This document shows, one piece after another, positions 1 to 64,000 of a stretch of 64,000 bases of DNA; the first letter of the stretch is position 1, and each line of letters opens with the position of its first letter. The stretch spans positions 36,880 through 100,879 of the forward strand of contig JAHFGX010000001.1 of NCBI GenBank assembly GCA_023247215.1, read 5' to 3'. This DNA comes from Candidatus Omnitrophota bacterium. GTDB lineage: Bacteria > Omnitrophota > Gorgyraeia > Aquiviventales > Aquiviventaceae. The position numbers were made by a program, and so were the translations under genes. Under the pieces are notes generated by a model. That model was not told the DNA's origin, did no database searches, and worked only from the letters and a program-made list of their open reading frames with translations.

Positions 1-1
1 C

Positions 2-904
2 CGCTCCGATTCCCGGGTCCGCTACGTGCGTCATCCGCGCAACATCGGGATGCACGCCAACCACAACTTCTGCATCGAGCAGAGCCGCGGGGAGTTCCTC
101 TGCTTCTTTCATGACGACGATCTCTATGCGCCGCAGATCCTCAGCACCTACGTGGCCTTCCTTAAGGCGCACCCCGAGGCGGGCATCGTCTGCTCTGATT
201 GGGAGCTCATCAACGGCGCGGGGGAGCGCATCGGGCTGCGGACGGCGCGGGCGGAGAGGGTGACGCCGGGATTGGTCTATCTCGACCGGACGATCCGTTC
301 CGGGCGCTCCTCCATCGGCTGCCCCGGAGCGCTGATCCGCCGCTCGGCGTTGGGGTCGATCCGGTTCGACGAGCAGGGCCCGCCGGGATTCGGCGACTTC
401 GTGGTGTGGTTCCAGATCGCGGAGCGCTGGGCTGTCGGCCATCTCACGCAGCGGTTGTGGCGCTATCGCCTGCATGGGCGAAACGTGAGCTGCCGCACCA
501 TCGAGTCCATTGTGCGAGATTATGATCAGGTGCTGATCGCGTATTGCGACGGACATCTCGCCCGGTGGCCGGCCCATGGGCGGCTCGTGGCCCGCTGGCG
601 CCGCGCGATCCGGCAGTATCTCTTCTGGGCGCTCGCCTATGAACTGGGGCTCCATTTCCGCCAGGGCGATGCCCAATCGGTGGCGCCCTCATCGGCGCGG
701 ACGGTCTTCGAGGTGGTGGCCTACCGGTTAACCCCGGAGCAGCTCCACGACGCCCAACGCCAGTTGCGGACGTATCGCACGGGTGTCGTGCAGACGGCAG
801 CCCTCGTCGCCATGCACGGGCTGATCGACCTGCATCTGACGCAACCGCTGGCGTGGGCCACCCGCCACGCCGCCCTCGTCCGCGGATTGCTTGGACTGCG
901 GTAG
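2..904 (+). CDS. Glycosyltransferase family 2, C-terminal part; 5' end lies outside the window and the listed M at 26 is internal
   Basis: Frame stays open from position 2. The acidic motif FFHDDDLYAP and the SDWELING region are typical of GT2 catalytic and acceptor regions. Same strand as the rest of the locus. Confidence 0.6.
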   Translation, partial: RSDSRVRYVRHPRNIGMHANHNFCIEQSRGEFLCFFHDDDLYAPQILSTYVAFLKAHPEAGIVCSDWELINGAGERIGLRTARAERVTPGLVYLDRTIRSGRSSIGCPGALIRRSALGSIRFDEQGPPGFGDFVVWFQIAERWAVGHLTQRLWRYRLHGRNVSCRTIESIVRDYDQVLIAYCDGHLARWPAHGRLVARWRRAIRQYLFWALAYELGLHFRQGDAQSVAPSSARTVFEVVAYRLTPEQLHDAQRQLRTYRTGVVQTAALVAMHGLIDLHLTQPLAWATRHAALVRGLLGLR

Positions 905-938
905 CGCACCCGACTAGGATTCTCAAGATCTTCTGAAC

Positions 939-2834
939 ATGTGCGGGATCGTCGGCGTGTGGGATTGGCAGGGGCAGGCCACGGGCCAGCCGGCTTTGGA
1001 CGCCATGGTCCAGACCCTATGCCACCGCGGGCCGGATGGACGCGATGCCCGGCGGCTGCCGGGGCCCGGGGCGCCGGTCGGCTTGGGCCACGCGCGGCTG
1101 CGGATCATTGATCTCTCCTGCGCGGCGGACCAGCCGATGGCCAATGACGACCAGTCGGTCTGGGTGGTCTTCAACGGCGAGATCTACAATTACCGGGAAC
1201 TGCGCGCGCAGTTGCAAGCCCGGGGCTGGCGGTTCCGGACCGCGTCGGATACCGAGGTGCTGCTGCGGCTTTATGAGGCGGAGGGGATCGGCGGCGTCAC
1301 GCAGCTTGAGGGGATGTTCGCCTTCGCCGTCTGGGACGGGCGGCAGCAGACGCTGTGGCTGGCGCGCGACCGCGTCGGCAAGAAGCCACTCTTCTACGCC
1401 GCCTCGCCGGCGCGGTTTCTCTTTGCCTCCGAGCCCAAGGCGATCCGCCGCCATCCGGAGTGGACGAGCCGGGTGAACACTGACTCGCTTCCGTCACTGT
1501 TCTTCTACGGCTATGTCCCAGCTCCGGACACCTGCCTTGCCGGGATCTCCGAGCTTTCTCCCGGCCACACGCTCCGGGTGGATGCCGCCGGCTCCGTGCA
1601 GGCGCAGGCCTATTGGGACGTGCCGCTGCCGGAGCCGGGAGCCCAGCCGTCCTCGTTGGAGGACGCGGCGGCTCGCGTGCGCACGTTGGTCGAGGCGGCC
1701 GTGGCGCGCCGCCTGGTCGCCGATGTCCCGCTGGGCGCCTTCTTGAGCGGCGGGCTGGACTCTTCAATCGTGGTGGGTGTGATGAGCCGGCTCCACCCCG
1801 AGCCGGTGCGGACGTTCAGCATTGGGTTTGCCGGGGACCCGCGCTTTGACGAAACCGCCTATGCGCGCGCCGTCTCCAAGCGGTTCCGCACGGCGCACAC
1901 GGAATTCATCGTTACGCCGGACGCGGTGAAGCTGGTGGAGCGCCTGGTCTGGCATCATGACGGACCGTTTGCCGATTCCTCGGCGATTCCCACCTATCTC
2001 TTGGCTGAACTGACGCGCCAGCACGTGACCGTGGCGCTCACCGGCGACGGAGGCGATGAGCTGTTTGCCGGCTACTCGCGGTTTGTCGCCGCGCTGGCCG
2101 CCGAGCGGGTGCCGCTGCCCCTCCGACAGGCGGCGCAGCAGGCCGCGTCGTGGGGCCCGGGTCGCGCGAGCAGCCGCGGCCTGTGGCGCGATCTGCGCAA
2201 GTTCGCCTCACACGCCAGCCGGCCGCTCTCCGAACGCTTCAGCCGCTGGGCGGCGGTGTTCTCTGACGATCTGCCGGAGCTGCTGCCGGACGCGTGCCGG
2301 TGGGGCCGCGACGAGCCGCCTGCGCCCTTGAGCCGCCTCGCTCCGTACGTGGAGCGCTCGCGGGGAGCTTCGGCGCTGACGCAACTGCTGTACGTCAATC
2401 TCAAAACCTATCTCCCCGGCGACCTGCTGGTCAAAATGGACCGCTGCACGATGGCGCACGCGCTGGAAGCGCGCTCGCCGTTTCTGGACCGCGAGCTGAT
2501 GGAATACGCCTTCACGCTGCCGGATGCGATGAAGCTCGAGGGCCGGCAGACGAAAGCCGTGCTGCGCCGGGCCTTCGCAGACCTGGTGCCGGCGGAGGTG
2601 CTCCGGCGCAGGAAAATGGGTTTTGGCGTGCCGCTGGCCCGGTGGTTCCGCCAGGACTTGCGCGACTTCGTGCAGGACGCGCTGCTCCCGCCGGAGGCGC
2701 GGCTGCGCCGCTACGTCAACCATACCTATGTCCAGCGGTTGGTGAAGGAGCACGAGCAGGGACGCGCGGACCATGCCCATCGCCTCTGGACCCTGCTGAC
2801 GTTCGAGGTCTGGCTCCGGGGCTTGGAGTCGTAA
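939..2834 (+). CDS. asnB: Asparagine synthetase (glutamine-hydrolysing) family amidotransferase; WbpS/WbpG-like enzyme of glycan loci
   Basis: N-terminal MCGIVG class-II glutamine amidotransferase nucleophile. Central SGGLDSS PP-loop ATP pyrophosphatase motif. Length 631 aa fits AsnB. Confidence 0.85.
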   Translation: MCGIVGVWDWQGQATGQPALDAMVQTLCHRGPDGRDARRLPGPGAPVGLGHARLRIIDLSCAADQPMANDDQSVWVVFNGEIYNYRELRAQLQARGWRFRTASDTEVLLRLYEAEGIGGVTQLEGMFAFAVWDGRQQTLWLARDRVGKKPLFYAASPARFLFASEPKAIRRHPEWTSRVNTDSLPSLFFYGYVPAPDTCLAGISELSPGHTLRVDAAGSVQAQAYWDVPLPEPGAQPSSLEDAAARVRTLVEAAVARRLVADVPLGAFLSGGLDSSIVVGVMSRLHPEPVRTFSIGFAGDPRFDETAYARAVSKRFRTAHTEFIVTPDAVKLVERLVWHHDGPFADSSAIPTYLLAELTRQHVTVALTGDGGDELFAGYSRFVAALAAERVPLPLRQAAQQAASWGPGRASSRGLWRDLRKFASHASRPLSERFSRWAAVFSDDLPELLPDACRWGRDEPPAPLSRLAPYVERSRGASALTQLLYVNLKTYLPGDLLVKMDRCTMAHALEARSPFLDRELMEYAFTLPDAMKLEGRQTKAVLRRAFADLVPAEVLRRRKMGFGVPLARWFRQDLRDFVQDALLPPEARLRRYVNHTYVQRLVKEHEQGRADHAHRLWTLLTFEVWLRGLES

Positions 2835-2842
2835 AAATTCCC

Positions 2843-2871
2843 TTGCGAGCGCTCAATGCCGTGCCCTATAA
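2843..2871 (+). promoter_or_regulatory. Candidate sigma70-like promoter: TTGCGA - 17 bp - TATAAT
   Basis: TTGCGA at 2843-2848 and a perfect TATAAT at 2866-2871 with a 17-bp spacer. It sits in the 37-bp intergenic gap upstream of the regulator gene, in an otherwise GC-rich context. Confidence 0.4.
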
Positions 2872-2886
2872 TTGAGTGTTCAAAAT

Positions 2887-3552
2887 ATGAACACTGAAGT
2901 CTACCGCGAGTTCCAGTTCCTGACGGAGATCTCTTCGGGAGATGCCGTAACCCAGCGGCGCCTGGCCAAGAAGTACGGCCTGGCGCTGGGTCTCACCAAT
3001 TTTCTGATCCGCCGGCTGGTCAAGAAAGGCTGCATCAAGATCGTCAACCTCCAGCGCAAACGCCTGCGCTACTTCTTGACTCCCAAGGGCATGGCGGAAA
3101 AGGCGCGGCTCAGCTATGAATATCTTGATTACTCGCTCGCCTTGTATCGCCACCTGCGCACCCTCCTGACCCATATTCTCCATCTGATCCGCGCCTCCGG
3201 CGGGACGCGCGTGGCCCTCTACGGCACGGGCGAGCTGGCGGAGATCGCCTTCCTCTTAGTGCAGCAGCACGGCTTGCAGATCGTCGCCGTGGTGGATGAA
3301 GCGTCTGCAGGCACCGTGTTCATGGACCGTCCGGTGCAGCCGGTGGCCGCGCTGGCCGGCGGTGCCTGCGACTTCGTCGTGGTCGCGTCTTTCGCGGATT
3401 TGGAGCGGATCCGTCAGCGCCTGGGGGAGGCCGGCGTGCCTGCCGAGCGCATCCTGGCGCTGTCGGATCGCGCCCCGATGCCAGCCGCATCTCAGGGCTC
3501 GTTGCTGCCAGCGATTCCGCTGGCTGAAGAAGAGGGAGCGCTCAGCCGATGA
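2887..3552 (+). CDS. Winged-helix transcriptional regulator with C-terminal Rossmann-like domain (alternative TTG start at 2872)
   Basis: N-terminal DAVTQRRLAKKYGLALGLTNFLIRRL is a wHTH signature. C-terminal RVALYGTGELAEIAFLLVQQHGLQIVAVVDE is Rossmann-like. It is the only regulator-like gene in the locus. Confidence 0.55.
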   Translation: MNTEVYREFQFLTEISSGDAVTQRRLAKKYGLALGLTNFLIRRLVKKGCIKIVNLQRKRLRYFLTPKGMAEKARLSYEYLDYSLALYRHLRTLLTHILHLIRASGGTRVALYGTGELAEIAFLLVQQHGLQIVAVVDEASAGTVFMDRPVQPVAALAGGACDFVVVASFADLERIRQRLGEAGVPAERILALSDRAPMPAASQGSLLPAIPLAEEEGALSR

Positions 3553-4286
3553 TTGTGCGGATGAAGCGTCGGCCGGTTCGCGCCCTGCTGCTTGCGGCGG
3601 CGCTCGCCGGCTGCTGGTCGCTCACCCGGCCGGCGATCACGCGGCAAGGCGTCAATTTCCGCGTGACCGAACATGCCGTGCCGCAGTATGCCAAGGCTGT
3701 GGATTTCCTCCGCCGGGACGGCGAGTACCGCGCCCTGGCCGCGCAGATCGTCCAGGGTCTTCACACCGACCGCGAGCGCGCCCTGGCGGTGTTCGAGTGG
3801 ACGCGCGGCCACATCCGCCCGATCCCGCAGGGATGGCCGGTGGTGGATGACCACGTGTGGCATATCATCATCCGAGGGTACGGGACCGACGACCAGATGG
3901 CCGATGTCTTCACCACCCTGTGCGCCTATGCCGGCGTGCCATCTTACTGGCGCTTCCTGCGTCATCCCGAGACTGGCGCCGTGCTGACCGTGTCGCTGGC
4001 GCGCCTGAATGGCCGCTGGGCGGTGTTTGACGTTCAGCATGACGCCATGTTCCAGGACGCGCAGGGCGGGTGGCTCACGCCGCAGGAGCTCGCCGCGGAT
4101 CCAGCCTTGTCGCATGTGGCGGATCGGGCGCGGGTGCTGGCCCAGGCGCCCTATCCGGCCTATTTCGCGGACCCGGCATTTCTTGCGCTGCCTCCGAGTC
4201 CGCTGCGTCCGGAACTGCAGATGCCGGGACCTCGATTAGCCTATGAGGCGCGGCGGGCGCTTCACCTCGCAGGGGTCGCTCAATGA
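3549..4286 (+). CDS. Lipoprotein with transglutaminase-like (Cys-His-Asp) domain
   Basis: Signal peptide plus lipobox LAGC at the N-terminus. Candidate catalytic triad spacing: TLCAYAG ... FDVQHD ... D. ATGA overlap with the upstream stop. Confidence 0.45.
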   Translation: MIVRMKRRPVRALLLAAALAGCWSLTRPAITRQGVNFRVTEHAVPQYAKAVDFLRRDGEYRALAAQIVQGLHTDRERALAVFEWTRGHIRPIPQGWPVVDDHVWHIIIRGYGTDDQMADVFTTLCAYAGVPSYWRFLRHPETGAVLTVSLARLNGRWAVFDVQHDAMFQDAQGGWLTPQELAADPALSHVADRARVLAQAPYPAYFADPAFLALPPSPLRPELQMPGPRLAYEARRALHLAGVAQ

Positions 4287-4396
4287 GCACGCCTCGAATT
4301 GGCCGGATCGCGCGTGGTTCGAGATGCGCCGGCTGCTCCATGTCGCGTGCGACTGGATGACCATCGCGGATGCCTAATCTGACCACAGGGGGAGCC

Positions 4397-5353
4397 ATGA
4401 GGATTGCGGAAGAAGAAACGCAGTTGGAGATCGCGCCGTTCATTAAATCCTTGCAGGAGGAGCCGTGGCCGGTTGCGGAGCATGTGCTGGTCATCGGCGA
4501 AATCGGCATCAACCATAACGGCGATCTGGGCATCGCCCAGCAGCTCATCGACATGGCCAAGGCGGCCGGAGCCGACGCGGTGAAGTTCCAAAAGCGCACG
4601 GTGGACCTGGTCTACACGAAGGAGTTCCTCGATTCGCCGCGGGAAAGCCCCTGGGGCCATACGCAGCGGGCGCAGAAAGCAGCGCTGGAATTCGGCCGGA
4701 ACGAGTATGACCAGATCGACGCCTATTGCCGGAACGTCGGGATCGATTGGTTCGCCTCGGCCTGGGATGTTCCGAGCCAGCTATTTCTGAGGCCCTATCA
4801 CTTGAAATACAACAAGATCGCCTCGCCCATGGTCACCCACCGGGAGCTGCTGGAGACGGTGGCGGACGAGCGCAAGCTCACGCTCCTGTCGACGGGCATG
4901 AGCGATTACGAGCAGCTCGACGCGGCGGTCGACGTGTTCCGGCGCCATCGCTGCCCGTTCATCCTCATGCATTGCGTCTCGGAGTACCCGGCGCCGGAAG
5001 GCGCGCTGAACTTGCGCTGTCTCGTGGAGCTGCGCCGCCGCTACAACTGTCCGGTGGGCTACAGCGGGCATGAGGTCACGATGGTGCCCGGGGTGCTGGC
5101 CGCCATGATGGGTGCGGTCGCGGTTGAGCGGCATATCACGCTGGATCGCGCCATGTACGGCAGCGACCAGGCCGCCTCGCTGGAGAAGCGCGGACTGGAA
5201 ATGCTCACGAGCTACATCCGCACCATTCCGATTGTCTTCGGCGACGGCGTCAAGCGCGTCACGCCTGGAGAAGCGGCCAACGCGAAGAAGTTGCGGTATT
5301 GGGGCATGTTCCACGGTCCGTCATCAGGATGGGAGACGCCGGGAGCCCGATGA
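4397..5353 (+). CDS. neuB: N-acylneuraminate (nonulosonic acid) synthase family protein, NeuB/PseI/LegI-like TIM barrel; no C-terminal SAF domain
   Basis: GEIGINHNGDL signature and further NeuB-family conservation (CPVGYSGHE, ERHITLD). GGGGGAG Shine-Dalgarno 6 bp upstream of the ATG at 4397; the alternative ATG at 4370 has none. At 318 aa it ends where the SAF/antifreeze-like domain would normally begin. Confidence 0.8.
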   Translation: MRIAEEETQLEIAPFIKSLQEEPWPVAEHVLVIGEIGINHNGDLGIAQQLIDMAKAAGADAVKFQKRTVDLVYTKEFLDSPRESPWGHTQRAQKAALEFGRNEYDQIDAYCRNVGIDWFASAWDVPSQLFLRPYHLKYNKIASPMVTHRELLETVADERKLTLLSTGMSDYEQLDAAVDVFRRHRCPFILMHCVSEYPAPEGALNLRCLVELRRRYNCPVGYSGHEVTMVPGVLAAMMGAVAVERHITLDRAMYGSDQAASLEKRGLEMLTSYIRTIPIVFGDGVKRVTPGEAANAKKLRYWGMFHGPSSGWETPGAR

Positions 5354-5655
5354 TCTACTGTTTCGACATTGACGGCACGCTGTGCACCGACACCGGCGGC
5401 AAGTACGCCTCGGCCGAGCCGCATCCGCAGATCATTGCGCAGGTGAACGCGCTGTTTACCCAGGGCCACCGCATCATTCTCTATACGGCGCGCGGATCGT
5501 CCACCGGCATGGACTGGCGCTCCGTGACAGAGCGGCAACTGAAGGAGTGGGGCATCCAGCACCATGAGCTGCACTTCGGCAAGCCTCGGGCGGATGTCTT
5601 CGTTGATGATAAGGCGGTCAATGTGGCCGTCTTCCGCGAACGGCAGCTTGCATGA
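5350..5655 (+). CDS. Small HAD-superfamily phosphatase (about 101 aa)
   Basis: Motif I FDIDGTLC, motif II YTARG, Lys, and motif IV FVDDK. ATGA overlap with NeuB on one side and with the cytidylyltransferase on the other. Confidence 0.65.
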   Translation: MIYCFDIDGTLCTDTGGKYASAEPHPQIIAQVNALFTQGHRIILYTARGSSTGMDWRSVTERQLKEWGIQHHELHFGKPRADVFVDDKAVNVAVFRERQLA

Positions 5656-6395
5656 ACCTGGCTGCGCTGATCCCCGCTCGAGGCGGGTCCAAAGGCATCC
5701 CGAAGAAAAACCTCCGGAGGCTGGGGGACCATCCGCTTCTCGCCTATTCGATCGCGGCCGCGCGCGCCTGTCCCGCTATCGATCGCGTCATGGTCTCGAC
5801 GGACTCCCCGGAGATTGCCGAGGTCGCCCGCGCGTATGGCGCGGACATCCCGTTTGTGCGTCCGGCGGAATTTGCGCAGGACGCCTCGACCGATTTTGAC
5901 GTGGTGCAGCACGTGTTGCAGTCGTTGCAGCAGGCCCGGCCGGACTGGATCGTGTTCTGCCGCCCCACCACGCCGCTGCGCGATCCATCGCTGCTGTCCG
6001 CGGCGATCGAGTTGCTGAAATCGCGGAAGGACGCGACGTCGCTGCGTTCGGTCCACGAGCTGGCTGAGCCGCCGCAGAAAATGATGGGGATGACGGATGG
6101 CTTGCTCACCGGTCTGTTTCCTCATGAGACGAGGAGCGAATACTACAATCTCCCCCGGCAGGCGTTCCCGCCCGCCTATCACCCGAACGGCTATGTGGAC
6201 ATCATGCGCAGCGAGGTGGTGCTCCACCAGCGCGCGCTGTACGGCCCGCGCGTGCTCGCGTTCGTCACCCCCATCGTTACCGAAGTGGACCGCCAGGAGG
6301 ACCTGGACTACCTGGCCTACCAGCTGGCGCAGCACCCGTCGCCGCTGAGCCGGTTGTTGGACGCAGAGCAGTCGGTGGCGGGACGGAGAGGTTGA
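5652..6395 (+). CDS. neuA: Acylneuraminate cytidylyltransferase (CMP-nonulosonic acid synthetase), NeuA/PseF/LegF-like
   Basis: N-terminal LIPARGGSKGIPKKNL is a CTP_transf_3 signature of NeuA type. About 247 aa. Confidence 0.8.
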   Translation: MNLAALIPARGGSKGIPKKNLRRLGDHPLLAYSIAAARACPAIDRVMVSTDSPEIAEVARAYGADIPFVRPAEFAQDASTDFDVVQHVLQSLQQARPDWIVFCRPTTPLRDPSLLSAAIELLKSRKDATSLRSVHELAEPPQKMMGMTDGLLTGLFPHETRSEYYNLPRQAFPPAYHPNGYVDIMRSEVVLHQRALYGPRVLAFVTPIVTEVDRQEDLDYLAYQLAQHPSPLSRLLDAEQSVAGRRG

Positions 6396-6397
6396 GC

Positions 6398-7780
6398 ATG
6401 GCAACCTCGGTGGCCGAGACGACCGCCTTTGGCATGACGCCGACCGTGGTGCCGCAGGTCCGGACGAAATTCCGCCGCATTCAGACGCCGCTGCCCGTCC
6501 CTGATTCGCTGCCGGTGCTGGAAGCGTTGTCGGCGTATGAAGCGAGGTCCATGCACGGCCAGCTGCCGGTGGTGTGGGACCGGGCCAAGGATTTTCAGGT
6601 GTGGGACCGGTTCGGCAACTGTTGGATCGACTTCACCTCGACGATTTTTGTGGCCAATGTCGGGCACGCGAATCCGGCGGTCACGCAGGCGATTGAGGAC
6701 GCGCTGAAGCAGGGCCTGGTGCACAGCTACACGTTTGCGACCGAGATCAGGGCGCGCTACCTGCGGCAGCTGATCCACGCGACGCCGCGCGAATGCGAGA
6801 AGGCGTTCCTGGTGTCTTCCGGAACCGAGGCGACCGAATGCGCGGTCAAGCTGATCCGGCTGCACGGGCGCGCGGCCGGCAAGCGCCGCGGCGGCGTGGT
6901 GTCGTTTGAAGGCAGCATGCATGGTCGGACGATGCTGGCCCAAATGCTGGGCGGCACCCCCGCGGCGCGCGCCTGGATCGGCTATGACGATCCGAACGTG
7001 CACCGGCTCCCGTTTCCGTGCCCCTGGGAGGTGCAGGATGGCGCAGAACGATTTGCCCAGGATCTGGCGCATCTGGCGGCGCAGGGCGTGGATGCCGAGC
7101 AGGATCTCGCGGGATTTATCCTTGAGCCGTACCTCGGCTGGGGGGCGATCTTTTTTCCGTCGGCCTACGTGCAGGCGCTGGCTCAGTTTACGCGGCAGCA
7201 TCACATCCTGCTTGTCTTCGACGAAATCCAGGCCGGATTCGGCCGGACCGGCCGATGGTTTGCGTATCAGCATTACGGGGTGGAAGCCGACCTGGTTTGC
7301 TGCGGCAAAGGCATGAGCTCCAGCCTGCCGCTGGCGGGCGTGCTGGGCAAGGCCTCGCTGCTGGATTTGCCTGAAGCCGGGTCCATGAGCAGCACGCATT
7401 CGGCGAATCCGCTCAGCTGCGCGGCGGGCCTGGCGACGCTGCAGCAGATGGAAGCGCTGGATCTGGTCCAGGCCTCGCAGCGGAAGGGGGAGCGGCTCTT
7501 GGCGGGACTGCATGAGATCCAGCGGCGATTTCCGGCGCATGTCCTGCGCGTGTGCGGCAAGGGTTTGCTCGCGGCGCTGCATCTGGCTGATCCGGCCACG
7601 GGCCTTCCGGACACGGCCACGGCCAGCCGGGTGTGCGAGCGGGCGATGCAGAAGGGATTGCTCGTGGTGCATACCGGACGGGAGTCCATCAAGATCGGCC
7701 CGCCGTTGACCATCAGCGACGAGGCGCTGGCCGAGGGCGTCGAGGTCCTGGCCGAGGCCCTGCAGGAGATCATTGGATGA
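6398..7780 (+). CDS. Class-III PLP-dependent aminotransferase (acetylornithine/GABA aminotransferase fold); alternative TTG start at 6392
   Basis: About 460 aa. Gly-rich PLP-binding region VSSGTEATECAVKL; DEIQ region FDEIQAGFGRTG. The catalytic lysine region is less clearly seen. The family call rests on overall similarity. Confidence 0.65.
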   Translation: MATSVAETTAFGMTPTVVPQVRTKFRRIQTPLPVPDSLPVLEALSAYEARSMHGQLPVVWDRAKDFQVWDRFGNCWIDFTSTIFVANVGHANPAVTQAIEDALKQGLVHSYTFATEIRARYLRQLIHATPRECEKAFLVSSGTEATECAVKLIRLHGRAAGKRRGGVVSFEGSMHGRTMLAQMLGGTPAARAWIGYDDPNVHRLPFPCPWEVQDGAERFAQDLAHLAAQGVDAEQDLAGFILEPYLGWGAIFFPSAYVQALAQFTRQHHILLVFDEIQAGFGRTGRWFAYQHYGVEADLVCCGKGMSSSLPLAGVLGKASLLDLPEAGSMSSTHSANPLSCAAGLATLQQMEALDLVQASQRKGERLLAGLHEIQRRFPAHVLRVCGKGLLAALHLADPATGLPDTATASRVCERAMQKGLLVVHTGRESIKIGPPLTISDEALAEGVEVLAEALQEIIG

Positions 7781-8235
7781 TCGCCGCCGAGCGCAAAGGC
7801 ATCGCGGTGCGGCACGTCGGCGTCGTGGTCAAGGATCTGGAACGGTCGCTGCAGTTCTATCGCGATCTGTTGGGGCTGCGCGTTGTGACGCGCAGGGAGG
7901 AAGCCGGCGAGTATCTTGATCGCTTGCTGGCATTGAAGAACGCCAGGATGACGACGGTGAAGCTGGCCGCTGCGGAGGGGGGCGCCGTCATCGAGTTGCT
8001 GCGGTTCCATTCGCCTCAGGGTGCAGCGGAGGCACCGCGGACGATCTGCACGCCCGGCCCCACGCATGTGGCCTTTGGCGTGGAGGATCTGGCGGCGCTG
8101 TATCAGCGGCTGCGGCAGGCCGGCATCCGGTTCAACGCGCCGCCGCAGCGCTCCCCGGACGGCTCCGCCAAGGTGTGTTGCTGCCAGGACCCGGATGGCA
8201 TGACGATCGAATTGGTCGAGGTGCTGTCCTCATGA
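7777..8235 (+). CDS. VOC (glyoxalase / bleomycin-resistance / dioxygenase) family protein
   Basis: HVGVVVKDLERSLQFYRDLLG and HVAFGVEDL paired beta-alpha-beta-beta-beta modules. ATGA overlap with the aminotransferase stop. Confidence 0.65.
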   Translation: MIAAERKGIAVRHVGVVVKDLERSLQFYRDLLGLRVVTRREEAGEYLDRLLALKNARMTTVKLAAAEGGAVIELLRFHSPQGAAEAPRTICTPGPTHVAFGVEDLAALYQRLRQAGIRFNAPPQRSPDGSAKVCCCQDPDGMTIELVEVLSS

Positions 8236-9092
8236 GCGTGGCGATTGGGATCATGCAGGGCCGGCTGTCCCCGCCGGCGAATGGACGAATTCAATCGTTC
8301 CCCGTGGCGACGTGGCGCGAGGAATTTGCGCTGGCCCGCGAAGCCGGGCTGGCCTGCATTGAATGGGTGTATGAGCAAGAGACGGCGCGGGACCATCCGC
8401 TGATGACCGAGGCCGGCATCGCGGATCTCCGGTGGCTGTCGCAGCAATCCGGCATCACAGTGCGCTCCATCTGCGCCGACTGTTACATGACCGACCGCCT
8501 GATCACGGCAGCCGGCGAGGTGAGGTCGTGCAACGTCACTCATCTGCGATGGCTGATGGATCGCGCCGCCGGCCTGGGCAGCCGGCACATCGTGCTGCCG
8601 TTTGTGGATGGTTCCTCCCTGCGTTCTCAGCGTGAGCGGGAAGCGCTGCTTGCGCTGCTGCGTGAGGTGCGGTCTGATGTTGAGCGCTCCGGTATGGCGC
8701 TCCACATCGAGAGCGATTTGAGCCCGCAGGAGCAGGTGCGGGTCATGACCGCCGTCAACCATCCGCTGATCCGCATCACGTATGACATGGGTAACTGCGC
8801 CGCCGCGGGCCATGATCCGCAGGAAGAGCTCGACGCGATCGGCCCCTGGCTCGGCAGCGTGCATGTGAAGGATCGCACGCTGGGCGGCGGCACGGTCCCG
8901 CTTGGCACTGGCGCGGTGGATTTTCCAGCCTGCTTCCGGATCTTTCATGAGCTGGGATTCGCCGGTCCGTTTATTCTCCAAGCGGCCCGCGATTCCAGCG
9001 TCACCGAGCTGGAGCACGCCAAGCGCAATCGCGCCTTTGTGGAGCAGTATCTTGAGCAGGCGGCCTGGGATGGATCTGCGTCTGCGCGGTAA
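8232..9092 (+). CDS. Sugar phosphate isomerase/epimerase (xylose-isomerase-like TIM barrel) family protein
   Basis: AP-endonuclease-2/xylose-isomerase-like TIM pattern: IEWVYE, HIVLPF, LHIESD, GSVHVKD. ATGA overlap. Confidence 0.55.
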   Translation: MSVAIGIMQGRLSPPANGRIQSFPVATWREEFALAREAGLACIEWVYEQETARDHPLMTEAGIADLRWLSQQSGITVRSICADCYMTDRLITAAGEVRSCNVTHLRWLMDRAAGLGSRHIVLPFVDGSSLRSQREREALLALLREVRSDVERSGMALHIESDLSPQEQVRVMTAVNHPLIRITYDMGNCAAAGHDPQEELDAIGPWLGSVHVKDRTLGGGTVPLGTGAVDFPACFRIFHELGFAGPFILQAARDSSVTELEHAKRNRAFVEQYLEQAAWDGSASAR

Positions 9093-9843
9093 GGTGGTGC
9101 TGGTCACCGGGTCGAGCCGGGGGATTGGATTGGCGATTGCCGGCGCGTTTCTGCGCGAAGGCGCGAAGGTCGCTATTACCGGCCGCGACGGCGCGGCGCT
9201 TAAAACGGCGGCCGCGGCGCTCGCGAAGCAGCACGGCCGTTCGCGGCTCCTGGCGATGCAAGGCGATTTGAGCCATCCGGACGGCATCCGCGCCGCGCTG
9301 CGCCAGACGGTCCAGCGGTTCGGGGGGCTGGATGCGGTCGTAGCCAACATCGGCAGCGGGACCGGCCGAACCGGATGGCGATGGAGCGTTGAGGAATGGG
9401 AATCGTCCTTGAACACCAATCTGGTCGGCAGCATGGCGGTGGCCAGCGCGGCCTTGCCGCACCTGCTGAAGCGGAACGGCAGCCTCACCTTCATTTCCTC
9501 TATTGCGGGCCGGGAGGCGCTGCGCGCGCCCATCAGCTACGGCGCGTCTAAAGCGGCACTGCAGCATGCGGCCAAGCAGCTCTCGCAGGCAGTCGGGCCA
9601 GGCGGGGTGCGGGTCAATGTGGTGGCGCCGGGCAATATCTATTTCCCCGGCGGCGCGTGGGACCGCAAGATGACAGAGGAGCCGAAGCGGTGGCAGTCGT
9701 ACCTCAACACTGAGGTCCCGCTGCGGCGTTTCGGGAAAGCCGATGAGGTGGCGGATGCGGTGGTGTTTCTCGCTTCCGCGCGGGCGGCTTTCATCACCGG
9801 CGCCTGCCTGGTGGTGGATGGAGGGCAGACGCGCGCATGTTAG
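9070..9843 (+). CDS. SDR-family oxidoreductase (short-chain dehydrogenase/reductase)
   Basis: TGSSRGIG NAD(P)-binding motif, catalytic YGASK (YxxxK), and NIGSG. 23-bp overlap with the upstream gene. Confidence 0.8.
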   Translation: MDLRLRGKVVLVTGSSRGIGLAIAGAFLREGAKVAITGRDGAALKTAAAALAKQHGRSRLLAMQGDLSHPDGIRAALRQTVQRFGGLDAVVANIGSGTGRTGWRWSVEEWESSLNTNLVGSMAVASAALPHLLKRNGSLTFISSIAGREALRAPISYGASKAALQHAAKQLSQAVGPGGVRVNVVAPGNIYFPGGAWDRKMTEEPKRWQSYLNTEVPLRRFGKADEVADAVVFLASARAAFITGACLVVDGGQTRAC

Positions 9844-11054
9844 TCTCCGCGCCGCCAGCAATGAAGCGCGCTGCGTCACCGGCGCCATCACCCACACGGC
9901 GGCGCTGGGCGCGCGCCGCGCTGAGTATGGTTTCGCTGCTGATGATAGAACTTTTGTCGATGAGCGTCTTCGCGATCCGCGGGGAGCTGAAAGGGGAGCT
10001 GGCGTTTCATCCGTTGTTCCGTCCGTTTCGACTCACGTCGTCCACGTTTGGGGAGGAGCGGTTTCTCTACGATCCGTTTCTCGGCTTTCGGTACCGTCCG
10101 AACACCACCTATGGCAGACTGTCCATTAATCAGTTCGGCTTCATTGATAACGGCTCGCCGTTTCCCGACCTGTCCCACAAGGCCGCCGGCACCCAGCGCA
10201 TTCTCATCCTTGGAGGTTCGACGGTGGCCGGCAGCGGGGCCTCCTCCAACGCCACTACCATCCCGGCGCAGCTGGAACGGATGCTGAACGCCCGGGGCGG
10301 CCGGTATGAGGTCATGAACGCCGGGGTGGATGGGTACACCTCGTTTCAGGAGTTGGGCTATTTTCAGTCCACGCTCTATCGGTACAGCCCAGACCTGGTG
10401 ATCTTTTACGACGGGTGGAACGATTTCGCCTACCCGTCCTGGGCTGGCGGGTACCAGAATGCGTACCAGCAGGAGCGTTGCTGGCCGAATGGCCACGAGT
10501 ATGCGTTGTACCTGCTCACCGTCTTCTCCGATGGCCAGGCCACAATGCGCCATCTCCTGAACACCAGTGTCTTGGTCAGCAAGTTCTACACCACGCGCCT
10601 GCTGCAGAAAGCCTACCGGCGGATGGGCGGGCGCGTCATGACCGAAACCCTGAATGTCAGGACCCTGCCGGGCAAAATCGTGCTGCCTCCGGAGGAGGCG
10701 GCGCGCCGCTGGCTCGACATGGTGGAAAACGCGGTGGCGGCGGTCTCAGGGCGAGGTGTGCCGATCATCTACGCCTTGCAGCCGACGGTGCTGGACAAGA
10801 TGTCACTGACGCCTGAGGAGGCGCGCATTGTCCCGCCCATGCCGCGCGCGCAGATCCAGGCCTACTACGCGCAGAGCCGGGCCGGGTTCGAACGGCTGGC
10901 CTCGAAATACCATGGGCCGAACGTCGCCATGGTGGATTTCTCACCCACGATATGGCGGGGGGTGCAGCAGACCGTGTATCTCGATCCGTGCCACACCAAC
11001 GATGCCGGCAACGAGCTGATCGCCCGTCGGCTGGCCACCTATGTCAAGCCGTGA
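9837..11054 (+). CDS. Membrane-anchored protein with partial SGNH/GDSL-hydrolase-like motifs; putative glycan O-acyl esterase/transferase
   Basis: N-terminal TM helix. SGNH-like blocks I and III are recognisable: ILILGGSTVAG and DGWNDFAY. The later residues I treated as blocks V (DxxH) and catalytic are a doubtful reading. The true start may be a later Met (about 9858). Confidence 0.5.
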   Translation: MLVSAPPAMKRAASPAPSPTRRRWARAALSMVSLLMIELLSMSVFAIRGELKGELAFHPLFRPFRLTSSTFGEERFLYDPFLGFRYRPNTTYGRLSINQFGFIDNGSPFPDLSHKAAGTQRILILGGSTVAGSGASSNATTIPAQLERMLNARGGRYEVMNAGVDGYTSFQELGYFQSTLYRYSPDLVIFYDGWNDFAYPSWAGGYQNAYQQERCWPNGHEYALYLLTVFSDGQATMRHLLNTSVLVSKFYTTRLLQKAYRRMGGRVMTETLNVRTLPGKIVLPPEEAARRWLDMVENAVAAVSGRGVPIIYALQPTVLDKMSLTPEEARIVPPMPRAQIQAYYAQSRAGFERLASKYHGPNVAMVDFSPTIWRGVQQTVYLDPCHTNDAGNELIARRLATYVKP

Positions 11055-12141
11055 CGAGCTATTGTTGACGGCCGCCACAGCAGCCGGGACGCCTCAGAGT
11101 GATGGGGCGTGTCCCGTGTGCTCGGCGCAGCCGGAAACGCCTGTCAGGCTGTCGTACCTGGAGCAGGATTTCAACCATGTGCCGCCGGCTGAAAATCCGT
11201 TCTCCGGACGCACAGTGCTCGTTTGCCAGCAGTGCGGGTTTGGCTGGGCTGATCCGCCGGCGGCATGGGACCGCCTCCAGGCGTTTTACCGGTTGGTGTA
11301 CCGGCATGTTGGTTCCGTGAATGTGGATGCCGTGGACACCTCGACCTTCACCGGCCTTGGGCCGCTTGATCCCCGCGCGGTGGCTCATGTGCTGCTGGCC
11401 AAGATGTTCACAACGCTTGCCGCAGGTGATGCGGCGCTCGATATCGGTCCGGGCCAGGGAGGCAGCTTCCACGCATTGGCCCGACTGGCCCCAGGCATGA
11501 CGCATTGGGCCTTTGAGGCAGACCGCGTGGCCGGCCGGTTTTTGCAGCAGAAGCTCAACGTGCAGGTCATTCCGGAAATGTTTCGCCCGGGCATGGCCGC
11601 GCAACCGGCGTGCGGCATGCAGCGCTTTAAGCTCATCATCATGTCCCATGTGGCCGAGCATTTTAATGGCACCGACGCCGTCGCGGTGTTTCAGGAGGCG
11701 CGGACGCTGCTGGCTCAGGATGGCGTGCTGGTGTGCGAGGTGCCGCACAACGATTGGCGGCGCTACGCCGGGATGCGCCGCAATGATTCCCCGCACCTGG
11801 CCTTTTTCAGCGCCGAGGCATTGAGGCAGGGGTTGATCCGGGCTGGATTCGCCGTCAAATTTCTCGACACCTGCGGCCAGCGATACGATATCTGGTGGGC
11901 GGCTACGTCCGCCGCTCCGGGATATGGAACCCACAAGGAGCGCCCGCCGCGAAGCGCATGGATCAAACGGCTCTATAAATCGCTGCCGGGGCGCATGCCA
12001 CGAACGGTGGAGCGATGGGCGAACGATGCCTTGCTGTTGCGGGGGCAGATGGACCGCATGTGGCGCTCTGACGAATTGAATTATGGCGGGGAACGAACCT
12101 GTTTACGAGTGGTGGCGGCCCATGCCGACAACAACCAGTAA
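11041..12141 (+). CDS. Class I SAM-dependent methyltransferase with N-terminal Cys4 zinc ribbon (sugar C-/O-methyltransferase-like)
   Basis: CPVCS ... CQQCGF zinc ribbon, then SAM motif I LDIGPGQGGS and a D/E acidic loop. Same architecture as TylC3-type C-methyltransferases. Confidence 0.6.
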   Translation: MSSRDELLLTAATAAGTPQSDGACPVCSAQPETPVRLSYLEQDFNHVPPAENPFSGRTVLVCQQCGFGWADPPAAWDRLQAFYRLVYRHVGSVNVDAVDTSTFTGLGPLDPRAVAHVLLAKMFTTLAAGDAALDIGPGQGGSFHALARLAPGMTHWAFEADRVAGRFLQQKLNVQVIPEMFRPGMAAQPACGMQRFKLIIMSHVAEHFNGTDAVAVFQEARTLLAQDGVLVCEVPHNDWRRYAGMRRNDSPHLAFFSAEALRQGLIRAGFAVKFLDTCGQRYDIWWAATSAAPGYGTHKERPPRSAWIKRLYKSLPGRMPRTVERWANDALLLRGQMDRMWRSDELNYGGERTCLRVVAAHADNNQ

Positions 12142-12991
12142 ACGGCCTTCGGCTCGCGCACAAGGACGGCGCCTTTTCGATCTGACCGGCCGTGTGGCGG
12201 TCATCACCGGAGGCGCCGGTCTGCTCGGGGTGAAGCACGCCGAGGCGATTGCCGAAATGGGCGGCCTGCCTGTGCTGTGCGATGTGCGCGGTGAGGAGGC
12301 GGAGCGCGCCGCCGCGCGGATCGCCAAGCGCTATGCGGTCCGGGCGTTAGGCGTGCGTGCCGACATTACCGATCCGCGGCAGGTGGCCACGCTGCGGGAC
12401 CGCACCCTCTCCTCCTTTGGGCGCGTGGACATTTTGATCAACAACGCCGCGTGCAATCCGGCGGTGACGGCGGCGGGCCGCAATGGACCAGCATGGTCGC
12501 GGCTGGAGCAGTTTCCGTTGAAGGCATGGAACCGCGACGTCGCGGTCGGGTTGACCGGCGCGTTTTTGTGCAGCCAGGCGATCGGCGGCGCCATGGCCCG
12601 GCGCGGGCGCGGCGTGATTTTGAACATCGCCTCGGACCTCTCGGTGATCGCCCCGGACCAGCGGATCTACCGGCAGCCGAAGCGGGCTGCGGCTCAGCAA
12701 CCGGTGAAGCCCGTGAGCTACTCGGTCGTCAAAACCGGCCTCCTTGGCCTCAGCCGGTATCTGGCCACCTACTGGGCGGCGCAGGGCGTGAGGGTGAACA
12801 CGCTGTCCCCGGGCGGCGTGGCTGCGGATCAGCCTGAGGAATTCGTCCAGCGCCTTTCACAACTCATTCCTCTGAAGCGCCTGGCGCATCCTGATGAGTA
12901 TAAAGCGGCGGTGGTGTTTCTGGTGTCGGATGCCTCCTCGTACATGACGGGCGCGAACCTCGTGATGGACGGGGGGAGGAGCTGCTGGTGA
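12122..12991 (+). CDS. SDR-family oxidoreductase
   Basis: VAVITGGAGLLG, NNAA, YSVVK (YxxxK). Alternative GTG/ATG start at 12083. Confidence 0.75.
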   Translation: MPTTTSKRPSARAQGRRLFDLTGRVAVITGGAGLLGVKHAEAIAEMGGLPVLCDVRGEEAERAAARIAKRYAVRALGVRADITDPRQVATLRDRTLSSFGRVDILINNAACNPAVTAAGRNGPAWSRLEQFPLKAWNRDVAVGLTGAFLCSQAIGGAMARRGRGVILNIASDLSVIAPDQRIYRQPKRAAAQQPVKPVSYSVVKTGLLGLSRYLATYWAAQGVRVNTLSPGGVAADQPEEFVQRLSQLIPLKRLAHPDEYKAAVVFLVSDASSYMTGANLVMDGGRSCW

Positions 12992-14919
12992 AACCGAGCG
13001 CCGGGTTCTTCGAAACCGCGCAGGAGCTGGATCAGCTGCGCGCGTGGTCGGCGCAGACCAACACCGAGCTGATGCTGGTGGCGTTGACGCCGGAGGCGGA
13101 TGCCGCCGCAGAGCAGCGGGGGCTGACGTATCACAGCATTGAAGATTTGTACATGGAAGAGGATCTGGTGGTGCGCGGTTTGGCGCAATTTGAGATCTTG
13201 GAGCGGTTCTGCGATGCGGTGGACGAGGCGCTTCACGCCAATGCCGGGCCAGTCTCCGAGGTCCGCCATTTTTCACTCCGATATGAGTTTCAGTTTCTCA
13301 AAATGATTATGGACGCGTTGCTGCATCGGACGGCCACGCTGGCGTCGGCTCTGGAGACGCTGGCCCCCCAGGCGGTGGTCTATTGCCGTTATCCGTCGGA
13401 TGTGGTGCCGGCCGGTCGCTGGGCCATTCCATCTTCCGTCTCCCGCTGGCTGCTGCCGTTCGTTGCGGAACAGCGAGGTTGCCAGGCGATCGGCCTGACC
13501 GTTGCTGCCCGGCCGCCGGCGCGGTTTCCCGGCATGGCAGCGCAGTTGAAGCGGTGCGTCAGAAGCGCTTCGGCTCGCGCCATAGGGCTGGGGCGATGGT
13601 TGCGGCGCCACCATGCGGCTCTTGTCGGCGCATCCCGGCCCCCTGGGGTGCGGGGCTCACAAGAGGCGACCCTCGTGTTGACGGGTTTGTGGTCGGATCG
13701 GGATGCGCTGCAGGCATGGCTGGCCGAAGGCGGCCGCCTGATACATTGGCGGACATTAGTGAGGCGCGTGGCATCGCCGTCCCCCGATGCTGCCGCCGAT
13801 GCTGAGCTTGAGGCGGTCGTCGAGCGCTGCTGGAATGCGCTGAGACACGATGCCGAGGTGCGAGCGTTGTTCAGGATTGACGGCGTGGATCTCGCCCCGC
13901 TGGTCGAGCAGCCGCTCCGCTCGTTGTTCGCGGATCTCTTGTCCAGGCATTGCCGGATTTCGCGCCGGATGGATGCGGCCTTCAAGACGGTCAGCCATCC
14001 CATTGTCCTTGGATCAACCTTCGTCCGGGTTGAAGAGGTGGCGTGTGCCGCGGCTGCCCGCCGGGCAGGGATCCCGGTGATTGCGTATCAGCATGGAGGG
14101 TTTCTTGGGTATGTCGATTTTCCGATGCAGCGGTTTTGCGACATGGGGCTGCCGGACTATTACCTCAGTTACGGAAGGGGTGTTTCGGAAGCCATGGAGC
14201 GGTTCTCCGGGCAGACCATCCCTGTGACCATTGGCTCTTCGGATCTTGATCGCTTGATGACCGCGCATCGGAAGCCCGGCCGCCGCCCGGGCCGGACGGC
14301 CGTGTATGTGGTGACGCTGCTCATGGGCGACCGGCGCTATTTCACTCTCCATGCCTATCCGGATATCCAGTATTGGCGGCTGCAGCGGCAGGTAATCGAG
14401 CGGTTGAGCCACGCCGACATCGAGTTGATCGTGAAGCTGGACCCGCGCGATATGGTGCCCAATCCTCTGAAGTCATGGGCCCGGCGGCAGCGCGTGAAGC
14501 GGTGCCGGTTCGTGCGGGATGTGTCGTTTGCCGAGGTGCTCGGCCGGGGAGACCTGATCATCATCGACAGCCCCTCGACCACGCTGCTGCAGGCGCTGGC
14601 GACGCATAAGCCGGTGATCGCGTTCGCGGATCGCCGCTTCATTCATTTCACGCCGGAGGCGACCGGGTTGCTCAGAAAGCGCGCGGTTTTTTCCACCACG
14701 CCGGAAGAATTTTTTCGGGACATCGATGCGGCTGTGCACACCCCGTCGTGGGGACCGGTCTCGCCGGTAAACGATGAGTTCCTCAGCCGCTATGGCACCC
14801 ATGAGAACGATGGCGGCTCGGCGCGCCGCGCCGCGCAGGCGCTGTGGGACATCGCGCGCCACCCGCGCGATGCACGGGGGGAGCAGGCACCAGCGGCATT
14901 CACGAGCGTCGGAGGATAA
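12988..14919 (+). CDS. Large TagF/KpsC-like transferase (CDP-glycerol glycerophosphotransferase / capsule-polysaccharide-synthesis superfamily), 643 aa
   Basis: C-terminal block DLIIIDSPSTTLLQALATHKPVIAF resembles the D-x-LITDYSS ... KPxIxF signature of TagF/KpsC/KpsS-type transferases. The N-terminal 350 aa has no recognisable motif. GTGA overlap start. Confidence 0.4.
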   Translation: MKPSAGFFETAQELDQLRAWSAQTNTELMLVALTPEADAAAEQRGLTYHSIEDLYMEEDLVVRGLAQFEILERFCDAVDEALHANAGPVSEVRHFSLRYEFQFLKMIMDALLHRTATLASALETLAPQAVVYCRYPSDVVPAGRWAIPSSVSRWLLPFVAEQRGCQAIGLTVAARPPARFPGMAAQLKRCVRSASARAIGLGRWLRRHHAALVGASRPPGVRGSQEATLVLTGLWSDRDALQAWLAEGGRLIHWRTLVRRVASPSPDAAADAELEAVVERCWNALRHDAEVRALFRIDGVDLAPLVEQPLRSLFADLLSRHCRISRRMDAAFKTVSHPIVLGSTFVRVEEVACAAAARRAGIPVIAYQHGGFLGYVDFPMQRFCDMGLPDYYLSYGRGVSEAMERFSGQTIPVTIGSSDLDRLMTAHRKPGRRPGRTAVYVVTLLMGDRRYFTLHAYPDIQYWRLQRQVIERLSHADIELIVKLDPRDMVPNPLKSWARRQRVKRCRFVRDVSFAEVLGRGDLIIIDSPSTTLLQALATHKPVIAFADRRFIHFTPEATGLLRKRAVFSTTPEEFFRDIDAAVHTPSWGPVSPVNDEFLSRYGTHENDGGSARRAAQALWDIARHPRDARGEQAPAAFTSVGG

Positions 14920-14922
14920 CGC

Positions 14923-15927
14923 ATGACGTCTGAGTTTTTCGACCGGCAAGGATACGTCCTGCTCAAAGGGGTACTGAACCGCGAGCAATGCCGGTTGCTG
15001 CGGGCACGCATCCAAGACGCATTTCGCACCATTGAGGCGGCGCGGCCCGACCAGGACCTGCGCTTCCTCCCCCCGTCGGTTTCATTTTCCATTCCCGAGG
15101 TCTGGGCGTTTCCCGTTCATGAGCGGATCACGGCCGCGCTCTCGGCGATCCTGGAGCCGCGCTATACGCTGATCCCGGATCTGCAGGTGCAACGGGACAC
15201 GTTCGGGTTCGGGCAGATCAATATTCAGGGCATCCGGGTTCCGCGGTGGGGCTGGCATCAGGACACGGGGTCGGAAGGGTATCGGCCCCAGCACATGGAT
15301 CCCCGGTACCGTTTTGTGAAGTGCGGGCTCTACCTGCAGGACAACACAGCCGCCTACGGCGGCAGCGTGGACATCGTTGCGGGATCGCACCGGCTGCCCC
15401 TGCGGACAGGCGACATTGCCCGGGACTGGAAAATCCGTCAGGTAGTCGGGAAGGCCAGGATCATGCTCGAAGCCCGGACCCTGCCGATCGAAGCCGGCGA
15501 CGCGCTGCTGTTCGATTCGTACCTATGGCATGCCAGCACCCTGCCGGCCGGATGGCAGCAGCAGGTGATCCCGCGCCAGCGGGCGTTGGGCATTATGCGC
15601 CTACCGCAACCACATGAAAAATTGACTGTCTATTTCAATGCCTGCCGAGCGTTCTGCGCCGAGGCGTACATGCAGCATTCATTGGCTCGGGCCAGGACGG
15701 AGCATGCCGACGCGCTCAACGCATCTCACGCTGCCGAGCTGTTTTATTGCGACTATCTGGATCTGGGCGTGAGCGGCAACCCGCCGGCGGAATTTCTTCA
15801 TCAGGTTGAGCGGGCTGGCCTTCGCGTGGCCGCGCTTGAGGGTGCGCCATTTGAGGAAGCCGCCCGCTTGCGCCGGGAGAGCGTCATGTCAGGACGCGTG
15901 AACAACGTACTTCCGCAGACGGTGTGA
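14923..15927 (+). CDS. Phytanoyl-CoA dioxygenase (PhyH) family Fe(II)/2-oxoglutarate-dependent oxygenase
   Basis: WHQDTGSE (H-x-D) and LWHAS distal His with PhyH-like spacing; 334 aa. Confidence 0.6.
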   Translation: MTSEFFDRQGYVLLKGVLNREQCRLLRARIQDAFRTIEAARPDQDLRFLPPSVSFSIPEVWAFPVHERITAALSAILEPRYTLIPDLQVQRDTFGFGQINIQGIRVPRWGWHQDTGSEGYRPQHMDPRYRFVKCGLYLQDNTAAYGGSVDIVAGSHRLPLRTGDIARDWKIRQVVGKARIMLEARTLPIEAGDALLFDSYLWHASTLPAGWQQQVIPRQRALGIMRLPQPHEKLTVYFNACRAFCAEAYMQHSLARARTEHADALNASHAAELFYCDYLDLGVSGNPPAEFLHQVERAGLRVAALEGAPFEEAARLRRESVMSGRVNNVLPQTV

Positions 15928-16721
15928 TGAGGCGGCTCAAGCCCTGGCTCTATCGCCGGCTTCAAGCGCGGCGTTGGTTCCGCCAGCTCGCGACGCGGAA
16001 TTTTTCGTCCGGCCTCATCGCGCTGGGCGAGCAAAATCGCTACGGCATTCGGCCGGAATGGATCACGGTGGATGCGGACGGCGCAGATGTCAACGTCGAT
16101 TTCCGGCAGCGGCAGCCGCTGCCGTTTCCCGACGCCTCGCAGCGCGTGATCTACGCCGCGCACGTCATTGAACATCTCGGTGAGGAGATGCTTGCGTACC
16201 TGCTGTGGGAGAGCTGCCGCCTGCTGAAGCCGGGCGGTACGCTGCGCCTTGAGGCGCCGGACCTGGAGCGGGCTATCGAGGCGTACCGGCAGCGGGATCG
16301 CGCCTTTCTCGACTACTTCCGCGAGGAGTACCGCGCATCGCTGGTGGAAGGTTTGGGATTGCCGATGGCGTACACGGAAGATCATGTCGCGTTGCTCGGC
16401 GTGGCGTCCTGTTACATTGAACGGAACACGCAGATTCCCGTCTTAGCGTCCCGCGAGGAGACGGACCGCCGCGTCGGCACGCTCACCGTGGAGGAGTTCG
16501 GCCGGTGGTGCGTGTCGCTGCAGAGCCCGCAGCAGCAGCGCAGCGGTGGGCATATCACGCCCATCTATTTTGAGAAGCTGCGCCGGATGCTGACGGATGC
16601 CGGGTTTACGATGGTGCGACGTGTCAGCAACGGCAGCACTCATGTCGCCGGGCTGGCGCTGCGTGGGGTGGAACGTCCGCATCGGGCCTGCTACTCGCTG
16701 TATGTCGAGGCCGTCAAATGA
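15924..16721 (+). CDS. Methyltransferase-fold protein (Methyltransf_11/23-like), possibly degenerate with no clear Gly-rich SAM motif
   Basis: VIYAAHVIEHLGEEM ... LLKPGGTLRLEAPD resembles the post-motif-II region of class I methyltransferases. An N-terminal GxGxG is not evident. Confidence 0.4.
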   Translation: MMRRLKPWLYRRLQARRWFRQLATRNFSSGLIALGEQNRYGIRPEWITVDADGADVNVDFRQRQPLPFPDASQRVIYAAHVIEHLGEEMLAYLLWESCRLLKPGGTLRLEAPDLERAIEAYRQRDRAFLDYFREEYRASLVEGLGLPMAYTEDHVALLGVASCYIERNTQIPVLASREETDRRVGTLTVEEFGRWCVSLQSPQQQRSGGHITPIYFEKLRRMLTDAGFTMVRRVSNGSTHVAGLALRGVERPHRACYSLYVEAVK

Positions 16722-18238
16722 TGGAAGGTGACGATCCCAGCCTCTGGCTATCGTTCCGGCCGCTGCTCCGCTATTCGTTCACGTTATCCGGAGCGGCGCT
16801 GCTGAGCGTGGCCATCCAGTTTCCGCTGGGCATTCTCATTGCCCGGCAGATCGGGCCGCGCTTGTTAGGCATCGTCGGCTTGATCGGCTTGTGGCAATTT
16901 TACGCGGCGCTCACCAAGCCCGGCATCTATAGCGCGGCGCAACTGGAATTATCTGCCCTCCTGGCCCAGGGCAAAACCGAGGAGGCCCGAACCGTGCAGA
17001 ATCTCGGCATCACGGGAGAAGGCCTGACCGTGCTCATCGCTGCGGTAGGCATGGCGGTTGCCGGCCTGCTGACGGCGGACCCCCTGCTGCGGGCCGGTCT
17101 GCTGGTCGGGGCGGTGGTGTTCGTTATCTCCCAGGCCGGGGATTTTTCGACCGGCATCCAGCAGATGCATCAGCGATTTGGTTTGGTGGCGAAAGCCACG
17201 GCGGTGTCGGCGGTGGTGTCCGCCGGTTTCGTGCTGCTGACCCTGCCGTGGCTCACGATGTACACGCCGCTGCTCAAAATCGCCGTCGCCGCGTGCGCCG
17301 CCATGGCGGTCTACCGCTACGGGGCGCCCCCGCTCGGATTCCGCTGGCGGTGGGATCGGCAGCAGATGTGGCGGCTGTTCATGGTCGGCATTCCGCTGTC
17401 GATGGCGAATATTTTCTATTTGATCTTTCGGGCGATTGATCAGACCGCGGTTGCGATGTCGCTGCCGCTGACGGAGGTCGGGTACTTCACCTTTGCGAAA
17501 CAATGCGTCTGGGGGGGAGTGATGCTGGGCGCCAGCCTGCCCGTGGTGCTGCAGGCGAAGCTCTGGGCCGGATTGGGCCGCGCTGGGGATCCCCAAACGC
17601 TGGGGCCGCAGATCAGGCAGGTGACCGTGTGGCTGTTTTTGCTGACGTGCGCCATGGTGACGTGTGCGCAAGCCAGTTTCGGCGCCATGGTCCATTGGTT
17701 CGCGCCCGCGTATGCGCCGTCTGTTGAGACGTTTGAACTGCTGGCGTTCCTGATGGCCTGCGGATTGGTTCAAAGCATCCCGATTTATGTGCTGACGTCG
17801 GCCACGGTGAACCGGCGGCGGCTTCCCACGGTGCTGTGGGGCGCCGGCGTGCTGCTCAGCCTGGCATTGACCACAGCCGCGGTGCGGGCGGGCTGGGGCC
17901 TGCGCGGCATTGCGCTCGCCAGCGTGATCGCGCAAACGGTCATTTCCGCCCTGTTTGTCTTCTCCATGCAGCGGCATGTCTGCGCCGGATGGCGCGATCG
18001 GCTCTCGCTGAATGGGGCGTTGCTCGGGTTATTGGCGGTGACCGTGGGACTGTATGCCGCGTATCACCTGGCGCCGCTCGCCTATGCTTCGCCTCGGCCG
18101 ATGGCCGTGACCTTCAGCCTGCGGCTGGCTGCAGCCTGTGTGGTGTGGGCGGCGGTGGGAGGGGCTGTGCTGCTGCGCGGCCGGTCCCGTTCTGTTGTCG
18201 TGGCCGATCGCGAACTGGCGGGAGCCGAGCTCTCATGA
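16718..18238 (+). CDS. wzx: Polysaccharide (O-antigen/EPS) flippase, MOP superfamily Wzx-like
   Basis: About 12-14 predicted hydrophobic helices across 506 aa. Typical Wzx location between sugar-synthesis and transferase genes. ATGA overlap. Confidence 0.7.
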   Translation: MMEGDDPSLWLSFRPLLRYSFTLSGAALLSVAIQFPLGILIARQIGPRLLGIVGLIGLWQFYAALTKPGIYSAAQLELSALLAQGKTEEARTVQNLGITGEGLTVLIAAVGMAVAGLLTADPLLRAGLLVGAVVFVISQAGDFSTGIQQMHQRFGLVAKATAVSAVVSAGFVLLTLPWLTMYTPLLKIAVAACAAMAVYRYGAPPLGFRWRWDRQQMWRLFMVGIPLSMANIFYLIFRAIDQTAVAMSLPLTEVGYFTFAKQCVWGGVMLGASLPVVLQAKLWAGLGRAGDPQTLGPQIRQVTVWLFLLTCAMVTCAQASFGAMVHWFAPAYAPSVETFELLAFLMACGLVQSIPIYVLTSATVNRRRLPTVLWGAGVLLSLALTTAAVRAGWGLRGIALASVIAQTVISALFVFSMQRHVCAGWRDRLSLNGALLGLLAVTVGLYAAYHLAPLAYASPRPMAVTFSLRLAAACVVWAAVGGAVLLRGRSRSVVVADRELAGAELS

Positions 18239-18278
18239 GCCGGGCGACGGTGGCCGCCACGCTCCATCAGTGAGGCCC

Positions 18279-19076
18279 ATGGAACGCTTGTTCTTCCAAC
18301 GCGAATGGCAGCGCATTTCGCTGAAACCGCTAGCTTCGGCCTCTGCCGCGCCGGTGGCGGACCGCGGCGTCTATGCCACCTTCTATCGGCAATGGACAGC
18401 GGACGGCCAGGCGCTGGCTCCGGAATGGGTGGCGGTCAAGCGCCGCATCGGGGAGTGGATTGCCGACGCGTGCGTGGCGCCTCGCGGCGCGAACGGTTCC
18501 ACATGGGTCTTATCCGTGGGGGCCGGGCTGGGATTCGTCGAGCGCGTGCTGGTGGAGCGCGGCTATCAGGTGGATGCCCTGGAGTGCGAAGCGGAATCCC
18601 TCAAGTATCTTGCCACCCATGTGGCGGGGGTGCGGGGCATGATCGGGGATGCGAGGCAGATTCCATGCCGCGACGGGTTGTATGACGTGGCGTATCTCTC
18701 AACGGTGGATTACTGTTTCGATCGGTTGGAGTACGTGCAGGTGCTGCGCGAGTTGCGCCGGGTGATGCGGCCTGAAGGCCGGGTCGTGGTCATCTGCGCT
18801 TCCAATCTATGCCTTCAAGAGATCGCGCGGCTGGCTGCCCGGCGCGTGCTGGCTCGCCGATTGGCGCGGGACCGGGAGCAGGTGCCGTGGGGGTATATGC
18901 GAACCATTGGCGCTCATCTGCGCGCAGGGCGCACCGCCGGATTGGCGTGCGAGGAGGTATCGCTGTTCGATCAGGCGTTCCGGCTGCTCGGCACCCGCCC
19001 AGGCGCGTCCTGGCGGGCCGGATGGCCGACGTTCAATGACGCTGTGGTGGCAGTGATCTTCAGGCGCGCCGCATGA
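18279..19076 (+). CDS. Class I SAM-dependent methyltransferase
   Basis: Motif I VLSVGAGLGF, motif II acidic residue VDALE, motif III MRPEGRVV. Confidence 0.65.
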   Translation: MERLFFQREWQRISLKPLASASAAPVADRGVYATFYRQWTADGQALAPEWVAVKRRIGEWIADACVAPRGANGSTWVLSVGAGLGFVERVLVERGYQVDALECEAESLKYLATHVAGVRGMIGDARQIPCRDGLYDVAYLSTVDYCFDRLEYVQVLRELRRVMRPEGRVVVICASNLCLQEIARLAARRVLARRLARDREQVPWGYMRTIGAHLRAGRTAGLACEEVSLFDQAFRLLGTRPGASWRAGWPTFNDAVVAVIFRRAA

Positions 19077-20227
19077 TACCAACCGCTCGACCGTCGCTCG
19101 GGCAGGAGGAGCTCAACGCCGTTGGGGAGGTTTTCAGCAGCGGCTGGCTGGGATTGGGCTCGACCACCTATGAATTCGAGGAGGCCATCAAGCGGCGGCT
19201 TGGCGCGGCATATGTGGTGGCGGTGAATACCGGGTCCTCCGCGCTCCATCTGGCCATCGAGGCGTTTGGGATCGGGGCCGGGGATGAGGTGATCGTTCCC
19301 TCCTTGACCTTCGCCGCCTCGGTGCAGGCGATCATTGCCGCCGGCGCGCGGCCGGTCTTCTGCGACGTGGACGAAGATACCTTGCTGATGGATGCGGCGG
19401 ATGTGGAGCGGCGCGTGACACCCCGCACCCGCGGGGTGATGCCGGTGCACTACTGCGGGCAGCCGTGCGACATGGACCGGCTGCTCGTGCTGGCCGAGCG
19501 CCAGGGGTTCGCGGTCATCGAGGACGCCGCCCACGCGTTCGGCTCCACGTCGCGCGGCCGGATCATCGGCAGCTTCGGCCATGCGACCTGCTTCAGCTTC
19601 GATCCGATCAAGACCATCACCTGTGGCGAGGGGGGCGCGGTGGCGCTGGCCGACGGCGAGGCGGCCGAGCGGCTGCGCCGGATGCGGCTGTTGGGCATTG
19701 ACAAGGATGCCTGGCGGCGCCAGGGGCAGGCGAAGAGCTGGTGGTACGAGGTAACCGCGCCGGGCTGGCGCTACCACCTGCCGAATTTCTGCGCGGCGAT
19801 CGGGCTGGCGCAGCTGCGCCGGCTCGACGAGATCATCGCTCGGAGGCGGGCGGTGTGCCTGGCGTACGACGCGGCGTTCGGCGAGCTGGCGTCCGTCCGC
19901 CCGCTCCGCGTGAATTATGAGGAGACCGCCCCGCAGCTCTACATCGTCAAGGTGCCGGCGGACGCCCGGGGCCGATTCATGGAGTTCCTGGCGGCGCGCG
20001 GCGTCGGCACCGGCGTCCATTATCTGCCGAACCACCGCCAGCCGTTCTTTGCGCCCTATGCCGCCGGGGCGTTGCCGCGCACCGACCGCGTGGCGGGAGA
20101 GATCGTGACGCTGCCGCTGTATACCGACCTGACCGATGCGGAGGTGGGGACGGTGGTCGAGACGGTGAGGGCGTTCGACCGGATGGTGGCGAGGGCGGTC
20201 TGTGCAACGCCGACGAGGGCGTCCTAA
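19073..20227 (+). CDS. DegT/DnrJ/EryC1/StrS family PLP-dependent sugar aminotransferase
   Basis: N-terminal RPSLGQEELNAVGEVFSSGWL; the SFDPIKTIT region is the likely Lys-PLP site; 384 aa. ATGA overlap. Confidence 0.85.
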   Translation: MIPTARPSLGQEELNAVGEVFSSGWLGLGSTTYEFEEAIKRRLGAAYVVAVNTGSSALHLAIEAFGIGAGDEVIVPSLTFAASVQAIIAAGARPVFCDVDEDTLLMDAADVERRVTPRTRGVMPVHYCGQPCDMDRLLVLAERQGFAVIEDAAHAFGSTSRGRIIGSFGHATCFSFDPIKTITCGEGGAVALADGEAAERLRRMRLLGIDKDAWRRQGQAKSWWYEVTAPGWRYHLPNFCAAIGLAQLRRLDEIIARRRAVCLAYDAAFGELASVRPLRVNYEETAPQLYIVKVPADARGRFMEFLAARGVGTGVHYLPNHRQPFFAPYAAGALPRTDRVAGEIVTLPLYTDLTDAEVGTVVETVRAFDRMVARAVCATPTRAS

Positions 20228-21855
20228 TGACGACCGACCTGCGCGTGCTCGACTGCACCCTCCGCGACGGCGGGTACTACAACGAGTGGAACTTTCCCCG
20301 CCCGGTGGTGGACCGCTATCTCCAGGCGCTGCAGTCGGCCCGGGTGGACGCCATTGAAATCGGGTTCCGATTGCTCCCAGAGGACCGCTTCTTGGGCCCC
20401 TATGCCTACTCCACCGACGCGTTCCTCAAGACGCTGCCCCTTCCTAAGGAGGCGCTCCTGGGGGTGATGGTGAATGCGAAATCCCTCCTCGCCTCTGCGG
20501 ACGGTCCGGAGGCGGCGCTCGCGTCGCTGTTTCAGAAGGCGGATCGCTCCCCGGTCCGGCTGGTTCGCATTGCCGCGCACTTCGATGACGTGGCGCGCAG
20601 CGAGGCGATCGCCTGCTGGTTGAAGGCCCAGGGGTACCTGGTGGGGATCAACCTCATGCAGGCCGCCGGCAAATCGGACGAGGAGTTGCAGCACGCCGGG
20701 GCCGCCATCCAGCGGTGGGGGGCCGTGCACGTGCTCTATTTCGCGGATTCGCTGGGCAACATGACGCCCCCGCGCGTGGCCGCGACGATCCGCGGACTGC
20801 GGCACGGCTGGCAGGGACCGCTGGGCATCCACGCCCATGACAATATGGGGCAGGCCGCGGCCAATTGCCTCGCGGCCACTGACGGCGGAGTCGCCTGGGT
20901 GGACGGAACGATCCTGGGCATGGGGCGGGGAGCCGGCAACGCGCGCACGGAGCATCTGCTCTTGGCCCTGAACGACCGAACGCCGAATCGCTACGCTCCG
21001 GAAGCGCTCTTTCCTATCGTCATGGAAGAGTTCGAGCAATTGCGGCGGCGGTATGGATGGGGCCCCAACCTCCTCTATTACTTGTCCGCCGCGTATTCGA
21101 TCCATCCGACGTTCGTCCAGGAGCTGATGGGCCGGGGGCATGACACGCACCACATGCTCGAGGCGCTGGAGTTTCTCCGGCGGTCAGGCGCGGCGATGTA
21201 CACGGATGAGATTCTGCATCAGGCGCTGTCCGGGAATGGGGGCGCCGGCGAGGGCGGGTGGTCCGCGCAGGGCTGGGCGCAGGGCAAAACCGTCATGATC
21301 GTCGCCCGCGGGCCGGGGATGCATCAGCACCTCGACGCGCTCTGCCGCTTCGTGGACGAGACGTCTCCGGTGGTGATCGCGCTGAACACGAACCCCGACT
21401 TTCCCAGGGAGAAGGTGACGGTGTTTGCCGCGTGCCACCGGATGCGGCTGCTGATGGATTTCAAGGACTACCAGCAGGGGGATCGGCCGCTGATCGCCCC
21501 GATTAGCATGATCCCCGACGAGGTGCGGGCCACACTGGTCCAGTCCCCATCGCTTCAGATTTTGGATTACGGGCTACGCGTCCAGCCGCGGACGTTCGAG
21601 GTGGGGCCCACCGGCTGCGTCATTCCGGGCTACGCGGTGGCCGCATATGCGATGGCGGTCGCCGAAGCCGCGGGGGCGGCGCGCATCCTGCTGGTGGGCT
21701 TCGACGGCTATGGGCCGGCCGATTCCCGGAGCCTGGAGATGTCGAATATCTTCCGGCTCTACCAGGCGCGGCCGACGACGGTGCCGCTGCTCGCGGTCAC
21801 CCCGACGACCTATGACATCCCGAAAAGCTCCGTCTACTCGCCGGGGCTGCGATGA
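20227..21855 (+). CDS. DRE-TIM metallolyase (HMGL-like / pyruvate-carboxyltransferase-type aldolase) with about 200-aa C-terminal extension
   Basis: LDCTLRDGGY (the LRDG metal-binding Asp of 4-hydroxy-2-oxovalerate aldolase, IPMS, HMG-CoA lyase) and IEIGF; HAHDNMG (H-x-H metal ligands). The C-terminal 340-542 has no recognisable family. Confidence 0.65.
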   Translation: MTTDLRVLDCTLRDGGYYNEWNFPRPVVDRYLQALQSARVDAIEIGFRLLPEDRFLGPYAYSTDAFLKTLPLPKEALLGVMVNAKSLLASADGPEAALASLFQKADRSPVRLVRIAAHFDDVARSEAIACWLKAQGYLVGINLMQAAGKSDEELQHAGAAIQRWGAVHVLYFADSLGNMTPPRVAATIRGLRHGWQGPLGIHAHDNMGQAAANCLAATDGGVAWVDGTILGMGRGAGNARTEHLLLALNDRTPNRYAPEALFPIVMEEFEQLRRRYGWGPNLLYYLSAAYSIHPTFVQELMGRGHDTHHMLEALEFLRRSGAAMYTDEILHQALSGNGGAGEGGWSAQGWAQGKTVMIVARGPGMHQHLDALCRFVDETSPVVIALNTNPDFPREKVTVFAACHRMRLLMDFKDYQQGDRPLIAPISMIPDEVRATLVQSPSLQILDYGLRVQPRTFEVGPTGCVIPGYAVAAYAMAVAEAAGAARILLVGFDGYGPADSRSLEMSNIFRLYQARPTTVPLLAVTPTTYDIPKSSVYSPGLR

Positions 21856-22610
21856 CGGCGCGCCTCGCCGTGCCGACGGTGCCGGCCGCATGGCTGGACG
21901 GGGCGCGGCACGTCTGTTGCGATAAAGACGGCGTCCTCGTGGACGTCCACCGGTACTGGACGCACACCTCGCGGCTGCGCGCGCAGCGCCTCGTGGAGCG
22001 GTTTCAGCTTCCGGCGGCCAGCGCGGACGGCCTGCTGCAGGCGATGGGCATTGACGCGGGCGCGGGGCGGATCCGGGCGCCGGGACCGGTGGGCTACGCG
22101 CCCCGGGCGGTCGTGATCGAGCATACCGCGCGCTACCTCGCGTCCCGGTCCGTGGCGGCCAGCGCGGAAGAGCTCCAAGACCTCTTCCGCGACGTGGACC
22201 AGCGGCAGCAGGCCGGGGAAGATTACGATGTGGCGATGCTGCCGGGAGTGCAGGAGTTTCTAGCCGGCGTGAAGCGGCGCGGGTGCCGGCTCTCGATCTA
22301 TACCTCGGACCGGCGGGATCATGCCCTGCGGATCCTGCATCGCCTGTCGCTCGATGCGTACGTGGACGAGGTGGTGGGGGGCGGGTGCGTGAGCCGGCCG
22401 AAGCCGGATCCGGAAGGGTTCCTCCTGGCGTGCGCGCGCGTCGGGGTGTTGCCTGAGGCGTCGGTGTATATCGGCGATACGGTCGAGGATCTCCAGATGG
22501 GTCGTGCCGGCGGCGCGAGCAAAGTGATCGGGGTGGCCAGCGGGTTGGGCAGCGCGCCGGAGCTGCTGGTCCAGACCCCCTATGTGTGCGAGCGGCTGGC
22601 CGATGGCTGA
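21852..22610 (+). CDS. HAD-IA family hydrolase (sugar phosphatase)
   Basis: Motif I CCDKDGVLVD (DxDGxL), S/T motif IYTSD, KPDPEG, and motif IV GDTVED. ATGA overlap. Confidence 0.7.
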   Translation: MTARLAVPTVPAAWLDGARHVCCDKDGVLVDVHRYWTHTSRLRAQRLVERFQLPAASADGLLQAMGIDAGAGRIRAPGPVGYAPRAVVIEHTARYLASRSVAASAEELQDLFRDVDQRQQAGEDYDVAMLPGVQEFLAGVKRRGCRLSIYTSDRRDHALRILHRLSLDAYVDEVVGGGCVSRPKPDPEGFLLACARVGVLPEASVYIGDTVEDLQMGRAGGASKVIGVASGLGSAPELLVQTPYVCERLADG

Positions 22611-23451
22611 GACGCTCTACAACGCGACGGCCGAGCTCGTGAAGGACGGCGGCGACGCCCGGGTGATCCGCGTGCTTCCGGATCAGCCGAAGGGCCGCCA
22701 CCTCGCCGGCCAGTACGGGAGCCTCGGCATGCCGTCGGAGGTTCATCCAGGTCGGTTGATCAAGCGGCCGTATTCGCTCTCGTGCTCCATGATCAATCTG
22801 GAGACGCGGCAGCTCATTGACGCCCAGGAGACCCCGTACTACGAGTTCTACTTTAACCGCGTGACGCCGAGGCCGGCCGGGCCGGAATCGCTGACCCCGA
22901 AGCTGTTCCGCCTGCGCAGCGGCGACCGGATCTTTTGCGGCCGGAAGATCACCGGGTACTACACGCTGCAGGACGTGCCGGCTGGACGCCACCTGCTGTT
23001 CATCAGCACGCTGACGGGGGAGTCAGCGAACAATGCGCTGATTGCGCAGGCCCTGCGGGAGGGCCGCTGGGGGCGGATCAGCCATCTGCTCGTCGGGACG
23101 AACGGCTGGCGCTCGCTCTACGAGGCGGAGCACGACGCCCTCATGCGCGCGATGCCGACGTACCGCTGCCGGACGCTCCGCGTGGAGACGTACGCGGCGG
23201 TGGAGGCGCGCTTGGCGGAGGGCCTTCGGGATGCGGCGCGGGCGGAGGACGAGCTGGGCTTCGCGTTGGATCCCGCGCGCAGCCACGTGTTCCTCTGCGG
23301 GGACCCGGCGCTGATCGGCGCGCCGGCCAAGCAGGGGGCCTGGCGCTATGTGACGCCGACGCATGGGGCGATCCCCATCCTGACGGCCGGCGGGTTCTCG
23401 CTTCGCACGCGGTTCAAGTTAGGGACGATCGAGTATGAAACCTATTGGTGA
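22603..23451 (+). CDS. Ferredoxin-NADP+ reductase-like FAD/NAD(P)-binding oxidoreductase
   Basis: RPYSLS (the RxYS FAD-binding motif of the FNR family). LLFISTLTGESANNA resembles the NAD(P)-binding GTG loop. 8-bp overlap with the HAD gene. Confidence 0.5.
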   Translation: MAETLYNATAELVKDGGDARVIRVLPDQPKGRHLAGQYGSLGMPSEVHPGRLIKRPYSLSCSMINLETRQLIDAQETPYYEFYFNRVTPRPAGPESLTPKLFRLRSGDRIFCGRKITGYYTLQDVPAGRHLLFISTLTGESANNALIAQALREGRWGRISHLLVGTNGWRSLYEAEHDALMRAMPTYRCRTLRVETYAAVEARLAEGLRDAARAEDELGFALDPARSHVFLCGDPALIGAPAKQGAWRYVTPTHGAIPILTAGGFSLRTRFKLGTIEYETYW

Positions 23452-24463
23452 ATCCATCGCGTGTGACCGCGTGGCGCTGCAGCGCCAGCTCCTCGCCTCC
23501 GGCCGGTTCTTCAAGCTGATCTGCGGCGCCGGCAACGAGGATGCGGAGGAGGTCTACAAGCTCTCGCTCGTCTACACGCTCGCGGGCGCGGCCGGCATCG
23601 ATCTGTCGGCCCGGCCGGACGTGGTGCGGGCCGCCCGCCGGGCGGTGGAGGACGCGCAGGCGCGGGTCAGGGCGGCCGGGCGGCCGGAGCCCCCATCTCC
23701 CTATCTGACGGTTTCGGTGGGCATGCCGGGCGATCCGCATGTGCGCAAGGCCCGCATTATCCAGGACGCCTGCACCCAGTGCAACGCCTGCATCCCGGTC
23801 TGTCCCACCGAGGCGATCCCGTCCTCCTTGGTCATCATCGAGAGCCGGTGCATCGGATGCGGGGCCTGCTCCGTGGCCTGCCAGGACGACGCGGTGTCGT
23901 ACACTCATAAGACGATCGAAATGGAAGCGGTGCTGCGCGATTGCCTGGCGGCCGGGGCGGAGAATATCGAGCTCCACGCCGCCGTCCGCGACCATGAGCC
24001 CGTCCTCAAGGAATGGGAGCTTGTCACCCGCCTCCTGCCCGGGCAGTTCGTGAGCGTCTGCCTGGACCGCGGGTACCTCTCGAACCGCGAGCTGCAGGTC
24101 CGGATCGAGCGGATGCTCGAGCTGGCGCACGGGCGGATGATCGTCCAGGCCGACGGGATTCCGATGAGCGGGGGTCGGGACGACTACAACACAACGCTGC
24201 AGGCGGTGGCGACGGCGGATGTCGTCGCCAAGACCAAGCTGCCGGTGCACCTGCTGCTGTCCGGCGGCACCAACGCCAAGACCGCCCAGCTCGCCCGCCT
24301 GTGCGGGGTGCCGTTTGCCGGCGTGTCGGTCGGGACGTTTGCCCGGCATCTGGTGTACGAGGAGATCAATGCCCCGGCGTTTCCGGGCGGCGGGACGCTG
24401 GAATCCGCCGTGGAGAAGGCAGACGCGTTGGTGCAGGCCTGCCTGCAAGACGGCTCGCCATGA
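23435..24463 (+). CDS. Ferredoxin-like protein with two 4Fe-4S cluster motifs plus about 200-aa C-terminal domain (possibly LdpA-like)
   Basis: CTQCNACIPVCP and CIGCGACSVAC, i.e. two CxxCxxCxxxC(P) motifs. 17-bp overlap with the FNR-like gene. Confidence 0.65.
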   Translation: MKPIGESIACDRVALQRQLLASGRFFKLICGAGNEDAEEVYKLSLVYTLAGAAGIDLSARPDVVRAARRAVEDAQARVRAAGRPEPPSPYLTVSVGMPGDPHVRKARIIQDACTQCNACIPVCPTEAIPSSLVIIESRCIGCGACSVACQDDAVSYTHKTIEMEAVLRDCLAAGAENIELHAAVRDHEPVLKEWELVTRLLPGQFVSVCLDRGYLSNRELQVRIERMLELAHGRMIVQADGIPMSGGRDDYNTTLQAVATADVVAKTKLPVHLLLSGGTNAKTAQLARLCGVPFAGVSVGTFARHLVYEEINAPAFPGGGTLESAVEKADALVQACLQDGSP

Positions 24464-25227
24464 GCCATGCGGGCCTGCGCGCAATCGGCATCATCCCGGC
24501 GCGGCTGCAGTCGTCCAGGCTGCCGGAGAAGGCGCTGGCCGACATCTGCGGCCTGCCCATGATCGTCCACGTGTATCAGCGCTGTGCGATGAGCCGCAGC
24601 CTGGACGCGGTCTATGTCGCGACCGATCACGAACGGATCCGGGAGGTTGTCACCGCCGCCGGGGGACAGGTGCTGATGACCGGCGCGCACCATCGGACGG
24701 GGACCGACCGCCTGGCCGAGGCGGCGGCGGCCCTGGAGTGCGACATCGTAGTCAACATCCAGGGGGATGAAGCGCTGGTGCGGCCGGAGCACATTGACGC
24801 GGGGGTGGCGGCCCTCCGCGAGGATCCCACGCTGAACGTCTCCATGTTGGTGAACCCGTTTCGGACGTACCAGTCGCCGTCGGACATCAAGGCGGTCCTG
24901 AACGAGCAGGGGGACGTCCTCTACTTCTCCAGGGCGGACATCCCGTCAGGGGCTCGGACGCCGGATCCTGAAATGCTGAAGGCGTATCACGTCGTGTCGT
25001 TCCGGAAGCCGTTGTTGCTGGCGTACGCGCAGTGGCCGCAGGGCCGCTTGGAGCGGATCGAGTACAACGAGTACCTGCGGATTCTGGAGCGGGGGCACCG
25101 CATCCGGGCGGTGCAGGTGGAGAGTGCGGCCGTCAGCGTGGATACGCCGGAGGATCTCGCCGTGGTCAGGCGCCTGATGGAGGCGGATACGCTCCGTCGG
25201 CGCTACCAGGAACAGGAGGTGCGATGA
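24460..25227 (+). CDS. kdsB: 3-deoxy-manno-octulosonate cytidylyltransferase family (CMP-Kdo synthetase KdsB/KpsU-like)
   Basis: Alignment by eye to E. coli KdsB: IIPARLQSSRLPEKAL, PMIVHVYQR, ATDHE, VNIQGDEA, LYFSRADIP, VDTPEDL. ATGA overlap. Confidence 0.85.
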   Translation: MSHAGLRAIGIIPARLQSSRLPEKALADICGLPMIVHVYQRCAMSRSLDAVYVATDHERIREVVTAAGGQVLMTGAHHRTGTDRLAEAAAALECDIVVNIQGDEALVRPEHIDAGVAALREDPTLNVSMLVNPFRTYQSPSDIKAVLNEQGDVLYFSRADIPSGARTPDPEMLKAYHVVSFRKPLLLAYAQWPQGRLERIEYNEYLRILERGHRIRAVQVESAAVSVDTPEDLAVVRRLMEADTLRRRYQEQEVR

Positions 25228-26756
25228 AGGTGTTGTTTCTCTATCCGAATCTCCGAGGCATGAACATGCTGCCGCCGGCGATTGCCATTCTCTCCGCGCT
25301 GCTGAAGCGGCACGGGGTGGAGTCCGAGCTCTTTGACACGACCTATTGGCGCATCCCGGGCGAGGACAACTTCGACAGCGACAAGGCCAAGGAAAAGAAC
25401 CTGAACGTGCGGCCGTTTGACTTCGCGGAGAAGGTGACCCTGCACGAGACGGACGTCTTCGAGGACTTCGAGAAGAAGGTCCAGTCATTCTCCCCCGACC
25501 TCATTGCGGTCTCGGCGACCGAAGATATGTTCCTGCTCGCCATCCGGCTGCTCGAGCGCGTCCGCTCGCGGGGGATCCCGACCCTCCTCGGAGGCGTGTT
25601 CGCCACCTTTGCGCCGGAGCTGGCCCTCAGCTATCCCCACATTGACATGGTGTGCGTGGGGGAAGGGGAGAAGTGCCTCGTGGAGCTGTGCGATCGGATG
25701 GGCCGCGGCCGCAGCTACGATGACGTGACGAACCTGTGGGTCAAGAAGCCGGACGGGTCGATCGTGAAAAATCTCATCACGGACCCGGTGGATTTGTCCG
25801 AGACCATGATCCCAGACATCGGCATCTTCGAGGAATCGCGCCTGTATCGTCCCATGGCCGGCCAGGTCTACCGGATGCTGCCCGTCGAGACGCACCGTGG
25901 CTGCCCGTTCACCTGCGCGTTCTGCAACTCCCCGTCCCAGGAGCGTTTCTACGAGCAGGAGACCGGCAAAAAGTTCCTTCGCGTCAAGCCGATGCCCAAA
26001 GTCCGCGAGGAGCTCCTCTATTACCGGGACGTCATCAAGGCCGAGTATTTCTACTTCTGGGCCGATACCTTCCTGGCATGGTCCCAGAAGCAGTTCGACG
26101 AGTTCTGCGAGATGTATGCCGACATCCGGATGCCCTTCTGGATTCAGACGCGCCCGGAGACGCTGACCGAGTATCGGGTCCGCCGGTTGAAGGCGGTGGG
26201 GCTGCACCGGGTGGCGTGCGGGATCGAGCATGGCAACGAGAAGTTCCGGCGCGAGCGGGTGGACCGGCGCATGAAGAACGACGACTTGGTCAAGTGGCTG
26301 CGGATTCTCAACGACGTCGGCGTGCCCTACAGCGTCAACAACATCGTCGGGTTCCCGACGGAGACGTATGAGCTGGCCTGGGATACGATCCGGCTCAACC
26401 GGCAGGTCAACGCGGACAACCATAACTGCTACTCCTTCTCGCCCTTCCACGGGACGCCGCTGCGCACGCTGGCGGAGCAGATGGGCTACATCACGCCGGA
26501 GGTCATCACCCGGTCGCTCACGCGGGACTCGATCTTGGACATGCCCCAGTTCCCTCGGACGCAGGTGGAAGGGTTCCGGCGGTGCTTCGTGATGTACGTG
26601 AAGTTCCCGGAGGAGCGGTGGCCGGAGATCAAGCAGGCGGAGGCCTTCACGCCGGAGGGGGATGCGATTTGGGAACGGTTGCGCGATGAGTTCGCCGCGA
26701 CCTTCTTTGCGTCGAAGCCAGAGGAGGAGTCCGGTGCCAACGCCATTCGCGCATAA
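25224..26756 (+). CDS. B12-binding-domain radical SAM enzyme (class B radical SAM methyltransferase-like)
   Basis: N-terminal cobalamin-binding Rossmann region (MKVLFLYPN ... LLGGVFAT). Radical SAM CxxxCxxC motif HRGCPFTCAFCNS; 510 aa. AGGAGG Shine-Dalgarno upstream and ATGA overlap with kdsB. Confidence 0.8.
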   Translation: MKVLFLYPNLRGMNMLPPAIAILSALLKRHGVESELFDTTYWRIPGEDNFDSDKAKEKNLNVRPFDFAEKVTLHETDVFEDFEKKVQSFSPDLIAVSATEDMFLLAIRLLERVRSRGIPTLLGGVFATFAPELALSYPHIDMVCVGEGEKCLVELCDRMGRGRSYDDVTNLWVKKPDGSIVKNLITDPVDLSETMIPDIGIFEESRLYRPMAGQVYRMLPVETHRGCPFTCAFCNSPSQERFYEQETGKKFLRVKPMPKVREELLYYRDVIKAEYFYFWADTFLAWSQKQFDEFCEMYADIRMPFWIQTRPETLTEYRVRRLKAVGLHRVACGIEHGNEKFRRERVDRRMKNDDLVKWLRILNDVGVPYSVNNIVGFPTETYELAWDTIRLNRQVNADNHNCYSFSPFHGTPLRTLAEQMGYITPEVITRSLTRDSILDMPQFPRTQVEGFRRCFVMYVKFPEERWPEIKQAEAFTPEGDAIWERLRDEFAATFFASKPEEESGANAIRA

Positions 26757-26769
26757 GAGCGCACGATGG

Positions 26770-28647
26770 GTGCTGACGACCCCCAGCCGCGCTGCGCGCT
26801 GGGCGCGCGCCGGGTCGCCTCGCGAACGGGAATGGTGCTACTTCGGCGCCGATGCGGCCCAGCGGGCGCGGCTCGAGGGCGTCCTGGCTCCGGCGAAGCG
26901 GGTGGAGCTGGCGGAGGGGCTCACCCGCGTCGCGTACGACGAAAAGCAGCCGTTTCTCGATTGGCTGCTCGAGGTGGGGCGGCACCAGCCGGACCACGTC
27001 TCGTGGTGGAGCTCCACGGTCGCGACGTGCAGCCCGCTGCAGACCGACATGTTTTTGCTGGCGTGCTATACCCGGCTGCTAGAGGCATGGCTGCGCGAGC
27101 CACCACCGGGGCCGCAGCGCTTGATCGTGGTGGAGGATCCCTGGCTCGGGCTGACGTTGCGGCGGCATGTCCAGCGTGATTCCCGCGTCGTCTGTGACGG
27201 CGTGGGATTCCTGGCCTGCGCTCGCGATGCCGTTCTCCGAATCGGGAAGGCGCCCCGGGTCGCGCTGGCGACGCTCTATTCGGCCGTGCGATCGTTCGTC
27301 CTGACCCGGCGGCTGTTTCCCCGCGTGGCGGATCTCGCTCCTGGACACCCGCCGGGCTCGACGCTCCTGTATACCTGGATTCGCCCTGAATCCTTTTCGG
27401 CGCCGGGGCGGCTGAACGATCCCTGGACCGGACGGCTCGACACCATCTTGAACCATCAGGACGGGCGCGTCGTTCGGCTCAGCTCGTCGGACATCCCGCC
27501 CGCCTTGCTGCGCCGGTTGCAGCGGCACGGGGTGCCGTGCCTCGTGACGCCGAGGCATCTGACCCTGGGCGATCTGGTGCGAGCCCTCGGCGCTTGGTTT
27601 CGCGTGCAGCGACTCGAGCGGCTGCCACGCTACCAGGGATGGGACTACCGGTGGCTGCTGGCTCGGGAAGAGCTTCGCGAATGGAGCCGCTCCGATTTTT
27701 GGCACTATCGGCTCGGCTACTTTGCGACGCGCCGGATCGCGGCGCGCTACGGACGCCAGGTGCAGAGCGTCATTTACCCCTTTGAGAACCAACCCTGGGA
27801 AAAGCTCTTCTGCCTGGCGTGGCGTGAGTGCGCCCCTCACGTGAAACTCATTGGGTATCAGCATTCGTGGGTGCCCCCCTTGCTCCTGCCCTATGCGCTC
27901 GCGAACGGGGCGTGGGACCTCCTGCCATTGCCGGATCAGATCGTGACGAGCAGCGAGTTCAATCTGGAACGGCTCTCGGATGGAGGCTATCCAGCTGAGC
28001 AGCTCCTCAACGGCGGCGCGCTTCGGCACGAATATCTGCATACGAAGCTTGATGAAATCGCGCGGCAACGGGCCGCCCGCGCCGAAGGGCATGGTGGCGA
28101 GGCGCCCACGGTGCTGGTGACCTTTCCGTTATCCCGGCCGCATGCCGGAAGCCTGCTCGCGGATTTCCTGTCGGCGTTCAGAGAGCCGCTGATCTTGAAG
28201 CCTGGGCGGGACGGGACGGTGCAGTTTCAGTTGAAATTCCATCCCGTCCTTCCGCTAGGGCACCTCCTGCCGGCCGGTGTCGCGCTTCCTCCGTGGATGA
28301 CCATCGTGCACGCGCCGATGGAGCAGTTGCTGCCGGGGACGGATCTGCTGCTGTATGTGGGGCCGACGTCAAGCTGGTGGGAAGCGTTTCTGAGCGGCGT
28401 GCCGGTGTTGAAATACCGGACCGACCTGATTGACATCGACGCCGGCAACCAGGCAGATGCCATGCCGGTGCCGGTGTGTTCCGGCGCCACCCTCCGCGCC
28501 TCCCTGGACCGCCTCCTGCGCGGCGACCGCCCCGCCGCCGGGCGCCCGCCGGCCGGCCTGGTGGAGAAGATGTACGGCCGGGTCAACGAGGCGCTCTGGG
28601 TCTCCGTCACACGGGGCCGGCCGCTGCCGGCCGGATCGTCAGGATAA
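26770..28647 (+). CDS. Large hypothetical protein, TagF/KpsC-like transferase superfamily member (about 625 aa); start uncertain (GTG 26770 or ATG 26686 inside the rSAM gene)
   Basis: C-terminal DLLLYVGPTSSWWEAFLSGVPVL resembles the LITDYSS ... KPxI block of Glyphos_transf/Capsule_synth enzymes. There is no in-frame ATG between 26686 and the long ORF body. Confidence 0.35.
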   Translation: MLTTPSRAARWARAGSPREREWCYFGADAAQRARLEGVLAPAKRVELAEGLTRVAYDEKQPFLDWLLEVGRHQPDHVSWWSSTVATCSPLQTDMFLLACYTRLLEAWLREPPPGPQRLIVVEDPWLGLTLRRHVQRDSRVVCDGVGFLACARDAVLRIGKAPRVALATLYSAVRSFVLTRRLFPRVADLAPGHPPGSTLLYTWIRPESFSAPGRLNDPWTGRLDTILNHQDGRVVRLSSSDIPPALLRRLQRHGVPCLVTPRHLTLGDLVRALGAWFRVQRLERLPRYQGWDYRWLLAREELREWSRSDFWHYRLGYFATRRIAARYGRQVQSVIYPFENQPWEKLFCLAWRECAPHVKLIGYQHSWVPPLLLPYALANGAWDLLPLPDQIVTSSEFNLERLSDGGYPAEQLLNGGALRHEYLHTKLDEIARQRAARAEGHGGEAPTVLVTFPLSRPHAGSLLADFLSAFREPLILKPGRDGTVQFQLKFHPVLPLGHLLPAGVALPPWMTIVHAPMEQLLPGTDLLLYVGPTSSWWEAFLSGVPVLKYRTDLIDIDAGNQADAMPVPVCSGATLRASLDRLLRGDRPAAGRPPAGLVEKMYGRVNEALWVSVTRGRPLPAGSSG

Positions 28648-28651
28648 CCGT

Positions 28652-29629
28652 ATGGCCATGCCCCGCGTCAGCGTCAATCTCTGCTGCTACAACGCCGAGT
28701 CGTTTCTCGAGGAGACGCTGCAGAGCATCTTCGCGCAGACCGATCCGGACTGGGAACTGGTGATCGTGAATGACGCCTCCACCGATGGGACGGATGCGCT
28801 GATCCGCTCGCACATCGCCGCCGGTCGGCCCATCGTGTACGACCCGCTCTCCTCGAACGTGGGGCTGGGCGCGGCGCGCAACCGCGCGCTGGCGCGCTCC
28901 TCCGGGGAGCTGATCGCGTTCATTGACCATGACGACGTGTGGCACCCGGAGAAGCTGGCGTGCCAGGTGCCGCTGTTCGACGCCGACCCCCGCGTGGGAT
29001 TGGTCTACAGTGATTGCGTGAACGTCTGGGAGCATGGCGAATGGTTCCGCCAGTTTGACCGGCTGCGCCCCTGCGAGGGCGAGGCGTTTCCCGCGCTCTT
29101 GGCCCAATACCCCGTCAGCATCCAGACGGTGGTGATCCGGCGGCGCGCGCTGGAGGATGGGTTGGTCGGATTCGATCCGCGATTCCGGGTGCTGGAGGAC
29201 ATGGAGTTCGTGCTTCGGCTCTCGCGCCGCTGGCGGTTGGCGGTCGTGCGCGACCCGCTGGCGTGGATCAAGATGCGCCGCGACAGCGCCACCTGGACGC
29301 TCCGCGACCGCTGGCCGGTGGAGATGCGCCTCATTCTGGAAGCGCTGCGGGCGGATCCGGAGATCGAGCGGCGGCACCCGGAGGCGTTGGCCCGGTTCGT
29401 CTTTGAAATTGCGCGGATGGAAGCGCGGATCGCCTGGGAACGCGGCCGGCGGGCGGATGCGCTGGCCTGTCTGGAACCGTATCGCCGCCGCTACCGCGAG
29501 GCGCTGCGGGATGTCTGGCTGGTCCGATGCCTGCCGCATGCGGCCTATCAGCGAGTTCGCCGATGGATGGTGCGAGGCGCGCAGGCGCTTCGCCTGACCG
29601 AACCGGTGAAATGTCCGACGGTTCACTAA
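28652..29629 (+). CDS. Glycosyltransferase family 2
   Basis: VNLCCYNAESFLEETLQSIFAQT, VIVNDASTDGT, FIDHDDVW (D-x-D), and QTVVIRR. Confidence 0.85.
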   Translation: MAMPRVSVNLCCYNAESFLEETLQSIFAQTDPDWELVIVNDASTDGTDALIRSHIAAGRPIVYDPLSSNVGLGAARNRALARSSGELIAFIDHDDVWHPEKLACQVPLFDADPRVGLVYSDCVNVWEHGEWFRQFDRLRPCEGEAFPALLAQYPVSIQTVVIRRRALEDGLVGFDPRFRVLEDMEFVLRLSRRWRLAVVRDPLAWIKMRRDSATWTLRDRWPVEMRLILEALRADPEIERRHPEALARFVFEIARMEARIAWERGRRADALACLEPYRRRYREALRDVWLVRCLPHAAYQRVRRWMVRGAQALRLTEPVKCPTVH

Positions 29630-30537
29630 CTGGCGCGCGGGTCCTGGTGACCGGCGCATCCGGGTTCGTGGGCGCGCACGTGTGCCGGGCCTTGGCGGCG
29701 GCCGGGGCCGAGGTGCAGGCGCTGGAGCGCGGGCGGCTCGGCGACGCGGGCAGCCTGGCGGAGCATCTCACGCGGCTTCGTCCCACGCACCTCGTGCATC
29801 TCGCCGGTTTGCGTGGAGACGCGCCGGGCGGCTGGCCGGCGCATCAGGAGGCGAACGTCTTGCCCACGGCGTGGTTGCTGGAGGCGGCGGTGATGTCGCG
29901 CTGCGATCCGATGGTCCTCATCGCCAGCTCCAGCGCGGTCTACGGAGCCGCCCCCGCCCACGACCAGCCGCTTCGGGAAGACCAGCCCCCGCGCCCGCTC
30001 ACGCCGTATGGCGTAAGCCACGTCGCCAAAGAGATGCTCGCGCTGCAGGCGCATTTGGCCCACCGGCTGCGGACGGTGCGGGTGCGCATGTTCAATCTCG
30101 TCGGGCCGGGCCAGCCGGAGACGCTGCTGGCCTCGAGCCTGGCGCGGCAGGTCGCCGTCGGAGAGCGGCAGGGCGGGACGATCGTGATCCGCGTGGGCAA
30201 CGTGTTCCCGCGGCGGGATTATCTGGACGTGCGCGATGCGGCGCGGGCCTACGTCCTGTTGGCCGGCGCGGCCGTCCCCGGCGAGGTGTATAACGTCTGT
30301 TCCGGCCGGTCCGCGTCGGTGCAGGAGTGTGTCGATCTGCTCGCCGCGGCCGCCGGCCAGCCATTTCGAGTGGACGTGGACCCGGCGCGCGTGCGGTCCG
30401 TAGAGATCTTAGAGCAGCGAGGCGACGCCGGCCGGCTGCGCGAGCTGACCGGCTGGACGCCGGAGATTCCCTTGGGGTCCAGCCTGCGCGACTTATTGGA
30501 GGAGTGGCGGGCGCGGGAAGCCGCGGTGGTGCCATGA
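29611..30537 (+). CDS. NAD-dependent epimerase/dehydratase family protein (extended SDR)
   Basis: VLVTGASGFVGAHV Rossmann motif; PYGVSH resembles YxxxK with Lys. 19-bp overlap with the GT2 stop. Confidence 0.75.
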   Translation: MSDGSLTGARVLVTGASGFVGAHVCRALAAAGAEVQALERGRLGDAGSLAEHLTRLRPTHLVHLAGLRGDAPGGWPAHQEANVLPTAWLLEAAVMSRCDPMVLIASSSAVYGAAPAHDQPLREDQPPRPLTPYGVSHVAKEMLALQAHLAHRLRTVRVRMFNLVGPGQPETLLASSLARQVAVGERQGGTIVIRVGNVFPRRDYLDVRDAARAYVLLAGAAVPGEVYNVCSGRSASVQECVDLLAAAAGQPFRVDVDPARVRSVEILEQRGDAGRLRELTGWTPEIPLGSSLRDLLEEWRAREAAVVP

Positions 30538-31664
30538 TCCGGCGCGTGCTGTTCGTCATTGGTTCCGCGGCGATCGGCGGCGCGGAAGAGCTGATGTGCC
30601 TGCTGGTGCGGGGGCTGACCCGGGCCGGGCATGTCTGCGTTCTCATCTGCCCGGCCTCCGGCCCGATGGCGGCGCGGTACCGCGAAGCGGGCGCCGAGGT
30701 AAGCCTCGTGCCGCATCAGCTGCTGCATCCAGCCGCGATCTGGCGCATCGCGCGCCTGATCCGGCAACATCGGATTGACGTTGTGCACACCTGCCTGTAT
30801 GCCAGCGACGTGGCCGGACTGTTCGCGGCCCGCCTGGCGGGCGCTCCTCGAATCATTTCACACGTCGTCGGGTGCAATTTCGTCGTGTCGCGCGAGCGCG
30901 GCTGGCGTCGGGCACGCAAGCGCCTGCTGTCTTGGGCGCATCGCGGGATCTATGCCTTGGCCGACTGCGTGATTGCGGTGTCAGACAGCGTGAAGGCGGA
31001 TTTGGCGACGCGGCCGGGCCTCCGCGTGCCGCCAAGCAAGATCACGGTCATCCGCCATGGCTGGGACGCTCCCGCGGCCTCCCATGGCTGGACGGATGAA
31101 GCCGGCGGCCCGGAGATCATTCTGGATGACGGACCGGCGATTGTCGCGGTGGCCAATCTCTTTCCGCTCAAGGGGCATCGGTATCTCTTGGAGGCTGTGG
31201 AGCTGCTGGTTGGGCGGTGGCCGCGGCTGCGCTGCGTCCTGGTGGGCGACGGCCCGGAGCGGTCGGCGCTCGAACAGCACGCGCGCCGTCTCGGATTGGA
31301 GGAGCGGGTGCGGTTTGCGGGGTGGATTGATGAGCCGGCCAAACGGCGCGTGATTGAGCGGAGCCGGTGCGTGGTACTCCCCTCGCTTTCCGAGGGGTTG
31401 CCGGTGTGCGTGCTGGAGGCGATGGCCTTCAGCAAACCCGTCGTCGCAAGCCGGATCGGCGGGATTCCTGAAATCGTCGAGGACGGCCGAACCGGCATGT
31501 TGGTGCCGCCGGCGGACTCGCGCGCGTTGGCGGAGGCGATCCACGCGCTCTTATCGGATGCCGCGCTGGCCGAGCGGATGGGCCAAGCGGGCCGGCAGCG
31601 CCTGCAGCAGCATTTTTCGGCCGGCCAGACTATTGAGCGCATGGAGGAGCTGTACGCCGGATGA
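30534..31664 (+). CDS. Glycosyltransferase family 4 (GT-B, retaining)
   Basis: N-terminal GGAE; C-terminal PSLSEGLPVCVLEAMAFSKPVVAS with the E-x7-E motif. ATGA overlap. Confidence 0.85.
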   Translation: MIRRVLFVIGSAAIGGAEELMCLLVRGLTRAGHVCVLICPASGPMAARYREAGAEVSLVPHQLLHPAAIWRIARLIRQHRIDVVHTCLYASDVAGLFAARLAGAPRIISHVVGCNFVVSRERGWRRARKRLLSWAHRGIYALADCVIAVSDSVKADLATRPGLRVPPSKITVIRHGWDAPAASHGWTDEAGGPEIILDDGPAIVAVANLFPLKGHRYLLEAVELLVGRWPRLRCVLVGDGPERSALEQHARRLGLEERVRFAGWIDEPAKRRVIERSRCVVLPSLSEGLPVCVLEAMAFSKPVVASRIGGIPEIVEDGRTGMLVPPADSRALAEAIHALLSDAALAERMGQAGRQRLQQHFSAGQTIERMEELYAG

Positions 31665-33367
31665 CGCGGATCCTCGGCATCAACACCGGCTTCGCCCATG
31701 ACCCCGCGGCAGCGCTGATCAGCGACGGCAAGATTGCGCTCGCGGTGGAAGAGGAACGTTTGGATCGCGTCAAGTTCGGCAAGGGGTTCCCCCACCGAGC
31801 GATCGAGGCCTGCTTGAAGCACGAGGGCCTCTCGCTCTCCGATCTGGACCGCGTGGGGTTCAATTTCCAGCCGTGGAAGATGTTCGCCACCGATCTGGCG
31901 CTCAATGCCCGCTGGCTGTTTCGCCGCCGCGCCTCCACCTACGCGGCGTATCATCTCGGGGCCTCCCTGCATCCGCTGCTGTTCCACCTGAAGGAGGCGG
32001 AATGGTTCAAGCGGCGGACCGGCGGCGCGCTGCGCGTCCAATTCCTGGACCATCACCTCTGCCACGCGGCCAGCGCCTTTTACGTGTCGCCCTTCGACGA
32101 GGCGGCGATCCTCACGCTCGACCAGCGGGGGGAATCGGTCTCAGCCACGATGAGCGTGGGGCAGGGCACGGCGATCCGGCGGCTCGGGACGGTGCGCCTG
32201 CCGGATTCGCTGGGGATGCTCTACCTGAGCGTCACCTTGCATCTCGGGTTCCACGTCGGCGACGAATATAAGGTGATGGGGCTCGCCCCCTACGGCACGC
32301 CGGCCTATCGCGACGTCTTCACCGACCTGCTGCAGCAGAACAGGCACGGCGCGTTCCGGCTCAACCCGTCCTATTTCGATTACCTCGGCGCCGAGCGCTG
32401 CTTCTCAAACAAGTTCTATACGGCCCTTGGCCCCCGGCGGCAGCCGGGCGAGCCGATCGAACAGCGTCACATGGATCTGGCCTGCAGTCTTCAGGCGCGG
32501 TTGACGGACGTCGTCTTGAAGATGACCGAGCGGTTGCATGCGCGGACGAACCTGCCCAACCTGTGCCTGGCCGGCGGGGTGGCCTTCAACAGCGTGATGA
32601 GCGGCGCGCTGCTGCGGCACTCGCCCTTCAAACAACTGTACATCCAGCCGGCTGCAGGCGACGCCGGCACCGCGCTCGGCGCGGCGCTGATCATCGCGCA
32701 CGGCCAATTGGGCCAGCCCCGAGGCATGGTGATGGAGCACGCCTTCCTCGGCCCGGCGTTCAGCGAGGAGGAGATCCAGGCGGCGTTGGCGGCCTGCAAA
32801 GTGGCGTATGAGCGGCCGGCCTCGATTGCCCGCGCCGCCGCCGAGCTGCTGGCCCAGGGGCAGGTGGTCGGCTGGTTCCAGGGTCGGATGGAGTTCGGCC
32901 CGCGCGCGCTGGGCGCCCGGAGCATCCTGGCGGATCCGCGATCCGAGGGCATGAAAGACCGCGTCAACCAGTGCGTCAAGCACCGCGAAGGGTTCCGTCC
33001 CTTCGCGCCGTCGGTCTTGGAAGAGCGCGCGGGAGACTATTTCGAGTATGCCGGCGCGTCGCCGTTCATGCTCTTCGTCTATGGGGTGCGTCCGGAGAAG
33101 CGGGCCGTCATCCCGGCCGTCACCCACGTGGACGGCACGGCGCGCGTGCAGACGGTGCGCCGAGCGGACCATCCGCTCTACTGGGAGCTGATCAGCGAAT
33201 TCGAGCGCCTGACCGGCGTCCCCGTCGTCCTGAACACCTCGTTCAACGTGAATGGCGAGCCGATTGTCTGCGCGCCGGTGGACGCCATCCGCTGTTTCTT
33301 CGGCTCCGGCCTCGATGCGCTGGCGCTCGGCCCGTTCCTGATCCGGAAGGCTGCTCATGCTCAGTGA
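31661..33367 (+). CDS. Carbamoyltransferase, NodU/CmcH family (glycan O-carbamoyltransferase)
   Basis: N-terminal ILGINTGFAHDPAAALISDGKIALAVEEERLDRVK (ASKHA-like); HHLCHAASAF and C-terminal YrdC-like region; 568 aa. ATGA overlap. Confidence 0.8.
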   Translation: MTRILGINTGFAHDPAAALISDGKIALAVEEERLDRVKFGKGFPHRAIEACLKHEGLSLSDLDRVGFNFQPWKMFATDLALNARWLFRRRASTYAAYHLGASLHPLLFHLKEAEWFKRRTGGALRVQFLDHHLCHAASAFYVSPFDEAAILTLDQRGESVSATMSVGQGTAIRRLGTVRLPDSLGMLYLSVTLHLGFHVGDEYKVMGLAPYGTPAYRDVFTDLLQQNRHGAFRLNPSYFDYLGAERCFSNKFYTALGPRRQPGEPIEQRHMDLACSLQARLTDVVLKMTERLHARTNLPNLCLAGGVAFNSVMSGALLRHSPFKQLYIQPAAGDAGTALGAALIIAHGQLGQPRGMVMEHAFLGPAFSEEEIQAALAACKVAYERPASIARAAAELLAQGQVVGWFQGRMEFGPRALGARSILADPRSEGMKDRVNQCVKHREGFRPFAPSVLEERAGDYFEYAGASPFMLFVYGVRPEKRAVIPAVTHVDGTARVQTVRRADHPLYWELISEFERLTGVPVVLNTSFNVNGEPIVCAPVDAIRCFFGSGLDALALGPFLIRKAAHAQ

Positions 33368-34394
33368 GGTCCGGCGGTGGTCGGCCGCGCGGCTGCGCGG
33401 CGCCGTGGCCCGAACATTGCTGGCCACCGGGGCCGAGGCCAGGGGCCGCCGCCGCCAGGGCGCGCGCTTGCGGATCCTGATGTATCACGGGGTGGTGGCG
33501 CGCCGGACCGGACCGGGTCGCTGCGGAAATTTGTTTGTGGACCAGAAGGCCTTTGCCCGGCACGCGCGTTCGCTCGCGCGGGATTTTTGCGTGGTATCGC
33601 TGGAGCAGGTCGCGGAGTCCGTGCAGGCGGGGCGGCCGTTTCCGGACCGGGCGGTGTGGATCACGTTTGACGACGGCTACCGCAACGTGGTGACAACGGC
33701 GCTGCCCGTCCTCCAGGCGCTCCGGCTGCCGGCGACGGTGTTTGTCTTGCCGGGGCTGATGGACGCCGGCGAGGGACTATGGTTCGACGCGCTGCGCGTC
33801 CTGCTCGTGGACGGCGTGGAAGCGTCTGAGGACGTGGGGCATGGTCTGACGCTGGGCCGACCCTCGGCCGATCCGGAACGCGCCTGGACCGAGGCGGTCC
33901 GGCGCATCCTTCGGTTGGACCCACGGTTGCAGCGCGAGATGGCGGCGCAGATTCTCGCCCGGGGCCGGTGCGAGCAGTGGCTGCCGCGTCATCCAGAGTT
34001 CGCGCTGGCCGGGTGGGATGAATGGCGCCGCGCCTGTTCGGACGGACTCATCTCCGTGGGGTCCCACGGGATGCGCCATGAGACGCTGGCCGGGTTATCC
34101 AGGGAGGCGTGCATGGAGGAATGGCAGCGCTCGAAATCGCGCATCGAGGACGCGCTGGGCCGGACGTGCCTCGCAGCCGCCTATCCCTACGGCGCGCTCG
34201 ACGCGTCGGCGGCGGAGGCGGCTCGCCAGGCCGGCTATGCGTGCGCGGTCACCACGGACGAGGGCCTCAATGAGGCGCAACACGATCCCATGCGCCTTCG
34301 GCGCACGATGATCGGTGACGGCGGGGACGTGGCGTTGTTCCGCGCACGCGCGTCCGGGGCGTGGGACCTCGCGCGGCCGAGGGGGAGCCGATGA
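33357..34394 (+). CDS. Polysaccharide deacetylase (NodB homology domain, CE4)
   Basis: WITFDDGYRN (TFDDG Asp-Asp metal motif); His motifs SHGMRHE. Confidence 0.75.
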   Translation: MLSEVRRWSAARLRGAVARTLLATGAEARGRRRQGARLRILMYHGVVARRTGPGRCGNLFVDQKAFARHARSLARDFCVVSLEQVAESVQAGRPFPDRAVWITFDDGYRNVVTTALPVLQALRLPATVFVLPGLMDAGEGLWFDALRVLLVDGVEASEDVGHGLTLGRPSADPERAWTEAVRRILRLDPRLQREMAAQILARGRCEQWLPRHPEFALAGWDEWRRACSDGLISVGSHGMRHETLAGLSREACMEEWQRSKSRIEDALGRTCLAAAYPYGALDASAAEAARQAGYACAVTTDEGLNEAQHDPMRLRRTMIGDGGDVALFRARASGAWDLARPRGSR

Positions 34395-36235
34395 TCACAG
34401 GCCGCGACATCGTGTGCATTTCTTCCATTGACTGGGACTTCATCTGGCAAGGGCATCAGGAGATCATGACGACCTTCGCCTGGGAGGGGAACCGGGTGCT
34501 CTTTATCGAGAACACCGGCGTGCGCCGTCCCGGCCTGCGCGACCTGCCGCGGCTGCGGCACCGCCTTCAGGCGTGGCGGCAGAGCACGAAAGGATTCCGG
34601 CAGGTGCAGGAGAACCTGTTCGTCTACGCCCCGGTGATCCTGCCGTTTCCGTATTCGCGCGTGGCGCGGTGGATCAATCGCCGGCTGCTGATACGGGCGC
34701 TGGAGCGCTGGATGCGCACCATGGGATTCAGCCGCCCCATCGTCTGGACGTTCCTGCCCACGCCGTTGGCGCGGGATCTCCTTCGTGAGCTTCGCCCCGC
34801 CGCGACCGTGTATTACTGCATTGATGATCTGGCGTCGAGCTCGCGCCAGGCGCGGCGCATCGTCCACAGCGAGCGGCAGGTGTTCCGGGAAGCGGACCTG
34901 GTCTTCGTGACCTCGGAGCAGCTACGGCAGCGGGCGCTGAAGAGCACCAACCAGGTCTACCTGTTTCCCTTCGGCGTCAACGTGGAAACGTTCGAGCGCG
35001 CGCGGCTGCACCCGAACGACCTGCCCGATGAGCTGACGCGCCTGCCGCACCCGATCATTGGCTACGTGGGCGGGTTGCACCAATGGTTGGACCAGGACCT
35101 GCTCTCGGGCGTCATCGAGCGCATGCCGGAGGCCTCCTTCGTCTTCATCGGCCCCGTGCAGACCGACGTGTCGCGGCTGACGCACTGGCCCAACGTGCAG
35201 GTGCTGAGCGCGCGCCCGCATGCGGAGCTGCCGCGCTACCTCCTTGCCTGCGACGTCGCGCTGATCCCGTACCGGTTGAGCGAGTACACCGCGAACGTCT
35301 ACCCCACGAAATTGAACGAGTACCTGGCCATGGGGCTGCCCGTGGTCTCGACCCCGCTGCCGGAAATGGAGCGCTTCAACGCCCGGCATCCCGGCGTCGT
35401 GCGGGTGGCGCAGGGCGCGGAGGACTTCGCGCAGGCGGTCCGAGAGGCGGCGGCCGATCCGAAGGCCGGCCCGGTTGTCGAGCGCCGCATCGATGTTTCC
35501 CGCACGAACAGTTGGCGCACGCGAATTACCCAGATGTCCCGGCTGATTGAGGACGTCCTGCGCCGGCGCCAGGCCACCAACCAGTGGGAGCTGGTGCTGC
35601 GCCGTGTCTACCAGGGAGCTCGCGGCCGAACCGCCCGGTTGTTGTTCGGCGCGCTGGCGGTCTACCTGCTCTGTTTCCAGAGCCCGTTGATTTGGTGGGT
35701 GGCCGAGCCGCTGCGGGTGCATGCTCCGCCGCGGGCGGCGGACGCCATCGTCGTCTTCGCCGGCGGCGTGGGCGAGTCCGGCAAAGCCGGGGGCGGCTAC
35801 CAGGAGCGCGTCAAGCGCGCGGTGGACCTGTATCGCGCCGGGTACGCTCCCCGCATCGTCTTTTCTTCCGGCTACAGGTTCGTATTCCAGGAGGCGGAGG
35901 TGATGCGGGAGTTGGCGGTGGCCCAAGGGGTACCCGCCTCTGCGATAGTGTTGGAAACGAGCGCGCGGAACACCCATGAAAATGTGATCCTCTCTGCCGA
36001 GCTATTGCGCCGAATCGGGGGGGTGCGGTCGGTCCTGTTGGTGAGCTCGCCGTACCACATGCGCCGCGCGGTCGGGGTATGGAAGCGGCTGGTGCCGGGC
36101 GTGGAGACGATCCCTGAGCCGGTGCCGGAAAGCCAGTTTTACGCCCACAGCCGGGGCGCCAGCCTGGAGCAGATCCGCGGCATTTTCCACGAATACCTCA
36201 GCCTCCTCTATTATTGGGGGAAGGGATGGATGTGA
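34391..36235 (+). CDS. Fusion protein: GT4-like glycosyltransferase (N-terminal, about 400 aa) plus DUF218/YdcF(ElyC/SanA)-like domain (C-terminal)
   Basis: N-terminal part with VYPTKLNEYLAMGLPVVST (GT-B C-lobe). C-terminal AIVVFAGGVGESG ... SSGYRFV ... ETSARNTHENV matches the DUF218 signature. ATGA overlap. Confidence 0.6.
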   Translation: MITGRDIVCISSIDWDFIWQGHQEIMTTFAWEGNRVLFIENTGVRRPGLRDLPRLRHRLQAWRQSTKGFRQVQENLFVYAPVILPFPYSRVARWINRRLLIRALERWMRTMGFSRPIVWTFLPTPLARDLLRELRPAATVYYCIDDLASSSRQARRIVHSERQVFREADLVFVTSEQLRQRALKSTNQVYLFPFGVNVETFERARLHPNDLPDELTRLPHPIIGYVGGLHQWLDQDLLSGVIERMPEASFVFIGPVQTDVSRLTHWPNVQVLSARPHAELPRYLLACDVALIPYRLSEYTANVYPTKLNEYLAMGLPVVSTPLPEMERFNARHPGVVRVAQGAEDFAQAVREAAADPKAGPVVERRIDVSRTNSWRTRITQMSRLIEDVLRRRQATNQWELVLRRVYQGARGRTARLLFGALAVYLLCFQSPLIWWVAEPLRVHAPPRAADAIVVFAGGVGESGKAGGGYQERVKRAVDLYRAGYAPRIVFSSGYRFVFQEAEVMRELAVAQGVPASAIVLETSARNTHENVILSAELLRRIGGVRSVLLVSSPYHMRRAVGVWKRLVPGVETIPEPVPESQFYAHSRGASLEQIRGIFHEYLSLLYYWGKGWM

Positions 36236-37497
36236 CGCGCCGTCTGCGTGGCGTCTGGGGGGCGTGCGCCGTCGCGCTGCTGGCGCGCCTGTCGGCCTTC
36301 GTCCTCCTCGGCCGGTTCGCCCACCCGGATGTCTGCGAGAGCGAGATCATCGCCCTGAACCTGCTGCAGGGCAAAGGATTTATCTATCATTTCCTGGGGA
36401 CCGACTATCGCTCCTACATGGAGCCGCTCTATCCCGGTTTGTGCGCCGGGGTGTATGCTGTCACCGGGCACAGCGCCGTCGCCCTGGGGCTGGTGCAGAT
36501 CGCGCTGGGGACGGCGCTGGTGTGGCTCGTGTTCGCGTGCGCCCGTCGCCTGGCGTCTGATCGCGCCGCCGTCGTCGCCGCGTGGTTGACGGCCCTGCAC
36601 CCGGGGCTAATCCTCTACACGACGAAGTTTCACCCGCTGATCCTGGACACCGTGTGCATCACGCTGGTGGTGGCTGGTTGCCTGTGGTACGGCGAGCGGC
36701 CCCGCTGGCGATCCGTGGTGCGGCTCGGCGGGCTCCTGGGGTTGTGCGTGCTGACCCGTCCGACGATCGTGGCGGCCGTGCCGCTGATCGGTTGGTGGGT
36801 CTGGCGACGCTCCCCGCCCCGGCCCGGCCTTCGGGTCGGAGAGTTCCTGGTCATCGTGGGATGCGCCGCGGCGGTCGTGGCACCGTGGGTCTGGCGCAAC
36901 TACCACGTGCACCACCGGCTCATCTTGACGCGCAGCGGCACGAGCATGGTGTTCTGGATCGGCAACAACCCGTACCGGTTCACCGGGTCCGCCCTGACCC
37001 CGGAGGGAGACCCGGTCCTGATCAGCGTGGCGCCACCGGCAGTTCGCACGCAACTGCTGTCGCTGGATGAGCTGGGCCAGCAGGATCTCTTGCTGGCTCA
37101 GGCCCGGCAGTTCGTCCGGGAGCACCCGTGGGAATTCCTCAGGCGATGGGCGGTGAAGTGGGTCTATTTTTGGTGGTTCACCCCCCAAGCCGGATTGTTG
37201 TATCCGCCGCGGTGGATCCGAGCCTATCATGCCGTTTCCGCCCCGCTGCTCATCCTGCTCCTCATTGGGGCGTGGACCCTCTGGCATCCACAGCCCGGGA
37301 TGTGGAGGGATCGGCAAGCCGGGTGGCTGCTGGCGGCGCTGTGCGCCGCCATCGCGCTGCTTCAGAGCCTGTTCTATATTGAAGGGCGGCACCGCCTCGC
37401 CATCGAGCCGCTCCTCCTCATCTTCGTCAGCCAAGGGATTTGGCGGGTGTGGTCGGGTCAACGAGGTGCGGCCTCATGCCGGACGGGCACGGAATGA
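36226..37497 (+). CDS. Polytopic membrane glycosyltransferase, GT-C fold (ArnT/PMT, GT39/83-like)
   Basis: About 11 hydrophobic helices in 424 aa. It is immediately followed by a polyprenol-phosphate sugar synthase gene, the arnC-arnT-like arrangement. Confidence 0.5.
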   Translation: MDVTRRLRGVWGACAVALLARLSAFVLLGRFAHPDVCESEIIALNLLQGKGFIYHFLGTDYRSYMEPLYPGLCAGVYAVTGHSAVALGLVQIALGTALVWLVFACARRLASDRAAVVAAWLTALHPGLILYTTKFHPLILDTVCITLVVAGCLWYGERPRWRSVVRLGGLLGLCVLTRPTIVAAVPLIGWWVWRRSPPRPGLRVGEFLVIVGCAAAVVAPWVWRNYHVHHRLILTRSGTSMVFWIGNNPYRFTGSALTPEGDPVLISVAPPAVRTQLLSLDELGQQDLLLAQARQFVREHPWEFLRRWAVKWVYFWWFTPQAGLLYPPRWIRAYHAVSAPLLILLLIGAWTLWHPQPGMWRDRQAGWLLAALCAAIALLQSLFYIEGRHRLAIEPLLLIFVSQGIWRVWSGQRGAASCRTGTE

Positions 37498-38288
37498 GCG
37501 GCGACGTGGGACGCAAGCGGATCGGGGTGCTCGTCGTCGCCTACAATGCGTTCAACACGCTGGCGGCCACCCTGGACCGCGTGCCGCCGGCCCTGATGGA
37601 AAAAATCGAGGAGGTCTTTGTCTTTGACGACCATTCTGCGGATGACACCTATCGGGCCGCCCTCAAGTACAAGCAGCGCCGGGGACTCACGAAGCTGAGC
37701 GTGTTTTCCAACGAGCGGAACTTGCGCTACGGCGGCAATCAGAAGCGCGGGTACCGGTACGCCATCGAGCGCGGGTTCGACATCGTGGTGCTGCTGCACG
37801 GGGACGGACAATACGCGCCGGAGGTGATGCAGCAGCTCCTTGATCCGCTCGAGCAGGGCGAGGCGGAGTTGGTGATGGGCTCGCGGATGATGCCCGGCTG
37901 CCGGCCCCTGCGCGGGGGGATGCCGCTCTACAAGTTCGTCGGCAACAAAATCCTGACGACGTGGGAGAACCTGCTGCTGGGTACGCGGCTGCAGGAGTTT
38001 CACTCCGGCTATCGCGCCTACGACTGCCATGCGCTGGCGCGGGTGCCGTTCGAGCGGTGCTCGAATGAGTGGCATTTCGACACCGAAATCATCATCCAGT
38101 TCCTGGCCAAACAGTTTCGCGTCGTCGAGCGGCCGATCCCCACGTACTACGGGGATGAGATCTGCTACGTCAACGGGCTGGCGTATGCCTATCGCTGCAC
38201 CGAAGCGGTGGTGAAGTACCGCCTCCATCAGGCCGGTCTCCGGAACTGGAGCGTATTCGACGTGGAGGGACGCGGTGACGCCGTATAA
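37494..38288 (+). CDS. GT2 polyprenol-phosphate sugar synthase (ArnC/GtrB/DPM1-like)
   Basis: VLVVAYNAFNTL, FVFDDHSAD, LLHGDGQY, and ED/DxD motifs. ATGA overlap with the preceding GT-C gene. Confidence 0.75.
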   Translation: MSGDVGRKRIGVLVVAYNAFNTLAATLDRVPPALMEKIEEVFVFDDHSADDTYRAALKYKQRRGLTKLSVFSNERNLRYGGNQKRGYRYAIERGFDIVVLLHGDGQYAPEVMQQLLDPLEQGEAELVMGSRMMPGCRPLRGGMPLYKFVGNKILTTWENLLLGTRLQEFHSGYRAYDCHALARVPFERCSNEWHFDTEIIIQFLAKQFRVVERPIPTYYGDEICYVNGLAYAYRCTEAVVKYRLHQAGLRNWSVFDVEGRGDAV

Positions 38289-38961
38289 ATTCAAGAGCGG
38301 CCCGTGGAGCAGCCATGGGCAGATCCTGCGGCTGGCGGACGCCTGGCCGCGCACGTTCCGGATCTTGGAGGTGGGCACGGCCGAGGGCTACCTCGGCCTG
38401 GCGTTGCGCGCGCGGGGATTTGCGCAGGTGGTGGGCATCGAGCGGGATGCGCAGCTCGCCGCGGAGGCGCAGCCGCACTACGCGCGCCACGTCGCGGCGG
38501 ACGCGGAGCGCGACGGGACGCTGGAAGCGTTGGGGACGTTTGACGCGGTGATCCTGGCCGATGTTCTCGAGCACTTACGGGAGCCGCAGGTCCATCTGCA
38601 GCGCGTCGGCCGGGTCGTGCGCTCCGGCGGGCACGTCGTCGTCTCGCTGCCCAATGCGGTCCACTGGACGATGCGCTTGATGGTCCTGTTCGGCCGTTTC
38701 GACTATGCGCCATGCGGCCTCATGGACGCGGGCCACGTGCGGTTTTTCACCCGCCGGACGGCGACGCAGCTCCTTGAGGCTTCGGGGTTTCGCGTCCGCC
38801 GCGTGTTGGTGACCCCGCTGCCATTCGAGCGGGCGGCCGGCGGACGGCTGCCGGGGTGGGTCGTGCGCCCGCTGGAGTGGGGGTACTACGCCGTCAGCCG
38901 CTGCTGGAGCACGCTGCTGGCCTACCAGTTCATCTTCCTGGCGCAGCGCCAGGATTCCTGA
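38275..38961 (+). CDS. Class I SAM-dependent methyltransferase
   Basis: Motif I ILEVGTAEGYLG; VGIERD; motif III VRSGGHVVVS. GTG start with 14-bp overlap. Confidence 0.65.
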   Translation: MTPYKFKSGPWSSHGQILRLADAWPRTFRILEVGTAEGYLGLALRARGFAQVVGIERDAQLAAEAQPHYARHVAADAERDGTLEALGTFDAVILADVLEHLREPQVHLQRVGRVVRSGGHVVVSLPNAVHWTMRLMVLFGRFDYAPCGLMDAGHVRFFTRRTATQLLEASGFRVRRVLVTPLPFERAAGGRLPGWVVRPLEWGYYAVSRCWSTLLAYQFIFLAQRQDS

Positions 38962-38968
38962 CGAGCTC

Positions 38969-40150
38969 ATGCCCTCCAGACGCCTGACGCCTCACCCGGC
39001 TCTTCGCGCGTGTCTGCCTGTGACGGTGCTTGCGGTCACCGCCGTGAAGCTCGCGCTGGCCGCCCGCTGGGGATGGACGCAGGACATTCCCGGTACGCAA
39101 ATTGAAGCTGAGGGGTTCCTGGCCTCCTGGCGCGGAGCCGGCGGACACCCCACCGTGTTCCCGTTGGGATACTACGCGCTGTCGTGCGGCGCCCTGCTGC
39201 TGTCGCAGTGGACCGGCGCGCCCTTTGCATGTTGGATCAAGGTCCCTGCCATCCTGTCCGATGCGGTCATCGCGTTGGTCCTCCGGAAGGTGCGGGGCGG
39301 GGGAGACCGGGCCGCCGCGCTCTATCTGCTCAATCCGGTGACGATGCTGCTTTCCGTGTACCACGGTCAGTTGCACACGGCGGCCACCGCGGCGGCGGTC
39401 ATGGCGCTGTGGGCGGCGGAGCGCGGGCAGTGGGGATGGACGGGCGTGGCCCTCGGCGCGGCCGTCAGCATCCGCCAGCACTTCGGGTTGTTGTTGCTGC
39501 CGCTGCTCTGCCGGCGGCAGGGGCGCGTCCGTCTGGCGGCGGCGTTCGCCGCGACGGTGGCGCTGACGGTCTTACCGCTGTCGGCCCGTTACCCGGCGGG
39601 CCGTTTGGCCAGCCCGGTCTGGGTGTTTGGAGCCTGGGGATACGGCATGTTGTTGCTGCAAGGGCCGCGGTTGTTGGCGCAGCTGGGCGGTCCGGATGTG
39701 ACCGCGATGGCGGCTGGACTGATCCAAACGCTGCAGGCACACGGCCCCAAGCTCTATTGGCTGTGGGCCGCCGCGTTTGCCGCATGGACCTGGCGCGCAC
39801 GCGCACGCCTGCAGACCGCTTCCTCCTCCTGGCGCGCCGCGCTGCTGTGGTTGGTGGGGCTGTACGCCATGAGCCCCGGCTTCGGCGTGCAATGGCTGGT
39901 GTGGGCGTTGCCGTGTTGGCTGATCGTGGATCGCCCGCAGGCGTGGCGCTACAGCCTGCTGGCCGGGCTCTTCTTAGCCGGCTCCTATTGGCAATGGACC
40001 CTGCCAGGCGCATACGGAGTGGACTCCATTACCGCGAACCTGGGCCGGCTCCGCCCGGCGGACCTGCTGGGCGTGTGCGCCGTCGGGATCATCGGGTTGG
40101 CGACGTGGTGGATGAGCGTGCGCACCGCCTGGCGGCTGCTGCGCTCATGA
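38969..40150 (+). CDS. Polytopic membrane protein, putative GT-C-like (DUF2029 / GT87-type) glycosyltransferase
   Basis: About 10-11 hydrophobic segments across 393 aa with Ala/Leu/Trp-rich composition. No soluble domain. Location in a glycan locus. Confidence 0.35.
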   Translation: MPSRRLTPHPALRACLPVTVLAVTAVKLALAARWGWTQDIPGTQIEAEGFLASWRGAGGHPTVFPLGYYALSCGALLLSQWTGAPFACWIKVPAILSDAVIALVLRKVRGGGDRAAALYLLNPVTMLLSVYHGQLHTAATAAAVMALWAAERGQWGWTGVALGAAVSIRQHFGLLLLPLLCRRQGRVRLAAAFAATVALTVLPLSARYPAGRLASPVWVFGAWGYGMLLLQGPRLLAQLGGPDVTAMAAGLIQTLQAHGPKLYWLWAAAFAAWTWRARARLQTASSSWRAALLWLVGLYAMSPGFGVQWLVWALPCWLIVDRPQAWRYSLLAGLFLAGSYWQWTLPGAYGVDSITANLGRLRPADLLGVCAVGIIGLATWWMSVRTAWRLLRS

Positions 40151-41406
40151 CGCTGAAGCCCGGGACGAAGATCGCGGCGGATCTTCCCATGAAGATCGTG
40201 CGGGTGGTGACGCGCATGAACATCGGCGGGCCGGCGCGCCACGTCGCCATCCTGACCAATGAGCTGGATCCCGCCCAGTTTCGCACCTGCCTCGTCATGG
40301 GCACGGCGGACCCGGGGGAAGGCGAGCTCAGTGGATTGGTCGAAGGGCGCCATGCCCGCGTCATCCGGCTGCCCGGCTTGCGGCGATCGCTGCGGCCGTG
40401 GCAGGACCTCCTGACGCTGGTCCGGCTGCTGAAGATTGTCTGGCGGGAGCGCCCCCAGGTGCTGCACACGCATATGGCGAAGGCCGGGGTCTTGGGCCGG
40501 GTCGCGGCGTGGGCGTATAACCATCTGGGACCGGGGCGGGCGCCGGGCCGGCGCGTCACCGTGCTGCACACGTTTCACGGCCACGTGCTGGAGGGGTACT
40601 TTTCCCCCGCGTCCAACCGGTTCTTTATCGGGGTCGAGCGGCGGCTGGCCCGCATCAGCGACCGGCTCATCGCCGTCAGCCCGGCGGTGCGGCACGAGTT
40701 GCTGGCGCTGGGCATCGGCCGGGAAGCCCAGTGGCGGGTGGTTCCGCTGGGCTTGCACCTCGAAGCGTTTGCGGCCCTGGCCTTGCCCGTGCCGGGCGAG
40801 ACGGTCCGGTTCGGCCTCGTCGGGCGGCTGGTGCCCATCAAAGACCCGGAGCTGTTTGTGGAGGGGTTGCGGCGGGCGTGGGCTCAGCGGCCCAGCGCGA
40901 GTGAAGGGGTGGTGGTGGGGGACGGACCGCTGCGCGGCGCGGTGGAAGCGCAGATTGCGGCGCAGGGACTGGCGGACGTGGTGCGGTGCATCGGCTGGCA
41001 GCATGAGCTGCCGGCCGTGTATGCCGGGCTGGACGTCGTCTGCGTGACCTCGAGGAATGAGGGCACCCCGGTGGCGTTGATCGAAGCGATGGCGGCGGGC
41101 CGGGCCGTGATCGGCACCGCCGTCGGCGGCGTGCCGGATCTACTGGAGGACGCGCCGGGCCCGATCCCCAGCGGCGGGGTCCGCGTCACCGGCCGCGGCG
41201 TGCTGGTGAACGCCGGGGATGCAGACGGCGTCGCCGGCGCCATGCTGCTGCTGGCGTCGGATCCGGCCTTGCGGGAGCGGTTGGGACGCGCGGCCCGGGC
41301 GCACGTGCTGGAACGCTACAGCCACGAGCGGCTGGTGCGGGACCTGGCGGGGCTCTACCGGGAGCTGCTCGGCGACGATGGTTCTGCGCCGCGCTGCATG
41401 GTATAA
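40147..41406 (+). CDS. Glycosyltransferase family 4
   Basis: RMNIGGPARHV N-lobe motif; RNEGTPVALIEAMAAGRAVIGT E-x7-E region. ATGA overlap; an alternative start is M at 40189. Confidence 0.8.
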   Translation: MTLKPGTKIAADLPMKIVRVVTRMNIGGPARHVAILTNELDPAQFRTCLVMGTADPGEGELSGLVEGRHARVIRLPGLRRSLRPWQDLLTLVRLLKIVWRERPQVLHTHMAKAGVLGRVAAWAYNHLGPGRAPGRRVTVLHTFHGHVLEGYFSPASNRFFIGVERRLARISDRLIAVSPAVRHELLALGIGREAQWRVVPLGLHLEAFAALALPVPGETVRFGLVGRLVPIKDPELFVEGLRRAWAQRPSASEGVVVGDGPLRGAVEAQIAAQGLADVVRCIGWQHELPAVYAGLDVVCVTSRNEGTPVALIEAMAAGRAVIGTAVGGVPDLLEDAPGPIPSGGVRVTGRGVLVNAGDADGVAGAMLLLASDPALRERLGRAARAHVLERYSHERLVRDLAGLYRELLGDDGSAPRCMV

Positions 41407-41446
41407 TGACGCGCTATTTTTCGGCGGGAATTGCGGAGCTATCGTG

Positions 41447-42496
41447 ATGCCGGATTCACCACGGTCGGAGCCAATGCGCGTCTTAGTCACCGGCGGGGCG
41501 GGGTTCATCGGATCCCATTTAGCCGAGGTGTTGGTCAAGCGCGGGGACGCGGTGACGGTCCTGGACAACTTCTCCACCGGCCGCTATGCCAACATCGCGC
41601 CGCTGGACGGCCATCCGCGCTTTCAATTGGTCACCGGATCCATCCTGAACGAGTTCCTCGTGGATAAGCTGGTCGAACGCTCGGATGTGGTGTTCCACCT
41701 GGCGGCGGCGGTCGGGGTGGAGCTGATCATCAAGAAGCCGCTCGAGTCGCTGATGACGAACATCCGGGGCAGCGAGGTCGTGCTGGAAATGGCACACCGC
41801 TACCGCAAGAAAGTCCTCGTCGCCTCCACCTCGGAAATTTACGGGAAGAACATCAACGGCCCGCTGCGGGAAGATATGGATCGAGTGCTGGGCTCCCCCC
41901 TGAAAAGCCGCTGGAGCTACTCCACCTCGAAGGCGGTCGACGAAATCCTGGCGTACGTCTATTGGAAGGAAAAAGGCGTTCCGACGATCATCGTCCGGCT
42001 GTTCAACACGGTGGGCCCCCGCCAAAGCGGGGCCTATGGCATGGTCATCCCGCGGTTTGTCGGCCAAGCGCTGCGGGGCGAGCCGCTGGCCGTCCATGGC
42101 ACGGGGAAGCAGACGCGCTGTTTCCTGCATGTGGCGGATGCCGTCACTGCGTTGGTTCGGCTGATCGAACATCCCAAGGCGGTCGGAGACGTCTTCAACA
42201 TCGGCAGCCAGGAGGAGGTCACGATTGAGGATGTGGCGCGGCGCGTCATCCGGCTGACCGGCAGCAGCTCCCGCATCGAGCCGATCCCGTATGAGCAGGC
42301 CTACGAGGAAGGATTTGAAGACATGCAGCGCCGCGTGCCGGATATCGGCAAGATCGCGGCGCTGATCGGATTCCGTCCCTCCATGGCCTTGGACCAGATC
42401 ATCGCCAGCGTCGTGGACAGCGTGCGGTCTTCCGTCGTCGGGGGGATGACGAGTCCTCCGGCGCTCGCAGCCCAGAGCGTTCCGCGCGCGTCGTAG
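41447..42496 (+). CDS. NAD-dependent epimerase/dehydratase (UDP-sugar 4-epimerase / UDP-glucuronate decarboxylase-like)
   Basis: VLVTGGAGFIGSHL; STSEIYG; YSTSK (YxxxK); about 349 aa. Confidence 0.8.
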   Translation: MPDSPRSEPMRVLVTGGAGFIGSHLAEVLVKRGDAVTVLDNFSTGRYANIAPLDGHPRFQLVTGSILNEFLVDKLVERSDVVFHLAAAVGVELIIKKPLESLMTNIRGSEVVLEMAHRYRKKVLVASTSEIYGKNINGPLREDMDRVLGSPLKSRWSYSTSKAVDEILAYVYWKEKGVPTIIVRLFNTVGPRQSGAYGMVIPRFVGQALRGEPLAVHGTGKQTRCFLHVADAVTALVRLIEHPKAVGDVFNIGSQEEVTIEDVARRVIRLTGSSSRIEPIPYEQAYEEGFEDMQRRVPDIGKIAALIGFRPSMALDQIIASVVDSVRSSVVGGMTSPPALAAQSVPRAS

Positions 42497-44320
42497 TTGC
42501 GGATGCTAGCCGGCCTCTTGTCGCCCCTCCATCTCGCCGTGGTGGCTGGTGTCACCGCGTTCGCGATCACTTTCTGCGCCACCCCGATCATCCGCATCCT
42601 GGCCGTCCGCCGCGGGTGGAGCACTCGTTCGGCCGAAGACCGATGGGGCCGCCGGGTCGTCGCGCGCTTCGGCGGGATCGCGATCTTCGCCGGCTACATG
42701 GCGGCCGCCTTCCTCTGGGTGCCGCTGGAGCCTCGGGTCGTTGGGATCCTGATCGGCCTGGCCCTCGTCGTGGTGGTCGGCATCGCGGATGATATGCGAC
42801 GCATGCCGCCCTATACCAAACTGCTCTTGCAATTGCTGGTCGGCTGCGCCGTGGTGGGTCTGGGGGTCCGGATTCATGTCGAGACCTGGACCTGGGAGTC
42901 GGTGCCGCTGTCGGTCCTCTGGTTCGTGCTGGTGATGAACGCGTTCAATCTCTTGGACAACATGGACGGGTTGGCGGCCGGGGTCGCCGCCATCGCCGCG
43001 GGGTTCTGCGCGTTCCACGCGATCGTCGCGCAGCAGTGGACGCTCGTCGCGTTGGCGGCGATCCTGGGGGGCGCCTGCGTCGGGTTCCTGCAGTTCAATT
43101 TTCCTCCGGCGAAAATCTACATGGGGGACACCGGCAGCCATTTTCTGGGATTGGGGTTGGCCACCTTAATGCCGCTCAGCAGTTGGCATTATCCGGCCCC
43201 GCTCATCGGCATCCTGGCCGTCCCGGTCCTGGTGCTGGCGGTTCCGATTTTCGACACCTGCTTCGTGACGATCCAGCGCTTGCTACATCGCCAGCACCCG
43301 TTTGTGGGCGGCACCGACCATGTCTCCCACCGGCTGGCCATCCTGGGGCTCAGCACGCGGCAAACCGTGATGGCGCTCTACGGCATCAGCATCAGCGTCG
43401 GGCTGGTCAGCGTCCTGTCCGCTTCGATGAGGCCGCTCAGCGCCTTGGCCCTCTGGTGCGTGGTGGTGACGGTGCTCATCGCGTTCGGCCGGTACTTGGG
43501 CCGGGTGAATGTCTATCAACTGGAATCGGTCGCGACTGCCGCCGGGCCGATGCCCGCCCAGCCGGTCACGCGGATCGAAACGCTCCTGCTGCACAAGCGC
43601 CGCCTGCTCGAGGTGCTGATCGACTTCATCATCATCTGCGGGGCGTACCTCAGTGCCCACCTGCTGCGGTTCGATGGAGTCTTAAGCGCCCACATCCAGG
43701 GATTGCTGATCCGCTCGCTTCCCATTATCCTCGTCATCAAGATCGCCTGTTTTTTGGCCTCCGGCCTGTACCGGCGCGAGTGGCACCGCCCCGACCTGTC
43801 CGACGTGGTGGTGGTCCTCAAAGCGGTGACGTTTGGGGCGACACTCTCCTCCATCGCCCTGCTGTACCTCTGGCGGTTTGAGGGCTATTCGCGCGCCGTC
43901 CTACTGATCGATTGGATGATCTGCCTCCTCGCGGTGGGCGGGTCCCGGATGGCGGAACGGCTGTTTGACGAATGGATCGGCTCGGCGTCGGCGCAGGGGA
44001 CCCCGGTGCTCATCGTCGGGGCAGGGCAGACCGGGGAGCGCGTGCTGCGCTACCTGAAGGACATCCGCCACTCCGGCCGGCGGGTGGCGGCGTTTCTCGA
44101 CGACGATCCGCGCAAGATCGGGCTGCAGATCCACGGCGTCCGGGTGGTAGGGACGCGCCGGCGTCTGCCGGAGCTCTTGGCGGAACTTGAGATCGGCGAA
44201 GTGCTCATTGCCATCACGGACCCTCCGGCAGAGCTCCTGCGCGACGTCCAGGAATCGTGCCGTGCGCGCGGCGTCCGGTGGAATATCGTGGCGGCCGTCA
44301 TGACCGGATCGGTCGGTTGA
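42497..44320 (+). CDS. Initiating phosphoglycosyltransferase of MraY/WecA (polytopic) type fused to a C-terminal TM plus CoA_binding_3-like Rossmann domain
   Basis: NAFNLLDNMDGLAAG and IYMGDTGSHFLG (Mg/UMP-binding motifs of the WecA/MraY family) in residues 1-330. Residues 370-607 have further TM helices and PVLIVGAGQTGERVLRYL, as in the N-terminal modules of WbaP/PglF/WbpM. TTG or ATG start at 42497/42503. Confidence 0.7.
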   Translation: MRMLAGLLSPLHLAVVAGVTAFAITFCATPIIRILAVRRGWSTRSAEDRWGRRVVARFGGIAIFAGYMAAAFLWVPLEPRVVGILIGLALVVVVGIADDMRRMPPYTKLLLQLLVGCAVVGLGVRIHVETWTWESVPLSVLWFVLVMNAFNLLDNMDGLAAGVAAIAAGFCAFHAIVAQQWTLVALAAILGGACVGFLQFNFPPAKIYMGDTGSHFLGLGLATLMPLSSWHYPAPLIGILAVPVLVLAVPIFDTCFVTIQRLLHRQHPFVGGTDHVSHRLAILGLSTRQTVMALYGISISVGLVSVLSASMRPLSALALWCVVVTVLIAFGRYLGRVNVYQLESVATAAGPMPAQPVTRIETLLLHKRRLLEVLIDFIIICGAYLSAHLLRFDGVLSAHIQGLLIRSLPIILVIKIACFLASGLYRREWHRPDLSDVVVVLKAVTFGATLSSIALLYLWRFEGYSRAVLLIDWMICLLAVGGSRMAERLFDEWIGSASAQGTPVLIVGAGQTGERVLRYLKDIRHSGRRVAAFLDDDPRKIGLQIHGVRVVGTRRRLPELLAELEIGEVLIAITDPPAELLRDVQESCRARGVRWNIVAAVMTGSVG

Positions 44321-45576
44321 TGTGGAGCCTGCTGGCCGAATGGCTGCAGGTGGGCGGGTTCGGCCTGCTGTTGCTGCTGCTCCCGTTTTCCAATGCCGTG
44401 GTGGAGATCAGCTTCGGGTTGATCCTGATCGGATGGCTGATGGCCCGGCTGCATCCGGCAACAGGGCAGGACACGGTGTGGAGGCAGCCGACGTTGCGGC
44501 CGCTGCTGTGGGCTATGGCGATCTTCTGGCTGGTGTGCGCGGCGTCCATTACCGTCAGCCCGCATCCGGAGCTGGGCGTGCGGGCGCTGTTCGGGAAGTG
44601 GGGGGAGTACCTGCTGCTGACGATACTGGCCGCGGAGATGAGCCGCCGTCCCCGCCTGGTCGAGCAGGGGCTGAAGGTTCTCGCGTTCAGCGCTGCGCTG
44701 GTGGTGTTCGAAGGGGTCACGCAGGAGCGGTTCGAATACGGCTTCTTCCGCAATTATCGGTGGGATCACTTCCACCGCATGACCGGACCGTACCGCAACC
44801 CCATTGATCTGGCGACCTACTTGATGGTGATCATTCCGATTCTGGCGGCGTGGGCGTGGTTGGATCGCCACAAGACGCGGTGGCGTAACTGGCTCCTCGT
44901 CCTGGCGCTGTTTCTCTGTTTCTTGCGCACCCAAGCTGTCGGAGCGTGGCTGGGCATCATCGCCAGTTTAGGATTCTTTGCGTGGCGGAACCGCCGTTTC
45001 CGCCGTCTGATTCTCGCGGCCATGGGAGTGATGGCTCTCGCCGGCGGACTCTATCTCGGCTACGTCGGGCGGCTGGGCGGGGTGGTGACGCTGACGGAGA
45101 TCGGCAAGCAGGACCGCCTGGCCATGTGGCAATCCGCCATCCACATGATTCAGGACCGCCCGGTGCTGGGGCATGGCTTGAACACATTTATGGCCAATTA
45201 TCTACACTACCGGATCGGGGGGGAGCGCCAGCCGCGCTACGCCCACAACTGTTATTTACAGATGGCGGCGGAGACCGGCCTGATCGGGCTGGCGGCGTTT
45301 CTCGGCATGCTGTGGCTGTTGTTTCATCGGTGCCTCCGCAGTCTGCAGGAGGCGTCTGACGCCGCGCGGTGGGCCTTCCTATTCGCTCTGCTGGTTGGGT
45401 TGGTCGGGTTTGTCGTGCAGGCCGGGGGGGATACGAATTTTTACTCGCTTCGCCAATCCGCCTTGTTTTGGACGATGGCTGGTTTCGCGCTGGGTCTGGG
45501 GTTCCAACCGGCGGTGTCATCGTCCCGCCGGCCGCCCAGCGTGGCGGCGAAACGGCCGCCGGCTTTCACGAACTAG
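44320..45576 (+). CDS. O-antigen ligase / polymerase family membrane protein (Wzy_C domain; WaaL/Wzy-like)
   Basis: Polytopic. Periplasmic-loop signature HNCYLQMAAETGLIGL (H-N-x-Y, typical of the Wzy_C/WaaL family). Confidence 0.65.
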   Translation: MWSLLAEWLQVGGFGLLLLLLPFSNAVVEISFGLILIGWLMARLHPATGQDTVWRQPTLRPLLWAMAIFWLVCAASITVSPHPELGVRALFGKWGEYLLLTILAAEMSRRPRLVEQGLKVLAFSAALVVFEGVTQERFEYGFFRNYRWDHFHRMTGPYRNPIDLATYLMVIIPILAAWAWLDRHKTRWRNWLLVLALFLCFLRTQAVGAWLGIIASLGFFAWRNRRFRRLILAAMGVMALAGGLYLGYVGRLGGVVTLTEIGKQDRLAMWQSAIHMIQDRPVLGHGLNTFMANYLHYRIGGERQPRYAHNCYLQMAAETGLIGLAAFLGMLWLLFHRCLRSLQEASDAARWAFLFALLVGLVGFVVQAGGDTNFYSLRQSALFWTMAGFALGLGFQPAVSSSRRPPSVAAKRPPAFTN

Positions 45577-45579
45577 CTC

Positions 45580-46608
45580 GTGTCAGACATGCCGCCGGAC
45601 GGATTGCCTTCTCGCCCGCGCTCTGCGCCTCCTACCATTGCCTTCATCCGCACGGACCGCCTGGGGGAAACGCTGCTCACATTGCCGGCGCTAGCCGCGA
45701 TCAGGCGAGCCCGCCCGGGGCGCCCCCTGATCCTCGTGGCGAATCCGGCGCTTTGTGAGTTGCTGGAGGGTCTGCCGGTGGTGGATGCGGTGTGGCCGGC
45801 GCCCAGCGGCGGGAGGCGCTGGTGGGCCTGGCAGGCGCTGCAATTGGGATGGCGGCTGCGCCGCCATCGGGTCGGCATGGTGATCGTCGCCAATCCCACC
45901 AAGGCCTGGCACGTGGCGGCCTGGCTCGCGGGGGCGCCGGTCCGGGTCGGCTATCGCCGCAAGTGGGCGTGGGCGTTGACGGCCGCAATCGCGGACGACA
46001 AGGCCGGCGGCGCCCGGCATGAGGTGCTTTCCAATATGGCGCTGGCGTCCGCGGCGCTTGGCGAATCTCTGGAGCCGGTCTCGTCGCTGCGCGTGCCGAT
46101 CTTGCCGGAGGATTTGGACGGCGCCGCCCGACTCCTCAACGAGCGACGGTCCGGCGCCGGATGGCCAGTTCTCGTGGTACATCCGTGGGCCTCGGTGCTT
46201 CGGAAGCAATGGCCGCGCGAACGCTACGACGCGCTGATTGAACGAGCGGTTCGGTTGGGCGGGGGTCCGGTCGCGGTCATCGGCGGTGTCGAGCACCAAT
46301 CCCAGGCAGGCCAGTGGTTGGCGCGCCGCGATGATGTGCTGGATCTCGTCGGCCGGCTGTCGTTGCGCCAGCTCGCCGCCGTGCTGCATCGCGCGCGGGT
46401 GCTGGTCTCCAATGATAGCGGTCCGGTCCATCTGGCCGCTGCGGTTGGGACGCCGGTCGTCGCGTTGTTCGGCACGACGGACCCGGCCGCCGGTCCGGTC
46501 CGGTGGGGGCCCTGGGGAGCCGGGCACGTGGTGCTGTGGAAGCCGACCTTGGACGCGATTTCCGTGGACGACGTGGCCGCGGCCGTGCAGCGGTTGTGCG
46601 CACTCTAA
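45580..46608 (+). CDS. Glycosyltransferase family 9 (LPS heptosyltransferase-like)
   Basis: IAFIRTDRLGETLLTLPAL N-terminal motif; VSNDSGPVHLAAAVGTPVVALFG C-terminal motif. GTG or ATG start at 45580/45589. Confidence 0.8.
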   Translation: MSDMPPDGLPSRPRSAPPTIAFIRTDRLGETLLTLPALAAIRRARPGRPLILVANPALCELLEGLPVVDAVWPAPSGGRRWWAWQALQLGWRLRRHRVGMVIVANPTKAWHVAAWLAGAPVRVGYRRKWAWALTAAIADDKAGGARHEVLSNMALASAALGESLEPVSSLRVPILPEDLDGAARLLNERRSGAGWPVLVVHPWASVLRKQWPRERYDALIERAVRLGGGPVAVIGGVEHQSQAGQWLARRDDVLDLVGRLSLRQLAAVLHRARVLVSNDSGPVHLAAAVGTPVVALFGTTDPAAGPVRWGPWGAGHVVLWKPTLDAISVDDVAAAVQRLCAL

Positions 46609-46612
46609 GCCG

Positions 46613-47713
46613 ATGCCCGACCGCTACGCGCCTCAGCGCATCCTGCTCGTCAACCCCTTCGGCATCGGGGACGTGCTGTTTTCCACGCCGCTGCTCCGGG
46701 CGGTGCGCCGGGCCTTCCCGCAGGCCTTCGTGGCCTATTTGGGCAACCGCCGCACGCAGGAAATCCTGCGCCGCAATCCAAATCTCGATGTGCTGTTCGT
46801 CTATGAGAAAGACGAAGTGCTGACCAACTGGAGGCGATCCAAGTTGCGGGGTGGCCAGATCGTCTTCTCGTTGTTGCGGCAGATCCGGCGCGGGCGGTTT
46901 GATCTGGCGATTGACCTTTCGCTGGGAGAACGGTACAGCTTTCTCCTGGCCCTCCTGGGCGTGCCGCGCCGAATCGGGTTTGATTTTCGCGGACGCGGAA
47001 GATTTTTGACGCACGGCATGGCGATGGACGGGTTTCAAGACCGCCACGTGGTGGAGCATTACCGGCAGTTGCTGGAGATGATCGGCATTCGGCTGCTGGA
47101 GGAGGAGCTGGAATTGGTGCCCACGGCTGACGACCGCGCCGAGGCTACACAGCGCCTCCACAGCCTGGGCATCCTGCCGGACGCCATGGTGATCGGGCTC
47201 GTGCCGGCCGGCGGGATCAGCTGGGGCATCCAAGCGCACTTCCGTCGGTGGTCGAAAGACGGCTTTATCCAGGTCGGCCGCACCCTCTGCCAGCGGTATG
47301 GCGCCCGGATCCTGGTCTTCGGGGAGCCCAACGACCATGCGATCTGCGAGGGGATCGCCCAAGCGATCGGTCCCGCGGCCATAGACCTGAGCGGCCAAAC
47401 GACCTTGGGCCAATTCATCAGCCTGGTCGGAAGCTGCATGCTGGTCATGGCTAATGACGGCGGGCCCATCCATATCGCGGCCAGCCAGGGCGTGCGGACG
47501 GTGTCCGTATTCGGCCCGGTGGATCCCATCGTCTACGGCCCGTATCCGCCGACAGCCCGTCACCGCATCGTCTATCAATCCGAACTGCCGTGCCGACCCT
47601 GCTATCATCAGTTTCGCCTTCCGCCGTGTCCCTATGAACGGGCGTGCCTGACGAACTTGTCGCCCGAAGATGTGCTGGATGCCTGCGAATCCGTGTTGTC
47701 CGATGTCGCCTAA
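46613..47713 (+). CDS. Glycosyltransferase family 9 (second LPS heptosyltransferase-like)
   Basis: ILLVNPFGIGDVLFSTPLL; MANDGGPIHIAASQGVRTVSVFG. Confidence 0.8.
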   Translation: MPDRYAPQRILLVNPFGIGDVLFSTPLLRAVRRAFPQAFVAYLGNRRTQEILRRNPNLDVLFVYEKDEVLTNWRRSKLRGGQIVFSLLRQIRRGRFDLAIDLSLGERYSFLLALLGVPRRIGFDFRGRGRFLTHGMAMDGFQDRHVVEHYRQLLEMIGIRLLEEELELVPTADDRAEATQRLHSLGILPDAMVIGLVPAGGISWGIQAHFRRWSKDGFIQVGRTLCQRYGARILVFGEPNDHAICEGIAQAIGPAAIDLSGQTTLGQFISLVGSCMLVMANDGGPIHIAASQGVRTVSVFGPVDPIVYGPYPPTARHRIVYQSELPCRPCYHQFRLPPCPYERACLTNLSPEDVLDACESVLSDVA

Positions 47714-48191
47714 ACACGTCATCTCCGTCGTCGAACGCGGCTGGCGCGGCGCGCGCGAGTGCGCCGTGGTCTTGAATGAGGCCGGCGTGCCGGTGACGCA
47801 TCTGATCAAAGGCTGGATCGGCCGGGACGTGCAGGAGATGATCCTCTCACCCGCCAGTCAGCCGGAGGCTGGCCCCGTCGGTGCCAGGATTGCCAAAGGC
47901 AATCCTCTGGCAGGTGAGAGGATGATCGGCTCGACGCCGAAGCAGCGCGTGATCGCCTGGCCTCGTCCCGTGTTCTATGCCGGGTTGTGGCTGTGGCTGG
48001 CGCCGCGGATGCTGCTCGGCCGGGTGCGGTGGGTGCTCGTGGATCACGAGCGCACGTACCGGGGGCTCGCCCGGTGGGCCGGGTGGTGCGGGGTGCGGCC
48101 GGTGATGATCCAGGAAGGGGAGCGCGGCTTCACGCTGCGGCGCAACGGGGTTTGCGTGACGGTGGACGAGTTGATGACGGGTCGCCGATGA
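47706..48191 (+). CDS. Hypothetical protein (161 aa)
   Basis: An ORF with translational overlaps on both sides (8 bp upstream, ATGA downstream). No recognisable motif. Confidence 0.35.
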   Translation, partial: SPKHVISVVERGWRGARECAVVLNEAGVPVTHLIKGWIGRDVQEMILSPASQPEAGPVGARIAKGNPLAGERMIGSTPKQRVIAWPRPVFYAGLWLWLAPRMLLGRVRWVLVDHERTYRGLARWAGWCGVRPVMIQEGERGFTLRRNGVCVTVDELMTGRR

Positions 48192-49075
48192 TTTCCACCG
48201 CCCCCCGTCTCGCGCTGGTGTTCGACCGCACGCGGGAGGACACGCTCGGCGTCTATTTTGAGCGGGCCTACCGAGGGCTGGGGGTCGCCGTCTCGCACTT
48301 TTGGACGCGGGAGGCCCACCGGATTCCCGAGGGCTACACCGCGTATCTCCGGATTGATCACGGGGCGTACGACCATGATCTGCCTGAGCGGCTGCGCCCG
48401 CGCATTCTCTACGCGGTGGACACGCACTTGCCGCATTCCTGGACGCACCTGCGCCGGCTGGCGCGCCGCTACGATCTGACCTGCTGCGCCCACCGGCCGG
48501 CCGCCGCCGCCGTGCAGGGCGTCTGGGTGCCGGTCGGCTGCGATCCGGAATGGCACGGGCCGCCCCGGCCGGCGGAGACGCGATGGGACGCGGCCTTCAT
48601 CGGCACGGAGGGCGGAGTGCCGCGCAAGTTTTACATGCAAGCGCTGCGCGAGCGCTATCCTCGCAGCGTCGTCGGCCACGCGCCGGCCCATGGCCTGGGC
48701 GCGATCTACGGCCGAGCGGCCGTGGGGGTCAATTTTTCCATTCGGCGCGAAGTGAACATGCGCGTCTTTGAGGTGTTGTGCGCCGGGGCCCTCCTGGTGA
48801 CCAACCGCCTGGCGGACGAAGAGCTGCAAGAGTTGGGATTGCGGGAAGGGGAGCACTACCTCGCCTACGAGCGGCCATCGGAGCTCTGGGAGCACATTGA
48901 CGATGCGCTGCGCCAGCCCGCCCGGCGGTTGGCCACTGCCGCCCGCGGGCAAGCGGTCACGTGGGCGCGCCATACGTACTGGCACCGGGCCGCGCAGATC
49001 GCGCAGGCGGCCGCCGAACGGCTGGGATGCTCATGGCTGCCCGCGGGCGCGGCCGGCGAGGCCAGAGCCGCATGA
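48188..49075 (+). CDS. CgeB-like / Glyco_trans_1_2 family glycosyltransferase-like protein
   Basis: MRVFEVLCAGALLVTN and EHYLAY resemble the C-terminal GT-B block of CgeB/DUF3880 family proteins. Confidence 0.45.
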   Translation: MISTAPRLALVFDRTREDTLGVYFERAYRGLGVAVSHFWTREAHRIPEGYTAYLRIDHGAYDHDLPERLRPRILYAVDTHLPHSWTHLRRLARRYDLTCCAHRPAAAAVQGVWVPVGCDPEWHGPPRPAETRWDAAFIGTEGGVPRKFYMQALRERYPRSVVGHAPAHGLGAIYGRAAVGVNFSIRREVNMRVFEVLCAGALLVTNRLADEELQELGLREGEHYLAYERPSELWEHIDDALRQPARRLATAARGQAVTWARHTYWHRAAQIAQAAAERLGCSWLPAGAAGEARAA

Positions 49076-50202
49076 GCCGCATCCAGTGCGAGTTAGTCTT
49101 GTTGAGCTGGAATCAGCTTGAGCACGTCACCCGCTGTCTCGAGAGCCTGCTGCGCTGCACGGACGTGCCCTCGCGCCTGCTCATCGTGGACAACGCCAGC
49201 GAACCCCCGGTGCGCGCGCTGCTTCGCTCCGTGCGGCCCGCCGGCGCCATCGAGGAGGTGCAGCTGTTGCAGAACGAGTCCAACGAAGGGTTTTCCAAAG
49301 GCATGAACCGCGGGCTGCGCGCCTCGACGGCGCCGTACGTCTGCCTGTTGAACAACGACCTGGTCTTCACGCCCGGGTGGCTCTCGCCCCTGATCGCGCT
49401 GGCCGAGGCGCACCCTGAGATCGGGGTGGTGCATCCGGCCAGCAACACCTTTGGGGAGCGGCTGCCGAGCGGCATGGCGATGGACGACTATGCCGCGGCG
49501 ATCCGCTCCAAGCGCGGCGTGTACGGCGAGATCGGCACGTGCGTCGGGTTTTGCCTCCTGATCAAACGGGACGTGATCCATCGGATCGGGCCGCTCAACG
49601 AGGAGATCGAGCGGCTGTTTTTTGAAGACGAAGATTACGGCATGCGGGTCCAGGCGGCCGGCTACCGATGCGTGATTGCCCAGGACAGCTACGTGTTCCA
49701 TGCCGAGCACCAAAGCGTCAAGCAGCTGCCGGATCGCGACGCACTGTTCCAGCGCAACCGCGAGCGGTGCGAGGCGCGGTGGGGCCGCTGGCGCCGGGTG
49801 GCGTTGCCGTGGTTGGCCTGGCCCCCGGCCGGGAGCCCGGAGCTGCGGCGGATTCTGGAGGCGCTGCTGTCCGTGGTGCGCCGGCGGACGTATCTATATC
49901 TCTACGCGCCGCGCGCGGTCGTCGAGCGAAAAGACGAGCTGTTCCGCTCCGTCGGGTTGGCCCCCCACGGCGATGTGATATGGTATGCTATGCCCTCATA
50001 CGGTGCCGACCTCGCGGCATTCGGGTGGATCCTGGCGCGGCAGAAAAAGCGGTTTCATACGGTGGTCGCCACGAGCCTGGCCTGGGCTGCGGCCTTGCGG
50101 GGGTTCCGCTGGGCGCATCGCGCGCGAGTGCTCCAGGCCGAGACTCCGGAGGCGTTCGCGGCAGCATGGACCGACCCGTCCCCCTCTCCGTCGTCATCTT
50201 GA
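49072..50202 (+). CDS. Glycosyltransferase family 2
   Basis: VLLSWNQLEHVTRCLESLL, LIVDNAS, LLNNDLVF (DxD-equivalent region), FFEDEDYGMR. Confidence 0.8.
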   Translation: MSRIQCELVLLSWNQLEHVTRCLESLLRCTDVPSRLLIVDNASEPPVRALLRSVRPAGAIEEVQLLQNESNEGFSKGMNRGLRASTAPYVCLLNNDLVFTPGWLSPLIALAEAHPEIGVVHPASNTFGERLPSGMAMDDYAAAIRSKRGVYGEIGTCVGFCLLIKRDVIHRIGPLNEEIERLFFEDEDYGMRVQAAGYRCVIAQDSYVFHAEHQSVKQLPDRDALFQRNRERCEARWGRWRRVALPWLAWPPAGSPELRRILEALLSVVRRRTYLYLYAPRAVVERKDELFRSVGLAPHGDVIWYAMPSYGADLAAFGWILARQKKRFHTVVATSLAWAAALRGFRWAHRARVLQAETPEAFAAAWTDPSPSPSSS

Positions 50203-50993
50203 CCAAGAACGAGTCCGCGCGCCTGACCGACTGCATCCGCAGCGTGGCGTGGGCCGGCGAGGTCCTGGTGATTGACGACAATTCCACCGACGACACCGTC
50301 CGCCTGGCGGAATCGTTGGGCGCGCGGGTGCTGCGCCGAACGATGGAGAACGAAGGCCGCCACCGCAACTGGGCCTACGCGCAGGCGCGGCATGAATGGG
50401 TCCTCAGCCTCGACGCCGATGAGCGGGTCACCCCGGAGCTAGCACGGGAGATCCAGGCGCTGTTTCGCGGGACCCCGCCGCAGGACACGTACGCGATCCC
50501 CCGGCGCAATTTCCTGGGCGACCGGTGGATCCGCCACGGCGGCTGGTATCCCAGCGCGCAGATGAAGCTCTTCAAATGGTCGGTATTCCGCTGGGAAGAA
50601 ACCACTGTGCATCCGCGCGCGTTGTCCGACCGCCCCTGGGGCACGCTGCGGCACGACCTGCTCCACTATTCCTACCGCGATCGCGAGGATTTCCTGAAGA
50701 AGCAGGACCGCCACACCACGCTCGAGGCGCAGAAGTGGATCGCCGACGGCCGACGCGTCTCCTGGGGCAAAGCGTTTTGGCGCACCGTGGACCGGTTCGT
50801 CCGCGGCGCGATCCTCAAGCAGGGCTATCGCGACGGGGCGCTCGGCTGGTGGCTGGCGTGGCGGGGCGGGGCGTACCAGTGGATCAGCTACTCGAAATAT
50901 CTCACGATCAAGCGCCAGGCCGGCGCAGCATCCGGCGGCGCTGGACCCACAGCGTCCCAAACAGCGCCAGAGCGAACCACGGCAGGATCATAA
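50166..50993 (+). CDS. Glycosyltransferase family 2 (WaaE/KdtX-like subfamily)
   Basis: LSVVILTKNE, VLVIDDNSTDDT, LSLDADE. It has a low-complexity C-terminal tail; the last 86 bp overlap the convergent minus-strand gene. Confidence 0.75.
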   Translation: MDRPVPLSVVILTKNESARLTDCIRSVAWAGEVLVIDDNSTDDTVRLAESLGARVLRRTMENEGRHRNWAYAQARHEWVLSLDADERVTPELAREIQALFRGTPPQDTYAIPRRNFLGDRWIRHGGWYPSAQMKLFKWSVFRWEETTVHPRALSDRPWGTLRHDLLHYSYRDREDFLKKQDRHTTLEAQKWIADGRRVSWGKAFWRTVDRFVRGAILKQGYRDGALGWWLAWRGGAYQWISYSKYLTIKRQAGAASGGAGPTASQTAPERTTAGS

Positions 50994-52161
50994 GCACTAG
51001 AAAGACGTACGTTTCTCCGCGGATGCTTCGCATCCCGATCGCCCGCCACAACGCGCTGTGCGTCATGATGCTCAACCCCAACAGAAGCAGCCCGGCGGCC
51101 AGGGACCCCAACAGCGACGGGAAGCACCGGCGGGTCGTCCACAGATTCGACAGCGCCAACATCGCCGGGAAGAGCAGCGCGCTGTAGGTGGCGACCCAGA
51201 CCGTGGGCGAGCAGAGCGCCATCAGGACCATCAACAGCGCGCCGTCATAGATCAGGCGCGTCCGCCGCTCCCCGGCCGGTTGCCGCGGCCAGACGACCAG
51301 TCCCAGCAGGATCAGCGAGGTCGCGGCATACAGCTCGACAATCATCGTCGCGGGCCACGACGCCACGTGGAGGCCGTACGGACCGGCCATGAGGAAGCGG
51401 CCCAGCAGGGCTAACAGCGACTGATTGCCGATCTCAAACGCCCGGCCGGCCCCGCTGGAGAGCAGCACGCGGATCCAGTCGCCGAACAGATGCAGCGGGC
51501 GGCCCGGCTGCATCGCAAAGCTGCTGAGCGCGTTGAATCCAACCAGCCACGCGACGGTGCGCCCGGCCGTCGCCCATCGCCTGCTGAGCAGCAGGTAGAG
51601 CAACACCACGGCGGCGGGCAATTTCAGCGAGATCCCAAGGGCCAACAACGCTGCGGCGAGCCACATCCGTCCGGCATCCTCCGCCAACAGGAAGCCGATC
51701 ACCAGCAACCCCCAGAGCAGATCCACTTGGCCGTTCAGAAACTCCGCGGTGAGCGACCGGACGAGCAGGAACATGGCGGCGACGATCAGCCAGGGCGGAT
51801 CATCGACCCCGGCCCGCCGGCAGAGCTCCAGCCCAGCCCAGCAGGACAGCACCAGCCAACCGACGGTCAGCGCCGCCCACGCCACGGCGGCCGGCTGAGC
51901 CGGAATCCAGGCCAGCGGAATCCAGGCCAGGGCCCAGCACGGCGCGTACTTGAACAGCATCACGGCGGAGCTGGTGGGATCATACAGGGCGGCGGCTTGG
52001 CCCTGGACGACGCGCAGGGCCACGGCCCGGTAGACGTCTAGATCCATCAAGAAGGGGGGGTGGAGCAGGAAATTCCCCGGAAACCGGAGCAGGAATCCCA
52101 ACCCGAGGCCGGCCAGCCAAAGCCAGCGCCGGTTCCACCACGGAGTTGAGCCAGTAAGCAT
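50908..52161 (-). CDS. Polytopic membrane protein, GT-C-like (DUF2029 / GT87-type polyprenol-phosphate-sugar-dependent glycosyltransferase); the only minus-strand gene
   Basis: About 12 hydrophobic segments across 417 aa. Divergently paired with a Dpm1-like synthase. Carries an in-frame 15-bp tandem duplication (LAWIP-LAWIP). Confidence 0.45.
   Translation of the reverse strand: MLTGSTPWWNRRWLWLAGLGLGFLLRFPGNFLLHPPFLMDLDVYRAVALRVVQGQAAALYDPTSSAVMLFKYAPCWALAWIPLAWIPAQPAAVAWAALTVGWLVLSCWAGLELCRRAGVDDPPWLIVAAMFLLVRSLTAEFLNGQVDLLWGLLVIGFLLAEDAGRMWLAAALLALGISLKLPAAVVLLYLLLSRRWATAGRTVAWLVGFNALSSFAMQPGRPLHLFGDWIRVLLSSGAGRAFEIGNQSLLALLGRFLMAGPYGLHVASWPATMIVELYAATSLILLGLVVWPRQPAGERRTRLIYDGALLMVLMALCSPTVWVATYSALLFPAMLALSNLWTTRRCFPSLLGSLAAGLLLLGLSIMTHSALWRAIGMRSIRGETYVFLVLMILPWFALALFGTLWVQRRRMLRRPGA
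51901..51930. repeat. Perfect 15-bp tandem duplication (cggaatccaggccag x2) inside the minus-strand GT-C gene
   Basis: Read directly from the sequence. Encodes a duplicated LAWIP pentapeptide in frame. Confidence 0.9.
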
Positions 52162-52191
52162 AAGAGAACTATTCTATCACGGTCTCTTCTC

Positions 52192-52965
52192 GTGCTATCA
52201 TATCTGTTCCCAATGTTCACCCTGGTGATCCCAACCTACAATGAGCGGCTGACCATTGAGCCCTTGCTGGACCGAGTGGCCGCCGTGCGCCTCGGGTGGC
52301 CGGAAGAGCTGGAAGTGCTGGTGATGGATGACGGCTCCACGGACGGCACCATCGCGGCCGCGGAGGCGGCGCTGGCCCGCCTGCGCCTGGGGCGCGTGGT
52401 GCAGCGCCACGGCCAGCCCGATCTCGCCCAGGCGGTCTTGGAGGGCATCCGGCAGGCTCGGGGCGAGATGATCGGCGTCATGGATGCGGACCTCAGCCAT
52501 CCGCCGGAGCTGCTGCCGTCGCTGGCGAAGGCCGTGCAGGCGGGGCAGGATGTGGTGGTGGCCAGCCGCTACGTGTCCGGCGCTTGCATCCAAACATTTG
52601 CGGCCTGGCGGTGGGCGCTGTCCCGCCTGGCCAATTGGCTGGCCCGGCCGCTGACACCGGTGGCGGACGCCACCTCCGGCTATTTCGTGGCCCGCGCGGA
52701 GGTGGTGCGCAGCATTGCCCCTGCGCCGCGCGGGTTCAAAATCCTCTTGGAAATTTTGGTGACGCAATGCGTGCACCGCGTGCAGGAAGTGCCCTACCAG
52801 TTTACGGAGCGCGCCGCCGGGCAGAGCAAGCTGCGGTGGTCGGTGTGCGCCTCGTACGGCGCGCAATTGCTTCGTCTGGGATGGCACCGCCTGCGCCACC
52901 CCTGCCGTCATCGTCGCGGCGCTTCGCCGCGTTCCGTCTCCATGACCCATGCCAGCTTCTCCTGA
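52192..52965 (+). CDS. GT2 polyprenol/dolichol-phosphate mannosyl(glycosyl)transferase (Dpm1/ppm-like)
   Basis: LVIPTYNER, VLVMDDGSTDGT, MDADLSHPP (the DAD motif). Alternative start at 52213. Confidence 0.75.
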   Translation: MLSYLFPMFTLVIPTYNERLTIEPLLDRVAAVRLGWPEELEVLVMDDGSTDGTIAAAEAALARLRLGRVVQRHGQPDLAQAVLEGIRQARGEMIGVMDADLSHPPELLPSLAKAVQAGQDVVVASRYVSGACIQTFAAWRWALSRLANWLARPLTPVADATSGYFVARAEVVRSIAPAPRGFKILLEILVTQCVHRVQEVPYQFTERAAGQSKLRWSVCASYGAQLLRLGWHRLRHPCRHRRGASPRSVSMTHASFS

Positions 52966-53767
52966 CCGCGCTCGTCTGTCGGTGGTCGTGCTGACCAAGA
53001 ATGAAGAGGCGCGCATCGCCCGCTGCCTGGACAGCGTGCGGTGGGTGAAGGACATCGTAGTGGTGGACGGCCTCAGCACGGACCGGACGGTGGAGATCTG
53101 CCGGGGCGCTGGCGCGCAGGTGATCAGCCGGGCCTTCTCCGGCAGCTTCGGCGAAGAGCGCAATGTGGGCGCCCATGCGGCGGCGCACGACTGGGTGCTC
53201 CAGTTGGACGGCGATGACGTCGTCAGCGACGAGCTGTGCGCGGCGCTGCAGCGGATGCTGGCGGAGGGCACGCCCCACGCGGCGTTCAACGTGCGCCGCC
53301 AAAACAACTTTCTCGGCCACTGGATGATGCGCGGCGGTTGGCACCACTATTACCACACCCTCTACCGGAAATCGGCCTGCCATTTCGAGGGCTGCGTGCA
53401 CCATATCCTCAAGGTGAACGGGACCATCGGGACGCTGGAGGCGCCGATCCTGCACTATCCGTTCACCAGCCTGGACCAATTCGTCCTCCGGCAGAACCGC
53501 TACACCTCGCTCGAGGCCAAGGAGATGCTGGATGAGCAGGGCGTGCTGCCCTCCAAGCTCGTCCGGTACCACCTCACCTGGAAGCCGCTCAAGGTGTTTT
53601 GGAAAAGCTACGTCAAGAAACAGGGATATCGGGAGGGCTGGTACGGGCTGGTGTTCGCCCTGCTGTACGCCTGGGTGAATTTCCTGAAGTGGGCCAAGTA
53701 TTGGGAGCTGGTGCGGGACCGCTACCAACCCTCCACGGCACAGGAGAGCACGTCATGCGCGTCCTGA
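52949..53767 (+). CDS. Glycosyltransferase family 2 (WaaE/KdtX-like subfamily, paralog of 50166-50993)
   Basis: LSVVVLTKNEE, VVVDGLSTDRT, LQLDGDD. It shares a C-terminal WY-rich region with the other WaaE-like gene. Confidence 0.75.
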   Translation: MPASPDRARLSVVVLTKNEEARIARCLDSVRWVKDIVVVDGLSTDRTVEICRGAGAQVISRAFSGSFGEERNVGAHAAAHDWVLQLDGDDVVSDELCAALQRMLAEGTPHAAFNVRRQNNFLGHWMMRGGWHHYYHTLYRKSACHFEGCVHHILKVNGTIGTLEAPILHYPFTSLDQFVLRQNRYTSLEAKEMLDEQGVLPSKLVRYHLTWKPLKVFWKSYVKKQGYREGWYGLVFALLYAWVNFLKWAKYWELVRDRYQPSTAQESTSCAS

Positions 53768-54741
53768 TCACCGGCATCACCGGATTCGTCGGGAGCCATC
53801 TGGCCGAGTGGCTGCTGGAGCAGCAGCCCGGCGTCGAGATTATCGGGATCCAGCGGTGGCGGAGCAAGACCGAGCACATTGACCATCTGCGCGGGCGCAT
53901 CACGCTGCTGGAGGGAGATCTGCGTGATCCGGTCTCTGTGCGCCGCGCTGTGCTCGAAGCGCGCCCCGACCGGGTGTTCCATTTGGCGGCCCAATCGTTC
54001 GTGCCGGCTTCCTGGGCCGCGCCGTCCGACACGGCGATGACGAACATCATGGGGCAGGTGAATCTCTTGGAGGCGCTGCGGGACGGCTGGCCGGCGACGC
54101 GCGTGCTGGTCGTCGGGAGCTCGGAGGAATACGGCCTGGTCCAGGCGGATGAGCTGCCGATCAAGGAAACCAACCCGTTGCGCCCCCTCAGCCCGTACGC
54201 GGTGTCCAAAGTGGCGCAGGATTTGATGGGCTATCAATACGCCAAGAGCTACGGCATGCACATCGTGCGCACGCGGGCGTTCAACCATACCGGCCCGCGC
54301 CGCGGCGAGATGTTCGCCAGCTCGAACTTCGCAAAGCAGATTGCGCTCATTGAGGCCGGGCGGCAGGAGCCGGTGGTGCGGGTTGGGAATCTGGACGCCC
54401 GCCGGGATTTCAGCGACGCCCGCGACATCGTCCGGGGCTATTGGCTGGCGTTGGAGCATGGCGAGCCGGGCGAGGTCTACAACCTCTGCTCCGGGCGGGA
54501 CTGGTCCATCCGGGACATGCTCGGCATCCTGTTGAAGCTGAGCACCGCGTCCATCCGCGTGGAGCCGGATCCGCAGCGGTTCCGGCCCAGCGACGTGCCG
54601 GTGCTGAGGGGCGACTACGGCAAATTTGCCGAACGGACCGGGTGGCACCCGGCGATCCCCTTCACGCAAACGTTGGAAGATCTATTGAACGACTGGCGCG
54701 CGCGCATCCGGCGGGAGGCGCTGGCCGGGGCGGCCCGATGA
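53755..54741 (+). CDS. NDP-sugar 4,6-dehydratase / 4-keto-reductase family (GDP-mannose 4,6-dehydratase or Rmd-like extended SDR)
   Basis: VLITGITGFVGSHL; GSSEEYG; PYAVSK (YxxxK); 328 aa. Confidence 0.7.
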   Translation: MRVLITGITGFVGSHLAEWLLEQQPGVEIIGIQRWRSKTEHIDHLRGRITLLEGDLRDPVSVRRAVLEARPDRVFHLAAQSFVPASWAAPSDTAMTNIMGQVNLLEALRDGWPATRVLVVGSSEEYGLVQADELPIKETNPLRPLSPYAVSKVAQDLMGYQYAKSYGMHIVRTRAFNHTGPRRGEMFASSNFAKQIALIEAGRQEPVVRVGNLDARRDFSDARDIVRGYWLALEHGEPGEVYNLCSGRDWSIRDMLGILLKLSTASIRVEPDPQRFRPSDVPVLRGDYGKFAERTGWHPAIPFTQTLEDLLNDWRARIRREALAGAAR

Positions 54742-55154
54742 GCGCGAAGCGCGGCCCGGTGCCGTCCACGCTGGTGTCCATCCGGCCGCCGTTCGTGGAT
54801 GAGCGGGGGGCCATCCATAATTTGCTCGATCTGCCCATCTCCAGCGTCGCCGTGATCACGTCGGTCGCCGGGGCGGTGCGGGGCAACCATTACCACAAGA
54901 CCGACCACCACTACTGCTGGCTGCAGTCGGGCGAAATGCGCTACGCGCACCGGCCGGCCGGCAGCCGCGAGGCCCCGGAGGTATGGACCATCACAGCCGG
55001 GCAGATGTTCTATACGCCGCCCCAATACGAGCACGTCATGCTGTTTACCGCCGCCTCAGTCATGTTCGCGTTTGCGCGCCATCCCCGCGACATGGTCAAT
55101 TACGAAGCGGACACGGTTCGGATCCCGCCGCTGGCTCTCGCTCCCATCGGATGA
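54738..55154 (+). CDS. Small cupin of WxcM/FdtA/QdtA-like type (sugar 3,4-ketoisomerase-like)
   Basis: 138-aa cupin with GAVRGNHYHK (His pair). Sits between a 4,6-dehydratase and a C-methyltransferase. ATGA overlap. Confidence 0.5.
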   Translation: MSAKRGPVPSTLVSIRPPFVDERGAIHNLLDLPISSVAVITSVAGAVRGNHYHKTDHHYCWLQSGEMRYAHRPAGSREAPEVWTITAGQMFYTPPQYEHVMLFTAASVMFAFARHPRDMVNYEADTVRIPPLALAPIG

Positions 55155-56410
55155 GCGCCATCTCCCTGCGCACCCGGGACGACTGCCGGCTGTGCGGCTC
55201 CCGGCAGTTGGATCAAGCCCTCTCGCTCAACGCCACGCCGCTGGCCAATGCGTTCGTGACCGACGCGGAGCTGGCCGTGCCCCAACCGCGGTTTCCCCTC
55301 AACCTGTGGCTCTGCCGCGCCTGCGGCCATCTGCAATTGCGGGACGTCGTGGACCCCGAGCTGCTGTTCCGCAACTACGTGTACGTGTCCGGCACCTCGC
55401 CGGTCTTTGTGGAGCATTTCCGCCGCTACGCGGAGGCGATGCTGGCGTTCACTCGGATGCCGGCGGGGTCAGCCGTCGTCGAGATCGGCAGCAATGACGG
55501 CACGCTGCTGCGGTTCTTCCAGCAGGCCGGCATGCAGGTGCTCGGGGTGGATCCGGCCCGGGCAATTGCCGCCCAGGCGACCGCCTCCGGAATTTCCACC
55601 CGGCCGGATTTCTTCACGCCGGAGATGGCGCGCGCGTTGAAGCGGGAAAGGTGGGAGGCCAGGTTGATCGCGGCCAACAACGTCTTCGCCCATGCGGATG
55701 ATCTGGGCGGCATGGTGGACGGCGTGGCGCATCTGCTGGCCCCGGCCGGGGTATTCGTGTTTGAGGTCTCCTACCTGGTGGATGTGCTGGACAAGCTGCT
55801 CTTCGACACCATCTATCACGAGCACGTGAGCTACCATACCGTCACGCCGCTGCGCGACTTCTTCCGCCGGCACGGGCTGGAGCTGGTGGATGCCATCCGC
55901 GTGGACCCGCATGGCGGGTCGCTGCGCGGGATCGCCCAGCGCCTGGGCGGGCCGTGGCCGGTCAGCCCGCGGGTGGAGGAGCTGGTGGCGTTGGAGCGCG
56001 AACGGGGGATGGCCAGCCTCGAGACCTACCGGACGTTTCACGACCGGATTGCCGGGCTCAAGGCGCCATTGCTGGAGCTGCTGCGAAGCCGCAAAGCGCA
56101 GGGGCGCAGGATTGCCGGCTTCGGGGCGCCGGCCAAGGCGACGACGCTGATGTTCCATTTCGACATCGGTCCGGACCTGGTGGACTATGTCGTGGATGAC
56201 AGCCCGTGGAAGCAGGGGCTCTATTCGCCCGGCCACCACCTGCCGGTGCGTCCGGCCTCCGCCCTCTATGAGTCGTCGCTGCGCCCGAATGATGCGTTGA
56301 TCCTCGCCTGGAATTTCGCGCCCTCCATCCTGGCCAAGCACCGCGCCTTCCTGGAGGGAGGCGGGGAGTTCATCGTGCCGCTGCCGGCGCTGGAAGTGGT
56401 GAAGCGATGA
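55151..56410 (+). CDS. NDP-hexose C-methyltransferase (TylC3/NovU-like; zinc ribbon plus Methyltransf_13/14 domains)
   Basis: CRLCGS ... CRACGH zinc ribbon; SAM motif VVEIGSNDGTLL; C-terminal C-methyltransferase-type domain. ATGA overlap. Confidence 0.65.
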   Translation: MSAISLRTRDDCRLCGSRQLDQALSLNATPLANAFVTDAELAVPQPRFPLNLWLCRACGHLQLRDVVDPELLFRNYVYVSGTSPVFVEHFRRYAEAMLAFTRMPAGSAVVEIGSNDGTLLRFFQQAGMQVLGVDPARAIAAQATASGISTRPDFFTPEMARALKRERWEARLIAANNVFAHADDLGGMVDGVAHLLAPAGVFVFEVSYLVDVLDKLLFDTIYHEHVSYHTVTPLRDFFRRHGLELVDAIRVDPHGGSLRGIAQRLGGPWPVSPRVEELVALERERGMASLETYRTFHDRIAGLKAPLLELLRSRKAQGRRIAGFGAPAKATTLMFHFDIGPDLVDYVVDDSPWKQGLYSPGHHLPVRPASALYESSLRPNDALILAWNFAPSILAKHRAFLEGGGEFIVPLPALEVVKR

Positions 56411-57468
56411 GCCGGCTGTACGTTCCCAGCGACATCGAGCAGATTGTGGACGGGCTGGGCCCGGACGCCGGCGCGTTTGACGGCGCGTCCATCCTCCTCT
56501 GCGGCGGGCACGGGTTCCTGGGCCGGTATTTCACCGCCGTCTTCGCCGCGCTGAACCGCCGGGTGCTGAGGGCGCCCTGCCGCCTCATCGTGATGGACAA
56601 CAACGCGACCGGCGGTCCCGCGGTCACGCCTCCGGCGGATGCCGGCTATGAGTTCATCGCGCACGACATCACGCAGCCCGTCACCCTGCCGATGCCGATG
56701 GACTACATTATCCACGCGGCCGGGATCGCCAGCCCGGCTTATTACCAGCGGTTCCCCCTGGAGACGCTGGAGGTCGCCACCCTCGGCACCAAGCACCTGC
56801 TGTTGTTGGCTCGGCAGCAGCCGCGCCTCAAAGGGTTCCTGTTCTTCAGCTCCAGCGAGATCTACGGCGACCCGGACGAGCGGCACCTGCCCACACCGGA
56901 GACCTACCAGGGCAACGTCTCCTGCATCGGGCCGCGGGCCTGCTACGATGAATCCAAGCGGCTCGGCGAGACGCTCTGCGCGATCTTCCATGAGCGCCAC
57001 GGCGTGCCGACGGCGATGGTCCGTCCCTTCAACGTGTACGGACCGGGCATGCAGGAGCGCGATTATCGCGTGCTGCCGAACTTCGCCAGCCGCATCGTCG
57101 CGGGCCAGCCGATCCACGTGTACGGCCACGGCCGGCAGACGCGCACCTTCTGCTACGTGACCGATGCGGTGACCGGGTTCCTGAAGGCGCTCCTCGCGGG
57201 GCATCGGGGGGAGCCCTACAACATCGGCAATCCCACGCCGGAGATTTCCATGTTCGAGCTGGCCAAGACGCTGGAACGCGTTTTGGGCCGGTCGCTGGAC
57301 ATCCGCCTGGCGTCTTACCCGGACAGCTATCCCCAGGACGAGCCGCAGCGCCGCTGCCCGGACATCAGCAAGGCCGCGGCGCATCTGGGCTATGCGCCGG
57401 CCGTGCCGCTTGAGGAGGGGTTGAAGCGATTCATGGCGTGGGCGGCGGCCAACTACGCCGGGGCATGA
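56407..57468 (+). CDS. NAD-dependent epimerase/dehydratase family protein
   Basis: ILLCGGHGFLGRY Rossmann motif; SSSEIYG; CYDESK (YxxxK). Confidence 0.7.
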   Translation: MSRLYVPSDIEQIVDGLGPDAGAFDGASILLCGGHGFLGRYFTAVFAALNRRVLRAPCRLIVMDNNATGGPAVTPPADAGYEFIAHDITQPVTLPMPMDYIIHAAGIASPAYYQRFPLETLEVATLGTKHLLLLARQQPRLKGFLFFSSSEIYGDPDERHLPTPETYQGNVSCIGPRACYDESKRLGETLCAIFHERHGVPTAMVRPFNVYGPGMQERDYRVLPNFASRIVAGQPIHVYGHGRQTRTFCYVTDAVTGFLKALLAGHRGEPYNIGNPTPEISMFELAKTLERVLGRSLDIRLASYPDSYPQDEPQRRCPDISKAAAHLGYAPAVPLEEGLKRFMAWAAANYAGA

Positions 57469-57574
57469 AGCGCCGGGCCACGGGTCCTGCCGCCTGCGAT
57501 GGCCCGTCGGCTTCGCGCGCCGGGCGCCCATCTCCGGCGTCACCCGTGGCCAATTCGGTCGCAGCCGGCGACGT

Positions 57575-58558
57575 GTGACGATGGCCGCCGCGGTGAGAAT
57601 AGGGTTGATTGGGTTGGGGCGGTGGGGGCAGGTGTATGTGCGCGCCCTGGCGGCGCTGCCATCACGCTGCCGATTGACGCACGTGGGGACGCGCCATCCG
57701 GAGCGCCTGAAAGGGTTGGGGGCGGCGGGGGCGACCGTGGTGCCGGACTGGGCGGATGTGATCCAGGCGGAGTGCGATGCGGTCATCGTGGCGACTCCGC
57801 CCCAGACGCACGCGGCGCTGTTGGAGGCTTGCCTCGAGGCCGGCAAACCTTGTATCATCGAGAAGCCGTTGTGCCTGGACCTCGCGGCGGCGGAGCGGTT
57901 GCATCGGCGGGTGGCCGCGAGCCGGGTGCCGGTCCTCGTGGACCACACCCAGCTCTTCAGTCCGTCGTACGGCGCGGTGAAAGAGGCGCTGGCGCGGGAG
58001 GGGGAGCCCATCCGGGTCGTGTGGTCTGAGGGCATGGCGCTGGGCCCGTTTCGTGACGACGTGCCCGCGCTGTGGGATTGGGCGCCGCACGACGTCAGCC
58101 TCTGCCTGGACCTGTTCGGCCAGGCGCCCTCGCAGGTCGCGGCGCTCGGAGGGCCGAGGAATGCCGGCGGCGCGCCGGAGATGGTGAGCCTGCGGCTGGA
58201 GTTCCCGGCCGGGGGGTGCGGGTGGATTCACGCCGGCCGGCTCTCGCCGGCGCGGCGGCGCGCGTTGAGCGTATTCACGGACACCCGCATCTACCGCGCG
58301 GATGATTCGGCCGATCCTGCCGCCGGGGTCGCGCCATTTGCGTTCGCCGCCCGGTCCGAGACCGGGCGCGCGGAGCCGGTGGAGTTCTCCCCGCTGGGTC
58401 CGGCCTCCTCCTCGCCGGCGATGGACCGTATGCTGAACTATTTTTTGGACGGCCTGGCCGGCGGCGACCGGACGAAGTTCGGCACCGGGTTGGCCACGGA
58501 GGTCGTGCGGACGCTCTCGGCGTGCGAGCCGATGCTGCACCCATCAAGAAAGCGATGA
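57575..58558 (+). CDS. Gfo/Idh/MocA family NAD(P)-dependent oxidoreductase (sugar dehydrogenase/keto-reductase)
   Basis: VRIGLIGLGRWGQ Rossmann motif; EKPL catalytic region (IIEKPLC). GTG at 57575 or ATG at 57581. Preceded by the largest intergenic gap in the right half (106 bp). Confidence 0.7.
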   Translation: MTMAAAVRIGLIGLGRWGQVYVRALAALPSRCRLTHVGTRHPERLKGLGAAGATVVPDWADVIQAECDAVIVATPPQTHAALLEACLEAGKPCIIEKPLCLDLAAAERLHRRVAASRVPVLVDHTQLFSPSYGAVKEALAREGEPIRVVWSEGMALGPFRDDVPALWDWAPHDVSLCLDLFGQAPSQVAALGGPRNAGGAPEMVSLRLEFPAGGCGWIHAGRLSPARRRALSVFTDTRIYRADDSADPAAGVAPFAFAARSETGRAEPVEFSPLGPASSSPAMDRMLNYFLDGLAGGDRTKFGTGLATEVVRTLSACEPMLHPSRKR

Positions 58559-59436
58559 ACGACATGCAGGATGCGCGGCTCAATGCAGAATGTCCTGCCT
58601 GGGGCGGGGTGGACGGGCGCGCCGCCGCGGGCGTCTTTGACGATCTGACCGCCTATCTTCAGCAGCCTCTCAAGGACATTGCGCAGGCCTATTGGCGCGA
58701 GCGGGACGGGGCGGATCAAGCCGCGCAGCGCCGGGTGGCCGAAGCGACCGATGAGGGTCCGGTCTTGTCCTATTACGCCCAGACGCCGATTTACCTCTAC
58801 CAGTTGAGCTACTGGGAGGCATGCCGCGACAAGCAGGCCTGGTTCCAGGTGGTGGAGCGCGCCTGCCGACGCTACGGGCTGATGCGCGTGCTGGATTTCG
58901 GCGGCGGGGTCGGGGGATTGACGTGTTACCTGGGCCGGCGCGGCATCCGCTGCGATTACGTGGACGTCGGCGGCAAGACCTTCGAGTACGCCGGGTGGCG
59001 GTTTCGCCGGCATGGCCTGTCCGTGCGCCAGTTTGATATTACCAAGCCGGAGCAGTTGCCCGCCGAGCCGTATGACGCGGTGCTCACGTGGGACGTGCTC
59101 GAGCATCTCTTCGACCTGGATGGCGCTCTCCAGACTATCGCGCGGCTCATCAAGTCGGGCGGGTGGTTCCTGCACAAGTCCACCTTTGCGCACGCCCATG
59201 AGGAGCATGAGCATGTGCACCTGGAGAAGCATGCGTGCTACCATGACATCAGCCAATTCAATGCGTTGGTCTGCCGTCATGGGTTCCGGTTTGTGGGGCA
59301 GCTCAAGCCCAGCCAGCTCTCCCGCGTGCTGCGGCAATGCGGCTGGCCCTATGCCGTCGCCGGCATCCGCGTGGTGCCGCGCCTAAAGCACGGAGGGAAT
59401 TTCCTCGTGCATTGCCGGAAGGCGGGTGACGCATGA
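58555..59436 (+). CDS. Class I SAM-dependent methyltransferase
   Basis: Motif I VLDFGGGVGGL; acidic VDV; motif post-II VLTWDVLEHL. ATGA overlap. Confidence 0.65.
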   Translation: MNDMQDARLNAECPAWGGVDGRAAAGVFDDLTAYLQQPLKDIAQAYWRERDGADQAAQRRVAEATDEGPVLSYYAQTPIYLYQLSYWEACRDKQAWFQVVERACRRYGLMRVLDFGGGVGGLTCYLGRRGIRCDYVDVGGKTFEYAGWRFRRHGLSVRQFDITKPEQLPAEPYDAVLTWDVLEHLFDLDGALQTIARLIKSGGWFLHKSTFAHAHEEHEHVHLEKHACYHDISQFNALVCRHGFRFVGQLKPSQLSRVLRQCGWPYAVAGIRVVPRLKHGGNFLVHCRKAGDA

Positions 59437-60140
59437 TCTGGGAGCGGACCGTCCCGATCCTGGTCTATCACCGCATCGGTGAGCCGGCGGGGGACCATGT
59501 GCCGACCGTCACGCCGGAAAGCTTTGAGCGGCAATTGGTCTGGATGGCCAAGCGGCACTATCGCGTCATCGGGCTGGCGGAAGTGGTCGAGAAGCTGCGC
59601 CGCGGCGCGCCGATCCCGCCCCGGCATCTGGTGATGACTTTCGATGACGGCTACGAAGAGACGGCAACGATCGCCGCCCCGCTGTTGCGGCGATTCGAGT
59701 TTCCCGCCACGGTGTTTGTGACCCCCAACGAGATCGGCCTGCCGGGCTTCATGACGTGGGAGCAGGTGCGCGCCATCGGGCACGAGGGCATCGCGATCGG
59801 CAGCCACACGCTGCACCACACCTACCTGCCGCTGGCCTCCGAGGAGGCGGTGGAGCTGGAACTGGTCGAGTCGAAGCGGGTGCTGGAGCAGGAGCTGGGG
59901 CAGACGGTGGACTGGCTTAGCTACCCGGTCGGCGGCTACACCCCCCAGGCGCAGGCCGTGGCCGAGGCCGCGGGCTATCGCGCGGCGTGCACGACCAACC
60001 GCGGCGTGCGCCGGCGCAATGACGACCTGTTCGCCCTCCGCCGCATCAAGATGACGGAGCGCGATCAGTATCCGCTCTCGCTCTGGGTCAAGCTCTCAGG
60101 TTATTACGATCTGTTCCGCCGGTTCGAGCACCCCTACTAA
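59433..60140 (+). CDS. Polysaccharide deacetylase (NodB homology domain, CE4)
   Basis: VMTFDDGYEE (TFDDG); His motifs SHTLHH. ATGA overlap. Confidence 0.75.
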   Translation: MIWERTVPILVYHRIGEPAGDHVPTVTPESFERQLVWMAKRHYRVIGLAEVVEKLRRGAPIPPRHLVMTFDDGYEETATIAAPLLRRFEFPATVFVTPNEIGLPGFMTWEQVRAIGHEGIAIGSHTLHHTYLPLASEEAVELELVESKRVLEQELGQTVDWLSYPVGGYTPQAQAVAEAAGYRAACTTNRGVRRRNDDLFALRRIKMTERDQYPLSLWVKLSGYYDLFRRFEHPY

Positions 60141-60142
60141 GA

Positions 60143-61294
60143 GTGCGTCCCCGGAACCCCGGTACGCCGATTCGCATCGTCGTCGGATACGTCATCGCAG
60201 GCGCCGGCCATCGCCGGGCGGCTGAGGCCATTGCCGAAGCGGCACGCCGCCGCTGGCCCTCGGCGCATGTGATCTGCGAGGACTGTCTGGCCCTCACCCC
60301 CGGATGGTGGCGCTCCGGCTACCCGTGGTTTTATGAATGGATGGTCCGTCATGCGCCAGGGTTATGGGCGTCGGGATATTGGATGCTGGACCAGGTCTGG
60401 GCGGCGCCGGTGTGGCGCCCGCTCCGGCGCCTCTGGAACAAGCTCATCGGGAACCGGTTCCTGCGGGCGCTTCGCGCGAACCCGCCGGATGTCGTCATCG
60501 CGACCCACTTTTTTCCCGCCGAGTTGCTAGCGTCAGAGCGCCGCGCCGGCCGCTTGTCGAGCCGTCTGGTCGTGGTCGTCACGGACCTCTTTCCGCATCG
60601 CCTCTGGCTCACGCCCGGAGCCGATCTCGTCGTGGTGGGATCCGAGATTACGGCCGGCTGGTGCCGGGCGCGCGGCGTTCCGGCCGAGCGGTTGGCGGTG
60701 CTGGGCGTCCCGGTGGCCGAAGCGTTCGGCCGGCCGGTGGATCGGGACGCGCTGCGCCGGCAGCTGGGGTTGGACCCGGCTCGTCGCACGGTCTTGGTCG
60801 TCAGCGGCGGCATGGGGGTCGGGCCGATGGAGCTGATCGTCCGGAAATTGTGCGAGCCTGGGTCGGCCTGGGGGGAACGGCTGCAGTTGCTGGTCGTGTG
60901 TGGCCAGAATGAGCGCCTTCGGCAGCGTTTGCAGGACGTGGCCTTGTCCGCCGCGATGCCGATGCAGGTGTTCGGATTCGTGGACACGATGCCCCAGTTG
61001 ATGCAGGCCAGCGACGTGATGGTGAGCAAGGCCGGCGGGCTGGCGGTGGCGGAAGCGGCCGCCGTGGGACTGCCGCTGGTGTTGTGCGGCGTGATCCCCG
61101 GCCAGGAGCAGTTCAATGCCGAGGTGATGGTTCGGGAAGGCGCCGCGGTCCTCGCAGAACGCCCCGAGCATGCGGTCGTGCAGGTGGTGACGCTGTTGAA
61201 TCGTCCCGCCCGCCTCGAGCTGATGCGGACGTGCGCGCAGCGGCTGGGCCGTCCCCGCGCCGCTGAGGATATTGTGGAGTGGATTGGCGGATGA
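60143..61294 (+). CDS. GT28-family glycosyltransferase (monogalactosyldiacylglycerol synthase / MurG-like; glycolipid synthase)
   Basis: N-terminal GAGHRRAAEAIAEA (the G-x-G-H of the MGDG_synth N domain); C-terminal SKAGGLAVAEAAAVGLPLV; 383 aa. GTG start. Confidence 0.6.
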   Translation: MRPRNPGTPIRIVVGYVIAGAGHRRAAEAIAEAARRRWPSAHVICEDCLALTPGWWRSGYPWFYEWMVRHAPGLWASGYWMLDQVWAAPVWRPLRRLWNKLIGNRFLRALRANPPDVVIATHFFPAELLASERRAGRLSSRLVVVVTDLFPHRLWLTPGADLVVVGSEITAGWCRARGVPAERLAVLGVPVAEAFGRPVDRDALRRQLGLDPARRTVLVVSGGMGVGPMELIVRKLCEPGSAWGERLQLLVVCGQNERLRQRLQDVALSAAMPMQVFGFVDTMPQLMQASDVMVSKAGGLAVAEAAAVGLPLVLCGVIPGQEQFNAEVMVREGAAVLAERPEHAVVQVVTLLNRPARLELMRTCAQRLGRPRAAEDIVEWIGG

Positions 61295-61301
61295 CCTGCG
61301 C

Positions 61302-61994
61302 ATGAGTGACGACGTACGGCGAATCGCGCGCGGCCTGAAGCGATACGCGGAGGGCCTGCGCGCGATTGAGGTCCGCCGGGTACCGCGCCATCGTCAGGCG
61401 TCGCCCCCGCTGCCGCGCGCGCCGGCCGGCGGCGCCAAGCGCGACGCGCTGGCGGCGCTGGTCAAGCAAGTGGAAGCCTGTCAAGCCTGCTCGCTCTACC
61501 GCACCCGCACGCACGCCGTCGTCAGTGACGGTGATCCGGACGCCAAGCTGGTGTTCATCGGGGAGGCGCCGGGCCGGGACGAAGACCTGCAGGGCAAGCC
61601 CTTCGTGGGCGCCGCGGGCCAGTTGCTCACCAAGATGATCGAGGCGATGGGCTTCGCGCGCCAGGGCGTCTACATCTGCAACGTCCTCAAAGACCGCCCG
61701 CCGGGCAACCGCCTGCCGGAGCCGGATGAGATCGAGGCCTGCCTGCCGTTTCTTGAGCAGCAGTTGGCGATCGTGCAGCCCAAGGTGATCTGCCTGCTCG
61801 GCTCGGTCGCCGCCAAGGCCATCCTCGGACCCCATGTGGCGATCACCAAAGTCCGCGGGCAGGTGTGGGACTATCACGGCACCCCGGTGGTGCCGACGTT
61901 TCATCCGGCCTACCTGCTGCGCAATCCGCCGGCCAAGAAGTTCGCGTGGGTGGATTTGAAAAAGGTCAAGCAGCTCCTCGAGGACCGCGGCTGA
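61302..61994 (+). CDS. Uracil-DNA glycosylase, family 4
   Basis: GEAPGRDEDLQGKPFVGAAGQLL signature (GEAPG ... PFVG) and HPAYLLR C-terminal motif. Housekeeping gene marking the end of the glycan locus. Confidence 0.8.
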   Translation: MSDDVRRIARGLKRYAEGLRAIEVRRVPRHRQASPPLPRAPAGGAKRDALAALVKQVEACQACSLYRTRTHAVVSDGDPDAKLVFIGEAPGRDEDLQGKPFVGAAGQLLTKMIEAMGFARQGVYICNVLKDRPPGNRLPEPDEIEACLPFLEQQLAIVQPKVICLLGSVAAKAILGPHVAITKVRGQVWDYHGTPVVPTFHPAYLLRNPPAKKFAWVDLKKVKQLLEDRG

Positions 61995-62007
61995 GCGGCC
62001 GGGCTCC

Positions 62008-64000
62008 ATGGTTGCGCAAGTGGTCTTCAACCTGCCGATTAATCGCGCGTTCGATTACGCGATCCCCGACGCGATGCGCTCCCGCGTGCAGCCCGGCATG
62101 CGGGTCGTGGCCCCGTTCGGCCACCGGCGATTGGTCGGCATGGTCGTGCGGCTCCAGTCCCGCAGCCGTCTCCGCCGCCGGTTGAAAACGCTGCTCCGCG
62201 TTTTGGACGCCGCCCCCGTGCTTCCGCCGGAGGGATTTGAGTTGGCGCGGTGGATCGCGGACTACTACTACTGCAGCCTGGGCGAAGCGTGTGCCAGCAT
62301 CGTGCCTTCGGCGCTCCGGATTCGGCCGCCGCGAGCCGCCGCGCCGGCGCGCATGGAGCCGGCCCTGCCCGCGGTGCCGGCGCGCGCGGAAGAGCCGCCT
62401 CTCCAGCTCACTGAACCCCAGCAGGCGGCGTGGAATCGCATGGCCGCCGACCTCTCCGCCGGCCGCCATGAAACCTTTCTCGTGCATGGCGTGACCGGGT
62501 CAGGGAAGACCGAACTCTATTTGCGCGCGGTGGACTTGTCGCTCTCGCAAGGCAAAGCGGCGGTGGTGCTTGTGCCGGAGATCGCGCTGACCCCGCAAAC
62601 CATTGACCGGTTCCGCCAGCGGTTCGGCGAGGCGGTGGCGCTGTGGCACAGCCGCGTGACGGCGCGCCAGCGGGCGCAGACCTGGCAGGAGCTGCTGGAA
62701 GGGCGCCGGCGCGTGGTCGTCGGCACGCGCTCCGCCGTCTTCGCGCCGGTCGCGCCCCTGGGGGTCATCATCCTGGACGAGGAGCACGACCCCTCCTATA
62801 AGCAGGACGACGTGCCCCGCTACCATGCCCGCGACGTCGCGCGGGAGCGCGCGCGGCGCGCCGGCGCGCCGTTGATTTTAGGCAGCGCGACCCCCTCCAT
62901 TGAAAGCTATTTCGAGGCCGTCTCGGGCCGCGCGCAATTGCTGGAGCTGCCGGAGCGCGTCGCCGGCCGGCCGCTTCCTGCCATTGAGCTGATTGACATG
63001 CGCGAGGAGCTGGGGGCGCGGCACCGCCTGCTGCCTCTCTCGCGGCGCCTCCAGCGCGCGCTGGAGCGGGTGGTGCAGTCGAACGAACAAGCCATCCTCC
63101 TGCTGAACCGCCGGGGGTTCGCCCGGACGCTGATGTGCCCGGTCTGCGGCACGGTGGTGCGCTGCGCGCAGTGCGACGTGCCCATGGTCTATCACGCCCA
63201 GTCGTCACGAGTGCGCTGCCACTATTGCAACGCGCATCAGCCGCCGCCCGAGACGTGCCCCGCCTGCCACAAGGGGTACGTGCGGTTCCGGGGCGCGGGC
63301 ACCGAGCGCATCGAATCCGAGCTGCACCGGCTCTTTCCCGCCTCCGGCATCGGCCGGATGGACCGCGACACCACCACGGGGCGCGACAGCCACCGGCAGC
63401 TCTACGAGGCGATCAAGACCCATCAGGTGGATTTGATGGTCGGCACGCAGATGGTGGCGAAAGGGTGGGACTTGCCGCAGGTGACTGTGGTGGGCGTCAT
63501 CTCGGCGGACACCGCGTTGAACCTGCCGGATTTCCGCGCCGGCGAGCGGACCTTTGATCTGCTCACGCAGGTAGCGGGACGCGCGGGGCGCGGCGAGCGG
63601 CCCGGGCAGGTGTTCATTCAGACGTACTGCCCCACTCACTACGCGATCCAAGCCGCGGCGCGGCACGACTACCGGGGATTTTTCCAGGCCGAGCTGCAGA
63701 TGCGGCAGCGCCTGCAGTTGCCGCCCGCCGCGCATCTCGTAGAGCTCACCGTCCAAGGCTCCACGGCCGCGCGCGTCCAGGCCGCGGCAGAGGCGCTGGC
63801 CGAGGCGCTGCGCAAGGCGATTGGGCGGCGTGGCATTGTGCTCTTGGGCCCGTCGCCGCACCGCATCGCGCGCGTGCGCCGCCTGACGCGCTGGCACGTG
63901 ATTCTCCGGGCCGCGAAGGTGCCGCCGATCGTGGAGGCGGTGCGGAAGGTGCTGGGGCAGAGCCGGCAGTTCAAAGGATTGCCGGTGCTAGTGGACGTGG
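62008..64000 (+). CDS. priA: Primosomal protein N' (PriA helicase), N-terminal about 660 aa; 3' end outside the window
   Basis: VHGVTGSGKTE Walker A; DEEHD (DExH); Cys-rich zinc-binding insert CPVCG...CAQCD...CHYCN...CPAC. Frame 1 is open from 62008 to the window end. Confidence 0.85.
   Translation, partial: MVAQVVFNLPINRAFDYAIPDAMRSRVQPGMRVVAPFGHRRLVGMVVRLQSRSRLRRRLKTLLRVLDAAPVLPPEGFELARWIADYYYCSLGEACASIVPSALRIRPPRAAAPARMEPALPAVPARAEEPPLQLTEPQQAAWNRMAADLSAGRHETFLVHGVTGSGKTELYLRAVDLSLSQGKAAVVLVPEIALTPQTIDRFRQRFGEAVALWHSRVTARQRAQTWQELLEGRRRVVVGTRSAVFAPVAPLGVIILDEEHDPSYKQDDVPRYHARDVARERARRAGAPLILGSATPSIESYFEAVSGRAQLLELPERVAGRPLPAIELIDMREELGARHRLLPLSRRLQRALERVVQSNEQAILLLNRRGFARTLMCPVCGTVVRCAQCDVPMVYHAQSSRVRCHYCNAHQPPPETCPACHKGYVRFRGAGTERIESELHRLFPASGIGRMDRDTTTGRDSHRQLYEAIKTHQVDLMVGTQMVAKGWDLPQVTVVGVISADTALNLPDFRAGERTFDLLTQVAGRAGRGERPGQVFIQTYCPTHYAIQAAARHDYRGFFQAELQMRQRLQLPPAAHLVELTVQGSTAARVQAAAEALAEALRKAIGRRGIVLLGPSPHRIARVRRLTRWHVILRAAKVPPIVEAVRKVLGQSRQFKGLPVLVDV

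Follow-up and report, generated by a model that had tools for sequence, protein, structure and literature searches.

The question raised by this locus is which acidic sugar would be made by a gene string in which a NeuB-family synthase, a small phosphatase and a cytidylyltransferase are joined by a class-III aminotransferase, a set that an earlier note had described from sequence as a nonulosonic-acid module with atypical parts. The window is the whole stretch of DNA analysed, 64,000 nucleotides from a Candidatus Omnitrophota bacterium.

Gene order and extent of the operon

All five genes named in the earlier note (AsnB, synthase, HAD, cytidylyltransferase and aminotransferase) were found, all on the plus strand (Table 1). 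The NeuB, HAD and NeuA-type genes are contiguous and coupled, as claimed: 4-bp overlaps (ATGA) were present at the NeuB/HAD, HAD/cytidylyltransferase and aminotransferase/VOC junctions, and the cytidylyltransferase and aminotransferase genes are spaced by 2 bp. Co-oriented overlapping genes extend beyond position 7780 to at least 14919, or to 18238 with the Wzx flippase included, with intergenic gaps of -4 to +3 bp at the Wzx end. The module also encodes a VOC protein, a xylose-isomerase-like barrel, a pair of SDRs and a GT-B transferase, and the surroundings are a large O-antigen/EPS locus. Over its length the window forms one long locus for several sugars, in which further aminotransferases and dehydratases occur, and it contains a DegT aminotransferase and 4,6-dehydratase-like genes outside the module. 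The string is a genuine operon, by which an acidic sugar would be built, probably via a phosphorylated intermediate, activated with CMP and attached.

Table 1. Coordinates, strand and supporting matches of the genes in the window
Feature	Position	Strand	Match or remark
AsnB-type glutamine-dependent amidotransferase	939..2834	+	PF00733 (Asn_synthase), E=4e-111
MarR_EPS-like winged-helix regulator, C-terminal Rossmann-like part	2872..3552	+	HTH_24 match
Transglutaminase-core-like protein, probable N-terminal signal/lipobox-like region	3549..4286	+	PF01841, E=2.4e-6
SAF-less NeuB-family synthase	4397..5353	+	318 aa; PF03102, E=2.5e-62; GINHNGD motif
Minimal capless HAD phosphatase (mini-HAD), proposed ulosonate-phosphate phosphatase	5350..5655	+	101 aa
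CTP_transf_3 cytidylyltransferase, proposed CMP-ulosonate synthetase	5652..6395	+	PF02348, E=5.5e-24
Cassette-specific class-III (fold-type I) aminotransferase	6398..7780	+	PF00202, E=5e-89
VOC/glyoxalase-fold protein, proposed isomerase or epimerase	7777..8235	+	PF00903, E=6.7e-23
Xylose-isomerase-like TIM barrel (AP_endonuc_2), proposed sugar(-phosphate) isomerase/epimerase	8232..9092	+	PF01261, E=2e-24
SDR oxidoreductase 1	9070..9843	+	adh_short_C2, E=3.5e-53; conserved after TIM-barrel gene
SGNH/GDSL hydrolase-fold protein, lineage-specific	9837..11054	+	Lipase_GDSL_2, E=2.4e-14
SAM methyltransferase, N-terminal Cys-rich segment	11041..12141	+	Methyltransf_23, E=3e-14
SDR oxidoreductase 2	12122..12991	+	adh_short_C2, E=4e-43
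LIC12162-family protein, GT-B fold, proposed CMP-sugar transferase	12988..14919	+	
PhyH-family dioxygenase	14923-15927		PhyH, E=6.8e-12; before Wzx flippase
Methyltransferase	15924-16721		between PhyH-family gene and Wzx flippase
Wzx-type flippase	16718..18238	+	Polysacc_synt_3, E=3.8e-8; closes overlapping gene string

AsnB had been placed two genes upstream of the synthase and proposed to install an acetamidino group. Two genes do lie between them (the regulator and transglutaminase-like genes), but so does a 110-bp gap before the synthase. AsnB scored above the cut-off of TIGR01536 (501.7, cut-off 267) and below that of TIGR03108 (XrtA/PEP-CTERM amidotransferase; 585, cut-off 817), and homologues turned up in only 4 of the 82 related loci, where their position varied. 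It is an EPS-locus neighbour that looks like the asparagine-synthase-type amidotransferases common in such loci. Carboxylates are amidated by AsnB/WbpS-type enzymes, and acetamidino groups are the product of PP-loop WbpG/PseA-type enzymes. Since AsnB lies outside the conserved cassette, the acetamidino proposal is unsupported. The regulator, a protein of 221 aa in the public annotation with its start near 2887, scored 64.5 against TIGR04176, below the cut-off of 88; in 8 other loci a homologue likewise lies upstream of the synthase gene. Positions 2843-2872 resemble a promoter, such sites being no more frequent in the region than expected by chance. The transglutaminase-like protein is common only to a Planctomycetales locus (L012, 48% identity).

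The SAF-less synthase and its phosphatase

The synthase had been described as ending at 318 aa without a SAF domain, and this was confirmed: no SAF match was obtained for it in the domain search, no SAF-like stretch was found in the three forward frames of 5200-5700, and the NeuB stop and HAD start codons overlap, so that a SAF domain hidden by a frameshift is excluded. The absence, which the earlier note had taken as unusual, is the norm for a large clade and for the Prymnesium parvum Kdn-9-P synthase. The best 120 of at least 8000 candidate homologues were 297-334 aa with PF03102 only, and SAF is missing from ~30% of NeuB sequences (PMC8208679). The synthase clade is deep and SAF-less, with 57-83% identity across more than 10 phyla.

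Scores against the NeuB/LegI (215.8, cut-off 399.65) and PseI (161.7, cut-off 340.25) equivalogs were both below cut-off, and the synthase shares no more than 37% identity with SAF-bearing NeuB/LegI/PseI, from which its clade is separate. It retains the metal, PEP and catalytic residues of N. meningitidis NeuB (E25, K53, Q55, K129, S132, S154, Y186, S213, H215, E234, H236 and D247), with F112 replaced by W and E134 by M. In a 34-sequence comparison, which left out B. thetaiotaomicron BT1714, W112 with a non-acidic residue 134 was confined to the clade of the synthase and the P. parvum Kdn-9-P synthase, an enzyme of 312 aa that is SAF-less and strictly Man-6-P-specific (PMC6200933 and supplement). 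In a neighbour-joining tree the P. parvum enzyme, which aligned end to end, was the sister branch of the synthase clade; since the identity is only 31-36% and the branch is long in what is a simple distance-based tree, the substrate could differ from Man-6-P. Within the NeuB family the synthase falls outside NeuB/LegI/PseI, its nearest characterised relative being the P. parvum enzyme, and as judged from aligned residues a Kdn-9-P-synthase-type signature is supported.

The mini-HAD fell below the cut-off of every curated family (HAD_PNKP, 26.8 bits; TIGR01689, 22 bits), its best PDB match was 9iqw ('capsule biosynthesis protein', E=1.7e-10), and its motifs DxD, T, K and DD are kept across 32 aligned sequences. 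In 56 of 82 related loci a phosphatase of the mini-HAD or Kdn-9-P/KdsC type lay no more than 5 kb from the synthase, and in the other 26 no recognisable phosphatase was found within this distance. Mini-HADs (30 loci) and homologues of BT1713, a characterised Kdn-9-P phosphatase (27 loci), were nearly mutually exclusive within 5 kb of the synthase, with both present in one locus. That the HAD points to a phosphorylated intermediate was upheld as likely, because of this linkage and the Kdn-9-P synthase signature.

Aminotransferase, accessory genes and spread of the cassette

The cytidylyltransferase scored 149.1 against PseF TIGR03584, below the cut-off of 205.7, and is 35% identical to the P. 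parvum CMP-Kdn synthetase over 126 aa. The class-III aminotransferase fell under all NCBIfam cut-offs and retains the PLP lysine, D239, Q242 and R141 of E. coli GabT; E211W was present in 20 of 20 cassette orthologues and R398K in 19, the remaining one having a gap, and this signature marks a separate orthologous group. The GabT arginine that binds the alpha-carboxylate of glutamate/2-oxoglutarate is lost, which leaves the amino donor uncertain. The aminotransferase gene lies downstream of the cytidylyltransferase gene in all class-III-type loci, and in one (L004) the two are fused. A housekeeping argD/gabT/hemL identity was ruled out on the cut-offs, the cassette linkage and the fixed signature; the enzyme's place in the pathway, as first proposed, is borne out by its own orthologous group and the fusion.

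The class-III aminotransferase occurs in 20 loci and a class-IV aminotransferase at the same position in 19, with both together in none. In loci with neither, a separate SDR clade directly follows the cytidylyltransferase gene or, in two of them (L039 and L043), lies upstream of the TIM-barrel gene instead. The same slot is thus held in most loci by a class-III aminotransferase, a class-IV aminotransferase or a third SDR, an alternation that fits a carbonyl intermediate either aminated or reduced. Sequence evidence supports the assigned identities and competent active sites of four enzymes, namely the synthase, the phosphatase, the cytidylyltransferase and the aminotransferase, as well as their conserved linkage.

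The VOC gene follows the class-III aminotransferase in most loci of this type; the TIM barrel, with homologues in 44 of 84 tabulated loci, has L-ribulose-5-P 3-epimerase UlaE as its nearest named and solved relative; and SDR 2 has homologues in 45 loci (50-71% identity). For the VOC, TIM-barrel and SDR proteins, any role is a guess based on the family to which each belongs; a tailoring role for the SGNH/GDSL protein, of which no homologue was found in the other loci compared, is likewise a guess. The SAM methyltransferase has 45-50% identity to proteins in L005 and L012, and the remaining loci carry unrelated methyltransferases, some apparently fused to mini-HAD. The LIC12162 family, presumed here to transfer the sugar, adjoins SAF-less NeuB and CTP_transf_3 in Leptospira.

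Cassette hosts include Omnitrophota, Chloroflexi, Planctomycetes, Acidobacteria, Chlamydiae, Alphaproteobacteria (one Pelagibacteraceae genome among them), Bacillota and archaea. As the same gene set recurs in so many phyla, bacterial as well as archaeal, it is no isolated curiosity; the atypical parts are present, but as one instance of a widespread cassette. A literature search of incomplete coverage found no paper describing it. No NDP-sugar 4,6-dehydratase, hydrolysing 2-epimerase or N-acetyltransferase was found in the cassette, and the pathway is nearer to that of Kdn than to those of legionaminic and pseudaminic acid. The proposed ulosonic-acid core of synthase, phosphatase and cytidylyltransferase stands.

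Proposed pathway, alternatives and known systems

The region first described is the front half of an operon (~4397-14919) that probably encodes a Kdn-type phosphorylated route to a CMP-activated 3-deoxy-2-ulosonic acid to which an amino group is added before the sugar is transferred, and the product is likely a CMP-activated, aminated Kdn-like ulosonic acid. The SAF-less synthase would condense PEP with an aldose 6-phosphate (likely mannose 6-phosphate, or a relative made by the xylose-isomerase-like barrel and two SDRs) to a ulosonate 9-phosphate, which the 101-aa HAD would dephosphorylate and the CTP_transf_3 enzyme convert to the CMP-sugar. Oxidation of one position by an SDR would give a carbonyl, which the aminotransferase, together with the VOC protein, would turn into an amine, probably at or adjacent to cytidylylation. 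Tailoring by methyltransferase and SGNH enzymes would follow, the GT-B LIC12162-family protein would transfer the sugar to a glycan, and Wzx would flip the glycan. Substrate, chain length and the position and timing of amination are inferred.

An unlikely reading is that plain CMP-Kdn, or another non-aminated ulosonic acid, is made and that the aminotransferase, VOC, TIM-barrel and SDR genes are a separate sugar pathway sharing the operon. The synthase/phosphatase/cytidylyltransferase trio suffices for CMP-Kdn (PMC6200933), an aminotransferase of either kind is missing from about half of the related loci, and the multi-sugar window holds other aminotransferases and dehydratases; however, the constant position of the aminotransferase after the cytidylyltransferase, the L004 fusion and the shared slot argue against it, and a second sugar would find no nucleotidyltransferase of its own in the cassette. 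It is highly improbable that the pathway is a canonical sialic, legionaminic or pseudaminic one, with Neu5Ac made via an animal-like 9-phosphate route of the kind proposed by Ricaldi et al. for a Leptospira NeuB fusion (PMC3438082), even with a NeuB-family synthase, phosphatase and NeuA-like gene together and DegT and 4,6-dehydratase-like genes elsewhere in the window. Against it are the sub-cut-off equivalog scores, the separate clade, the differing sugar-site residues, the missing SAF arginine and a cassette without NeuC/LegG-type 2-epimerase, ManNAc kinase or N-acetyltransferase; in some genomes a canonical SAF-bearing paralogue lies beside the clade member within one locus, an arrangement that speaks against redundancy of the two synthase types.

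By analogy with Kdo/Kdo8N, a pentose 5-phosphate or heptose 7-phosphate might instead give an 8- or 10-carbon amino-ulosonic acid, a doubtful alternative. In related loci the synthase is paired with KdsC-type phosphatases and GmhA-like SIS isomerases, some of them fused, in parallel to KdsD/KdsA/KdsC/KdsB, and the nearest relative of the TIM barrel is a pentulose-5-P 3-epimerase. Once the phosphatase has exposed a terminal alcohol, oxidation and transamination could follow as in Kdo8N; terminal aldehydes are commonly aminated by class-III enzymes, and an aldehyde substrate would explain the class-III/class-IV interchangeability. Yet no SIS isomerase is present in the cassette in the window, and the P. 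parvum enzyme, the sole characterised sharer of W112 and non-acidic 134, does not accept arabinose 5-phosphate (PMC6200933).

The preferred aminated Kdn-like route resembles the CMP-Kdn pathway (BT1714/BT1713; P. parvum; PMC6200933) in joining PEP to a sugar 6-phosphate, dephosphorylation and CMP activation, and in a colinear single-domain synthase of ~310 aa with the same 112/134 residues; BT1713-type phosphatases also adjoin clade members. It differs in the low synthase identity and in the capless HAD, unrelated in sequence to BT1713, and the CMP-Kdn pathway has no counterpart of the aminotransferase, VOC, xylose-isomerase-like barrel, two SDRs and methyltransferases. The Leptospira O-antigen/NulO locus (PDB 6ncs; TIGR04331; PMC3438082) likewise combines SAF-less NeuB, CTP_transf_3, SDRs, a SIS isomerase and a LIC12162-family protein in one surface-glycan locus. 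Its synthase, however, is of another SAF-less lineage (35% identity, F112 and D134 retained) that groups with SAF-bearing LegI/NeuB-like enzymes, and the accessory genes of the Leptospira locus compared (L085) differ in including an aldo-keto reductase but lacking a class-III aminotransferase.

N. meningitidis NeuB (1xuz), C. jejuni PseI (8h2c) and B. subtilis SpsE (1vli) share the Pfam family and metal, PEP and catalytic residues, and in NeuB/LegI/PseI systems too a CMP-transferase gene follows the synthase. The synthase here, in contrast, is 26-30% identical to them, is phosphatase-paired and has no Arg314 equivalent, since SAF is absent; the cassette is without their module of NDP-sugar dehydratase, DegT aminotransferase, acetyltransferase and 2-epimerase. 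GabT/ArgD enzymes have the same fold and PLP-binding residues as the aminotransferase, which matches both GabT and an archaeal amino-acid racemase at 200-213 bits and is set apart by its signature and by its sugar operon, where it is sometimes fused to the cytidylyltransferase. In Shewanella Kdo8N synthesis, the KdnB oxidase, a metal-dependent alcohol dehydrogenase, and the DegT-like KdnA aminotransferase act on Kdo before CMP activation. The route proposed here would be analogous in oxidising and then transaminating an assembled ulosonic acid rather than an NDP-hexose, but the Shewanella system uses other enzyme families, a KdsA-type synthase and an eight-carbon backbone.

Gene layout of the window and the place of AsnB

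The + strand genes at 26-18238 of the window form an uninterrupted string, in which, from the synthase onwards, neighbouring genes overlap by 4-23 bp or are separated by gaps of at most 3 bp. The domain assignments for NeuB, Aminotran_3 and Asn_synthase were strong, and the gene set read in the earlier note as an atypical nonulosonic-acid module (939-7780) was present, with domains and gene string as claimed. The term cassette is used here for the genes from the synthase to the SDRs.

Genes of the first string and of the second apparent CMP-sugar sub-cluster in the window
Feature	Position (nt)	Strand	Match or remark
GT2 fragment	26-904	+	
AsnB	939-2834	+	Asn_synthase, E=4e-111
MarR_EPS-like regulator	2872-3552	+	
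Transglutaminase-like protein	3549-4286	+	110-bp gap afterwards, then synthase
NeuB-only synthase	4397-5353	+	318 aa; PF03102, E=2.5e-62
HAD (mini-HAD)	5350-5655	+	101 aa
CTP_transf_3	5652-6395	+	PF02348, E=5.5e-24
Class-III aminotransferase	6398-7780	+	Aminotran_3, E=5e-89
VOC/glyoxalase-fold protein	7777-8235	+	
Xylose-isomerase-like TIM barrel	8232-9092	+	
SDR (SDR1)	9070-9843	+	
SGNH hydrolase	9837-11054	+	
Methyltransferase	11041-12141	+	
SDR (SDR2)	12122-12991	+	
LIC12162-family protein	12988-14919	+	
PhyH dioxygenase, second methyltransferase, Wzx flippase	string end at 18238	+	
DegT aminotransferase	19073-20227		
HMGL-like aldol-type TIM barrel	20227-21855		
HAD	21852-22610		252 aa
Protein of no named family	between 252-aa HAD and LdpA-like protein		289 aa
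LdpA-like 4Fe-4S protein	23435-24463		
Second CTP_transf_3	likely true start near 24457, end 25227		KdsB-like
B12-binding radical SAM enzyme	25032-26756		
Protein without Pfam match	last of sub-cluster, after radical SAM enzyme		661 aa

The remainder of the window was a large O-antigen/EPS locus with many GT2/GT4/GT9 transferases, as well as a carbamoyltransferase, deacetylases, a WecA/PglC-like initiating transferase and a Wzy/ligase, and a uracil-DNA glycosylase superfamily gene at its far end (61272-61994) may be where the glycan locus stops. The second sub-cluster spans 19073-28647, and homologues of its cytidylyltransferase (38-59% identity) were present in L002, L007, L042, L044, L051 and L066 (L numbers denote related loci from other genomes carrying synthase relatives), lying near a family-f26 protein, HpcH/HpaI by Pfam in L002, in L002, L007, L042, L044 and L066. 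Promoter and terminator scanning of the region gave a number of sites not above chance, as holds for such matches as a sigma-70-like one (10/12 positions, 2843-2872) directly in front of the MarR_EPS-like gene, after AsnB and ahead of the cassette. Comparison of the LIC12162-like protein, a candidate GT-B transferase of the family PF27859/TIGR04331, with the PDB by sequence gave no matches, a fold comparison alone being the informative result.

AsnB passed the generic asparagine synthase model TIGR01536 (501.7 bits, cut-off 267.1), and scored below the cut-off of TIGR03108, the XrtA/PEP-CTERM amidotransferase model (585.1 bits, cut-off 816.9); by these profiles, it is classed as a bona fide asparagine-synthase-type amidotransferase, resembling the EPS-associated XrtA/PEP-CTERM type. 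Co-occurrence ruled it out as a module member: of the 82 related loci, only 4 have a homologue, at differing positions, where this and all other neighbourhood counts are lower bounds, being based on our own ORF calling in GC-rich DNA and on tblastn with coverage thresholds. In the window, two intervening genes and a gap of 110 bp lie between it and the cassette. The proposal that AsnB installs an acetamidino group was likewise unsupported, since AsnB/WbpS-type enzymes amidate carboxyl groups, giving uronamides, and it is PP-loop enzymes of the WbpG/PseA type that build the acetamidino groups of Pse and Leg. AsnB may amidate an acidic sugar of the polymer.

A SAF-less synthase with Kdn-9-P-type features

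The synthase matched PF03102 over its full length (profile positions 1-241 of 241, 210.9 bits), and scored below the cut-offs of both TIGR03569 (N-acetylneuraminate/legionaminate synthase, 215.8 bits, cut-off 399.65) and the PseI model TIGR03586 (161.7 bits, cut-off 340.25). PF08666, the SAF domain supplying Arg314, was absent from the window synthase, and a search of the frames downstream of the gene gave no SAF-like stretch. A frameshift hiding this domain was ruled out, because the start codon of the HAD gene overlaps the stop codon of the synthase, and the homologues are uniformly ~300 aa long. The description of a synthase ending at 318 aa without SAF was therefore borne out; its supposed unusualness holds against textbook NulO pathways, but within a widespread clade the absence is a standard feature. 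About 30% of NeuB sequences, mostly from environmental organisms, lack SAF (PMC8208679).

The homologue search, covering 5.8 billion proteins, gave at least 8000 scored candidates, the best 120 of which were 297-334 aa long, carried PF03102 only, and were 72-83% identical, in different phyla. A scan of one genome per species gave 191 synthase relatives (genome stretches) from more than 10 phyla, the best 80 being 53-83% identical to the window synthase and originating from Omnitrophota, Chloroflexi, Planctomycetes, Acidobacteria, Magnetococcales, Caulobacter, Pelagibacteraceae, Prochlorococcus, Lachnospiraceae, Treponema, Thermoplasmatales and Woesearchaeota. The cassette of the window is one ordinary member of a very widespread uncharacterised cassette, with features not peculiar to this genome. 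In a distance tree, the SAF-less clade of the window was well apart from SAF-bearing NeuB/LegI/PseI/SpsE (26-37% identity), and the Leptospira enzyme PDB 6ncs formed a second, separate SAF-less lineage (35% identity); 6ncs was rejected as a close relative, since it carries F112/D134 (N. meningitidis NeuB numbering, used for the synthases throughout) and is nearer to LegI/NeuB-like enzymes. Canonical SAF-bearing NeuB/PseI/LegI-like paralogues were found beside a member of the SAF-less clade in L077 (7709-8770), L080 (1853-2917) and L084 (2974-3996); their presence in the same locus argues against redundancy of the two types, and organisms with both probably make two different ulosonic acids.

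The metal and PEP/catalytic residues were kept in the window synthase (E25, K53, Q55, K129, S132, S154, Y186, S213, H215, E234, H236, D247), and three sugar-site positions were changed relative to N. meningitidis NeuB (F112 to W, E134 to M, N184 to S), the SAF arginine being missing. A comparison was made with the Kdn-9-P synthase of P. parvum (CAMPEP_0191217894, from the supplement of PMC6200933), which uses mannose 6-phosphate only, and not ManNAc-6-P, Ara-5-P or free sugars (PMC6200933). As translated, this enzyme has 312 aa, against 318 aa in the window, likewise without SAF, and the two aligned end to end (window residues 23-307, P. parvum residues 12-307), the BLAST identity being 31%, and that within the NeuB domain 36% (138 bits). 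In a neighbour-joining tree, the P. parvum enzyme was the sister branch of the window clade, on a long branch and at 31-36% identity. Positions 112 and 134 are W and M in the window and W and S in P. parvum, and in all compared NeuB/LegI/PseI/SpsE/6ncs-type sequences position 112 is F or C and position 134 is E or D. Outside the window clade, W112 with a non-acidic residue at 134 occurred only in the P. parvum synthase among the 34 sequences compared, from which this signature, for which there is no published definition, was derived here; it could mark sugar-phosphate-using NeuB enzymes. The window synthase thus looks like a sugar-phosphate-using, Kdn-9-P-type enzyme, for which PEP plus an aldose phosphate is the best-supported reading of the reaction class; at this modest identity, the exact substrate may differ from that of P. 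parvum.

In the mini-HAD, a capless phosphatase proposed to act on an ulosonate phosphate, HAD motifs I-IV (DxD, T/S, K, DD) were present as D6/D8, T46, K77 and D85/D86, with conservation of 95% or more across an alignment of 32 sequences. Its best solved relative was 9iqw, a 134-aa 'capsule biosynthesis protein'; the Kdn-9-P/KdsC-type (type C0 HAD) models NF058599 and TIGR01670 did not match it, and BLAST against BT1713, the characterised Kdn-9-P phosphatase of B. thetaiotaomicron, gave no significant match. The mini-HAD lies within 5 kb of the synthase in 30 of the 82 related loci and a BT1713 homologue (29-39% identity) in 27, both phosphatase types occurring together in a single locus. Because two unrelated phosphatases alternate at the same place, there is good evidence for a phosphorylated synthase product. 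The 9-phosphate route suggested earlier is supported, but it is not new in bacteria, since B. thetaiotaomicron employs it for Kdn.

Fusions were seen for both phosphatase types. In some loci the BT1713-type homologue forms one protein with a GmhA-like SIS isomerase or with the cytidylyltransferase, the latter giving proteins of 391-397 aa in L007 (6567-7760) and L027 (6910-8085), and the mini-HAD was apparently fused to a methyltransferase (338-376 aa, own ORF calls) just downstream of the synthase in L006, L020, L025, L028, L031 and L032. In L047, L057, L068, L075, L079 and L084 (Lachnospiraceae, Roseburia, Treponema and other Bacillota), the synthase is followed by a fusion of a KdsC-type phosphatase with a GmhA-like SIS isomerase, and, in all of these except L047, also by a ThDP enzyme; several carry FkbM-type methyltransferases and CDP-hexose genes (RfbF/RfbG-like), a neighbourhood unlike that of the window. 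The cytidylyltransferase of the window scored below the cut-off of the PseF model TIGR03584 (149.1 bits, cut-off 205.7), and shared 35% identity with the CMP-Kdn synthetase of P. parvum, across the N-terminal 126 aa only.

Aminotransferases and accompanying genes

For the class-III aminotransferase, all listed NCBIfam families were below cut-off (best 292 bits, cut-off 552), and orthologues with 44-66% identity followed the cytidylyltransferase gene in ~20 loci from distant phyla. In Acidobacteria AH-259-A15 (L004 12203-14389, public gene call), CTP_transf_3 and Aminotran_3 are fused in a protein of 728 aa. Relative to E. coli GabT, the PLP lysine, D239, Q242 and T297 were kept, and R141 in 18 of 20 orthologues; E211 was replaced by W in 20 of 20 cassette orthologues and R398 by K in 19, the remaining one having a gap. 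GabT R398 binds the alpha-carboxylate of glutamate/2-oxoglutarate, and, since this residue is replaced by Lys, the cassette enzymes are assigned to a distinct subfamily. By the NCBIfam scores and the E211/R398 check, this enzyme is not a housekeeping ArgD/GabT/HemL, an outcome that would have counted against the earlier reading, and it is taken as a part of the pathway.

A class-IV (IlvE/D-amino-acid-type) aminotransferase occupies the same slot in 19 other loci, and no locus has both classes. In ~8 loci without an aminotransferase (L069, L074, L077, L080, L082, L027, L039 and L043), phylogenetically distinct SDR clades immediately follow the cytidylyltransferase gene or, in L039 and L043, precede the TIM-barrel gene. 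We infer a carbonyl intermediate that receives an amino group in some lineages and undergoes reduction in others, and the aminotransferase-free variants suggest that this sugar also occurs in a hydroxy or epimer form. High conservation of the synthase, whichever variant is present, and the aminotransferase-cytidylyltransferase fusion in one locus suggest that amination would follow backbone assembly. The VOC protein mostly follows the class-III enzyme; the idea that class-III plus VOC is the stereochemical equivalent of class-IV alone was dropped, since VOC is also found alongside a class-IV enzyme, in L014, and in two loci that have no aminotransferase, L069 and L074.

The commonest synthase partners were the xylose-isomerase-like barrel, nearest to the L-ribulose-5-P 3-epimerase UlaE, and two SDRs (44-45 of 84 loci), which may act either in making the aldose phosphate or in tailoring the product. 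A Leptospira interrogans NeuB fused to a 'C-terminal phosphatase domain homologous to endonucleases' was described by Ricaldi et al. (PMC3438082), and this domain may, rather than a phosphatase, be a xylose-isomerase-like (AP_endonuc_2) barrel of the kind seen in the cassette; the fusion was not among the matches of a homologue search with PDB 6ncs.

Proposed product and comparison with known pathways

We tentatively propose, with confidence falling somewhat short of an even chance, that the cassette could encode a widespread route, not described biochemically, to a new amino-ulosonic acid: a sugar phosphate would be extended to the backbone in Kdn style, and a dedicated aminotransferase, of class III or, in other lineages, of class IV, would then add the amino group. 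If true, sialic-acid-like sugars would have one more biosynthetic logic, separate from the Neu, Leg and Pse routes. The cassette is very common by its synthase candidates and genome stretches, with no characterised example found, and the searchable literature, which is incomplete, gave no paper describing it or relevant to it. The full cassette occurs in abundant environmental lineages (a Pelagibacteraceae genome, Omnitrophota, Chloroflexi, Acidobacteria, archaea), and Prochlorococcus has the synthase with a KdsC-type phosphatase. Recognition at the cell surface, interactions with phages and grazers, and the matrices of biofilms are all shaped by sialic-acid-like sugars. Synthase, mini-HAD, cytidylyltransferase, aminotransferase and SDRs make up a concrete, testable gene set, and a defined product would improve the annotation of many 'N-acetylneuraminate synthase family protein' genes.

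Among known systems, the core of the cassette works like the Kdn pathway, with its Kdn-9-P synthase, phosphatase and CMP-Kdn synthetase. The cassette has no NDP-sugar module such as the Leg and Pse pathways have, and its synthase falls outside both NeuB/LegI and PseI by model score. From any characterised system, the cassette differs by its minimal, unrelated phosphatase, and by the addition of an aminotransferase, a VOC protein, a TIM barrel, two SDRs and methyltransferases.

Follow-up and report, generated by a model that had tools for sequence, protein, structure and literature searches.

Two divergent GT-B-fold proteins in an Omnitrophota surface glycan locus as candidate transferases for CMP-activated ulosonic acids

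Two long reading frames and their gene neighborhoods

The window (the whole 64,000-nucleotide stretch analyzed here, from a Candidatus Omnitrophota genome) carries two open reading frames of about 640 aa on the + strand, termed A (643 aa) and B (637 aa), within a giant cell-surface glycan gene cluster (Table 1). Both had been proposed by a sequence-only reading of this DNA and both are indeed present; the C-terminal blocks that it had quoted were found letter for letter. Protein A starts at the GTG at 12988, which has a GGAGG eight bases earlier and overlaps the stop codon of the upstream SDR gene. The B frame is open back to an ATG at 26662, and the supported start is the GTG at 26734, six bases past a GGAGG (26723-26727); B homologues start 3-10 residues ahead of the first conserved strand (“RWVL”), in line with this position. 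Starts at 26662 or 26686 were rejected; the GTG with its GGAGG yields the 637-aa protein that public databases store (P0008). The strong GGAGG before this GTG removes the earlier worry that B might be a pseudogene or a mis-called frame, and the full-length, high-confidence structural model of B refutes it as well. Residue numbers in the motifs of B count from ATG 26662. The translations of the motif and block segments listed for A and B in Table 1 were confirmed.

Table 1. Positions of A, B, their motifs and their neighboring genes in the window
Feature	Position	Strand	Basis or reading
NeuB-like synthase	4370-5353	+	Pfam NeuB 2.5e-62; NCBIfam NeuB/LegI and PseI below cut-off
PseF-like CTP_transf_3 cytidylyltransferase	5652-6395	+	Pfam CTP_transf_3 5.5e-24; NCBIfam PseF below cut-off
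NeuB-like and PseF-like genes together	4370-6395	+	proposed source of the donor of A
Methyltransferase-like protein, 366 aa	11041-12141	+	Pfam; near-upstream of A
SDR, 302 aa	12083-12991	+	Pfam; directly upstream of A
Protein A	12988-14919	+	GT-B fold, superfamily LIC12162 (PF27859); candidate transferase of the sugar acid from the NeuB module
A YQHGG, residues 367-371	14086-14100	+	follows a strand in the Rossmann domain on the N side; its His may be catalytic or acceptor-side
A C-terminal block DLIIIDSPSTTLLQALATHKPVIAF, residues 522-546	14551-14625	+	nucleotide-binding part of the GT-B C-domain
HMGL-like aldolase	20227-21855	+	Pfam, NCBIfam
HAD phosphatase	21852-22610	+	Pfam, NCBIfam
FNR-like	22603-23451	+	Pfam, NCBIfam
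LdpA-like Fe-S protein	23435-24463	+	Pfam, NCBIfam
KdsB-like cytidylyltransferase	24460-25227	+	Pfam, NCBIfam; reaches NF009905 cut-off (260 vs 255 bits)
B12-radical-SAM enzyme	25224-26756	+	Pfam, NCBIfam
Whole cassette upstream of B	20227-26756	+	source-contig gene calls; proposed source of the donor of B
Protein B	26734-28647	+	GT-B fold, divergent TIGR04326 relative; candidate transferase of the sugar acid from the KdsB-like module
B ENQPWEK (ORF residues 375-381) and GYQH (398-401)	27784-27864	+	N-side Rossmann domain, facing the cleft
B K-F-H-P (ORF residues 525-528) and C-terminal block DLLLYVGPTSSWWEAFLSGVPVLKY (561-585)	28234-28416	+	conserved in the family (n=59)

The window was scanned with Pfam and NCBIfam on about 58 long ORFs picked by eye. 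Among these ORFs were further glycosyltransferases (GT2, GT4, GT9, GT28-like, GT87 and PMT_2) and two cytidylyltransferases, both of the CTP_transf_3 type (one PseF-like, one KdsB-like); the same scan found no CDP-glycerol or CDP-ribitol genes (TagD, TarI/TarJ) and no member of a recognized CMP-sugar transferase family.

Each of the two proteins lies downstream of one of the cytidylyltransferases, and these arrangements recur elsewhere, in a synteny sample that is small and drawn mostly from Omnitrophota MAGs. The order methyltransferase-SDR-A is kept in L001/L002/L004 and in L005 (SDR identity 68-69%), and a NeuB gene with a neighboring cytidylyltransferase lies upstream of the A homologues in L001/L004 and L005 and thus, with the window, at all three A loci. 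The order of the cassette ending in a B homologue is the same in L003 and, minus the radical-SAM gene, in L006. A CTP_transf_3 gene is found at most 10 kb upstream in 6/6 B-family loci (the window, L003, L006, L008, L009, L010), although the sugar-building genes differ among the six. We found nothing in the literature on the pairing of an HMGL-type aldolase with a cytidylyltransferase. The B12-radical-SAM/cytidylyltransferase pair was also considered as part of a phosphonate (Fom3/PhpK-like) pathway; the scanned ORFs included no PEP mutase, and for this reason the reading was abandoned.

Fold, family and relationship of A and B

The AlphaFold models of both proteins are confident (pLDDT 81 for A and 91 for B) and show a standard GT-B fold: two Rossmann-like domains, the C-terminal one nucleotide-binding. 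The closest structures to both are the UDP-GlcNAc 2-epimerases/NeuC, TarL/TagF and MurG; KpsC is absent from the top 60 structural neighbors of either. The TagF/KpsC-type fold expected from the sequence was therefore borne out as far as GT-B is concerned, with the C-terminal block in the nucleotide-binding half, but the match to TagF appears unspecific and KpsC falls outside the top 60. The size of the proteins had also been compared to two-domain KpsC; tandem homologous glycosyltransferase modules were not found (hhalign probability for N-half vs C-half 0.9% in B and 7.2% in A), and only one HP/nucleotide-binding region is present per protein. Searched with phmmer against PDB sequences, both A and B gave noise only. 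No transmembrane helix was found by a scan of either protein; a basic amphipathic helix near residues 183-218, weakly indicated in both, may allow peripheral association with the membrane.

The two proteins had been described as having no other recognizable domains, and this held for our Pfam copy (which lacks PF27859), where neither the full-length proteins nor their C-terminal halves had a match at E<=0.01 or even at E<=10. In NCBIfam, however, both had sub-threshold matches: A to TIGR04331 (E 7.4e-15, 54.7 bits where the curated cut-off is 225, residues 352-562) and B to TIGR04326 (E 3.2e-21, 75.4 bits against a cut-off of 250, residues 355-584). Judged by its profile score, A is a TIGR04331 homologue lying outside the curated family. 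PF27859 (“LIC12162”) appears in the precomputed annotation of an identical copy of A (P0001) and of its homologues P0002-P0005 and P0007; B and its close homologues do not carry it, and on the B side it is confined to two distant relatives, P0084 and P0085, where it is weak. TIGR04326 is matched by 59/59 B-family members (best E 7e-41), and TIGR04331 by 55/72 A-family representatives. The BFO_1060 family (NF046086) is matched by 22/72 of the A-family representatives (best E 4e-18) and by 4/59 B-family members (~1e-4), with no match at E<=0.01 for A and B themselves (curated cut-off 200 bits).

A word-indexed search for A homologues, by sequence or profile, gave only 7-8 proteins, and a search of genome contigs only 4 loci. 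The small homologue count was an artefact of the word index, since an exhaustive search gave 2,576 cluster representatives at E<=1e-3; we thus rejected the idea that the A family is rare. The B clade, which has no family name of its own, comes mostly from Candidatus Omnitrophota MAGs.

“Paralogous-looking,” as A and B were called, proved apt at the profile level for the C-terminal ~300 aa only. BLASTP between the two found nothing significant (best E 0.4), by which recent paralogy was rejected, and profile comparison by hhalign detected no similarity between the N-terminal halves. The two families are nonetheless homologous in their C-terminal halves (98.9% probability, E 2.4e-17 over 283 columns by hhalign; 97%, E 8.9e-11 in a first-pass comparison), and the quoted C-terminal blocks are beyond chance, lying within the best-conserved part of their respective families. 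The order of secondary-structure elements in the two N-terminal halves looks alike. The best explanation is that A and B diverged anciently within a single superfamily of large GT-B-fold proteins (~600-690 aa), the LIC12162/LIC13510 “surface carbohydrate biosynthesis” proteins. In likeness to A, TIGR04331 is a 585-aa model (vs 643 aa) of proteins from surface-polysaccharide loci beside nonulosonic-acid genes, but it matches only the C-terminal third of A and leaves the N-terminal half uncovered; TIGR04326 (O_ant_LIC13510), at 602 aa, is near B in length. We found no biochemically characterized member of TIGR04326, TIGR04331 or PF27859 in the literature, where these families came up only in passing in a genome paper.

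Conserved residues and likeness to characterized enzymes

The motif pair of bacterial sialyltransferases is given as D/E-D/E-G and HP (Freiberger 2007, cited in PMC5420450). A conserved HP is present in the C-terminal domain of B (H527 in 59/59 family members, P528 in 58/59), in a K-x-H-P of the sialyl/Kdo-transferase type, and E574 (56 of 59) and G579 (58) are also conserved there. Following a strand in B, the conserved E158-D159-P160 (52, 53 and 44 of 59) is a candidate for the other motif, with Pro where that has Gly. No D/E-D/E-G-like motif is evident in the N-terminal domain of A, and A lacks the HP histidine: it has D485-P486, and position 485 in its family is most often F (35), P (30), H (27) or Y (23; n=138), so that most of the family lacks this histidine as well. 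In the C-terminal block of A, D522, D527 and T531 are kept in 131, 123 and 130 of 138 representatives; position 535 is E in 84/138 and Q in 36/138, A itself having Q. In the opposite domain, YQHGG of A (Q368 in 108, H369 in 113 and G370 in 137 of the 138) aligns with GYQH of B in both hhalign and MAFFT; the corresponding counts in B are 58 of 59 for Q400 and 51 for H401, with E375 and K381 invariant.

The only relatives with an experimental implication are the BFO_1060 glycosyltransferases, which include the Tannerella forsythia transferases for Pse/Leg derivatives, Tanf_01245 and TFUB4_00887. These enzymes are supported by knock-out and complementation. They were described as GT-B proteins of TagB type that carry both motifs, D/E-D/E-G and HP, and their neighbors are CMP-NulO genes (PMC5420450); at ~445 aa they are shorter than A and B, and their support is genetic rather than from purified-enzyme assay. 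In Herbaspirillum, each of the two families (that of A and that of B) has one protein following a neuABC cluster (PMC6679464).

Other CMP-ulosonate-using enzymes, namely KpsC/KpsS (GT107), WbbB (GT99), KpsS1 (GT118) and KrkA (GT140), are retaining Kdo/Pse transferases. The K-x-H-P...EA..G-PV of B aligns with “KVHPD...EALLAGKPV” of KpsC at a sub-threshold E of 0.28-1.2; neither A nor B has a PF05159/KpsC match in Pfam, and the distant B relative P0084 reaches E 0.016 and 15.1 bits (cut-off 20).

The TagF/TarL enzymes are among the nearest structures, with a similarity in fold that appears no better than that of many other GT-B enzymes, the 2-epimerases/NeuC scoring equal or higher. Their catalytic histidine (TagH444 / TarL H300) sits in the acceptor-side domain, and the conserved H369 of A and H401 of B are candidate counterparts. 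A and B could be phosphotransferases that add or polymerize an alditol-phosphate or another phosphodiester unit from a CDP- or CMP-donor. This is very improbable: PF04464 is unmatched by the full-length proteins or their C-terminal halves even at E<=10, and TagF and TarL are absent from the profile matches of both proteins to PDB sequences. The window also has, among its scanned ORFs, no TagD/TarI/TarJ-type genes, its cytidylyltransferases being only the KdsB- and PseF-like CTP_transf_3 enzymes. Of the two roles suggested from the sequence, ulosonic-acid or glycerol/ribitol-phosphate transferase, the former thus fits the gene context and the latter lacks the genes for its donor.

The UDP-GlcNAc 2-epimerases/NeuC are the top structural match of both models, with a similar order of motifs in both Rossmann domains, and E375 of B lies near the position equivalent to D95 of these enzymes. 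One or both proteins might be NeuC/PseG-like nucleotide-sugar hydrolases or 2-epimerases that free a sugar for the NeuB-like or HMGL-like condensation, before CMP activation. We regard this as rather doubtful. PF02350 is unmatched by A and B at E<=10, and the profile of A meets WecB structures only at E 0.049-0.86; in that weak alignment the equivalents of the E. coli residues D95 and E117 (the catalytic set being D95, E117 and E131) are non-acidic in the A family.

A proposed role in adding CMP-activated ulosonic acids

With a GT-B fold in each protein and a CMP-acidic-sugar pathway of its own beside each, A and B probably attach those sugars. We therefore favor, at a probability of about one half, the reading that each is a dedicated glycosyltransferase which adds one CMP-activated sugar of the ulosonic (sialic-acid/Kdo-like) type to a lipid-linked surface glycan as it grows. 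The window has two CMP-activating enzymes and, among the ORFs scanned, no other candidate for a CMP-sugar transferase. We infer the donors, the acceptor and the catalytic roles of the residues as follows. A would take its donor from the NeuB-like synthase and PseF-like cytidylyltransferase encoded upstream, and B from the adjacent HMGL-aldolase/HAD/KdsB-like/B12-radical-SAM cassette. The cytidine nucleotide would be bound by the C-terminal Rossmann domain, putatively through K525/H527-P528 and E574 in B and through K483, D522/D527/T531 and Q535 in A. The Gln-His of YQH in the opposite domain, in the interdomain cleft, may position or deprotonate the acceptor hydroxyl, upon which CMP would leave.

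Several points speak against this reading: the profile scores of A and B lie far below the NCBIfam cut-offs (55 bits where 225 are set, and 75 where 250 are), the literature yielded no biochemically characterized member of their families, the best structural neighbors of the predicted models are not transferases, A and most of its family lack the HP histidine, the synteny sample is small, and guilt by association has failed before. It is also conceivable, if unlikely, that both are ordinary GT-B enzymes using UDP-, GDP- or dTDP-sugars, and that they adjoin cytidylyltransferases only because the conserved glycan locus is so large. Against this stand the retention of CTP_transf_3 in all six B-family loci while the biosynthetic genes around it vary, the invariant HP of the B family and the link of the A family to the BFO_1060 NulO transferases; such a role would moreover leave both CMP-activated products of the locus without a candidate transferase.

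A bolder form of the ulosonic-acid transferase reading, which we hold only tentatively and consider unlikely as a whole, is that B and its Omnitrophota clade form a new CAZy-unclassified glycosyltransferase family with an undescribed CMP-3-deoxy-ulosonic acid as donor. This sugar would be made by an HMGL/DmpG-like, pyruvate-type class II aldolase (rather than a PEP-dependent NeuB/KdsA). The HAD enzyme would next remove a phosphate from it, the B12-radical-SAM enzyme would C-methylate it with electrons from the FNR-like and LdpA-like proteins, and the KdsB-like enzyme would activate it. In this picture A would be a second new member, using a divergent NeuB-derived nonulosonate and working without the canonical HP histidine.

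A and B probably belong to a poorly known enzyme class and are not a new kind of system, and at present their assignment is a sensible functional annotation and not a surprise. Bacterial transferases for sialic-acid-like sugars are poorly known, and new CAZy families continue to be set up for them (GT118 in 2024, GT140 in 2026; PMC12887879). Both LIC12162 and TIGR04326 are widespread families; the envelope glycans of the Omnitrophota, to one of whose MAGs this locus belongs, are essentially unknown. Since A and B are each paired with their own CMP-activation module, the locus offers a clear hypothesis of donor and enzyme that is testable in vitro. If confirmed, this pairing rule would aid annotation in O-antigen and capsule loci, where many proteins of 600 aa are listed as “hypothetical.”

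Gene starts and the relationship of A and B

Both reading frames named in the sequence-only reading (A and B; table below) are present in the window, and the blocks quoted from them were found verbatim. G+C is about 66-70% across the window, and the + strand holds almost every long ORF. The start codon of A shares bases with the TGA stop of the SDR gene before it (GTGA), suggesting translational coupling, and is preceded by a GGAGG at a distance of eight bases. For B, the lack of an early ATG had raised the suspicion of a pseudogene. This is settled by a GTG at 26734, six bases 3' of a GGAGG (26723-26727), by homologue N-termini that begin 3-10 residues ahead of the first conserved strand (RWVL), and by the disorder modelled by AlphaFold2 at residues 1-24 of the longest ORF. 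The public copy of B (P0008; 637 aa, 100% identical) matches this start, and nothing points to a pseudogene.

BLASTP found no similarity between A and B (its best hit, in the C-terminal block, had E 0.4), and recent paralogy was rejected on that result. Profile-profile comparison of the two families gave 97% probability (E 8.9e-11; A 291-610 against B ~315-626), and the separated C-halves, with a deeper A-family alignment, gave 98.9% (E 2.4e-17, 283 columns); no similarity could be detected between the two N-halves, or between N-halves and C-halves. Because the match appears only between C-halves and only at the profile level, A and B are ancient relatives with a common C-terminal core of ~300 aa. 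The N-half result also led us to reject a KpsC-like internal duplication in either protein, and the proposed analogy to two-module KpsC is not supported.

Both N-halves contain, at about the same place, a long amphipathic helix of basic character (+4 to +5; A residues 177-222, 13516-13653; B ORF residues 183-218, 27208-27315). It is modelled confidently in B and with low confidence in A, and hints at a common N-half architecture despite the lack of detectable sequence similarity. A transmembrane scan found no transmembrane helix in either protein; the amphipathic helix is compatible with, though weak evidence for, peripheral membrane binding and may be a membrane-association element.

Fold, families and conserved residues

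AlphaFold2 gave a high-confidence model of B (pLDDT 91.3, pTM 0.90; 59-sequence alignment) and a good one of A (pLDDT 81.1, pTM 0.84; alignment of the A family supplemented with C-terminal pieces of B-family proteins). From the structural matches of these models, therefore, both proteins are predicted to have a standard GT-B fold, which describes them better than the modified GT-B fold of retaining Kdo transferases (PMC12887879). Solved GT-B proteins align with about 300 of the ~640 residues, and the order of secondary structure suggests that roughly 220-300 further residues form an additional alpha/beta region at the N-terminus. The C-terminal block singled out at first is the GT-B nucleotide-binding signature. 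TagF and TarL are, by the models, genuine structural neighbours, yet apparently not specific ones: the likeness to them claimed earlier holds at the level of the fold and does not clearly set them apart from other GT-B proteins. The glycerol/ribitol-phosphate transferase option is not supported, and a TagF-type phosphotransferase is improbable.

The top structural matches were 2-epimerases/NeuC; the others named were MurG (14.8), PseG (11.1) and the polysialyltransferase SiaD (10.1) in one set of matches, and WaaB (12.2) and WaaA (10.5-10.7) in the other. The A profile, below threshold, matched SnogD and two UDP-GlcNAc 2-epimerases, with its IPVxxYQHGG aligned on the epimerase strand-loop IPVGHVEAG; at the YQHGG-equivalent position we take MurG to have HEQN and TagF WHG. 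The B profile reached four KpsC PDB sequences, also below threshold (E 0.28-1.2), exactly at K-V-H-P-D ... E-A-L-L-A-G-K-P-V.

Conservation was counted over 59 members of the B family and 138 representatives of the A family. B conserves E158-D159-P, Y-P-F-E375-N-Q-P-W-E-K381 (E375 and K381 both 59/59), G-Y-Q400-H401 (58/59 and 51/59), G452, R455, the sialyl/Kdo-transferase-type HP motif K525-x-H527-P528 (H527 59/59), D561, T569, E574 and G579. A conserves Y-Q368-H369-G370-G (108, 113 and 137 of 138), D390, G396, G416-S417, a basic residue at 483 (137/138), D522, D527 and T531; position 535 is E in 84 and Q in 36, with Q in A itself. At position 485 the A family has F, P, H or Y and A has D, so the HP histidine is not conserved there.

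The local Pfam copy gave no match to A or B even at E<=10. With NCBIfam, A reached TIGR04331 ("LIC12162 family transferase"; E 7.4e-15, 54.7 bits, cut-off 225) and B TIGR04326 ("surface carbohydrate biosynthesis protein"; E 3.2e-21, 75.4 bits, cut-off 250), both sub-threshold. Precomputed annotation puts PF27859 (LIC12162, newer Pfam) on A and its homologues and also on two distant B relatives, which carry DUF6716 ("putative glycosyltransferase") and a faint PF05159 (Capsule_synth) as well. Scanned singly, all 59 B-family members had TIGR04326 and four had NF046086, while 72 A-family members gave TIGR04331 (55), NF046086 (22; best E 4e-18) and TIGR04396 (16). NF046086, the BFO_1060 family, includes Tannerella forsythia transferases of pseudaminic/legionaminic acid derivatives, for which the evidence comes from knock-out and complementation; they have been characterised as GT-B proteins resembling TagB that carry D/E-D/E-G and HP motifs (PMC5420450). 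Homologues of A numbered 7 by word-indexed search and 2,576 cluster representatives by exhaustive profile search at E<=1e-3 (629 at E<=1e-30), most of them 600-690 aa long; B had 85 indexed homologues, and all those with a source organism name were Candidatus Omnitrophica MAGs. A and B are divergent members of known, uncharacterised families.

The glycan locus and its counterparts

Nearly all of the 64-kb window is taken up by a single + strand locus of glycan/LPS-like type. It holds over 15 genes for glycosyltransferases, and its end may be marked by the uracil-DNA glycosylase gene.

Features of the locus around A and B
Feature	Position	Strand	Remarks
Asparagine synthase, HTH protein, transglutaminase-like protein			in the window
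Divergent NeuB	4370-5353
PseF-like cytidylyltransferase	5652-6395
Class-III aminotransferase, glyoxalase-fold, AP_endonuc_2 (TIM barrel), SDR, SGNH protein	4370-9843		with NeuB module; range includes the NeuB and PseF-like genes and is given without the SGNH protein
Methyltransferase-like (366 aa), SDR (302 aa)	11041-12991		followed by A
A	12988-14919	+	643-aa ORF, GTG start
PhyH, methyltransferase, flippase, methyltransferase, DegT			after A
HMGL/DmpG-like aldolase (542 aa), HAD, FNR-like, LdpA-like Fe-S, KdsB-like, B12-radical-SAM	20227-26756		cassette, followed by B
B, longest form	26662-28647	+	661-aa ORF
GT2, epimerase, GT4, carbamoyltransferase, deacetylase, GT1+DUF218, PMT_2, further GTs			after B
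WecA/MraY-type initiating transferase	42497-44320		fused to CoA_binding_3
Wzy_C	44257-45576
Two GT9 heptosyltransferases	45580-47713
GT87-like gene	50908-52161	−	sole clear − strand gene
Sugar C-methyltransferase	54983-56410
Uracil-DNA glycosylase	61272-61994

The window holds two CMP-activating enzymes. The KdsB-like one passes the NF009905 cut-off (260 bits, with 255 required). The PseF-like one is divergent (149 bits against 206), as is the NeuB-like synthase (216 against 400), and no NeuC, PseG or PseB/C/H set lies near the NeuB module (4370-9843); for these reasons its nonulosonate may be unusual. An Arn-like gene set (19073-20227 and 28652-37497) comprises a DegT protein (ArnB model, 315 bits, sub-threshold), a GT2 of ArnC-like size, an NAD epimerase/dehydratase, a carbamoyltransferase, a polysaccharide deacetylase, GT1+DUF218 and PMT_2 (ArnT-type GT-C), which suggests that an amino sugar carried on undecaprenyl phosphate is added at the periplasmic face.

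Gene order is conserved elsewhere. The series HTH–NeuB–cytidylyltransferase–...–AP_endonuc_2–SDR–methyltransferase–SDR–A recurs in two homologous loci, L001/L004 and L005 (an Omnitrophota MAG), with the class-III aminotransferase/glyoxalase/AP_endonuc_2/SDR set beside NeuB in L001 and L005. Across the A loci identity is 77-83% for NeuB and 68-69% for the SDR upstream of A; A itself is much less conserved (43-53%). The methyltransferase-like and SDR genes always stand directly 5' of A homologues (L001 8038-10001, L005 8116-9977), and L001 ends in a B-like N-terminus. The nearest homologue of A, at 53% identity, comes from the L001/L004 MAG, whose label reads "uncultured Planctomycetales"; all other close relatives are Omnitrophota/Omnitrophica, which points to mislabelled binning or to locus exchange within the PVC group. 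The window itself probably derives from an Omnitrophota-like MAG. HMGL–HAD–FNR-like–LdpA-like–KdsB-like–(rSAM)–B recurs in L003 (cassette at 2532-9172) and L006 (cassette at 10183-15949), and B–(DegT)–GT2–epimerase–GT4 in L003, L008 and L009. In Herbaspirillum, one gene from each of the two families comes after neuABC (PMC6679464).

Candidate roles

We put at about even odds (roughly 0.5) that each of the two CMP-activated sugar acids produced by the locus has its transferase in A or B: A would act on the product of the NeuB/PseF-like module and B on that of the HMGL/KdsB-like one; the ulosonic-acid transferase role first proposed is plausible to that extent. This reading rests on the GT-B fold, the HP motif of B, the relation between the A family and the BFO_1060 NulO transferases, the cytidylyltransferase gene retained across varied B-family loci, and the lack of another candidate CMP-sugar transferase in the window, where no other GT falls in a family known to use CMP-sugars. 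Several points count against it: our literature search turned up no biochemically characterised member of either family, both proteins score well below the curated cut-offs, the top structural matches are 2-epimerases/NeuC, and A is without the HP histidine. That A and B are ordinary NDP-sugar GTs is unlikely; a NeuC/PseG-like hydrolase or epimerase is slightly less likely still. A further caution against CMP-sugar transfer is Bacillus subtilis SpsB, which combines a TagB domain with DEG/HP motifs and adjoins the CMP-Leg genes, yet is dispensable for Leg transfer (PMC7439481).

No NeuB or KdsA synthase lies within the HMGL/KdsB-like/rSAM cassette, and our literature search found no report of an HMGL aldolase paired with a cytidylyltransferase. 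The cassette may represent a non-canonical pathway in which a pyruvate-type class II aldolase helps to make a 3-deoxy-ulosonic acid that is C-methylated and CMP-activated. That the CMP-ulosonate of such a pathway is the substrate of a new GT family is a tentative and rather doubtful prospect. In the more distant B-family loci (L008-L010) the sugar-building genes differ, other chemistry standing in place of the HMGL cassette: L008 and L009 have radical-SAM/SPASM proteins, L009 also a pyruvate-kinase-like protein and a sulfotransferase, and L010 a DHQ-synthase-like protein, SIS, 2-Hacid_dh and two GFO_IDH_MocA proteins. All three (3/3) have a CTP_transf_3 gene <=10 kb upstream, and each has a second protein of 583-628 aa, annotated PF27859/LIC12162 in L010 only, with no Pfam match in L008 or L009. 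These loci look like a modular design in which a variable CMP-activated acid is combined with a fixed transferase.

Follow-up and report, generated by a model that had tools for sequence, protein, structure and literature searches.

The 64,000-nucleotide stretch of Candidatus Omnitrophota DNA analysed here (the window) carries, inside a large LPS/O-antigen gene cluster, an accessory-rich form of a three-gene cassette that is widespread and has its counterpart in KdsA/KdsC/KdsB. The core of this cassette, which is present in hundreds of bacterial species, encodes an aldolase, a HAD hydrolase and a KdsB-like cytidylyltransferase. We put the probability at about one half that the cassette uses a pyruvate aldolase to make a Kdo-like acidic sugar, which is then CMP-activated, with accessory tailoring. 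No account of the cassette was found in curated families or in the literature searched, as the sequence-only reading had expected of this gene combination. Nor did the literature searched describe a glycan that contains the product.

The run of seven coupled genes that had been proposed from the letters alone was borne out in coordinates, strand, domains and overlapping starts and stops. Every gene of the run lies on the + strand, and Pfam and NCBIfam confirm their domains. The run consists of a DegT-family PLP aminotransferase (19073..20227; PF01041, 375 bits), an HMGL-like DRE-TIM core enzyme of 542 aa (20227..21855; PF00682, 91 bits), a HAD-IA hydrolase (21852..22610; PF00702, 94 bits), an Fpr-type ferredoxin/flavodoxin-NADP+ reductase-like (FNR-like) protein (22603..23451; NF008178, 34 bits), an LdpA-like 2x[4Fe-4S] protein (23435..24463; LdpA_C, 50 bits, and two Fer4 matches), the KpsU/KdsB-type cytidylyltransferase, also a core enzyme (24460..25227; PF02348, 164 bits), and a class B (cobalamin-binding) radical SAM enzyme, B12-rSAM (25224..26756; B12-binding, 52 bits, and Radical_SAM, 74 bits). 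A 637-aa GT-B protein of the LIC13510 family (TIGR04326-like; P0121) follows on the + strand at 26734..28647, where 26734 is probably its start. At each junction of the run the stop and start overlap, by 1 to 23 nt, which indicates translational coupling; examples are ATGA at 21852, 24460 and 25224, and ATGGCTGA at 22603. The true starts of the KdsB-like and rSAM genes are internal to longer ORFs, and the FNR-like ORF opens at 22582 with a likely start at 22603. The order HMGL, HAD, FNR, LdpA, CTP_transf_3, B12-rSAM and 630-aa transferase is repeated in three relatives (loci L001, L082 and L083), whose aldolases are 61-88% identical to that of the window, and this order is therefore no chance juxtaposition.

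Neighbourhoods were counted over 81 aldolase loci, each from a different species. A KdsB-like (CTP_transf_3) gene comes after the aldolase gene in 76 of the 81 loci and a HAD gene does so in 51, while the LdpA-type loci carry an alternative HAD family. What is conserved is therefore a three-gene unit of wide distribution. Its hosts belong to Pseudomonadota, SAR11, Bacillaceae, Actinomycetota, Omnitrophota and Elusimicrobiota; in Rhabdothermincola, no HAD gene lies near the aldolase and CTP_transf_3 genes. Of the two genes whose co-occurrence with the DRE-TIM protein had been proposed for checking, kdsB is tightly linked to it and B12-rSAM is found in about 6-8 loci. A NeuB gene is present in just 13 of the 81 loci, usually with a second CTP_transf_3 gene at the same locus, and neither a KdsA-type nor a NeuB-type synthase is part of the cassette. 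A further pyruvate aldolase is encoded in some loci (HpcH in 8 and DHDPS-type in 3), so the enzyme that builds the backbone is not certain. A marine variant of the cassette carries a DHQS/Fe-ADH-like enzyme; this family acts on 3-deoxy-ulosonate substrates (DAHP, and Kdo in the case of KdnB).

The 542-aa protein combines a DmpG-type aldolase with an MptE/Maf-like nucleotide-binding domain in one chain. Residues 1-~335 form the pyruvate aldolase, a class II, metal-dependent DRE-TIM enzyme of DmpG type whose helical communication-type subdomain spans about residues 250-335. The expectation of a pyruvate aldolase was upheld, as the nearest enzymes are of DmpG type and not IPMS or homocitrate synthases, and the Arg/Asp/His/His metal site is conserved. 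The suggestion that the C-terminal 200 aa could be a DmpG communication domain failed, since this part (residues ~340-542) has a Rossmann fold of the MptE/Maf (DUF115)-like type, which it shares with the CMP-sugar-using Maf and the ATP-using MptE. The aldolase is 26% identical to E. coli MhpE, and an invariant Tyr aligns with the RDG-x-H His of that enzyme (= catalytic His21 of DmpG); the aldolase chemistry may therefore differ. Compared with the DmpG/BphI/MhpE 4-hydroxy-2-oxovalerate aldolases, the window enzyme also lacks a DmpF-type acylating dehydrogenase partner, carries the additional 200-aa domain, and lies in a context of glycan biosynthesis instead of aromatic catabolism. A separate observation that counts against the preferred reading is that 3DXI is a structural-genomics entry and that the aldolase family has no member with an assigned substrate.

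The Maf/MptE fold and the Tyr at the catalytic-His position also suit an unlikely alternative, in which the aldolase is guided by its nucleotide-binding domain and, instead of building the sugar backbone, attaches three carbons from pyruvate as a shewanellose-type branch on a nucleotide-linked keto-sugar, or produces a small keto-acid substituent, and the KdsB-like enzyme activates housekeeping Kdo like KpsU. The 4,6-dehydratase-like SDRs, the ArnB-like DegT and the Asn-synthase-type amidotransferase of the window, together with the LPS core genes of the host, are consistent with this alternative. However, the aldolase/KdsB-like/HAD trio is kept in Bacillaceae and Actinomycetota, which lack a Kdo pathway, no dehydratase is consistently adjacent, and the HAD phosphatase would be left without a role.

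The KdsB-like protein passes both NCBIfam cutoffs (NF009905, 260 bits against 255; TIGR00466, 162 bits against 155), whereas the PseF model scores it at 41 bits only. Its best PDB match is E. coli KpsU (1GQ9, 174 bits). The gene encodes a KpsU/KdsB-type CMP-ulosonic acid synthetase that is closest to capsule KpsU. Its linkage to the aldolase and HAD genes over the 81 loci, including those of Gram-positive hosts, argues that this copy is not simply housekeeping. The window host is a diderm with LPS core genes, and in principle the KdsB-like enzyme could draw on Kdo from its housekeeping pathway, a point that weighs against our preferred reading. The HAD-IA hydrolase is presumed to be the pathway phosphatase. 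Its family (cluster 21) is the one that accompanies the LdpA-like gene, and is distinct from the 222-aa HAD found in the minimal cassette. The HAD is fused to FNR in L001, L082 and L083 (534-535 aa), HAD-transferase fusions also exist, and the HAD is therefore tied to the pathway.

Those KdsB scores and the match to KpsU would also fit an improbable second alternative, in which the cassette makes ordinary CMP-Kdo or another known ulosonic acid such as Kdn, the aldolase and HAD replace KdsA and KdsC non-orthologously, and the rSAM and LdpA-like proteins modify other parts of the glycan. Kdo is common in capsules and O-antigens, which favours it. Against it, Gram-negative hosts already own KdsA and KdsC, and capsule loci normally duplicate only KpsF and KpsU. 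The recurrent neighbour families, many of which are unannotated, included no recognisable arabinose-5-phosphate isomerase. The rSAM, LdpA and HAD genes lie within the stretch from the aldolase gene to the transferase gene, and their overlapping stops and starts suggest action on the same intermediate.

The analysis establishes domain identities, folds, synteny and co-occurrence. Under the preferred reading, for which we infer all of the chemical steps and the sugar identity, the aldolase domain would condense pyruvate with a (probably phosphorylated) aldose to give a 3-deoxy-2-ulosonic acid phosphate, and PEP would not be used. The HAD phosphatase would then remove the phosphate and the KpsU/KdsB-type enzyme would form the CMP-sugar. 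The MptE/Maf-like domain would bind a nucleotide, which may be ATP (kinase-type role) or the CMP-product (feedback site), although the scheme itself gives no reason for such a domain, which counts against it. The scheme would mirror KdsA/KdsC/KdsB except that the first enzyme is non-homologous to KdsA. The PEP-independent pyruvate-aldolase route of the sequence-only reading is plausible: the DmpG-type family, the metal site and the KdsB/HAD linkage speak for it, while the Tyr in place of the catalytic His speaks against it. The common logic with the CMP-Kdo pathway is aldol-type condensation, HAD-type dephosphorylation and CMP activation, and the window cytidylyltransferase is a true homologue of KdsB/KpsU. 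The CMP-Kdo pathway differs in its PEP-using KdsA, which stands in place of a metal-dependent DRE-TIM aldolase with an MptE/Maf-like domain, and in KdsC, which is HAD type IIIA instead of type IA. The window cassette also lacks an A5P isomerase and has additional FeS, flavin and B12-rSAM enzymes.

The FNR-like protein has no Pfam match, but the PDB FNRs 4B4D, 8DOS and 1FDR match it at E 1e-7 to 6e-6, and it is 55-63% identical to orthologues in L001, L002, L082 and L083. The LdpA-like protein had been described as a two-cluster ferredoxin-like protein, and it is not a plain ferredoxin. Its 2x[4Fe-4S] module, to which its PDB matches are limited, has non-ferredoxin sequence on both sides, and the C-terminal part is Pfam LdpA_C. 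CircClkLdpA (156 bits, cutoff 450) and DUF561 (20 bits, cutoff 21.6) both score below cutoff; the DUF561 match suggests a TIM barrel. The family is 60-83% identical across metagenomes. The ferredoxin cysteines C113/116/119/123 and C139/142/145/149 are invariant, as are three further cysteines (C30, C170 and C209) and the glycine-rich SGGTN and GxSxGT loops, which resemble phosphate-binding loops. The protein is probably a redox tailoring enzyme. Fed by the Fpr-like NADPH reductase, it would most likely act on the phosphorylated intermediate, for example by IspG-type reductive dehydroxylation.

The FNR-like and FeS proteins had also been proposed to supply the rSAM enzyme, as a dedicated pair, with electrons. 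This was contradicted by the loci, as LdpA and B12-rSAM occur in about 6-8 of the 81 loci each, independently of each other; the LdpA-like gene is without B12-rSAM in 5 loci and B12-rSAM is without LdpA in 5. The B12-rSAM gene is therefore one accessory module and LdpA/Fpr/HAD another. B12-rSAM is also found in LdpA-less aldolase cassettes of Magnetospirillum and SAR11, and its orthologues in L001, L082 and L083 are 79-82% identical. The CxxxCxxC motif is present in 'GCPFTCAFC'. The enzyme falls in no curated NCBIfam clade (BchE, 78 against a cutoff of 481; HpnJ, 68 against 578; PhpK, 68 against 600), with all scores far below cutoff. In the PDB it matches 9CCB (41 bits) and AprD4 (34 bits) best. 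We regard it as an accessory tailoring enzyme, with C-methylation of the sugar or CMP-sugar as the default guess. Fom3, a class B radical SAM methylase, methylates a CMP-linked substrate, and the window rSAM gene lies directly after the cytidylyltransferase gene; methylation of a CMP-sugar is thus a reasonable model. However, the window enzyme has no meaningful sequence relationship to any curated clade, and its proposed substrate is a sugar instead of a phosphonate.

The least probable alternative is that the run is a mosaic of independent polysaccharide functions in one operon with no single seven-gene pathway, for which the restriction of wide linkage to aldolase, cytidylyltransferase and HAD, the mutual independence of LdpA and B12-rSAM and the ArnB-like DegT (17 of 81 loci) speak, but the HMGL-to-LIC13510 block keeps its order with 54-88% identity in three relatives, the HAD fusions exist, and the accessory genes sit within the core cassette and not beside it.

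The sequence-only reading had assigned amination of the ulosonic acid to DegT. The membership of DegT in the aldolase pathway is uncertain. By similarity it is closest to ArnB-type NDP-4-keto-sugar aminotransferases, with ArnB as its best PDB match (293 bits) and the Kdo8N transaminase KdnA (5K8B) at 163 bits. It accompanies the cassette in only two of four close relatives. A 65%-identical orthologue adjoins the LIC13510-like gene in L082, whereas the DegT genes of L001 and L083 are merely distant ones (31% and 28% identity) inside the NeuB cassettes. Kdo8N tailoring in Shewanella (KdnB oxidase and KdnA aminotransferase) is a precedent for a DegT-family aminotransferase on a Kdo-type sugar, and the marine version of the cassette carries a DHQS/Fe-ADH-like gene. 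The window DegT is, however, much closer to ArnB, and the window cassette has no KdnB-like oxidase. A class I SAM methyltransferase (18276..19076, + strand; Methyltransf_11/25) possibly performs accessory O- or N-methylation; in L082 its 65%-identical orthologue lies between the B12-rSAM and LIC13510-like genes.

The two flanking proteins of ~640 aa, which had been described as TagF/KpsC-like, turned out to be generic GT-B proteins of the LIC12162 (TIGR04331) and LIC13510 (TIGR04326) families. Neither matches Pfam Glyphos_transf or Capsule_synth, the domains of TagF/TarL and KpsC. Their resemblance to TagF goes no further than the general GT-B fold; UDP-GlcNAc 2-epimerase-type and ordinary GT-B enzymes match as well or better, and KpsC is absent from the top 60 matches. 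This GT-B similarity includes the CMP-Kdo-binding domain of WaaA. The transferase genes come after the cassettes, and each flanking protein is paired with one CMP-sugar cassette. The 637-aa protein is presumed to be the transferase for the CMP-sugar and would move the product onto an LPS-linked glycan. The 643-aa LIC12162-family transferase (12988..14919, + strand; TIGR04331, 55 bits) probably serves a separate nonulosonic-acid cassette (4370..6395, + strand) and not the aldolase cassette.

That cassette encodes a NeuB-type PEP-dependent synthase (4370-5353, + strand; PF03102, 211 bits; NeuB_NnaB, 216 bits), which has its own PseF-like cytidylyltransferase partner (5652-6395, + strand; PF02348, 86 bits; PseF, 149 bits) apart from the aldolase cassette. 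The NeuB/PseI/LegI pathways with NeuA/PseF/LegF likewise give CMP-activated keto-acid sugars for surface glycans from cassettes beside dedicated transferases. Their synthase is of the NeuB family and depends on PEP, and their cytidylyltransferase is of NeuA/PseF type, whereas the aldolase cassette has no NeuB. A LIC12162 protein (PF27859) adjoins a NulO-type CTP_transf_3 gene in L001, L082 and L083, and in L001 and L083 a NeuB gene is also within that cassette.

The sequence-only reading had claimed a run of translationally coupled genes at 19073-28647, and each predicted gene was found. These genes lie on the + strand and encode a DegT protein (19073-20227), an HMGL-like protein of 542 aa (20227-21855), a HAD protein (21852-22610), an Fpr-like protein (ORF from 22582, likely start 22603, end 23451), an LdpA-like protein with two [4Fe-4S] motifs (23435-24463), a KdsB-like cytidylyltransferase (true start 24460, end 25227), a B12-binding radical SAM enzyme (true start 25224, end 26756), and a protein of about 637 aa that resembles LIC13510 (26734-28647). 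Neighbouring genes overlap by 1-23 nt at each junction. The same gene order is kept in three metagenomic relatives, namely L001, L082, and L083, with aldolases that share 88%, 76%, and 61% identity with that of the window.

The aldolase family comprises more than 5000 90%-identity clusters at E <= 1e-10, a lower bound among 8000 scored candidates. The scan of one genome per species returned at least 581 confirmed matches. The hosts among the matches listed include Marinobacter, Idiomarina, Shewanella, Alteromonas, Pseudomonas, Methylobacillus, Magnetospirillum, and SAR11, together with Bacillus, Rossellomorea, Microthrix, Ilumatobacteraceae, Elusimicrobiota, and Omnitrophota. Eighty loci were fetched and all of their ORFs were clustered, with counts given over 81 loci. 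A CTP_transf_3 gene homologous to the KdsB-like gene of the window adjoins the aldolase gene in 76 of the 81 loci, and a gene for a 222-aa HAD protein then follows in 51. No other neighbour is widely kept among the 81 loci, therefore the conserved unit consists of the aldolase/MptE-like fusion, the KdsB-like cytidylyltransferase, and HAD. DegT is present in 17 of the 81 loci and NeuB in 13, where the locus usually has another CTP_transf_3 gene as well. LdpA, the window-type HAD, and the B12-radical SAM enzyme are each present in about 6-8 of the 81. The cassette is real and widespread, and the chemistry proposed for it here is predicted from sequence. Full-text literature searches returned no description of an aldolase/KdsB-like/HAD cassette.

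The aldolase part of the 542-aa protein is a (beta/alpha)8 barrel that exhibits the DRE-TIM features, which are an Arg-Asp conserved behind strand 1 and an HxH pair that binds the metal. Arg13, Asp14, His202, and His204 are invariant in the family and align with E. coli MhpE. An invariant Tyr17 ('RDGGYY') occupies the position where the RDG-x-H motif of MhpE ('RDGMH') has His. In DmpG-type aldolases this His is catalytic (His21 in DmpG, His20 in BphI) and is the second residue past the metal Asp. All NCBIfam scores are below cutoff, with PRK08195 at 112 bits (cutoff 229), TIGR03217 at 95 (cutoff 286), NifV at 79, and IPMS at 50 or less. The PDB profile search returned 3DXI at E=7e-72, DmpG at 2e-27, and IPMS at 6e-15. 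3DXI, a structural-genomics entry, is the N-terminal domain of a 'putative aldolase' from Bacteroides vulgatus. The profiles favour DmpG/MhpE over NifV and IPMS, so the aldolase-like assignment, which had been set beforehand against an IPMS-like one, is retained, and the N-terminal part is by these scores nearest to the DmpG/MhpE type of class II pyruvate aldolase. Since the scores fall short of the curated DmpG-type cutoffs, the protein forms a separate unnamed family. Its members are named only 'aldolase catalytic domain-containing protein', and NCBIfam (June 2026) has no model for it. No DmpF/MhpF-type acylating aldehyde dehydrogenase was found in the window or among the recurrent neighbours. 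The 542-aa protein shares Arg-Asp and HxH with the DmpG-type aldolases but lacks their catalytic His and their acylating dehydrogenase partner.

The C-terminal 200 aa had been suspected to be a DmpG communication domain, but they instead resemble the MptE/Maf type and are predicted to bind a nucleotide. The profile of residues 336-542 matches Pfam MptE-like (PF01973) below threshold in 13 of 21 members. In a library of 1.8 billion proteins, this profile recovered 1215 50%-identity clusters at E <= 1e-3 and 729 at E <= 1e-10. Most of the 150 matches listed have the MptE-like domain at residues ~340-540 of proteins of ~540 aa; the remaining proteins are shorter and in many cases seem to be truncated gene calls. 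A stand-alone MptE/Maf-like protein of ~295 aa is encoded directly upstream of the aldolase gene in Idiomarina-type loci (L051 9093-9980, also L050, L053, and L056). This protein, which matches PF01973 below threshold and has a GNGPSL motif, may be a Maf-type transferase for the CMP-sugar.

The KdsB-like protein has the CTP_transf_3 fold and exceeds the cutoffs of NF009905 (260 bits, cutoff 255), NF003952 (246, cutoff 193), and TIGR00466 (162, cutoff 155). It scores 174 bits against E. coli KpsU (1GQ9) and only 41 bits against PseF. On these scores the cytidylyltransferase is a genuine KdsB/KpsU homologue, as expected if the product of the cassette were ordinary Kdo or Kdn, one of the rival explanations. 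The linkage to an aldolase rather than to KdsA in 76 of the 81 loci, including those of Gram-positive hosts, argues for a substrate other than, or additional to, Kdo. Another rival is that the aldolase adds a pyruvate-derived branch or substituent and the KdsB-like enzyme uses housekeeping Kdo. The Gram-positive hosts weigh against it. Gram-positive lineages carry the trio too, hence the KdsB-like gene is more than a housekeeping CMP-Kdo synthetase; that it might be only this was an objection that the sequence-only reading had raised against itself. That the array is a mosaic of unrelated functions agrees with the sparse spread of the accessory genes and is improbable given the order kept in three relatives.

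The main reading, to which we give a probability of about one half, is a biosynthetic route that starts with an aldolase, needs no PEP, and yields a CMP-activated Kdo-like sugar, with lineage-specific tailoring by FeS/flavin and B12-radical SAM enzymes and a dedicated GT-B transferase. The cassette shares its three-step logic with KdsA/KdsC/KdsB, but its first enzyme is not homologous to KdsA. A more tentative proposal is that at least several hundred species, which range from SAR11 and marine Gammaproteobacteria to Bacillaceae and Omnitrophota, encode an unrecognised family of surface sugars. The sugars would be 3-deoxy-2-ulosonic acids that a DRE-TIM pyruvate aldolase forms independently of PEP and a KdsB paralogue activates with CMP. 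In the lineage of the window, an IspG-like FeS enzyme would deoxygenate or reduce the sugar, and the B12-radical SAM enzyme would C-methylate the sugar or CMP-sugar. Kdo and the sialic, pseudaminic, and legionaminic acids are CMP-activated keto-acid sugars, and such sugars shape LPS, capsules, flagella, and immune and phage recognition. To our knowledge, the known routes to them all begin with a PEP-dependent synthase of the KdsA or NeuB type. If true, the aldolase-based route would be a third entry to these sugars, abundant marine bacteria would carry unknown sugars on their surfaces, and glycan typing would gain a new marker. The new chemistry would lie in the DRE-TIM/Maf-like fusion, a probable TIM-barrel FeS enzyme, and a sugar-directed B12-radical SAM enzyme. 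The hypothesis is directly testable because the core has three genes and is present in cultured strains, among them Marinobacter nauticus DSM 50418, Methylobacillus flagellatus, Idiomarina aquatica, Alteromonas hispanica LMG 22958, and Rhabdothermincola sediminis.

Eight loci have an LdpA-like gene and the window-type HAD gene, usually with an HpcH/HpaI aldolase gene, between the aldolase and the cytidylyltransferase. An Fpr-like gene is present in some of these eight and is fused to HAD in three (534-535 aa; L001 11635-13239, L082 10656-12260, and L083 10623-12230). HAD and Fpr-like are separate ORFs in the window (22582-22610) and in L002. The window split was considered as a frameshifted fusion and is probably genuine, given the 8-nt overlap (ATGGCTGA) and the separate ORFs of L002. 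The Fpr-like protein scores 34 bits against NF008178 (cutoff 390), has no Pfam match, and matches FNRs in PDB at E of about 1e-7 over residues 78-245.

The LdpA-like protein has the architecture of circadian LdpA (LdpA_C at 50 bits and two Fer4 domains), with both [4Fe-4S] motifs, but scores 156 bits against the circadian LdpA equivalog NF045992 (cutoff 450). By this score it is a family distinct from circadian LdpA, found in a polysaccharide context. It had been described as ferredoxin-like and is not a plain ferredoxin, since its two-cluster module has non-ferredoxin sequence on either side, of which the C-terminal part matches LdpA_C, and since C30, C170, and C209 are invariant outside the two ferredoxin motifs. 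It also has SGGTN and GxSxGT loops that resemble phosphate-binding loops. Identity within the family is 60-83% across phyla, far above that of its neighbours. A DUF561 match just under cutoff suggests a TIM barrel; the PDB profile search with the LdpA-like alignment matched the ferredoxin module and nothing else, as did the PDB sequence searches. IspG is a TIM-barrel enzyme with a [4Fe-4S] cluster that is reduced through Fpr. By analogy with IspG, the LdpA-like protein would perform a redox step on a phosphorylated intermediate, which would also explain why it is constantly paired with its own HAD. We know of no enzymatic role described for LdpA-type proteins.

The radical SAM enzyme has an N-terminal B12-binding domain (PF02310, 52 bits) and a radical SAM core (PF04055, 74 bits) with the CxxxCxxC motif as 'CPFTCAFC'. 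Its scores against the NCBIfam models of characterised B12-radical SAM clades (BchE, HpnJ/P/R, PhpK, GenK-type, and others) are all 78 bits or less against cutoffs of 250-750, hence it matches no curated clade closely. Its best PDB match is 41 bits, and it has no close solved relative. The FNR-like reductase and the FeS protein had been proposed as its dedicated electron supply. Orthologues of the enzyme occur with LdpA in the window and the three close relatives. LdpA occurs without it in five loci (L002, L003, L004, L007, and L054), and it occurs without LdpA in five loci of Magnetospirillum type and SAR11 (L005, L013, L062, L065, and L078). Because each occurs without the other, the proposal of a dedicated supply is abandoned. 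Methylation of the sugar or CMP-sugar is our default guess for its role, and Fom3 is a precedent for B12-radical SAM methylation of cytidylylated substrates. A phosphonate-type pathway (FrbC-like HMGL, Fom1/Fom3-like cytidylyltransferase and B12-radical SAM enzyme) was rejected, as the scanned ORFs of the window include no PEP mutase or decarboxylase and the cytidylyltransferase belongs to the KdsB type rather than the MobA/LicC type.

The DegT protein is closest to ArnB (293 bits), followed by the PseC-type models, and scores 163 bits against KdnA, the Kdo8N transaminase. It may aminate the ulosonic acid, or else an NDP-4-keto sugar that serves another part of the glycan. A 65%-identical DegT orthologue lies beside the LIC13510-like gene of L082, together with an orthologue of the upstream SAM methyltransferase. 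The DegT genes of L001 and L083 are distant only and lie inside NeuB cassettes. An Arn-like module might perhaps account for DegT. E1/E3-type 3-deoxygenation by a DegT-like dehydrase and an FNR-like reductase was rejected, since the catalytic Lys motif is intact in DegT ('SFDPIKTITCGEGG') and the score against RfbH is only 157 bits.

A second pyruvate aldolase is a recurrent accessory of the cassettes. A class I aldolase of the DHDPS/NanA family lies between the cytidylyltransferase and HAD in L005, L013, and L060, and an HpcH/HpaI class II aldolase is present in eight other loci. No HpcH aldolase like that of the relatives was found in the window, and L082 also has none. In the marine metagenome locus L086 (8001-13734), a split transketolase and DegT come before the aldolase and CTP_transf_3 cassette, and a DHQ-synthase/Fe-ADH-like enzyme, an SDR, and HAD come after it. 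This DHQS/KdnB-like enzyme fits a 3-deoxy-ulosonate intermediate.

The two proteins of ~640 aa had been described as TagF/KpsC-like, which holds only at the level of the GT-B fold. Neither has a Pfam match, including Glyphos_transf and Capsule_synth, and the PDB profile search gave only weak matches to GT1 C-terminal parts. Their sole family matches are below cutoff, with the downstream protein at 75 bits against TIGR04326 (LIC13510, cutoff 250) and the upstream protein (12988-14919) at 55 bits against TIGR04331 (LIC12162, cutoff 225). One homologue of the LIC13510-like protein bears the JGI label TIGR04326, and PF27859 is present on the counterparts in L001, L082, and L083. The model of the downstream transferase (pLDDT 90) exhibits a GT-B fold, and KpsC is not among its best 60 matches. 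The aldolase cassette is followed directly by the LIC13510-type gene. In L001, L082, and L083, the LIC12162-type genes adjoin a different cassette with a NulO-type CTP_transf_3 gene, and this cassette includes NeuB in L001 and L083. The window has NeuB at 4370-5353, a PseF-like gene at 5652-6395, and the LIC12162-like gene at 12988-14919. From this gene context, the simplest reading makes each large protein the transferase of one CMP-sugar. A fused HAD domain is present on two LIC13510-family relatives of the downstream transferase (P0135, 829 aa; P0175, 816 aa), and it suggests that dephosphorylation may be coupled to, or follow, sugar transfer, as in Bcs3-type capsule polymerases.

The region at 4370-9843 is a second, unusual nonulosonic-acid-type cassette that differs from the canonical Pse/Leg/Neu gene set. 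It consists of NeuB (216 bits, below the NeuB cutoff), the PseF-like cytidylyltransferase, a class-III (GABA/ornithine-type) aminotransferase, an SDR, and a xylose-isomerase-like TIM barrel that resembles L-ribulose-5-P 3-epimerase. The NulO-type CTP_transf_3/LIC12162 cassettes of close relatives hold radical SAM proteins of ~700 aa, one of them B12-binding (L001 2914-5004; L082 1-3892), and the nonulosonic acids of this lineage may also be radical-SAM-modified. Directly after the LIC12162-like gene lies a PhyH-type Fe(II)/2-oxoglutarate dioxygenase (14923-15927) for which no closer family was found, and which might hydroxylate a sugar as KdoO does Kdo.

The window (64 kb, ~67% G+C) is filled nearly throughout with + strand polysaccharide genes. 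The remaining genes encode GT2, GT4, and GT9 (heptosyl) transferases, a WecA-like initiating transferase, a Wzy_C ligase/polymerase-type protein, a flippase-like protein, a carbamoyltransferase, a deacetylase, several SDRs, and an NDP-hexose C-methyltransferase. The gene content is that of an LPS core and O-antigen region in a diderm host, and Omnitrophota MAGs are the nearest named relatives. The C-methyltransferase is of the TylC3 type (Methyltransf_13/14; 54983-56410) with 4,6-dehydratase/epimerase genes on either side; a C-methyl branched deoxysugar is probably another constituent of the glycan. Two GT87/GT-C-like membrane glycosyltransferases are encoded at 38969-40150 and 50908-52161. 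The latter is the sole clear minus-strand gene of the array and coincides with a local flip in AT skew.
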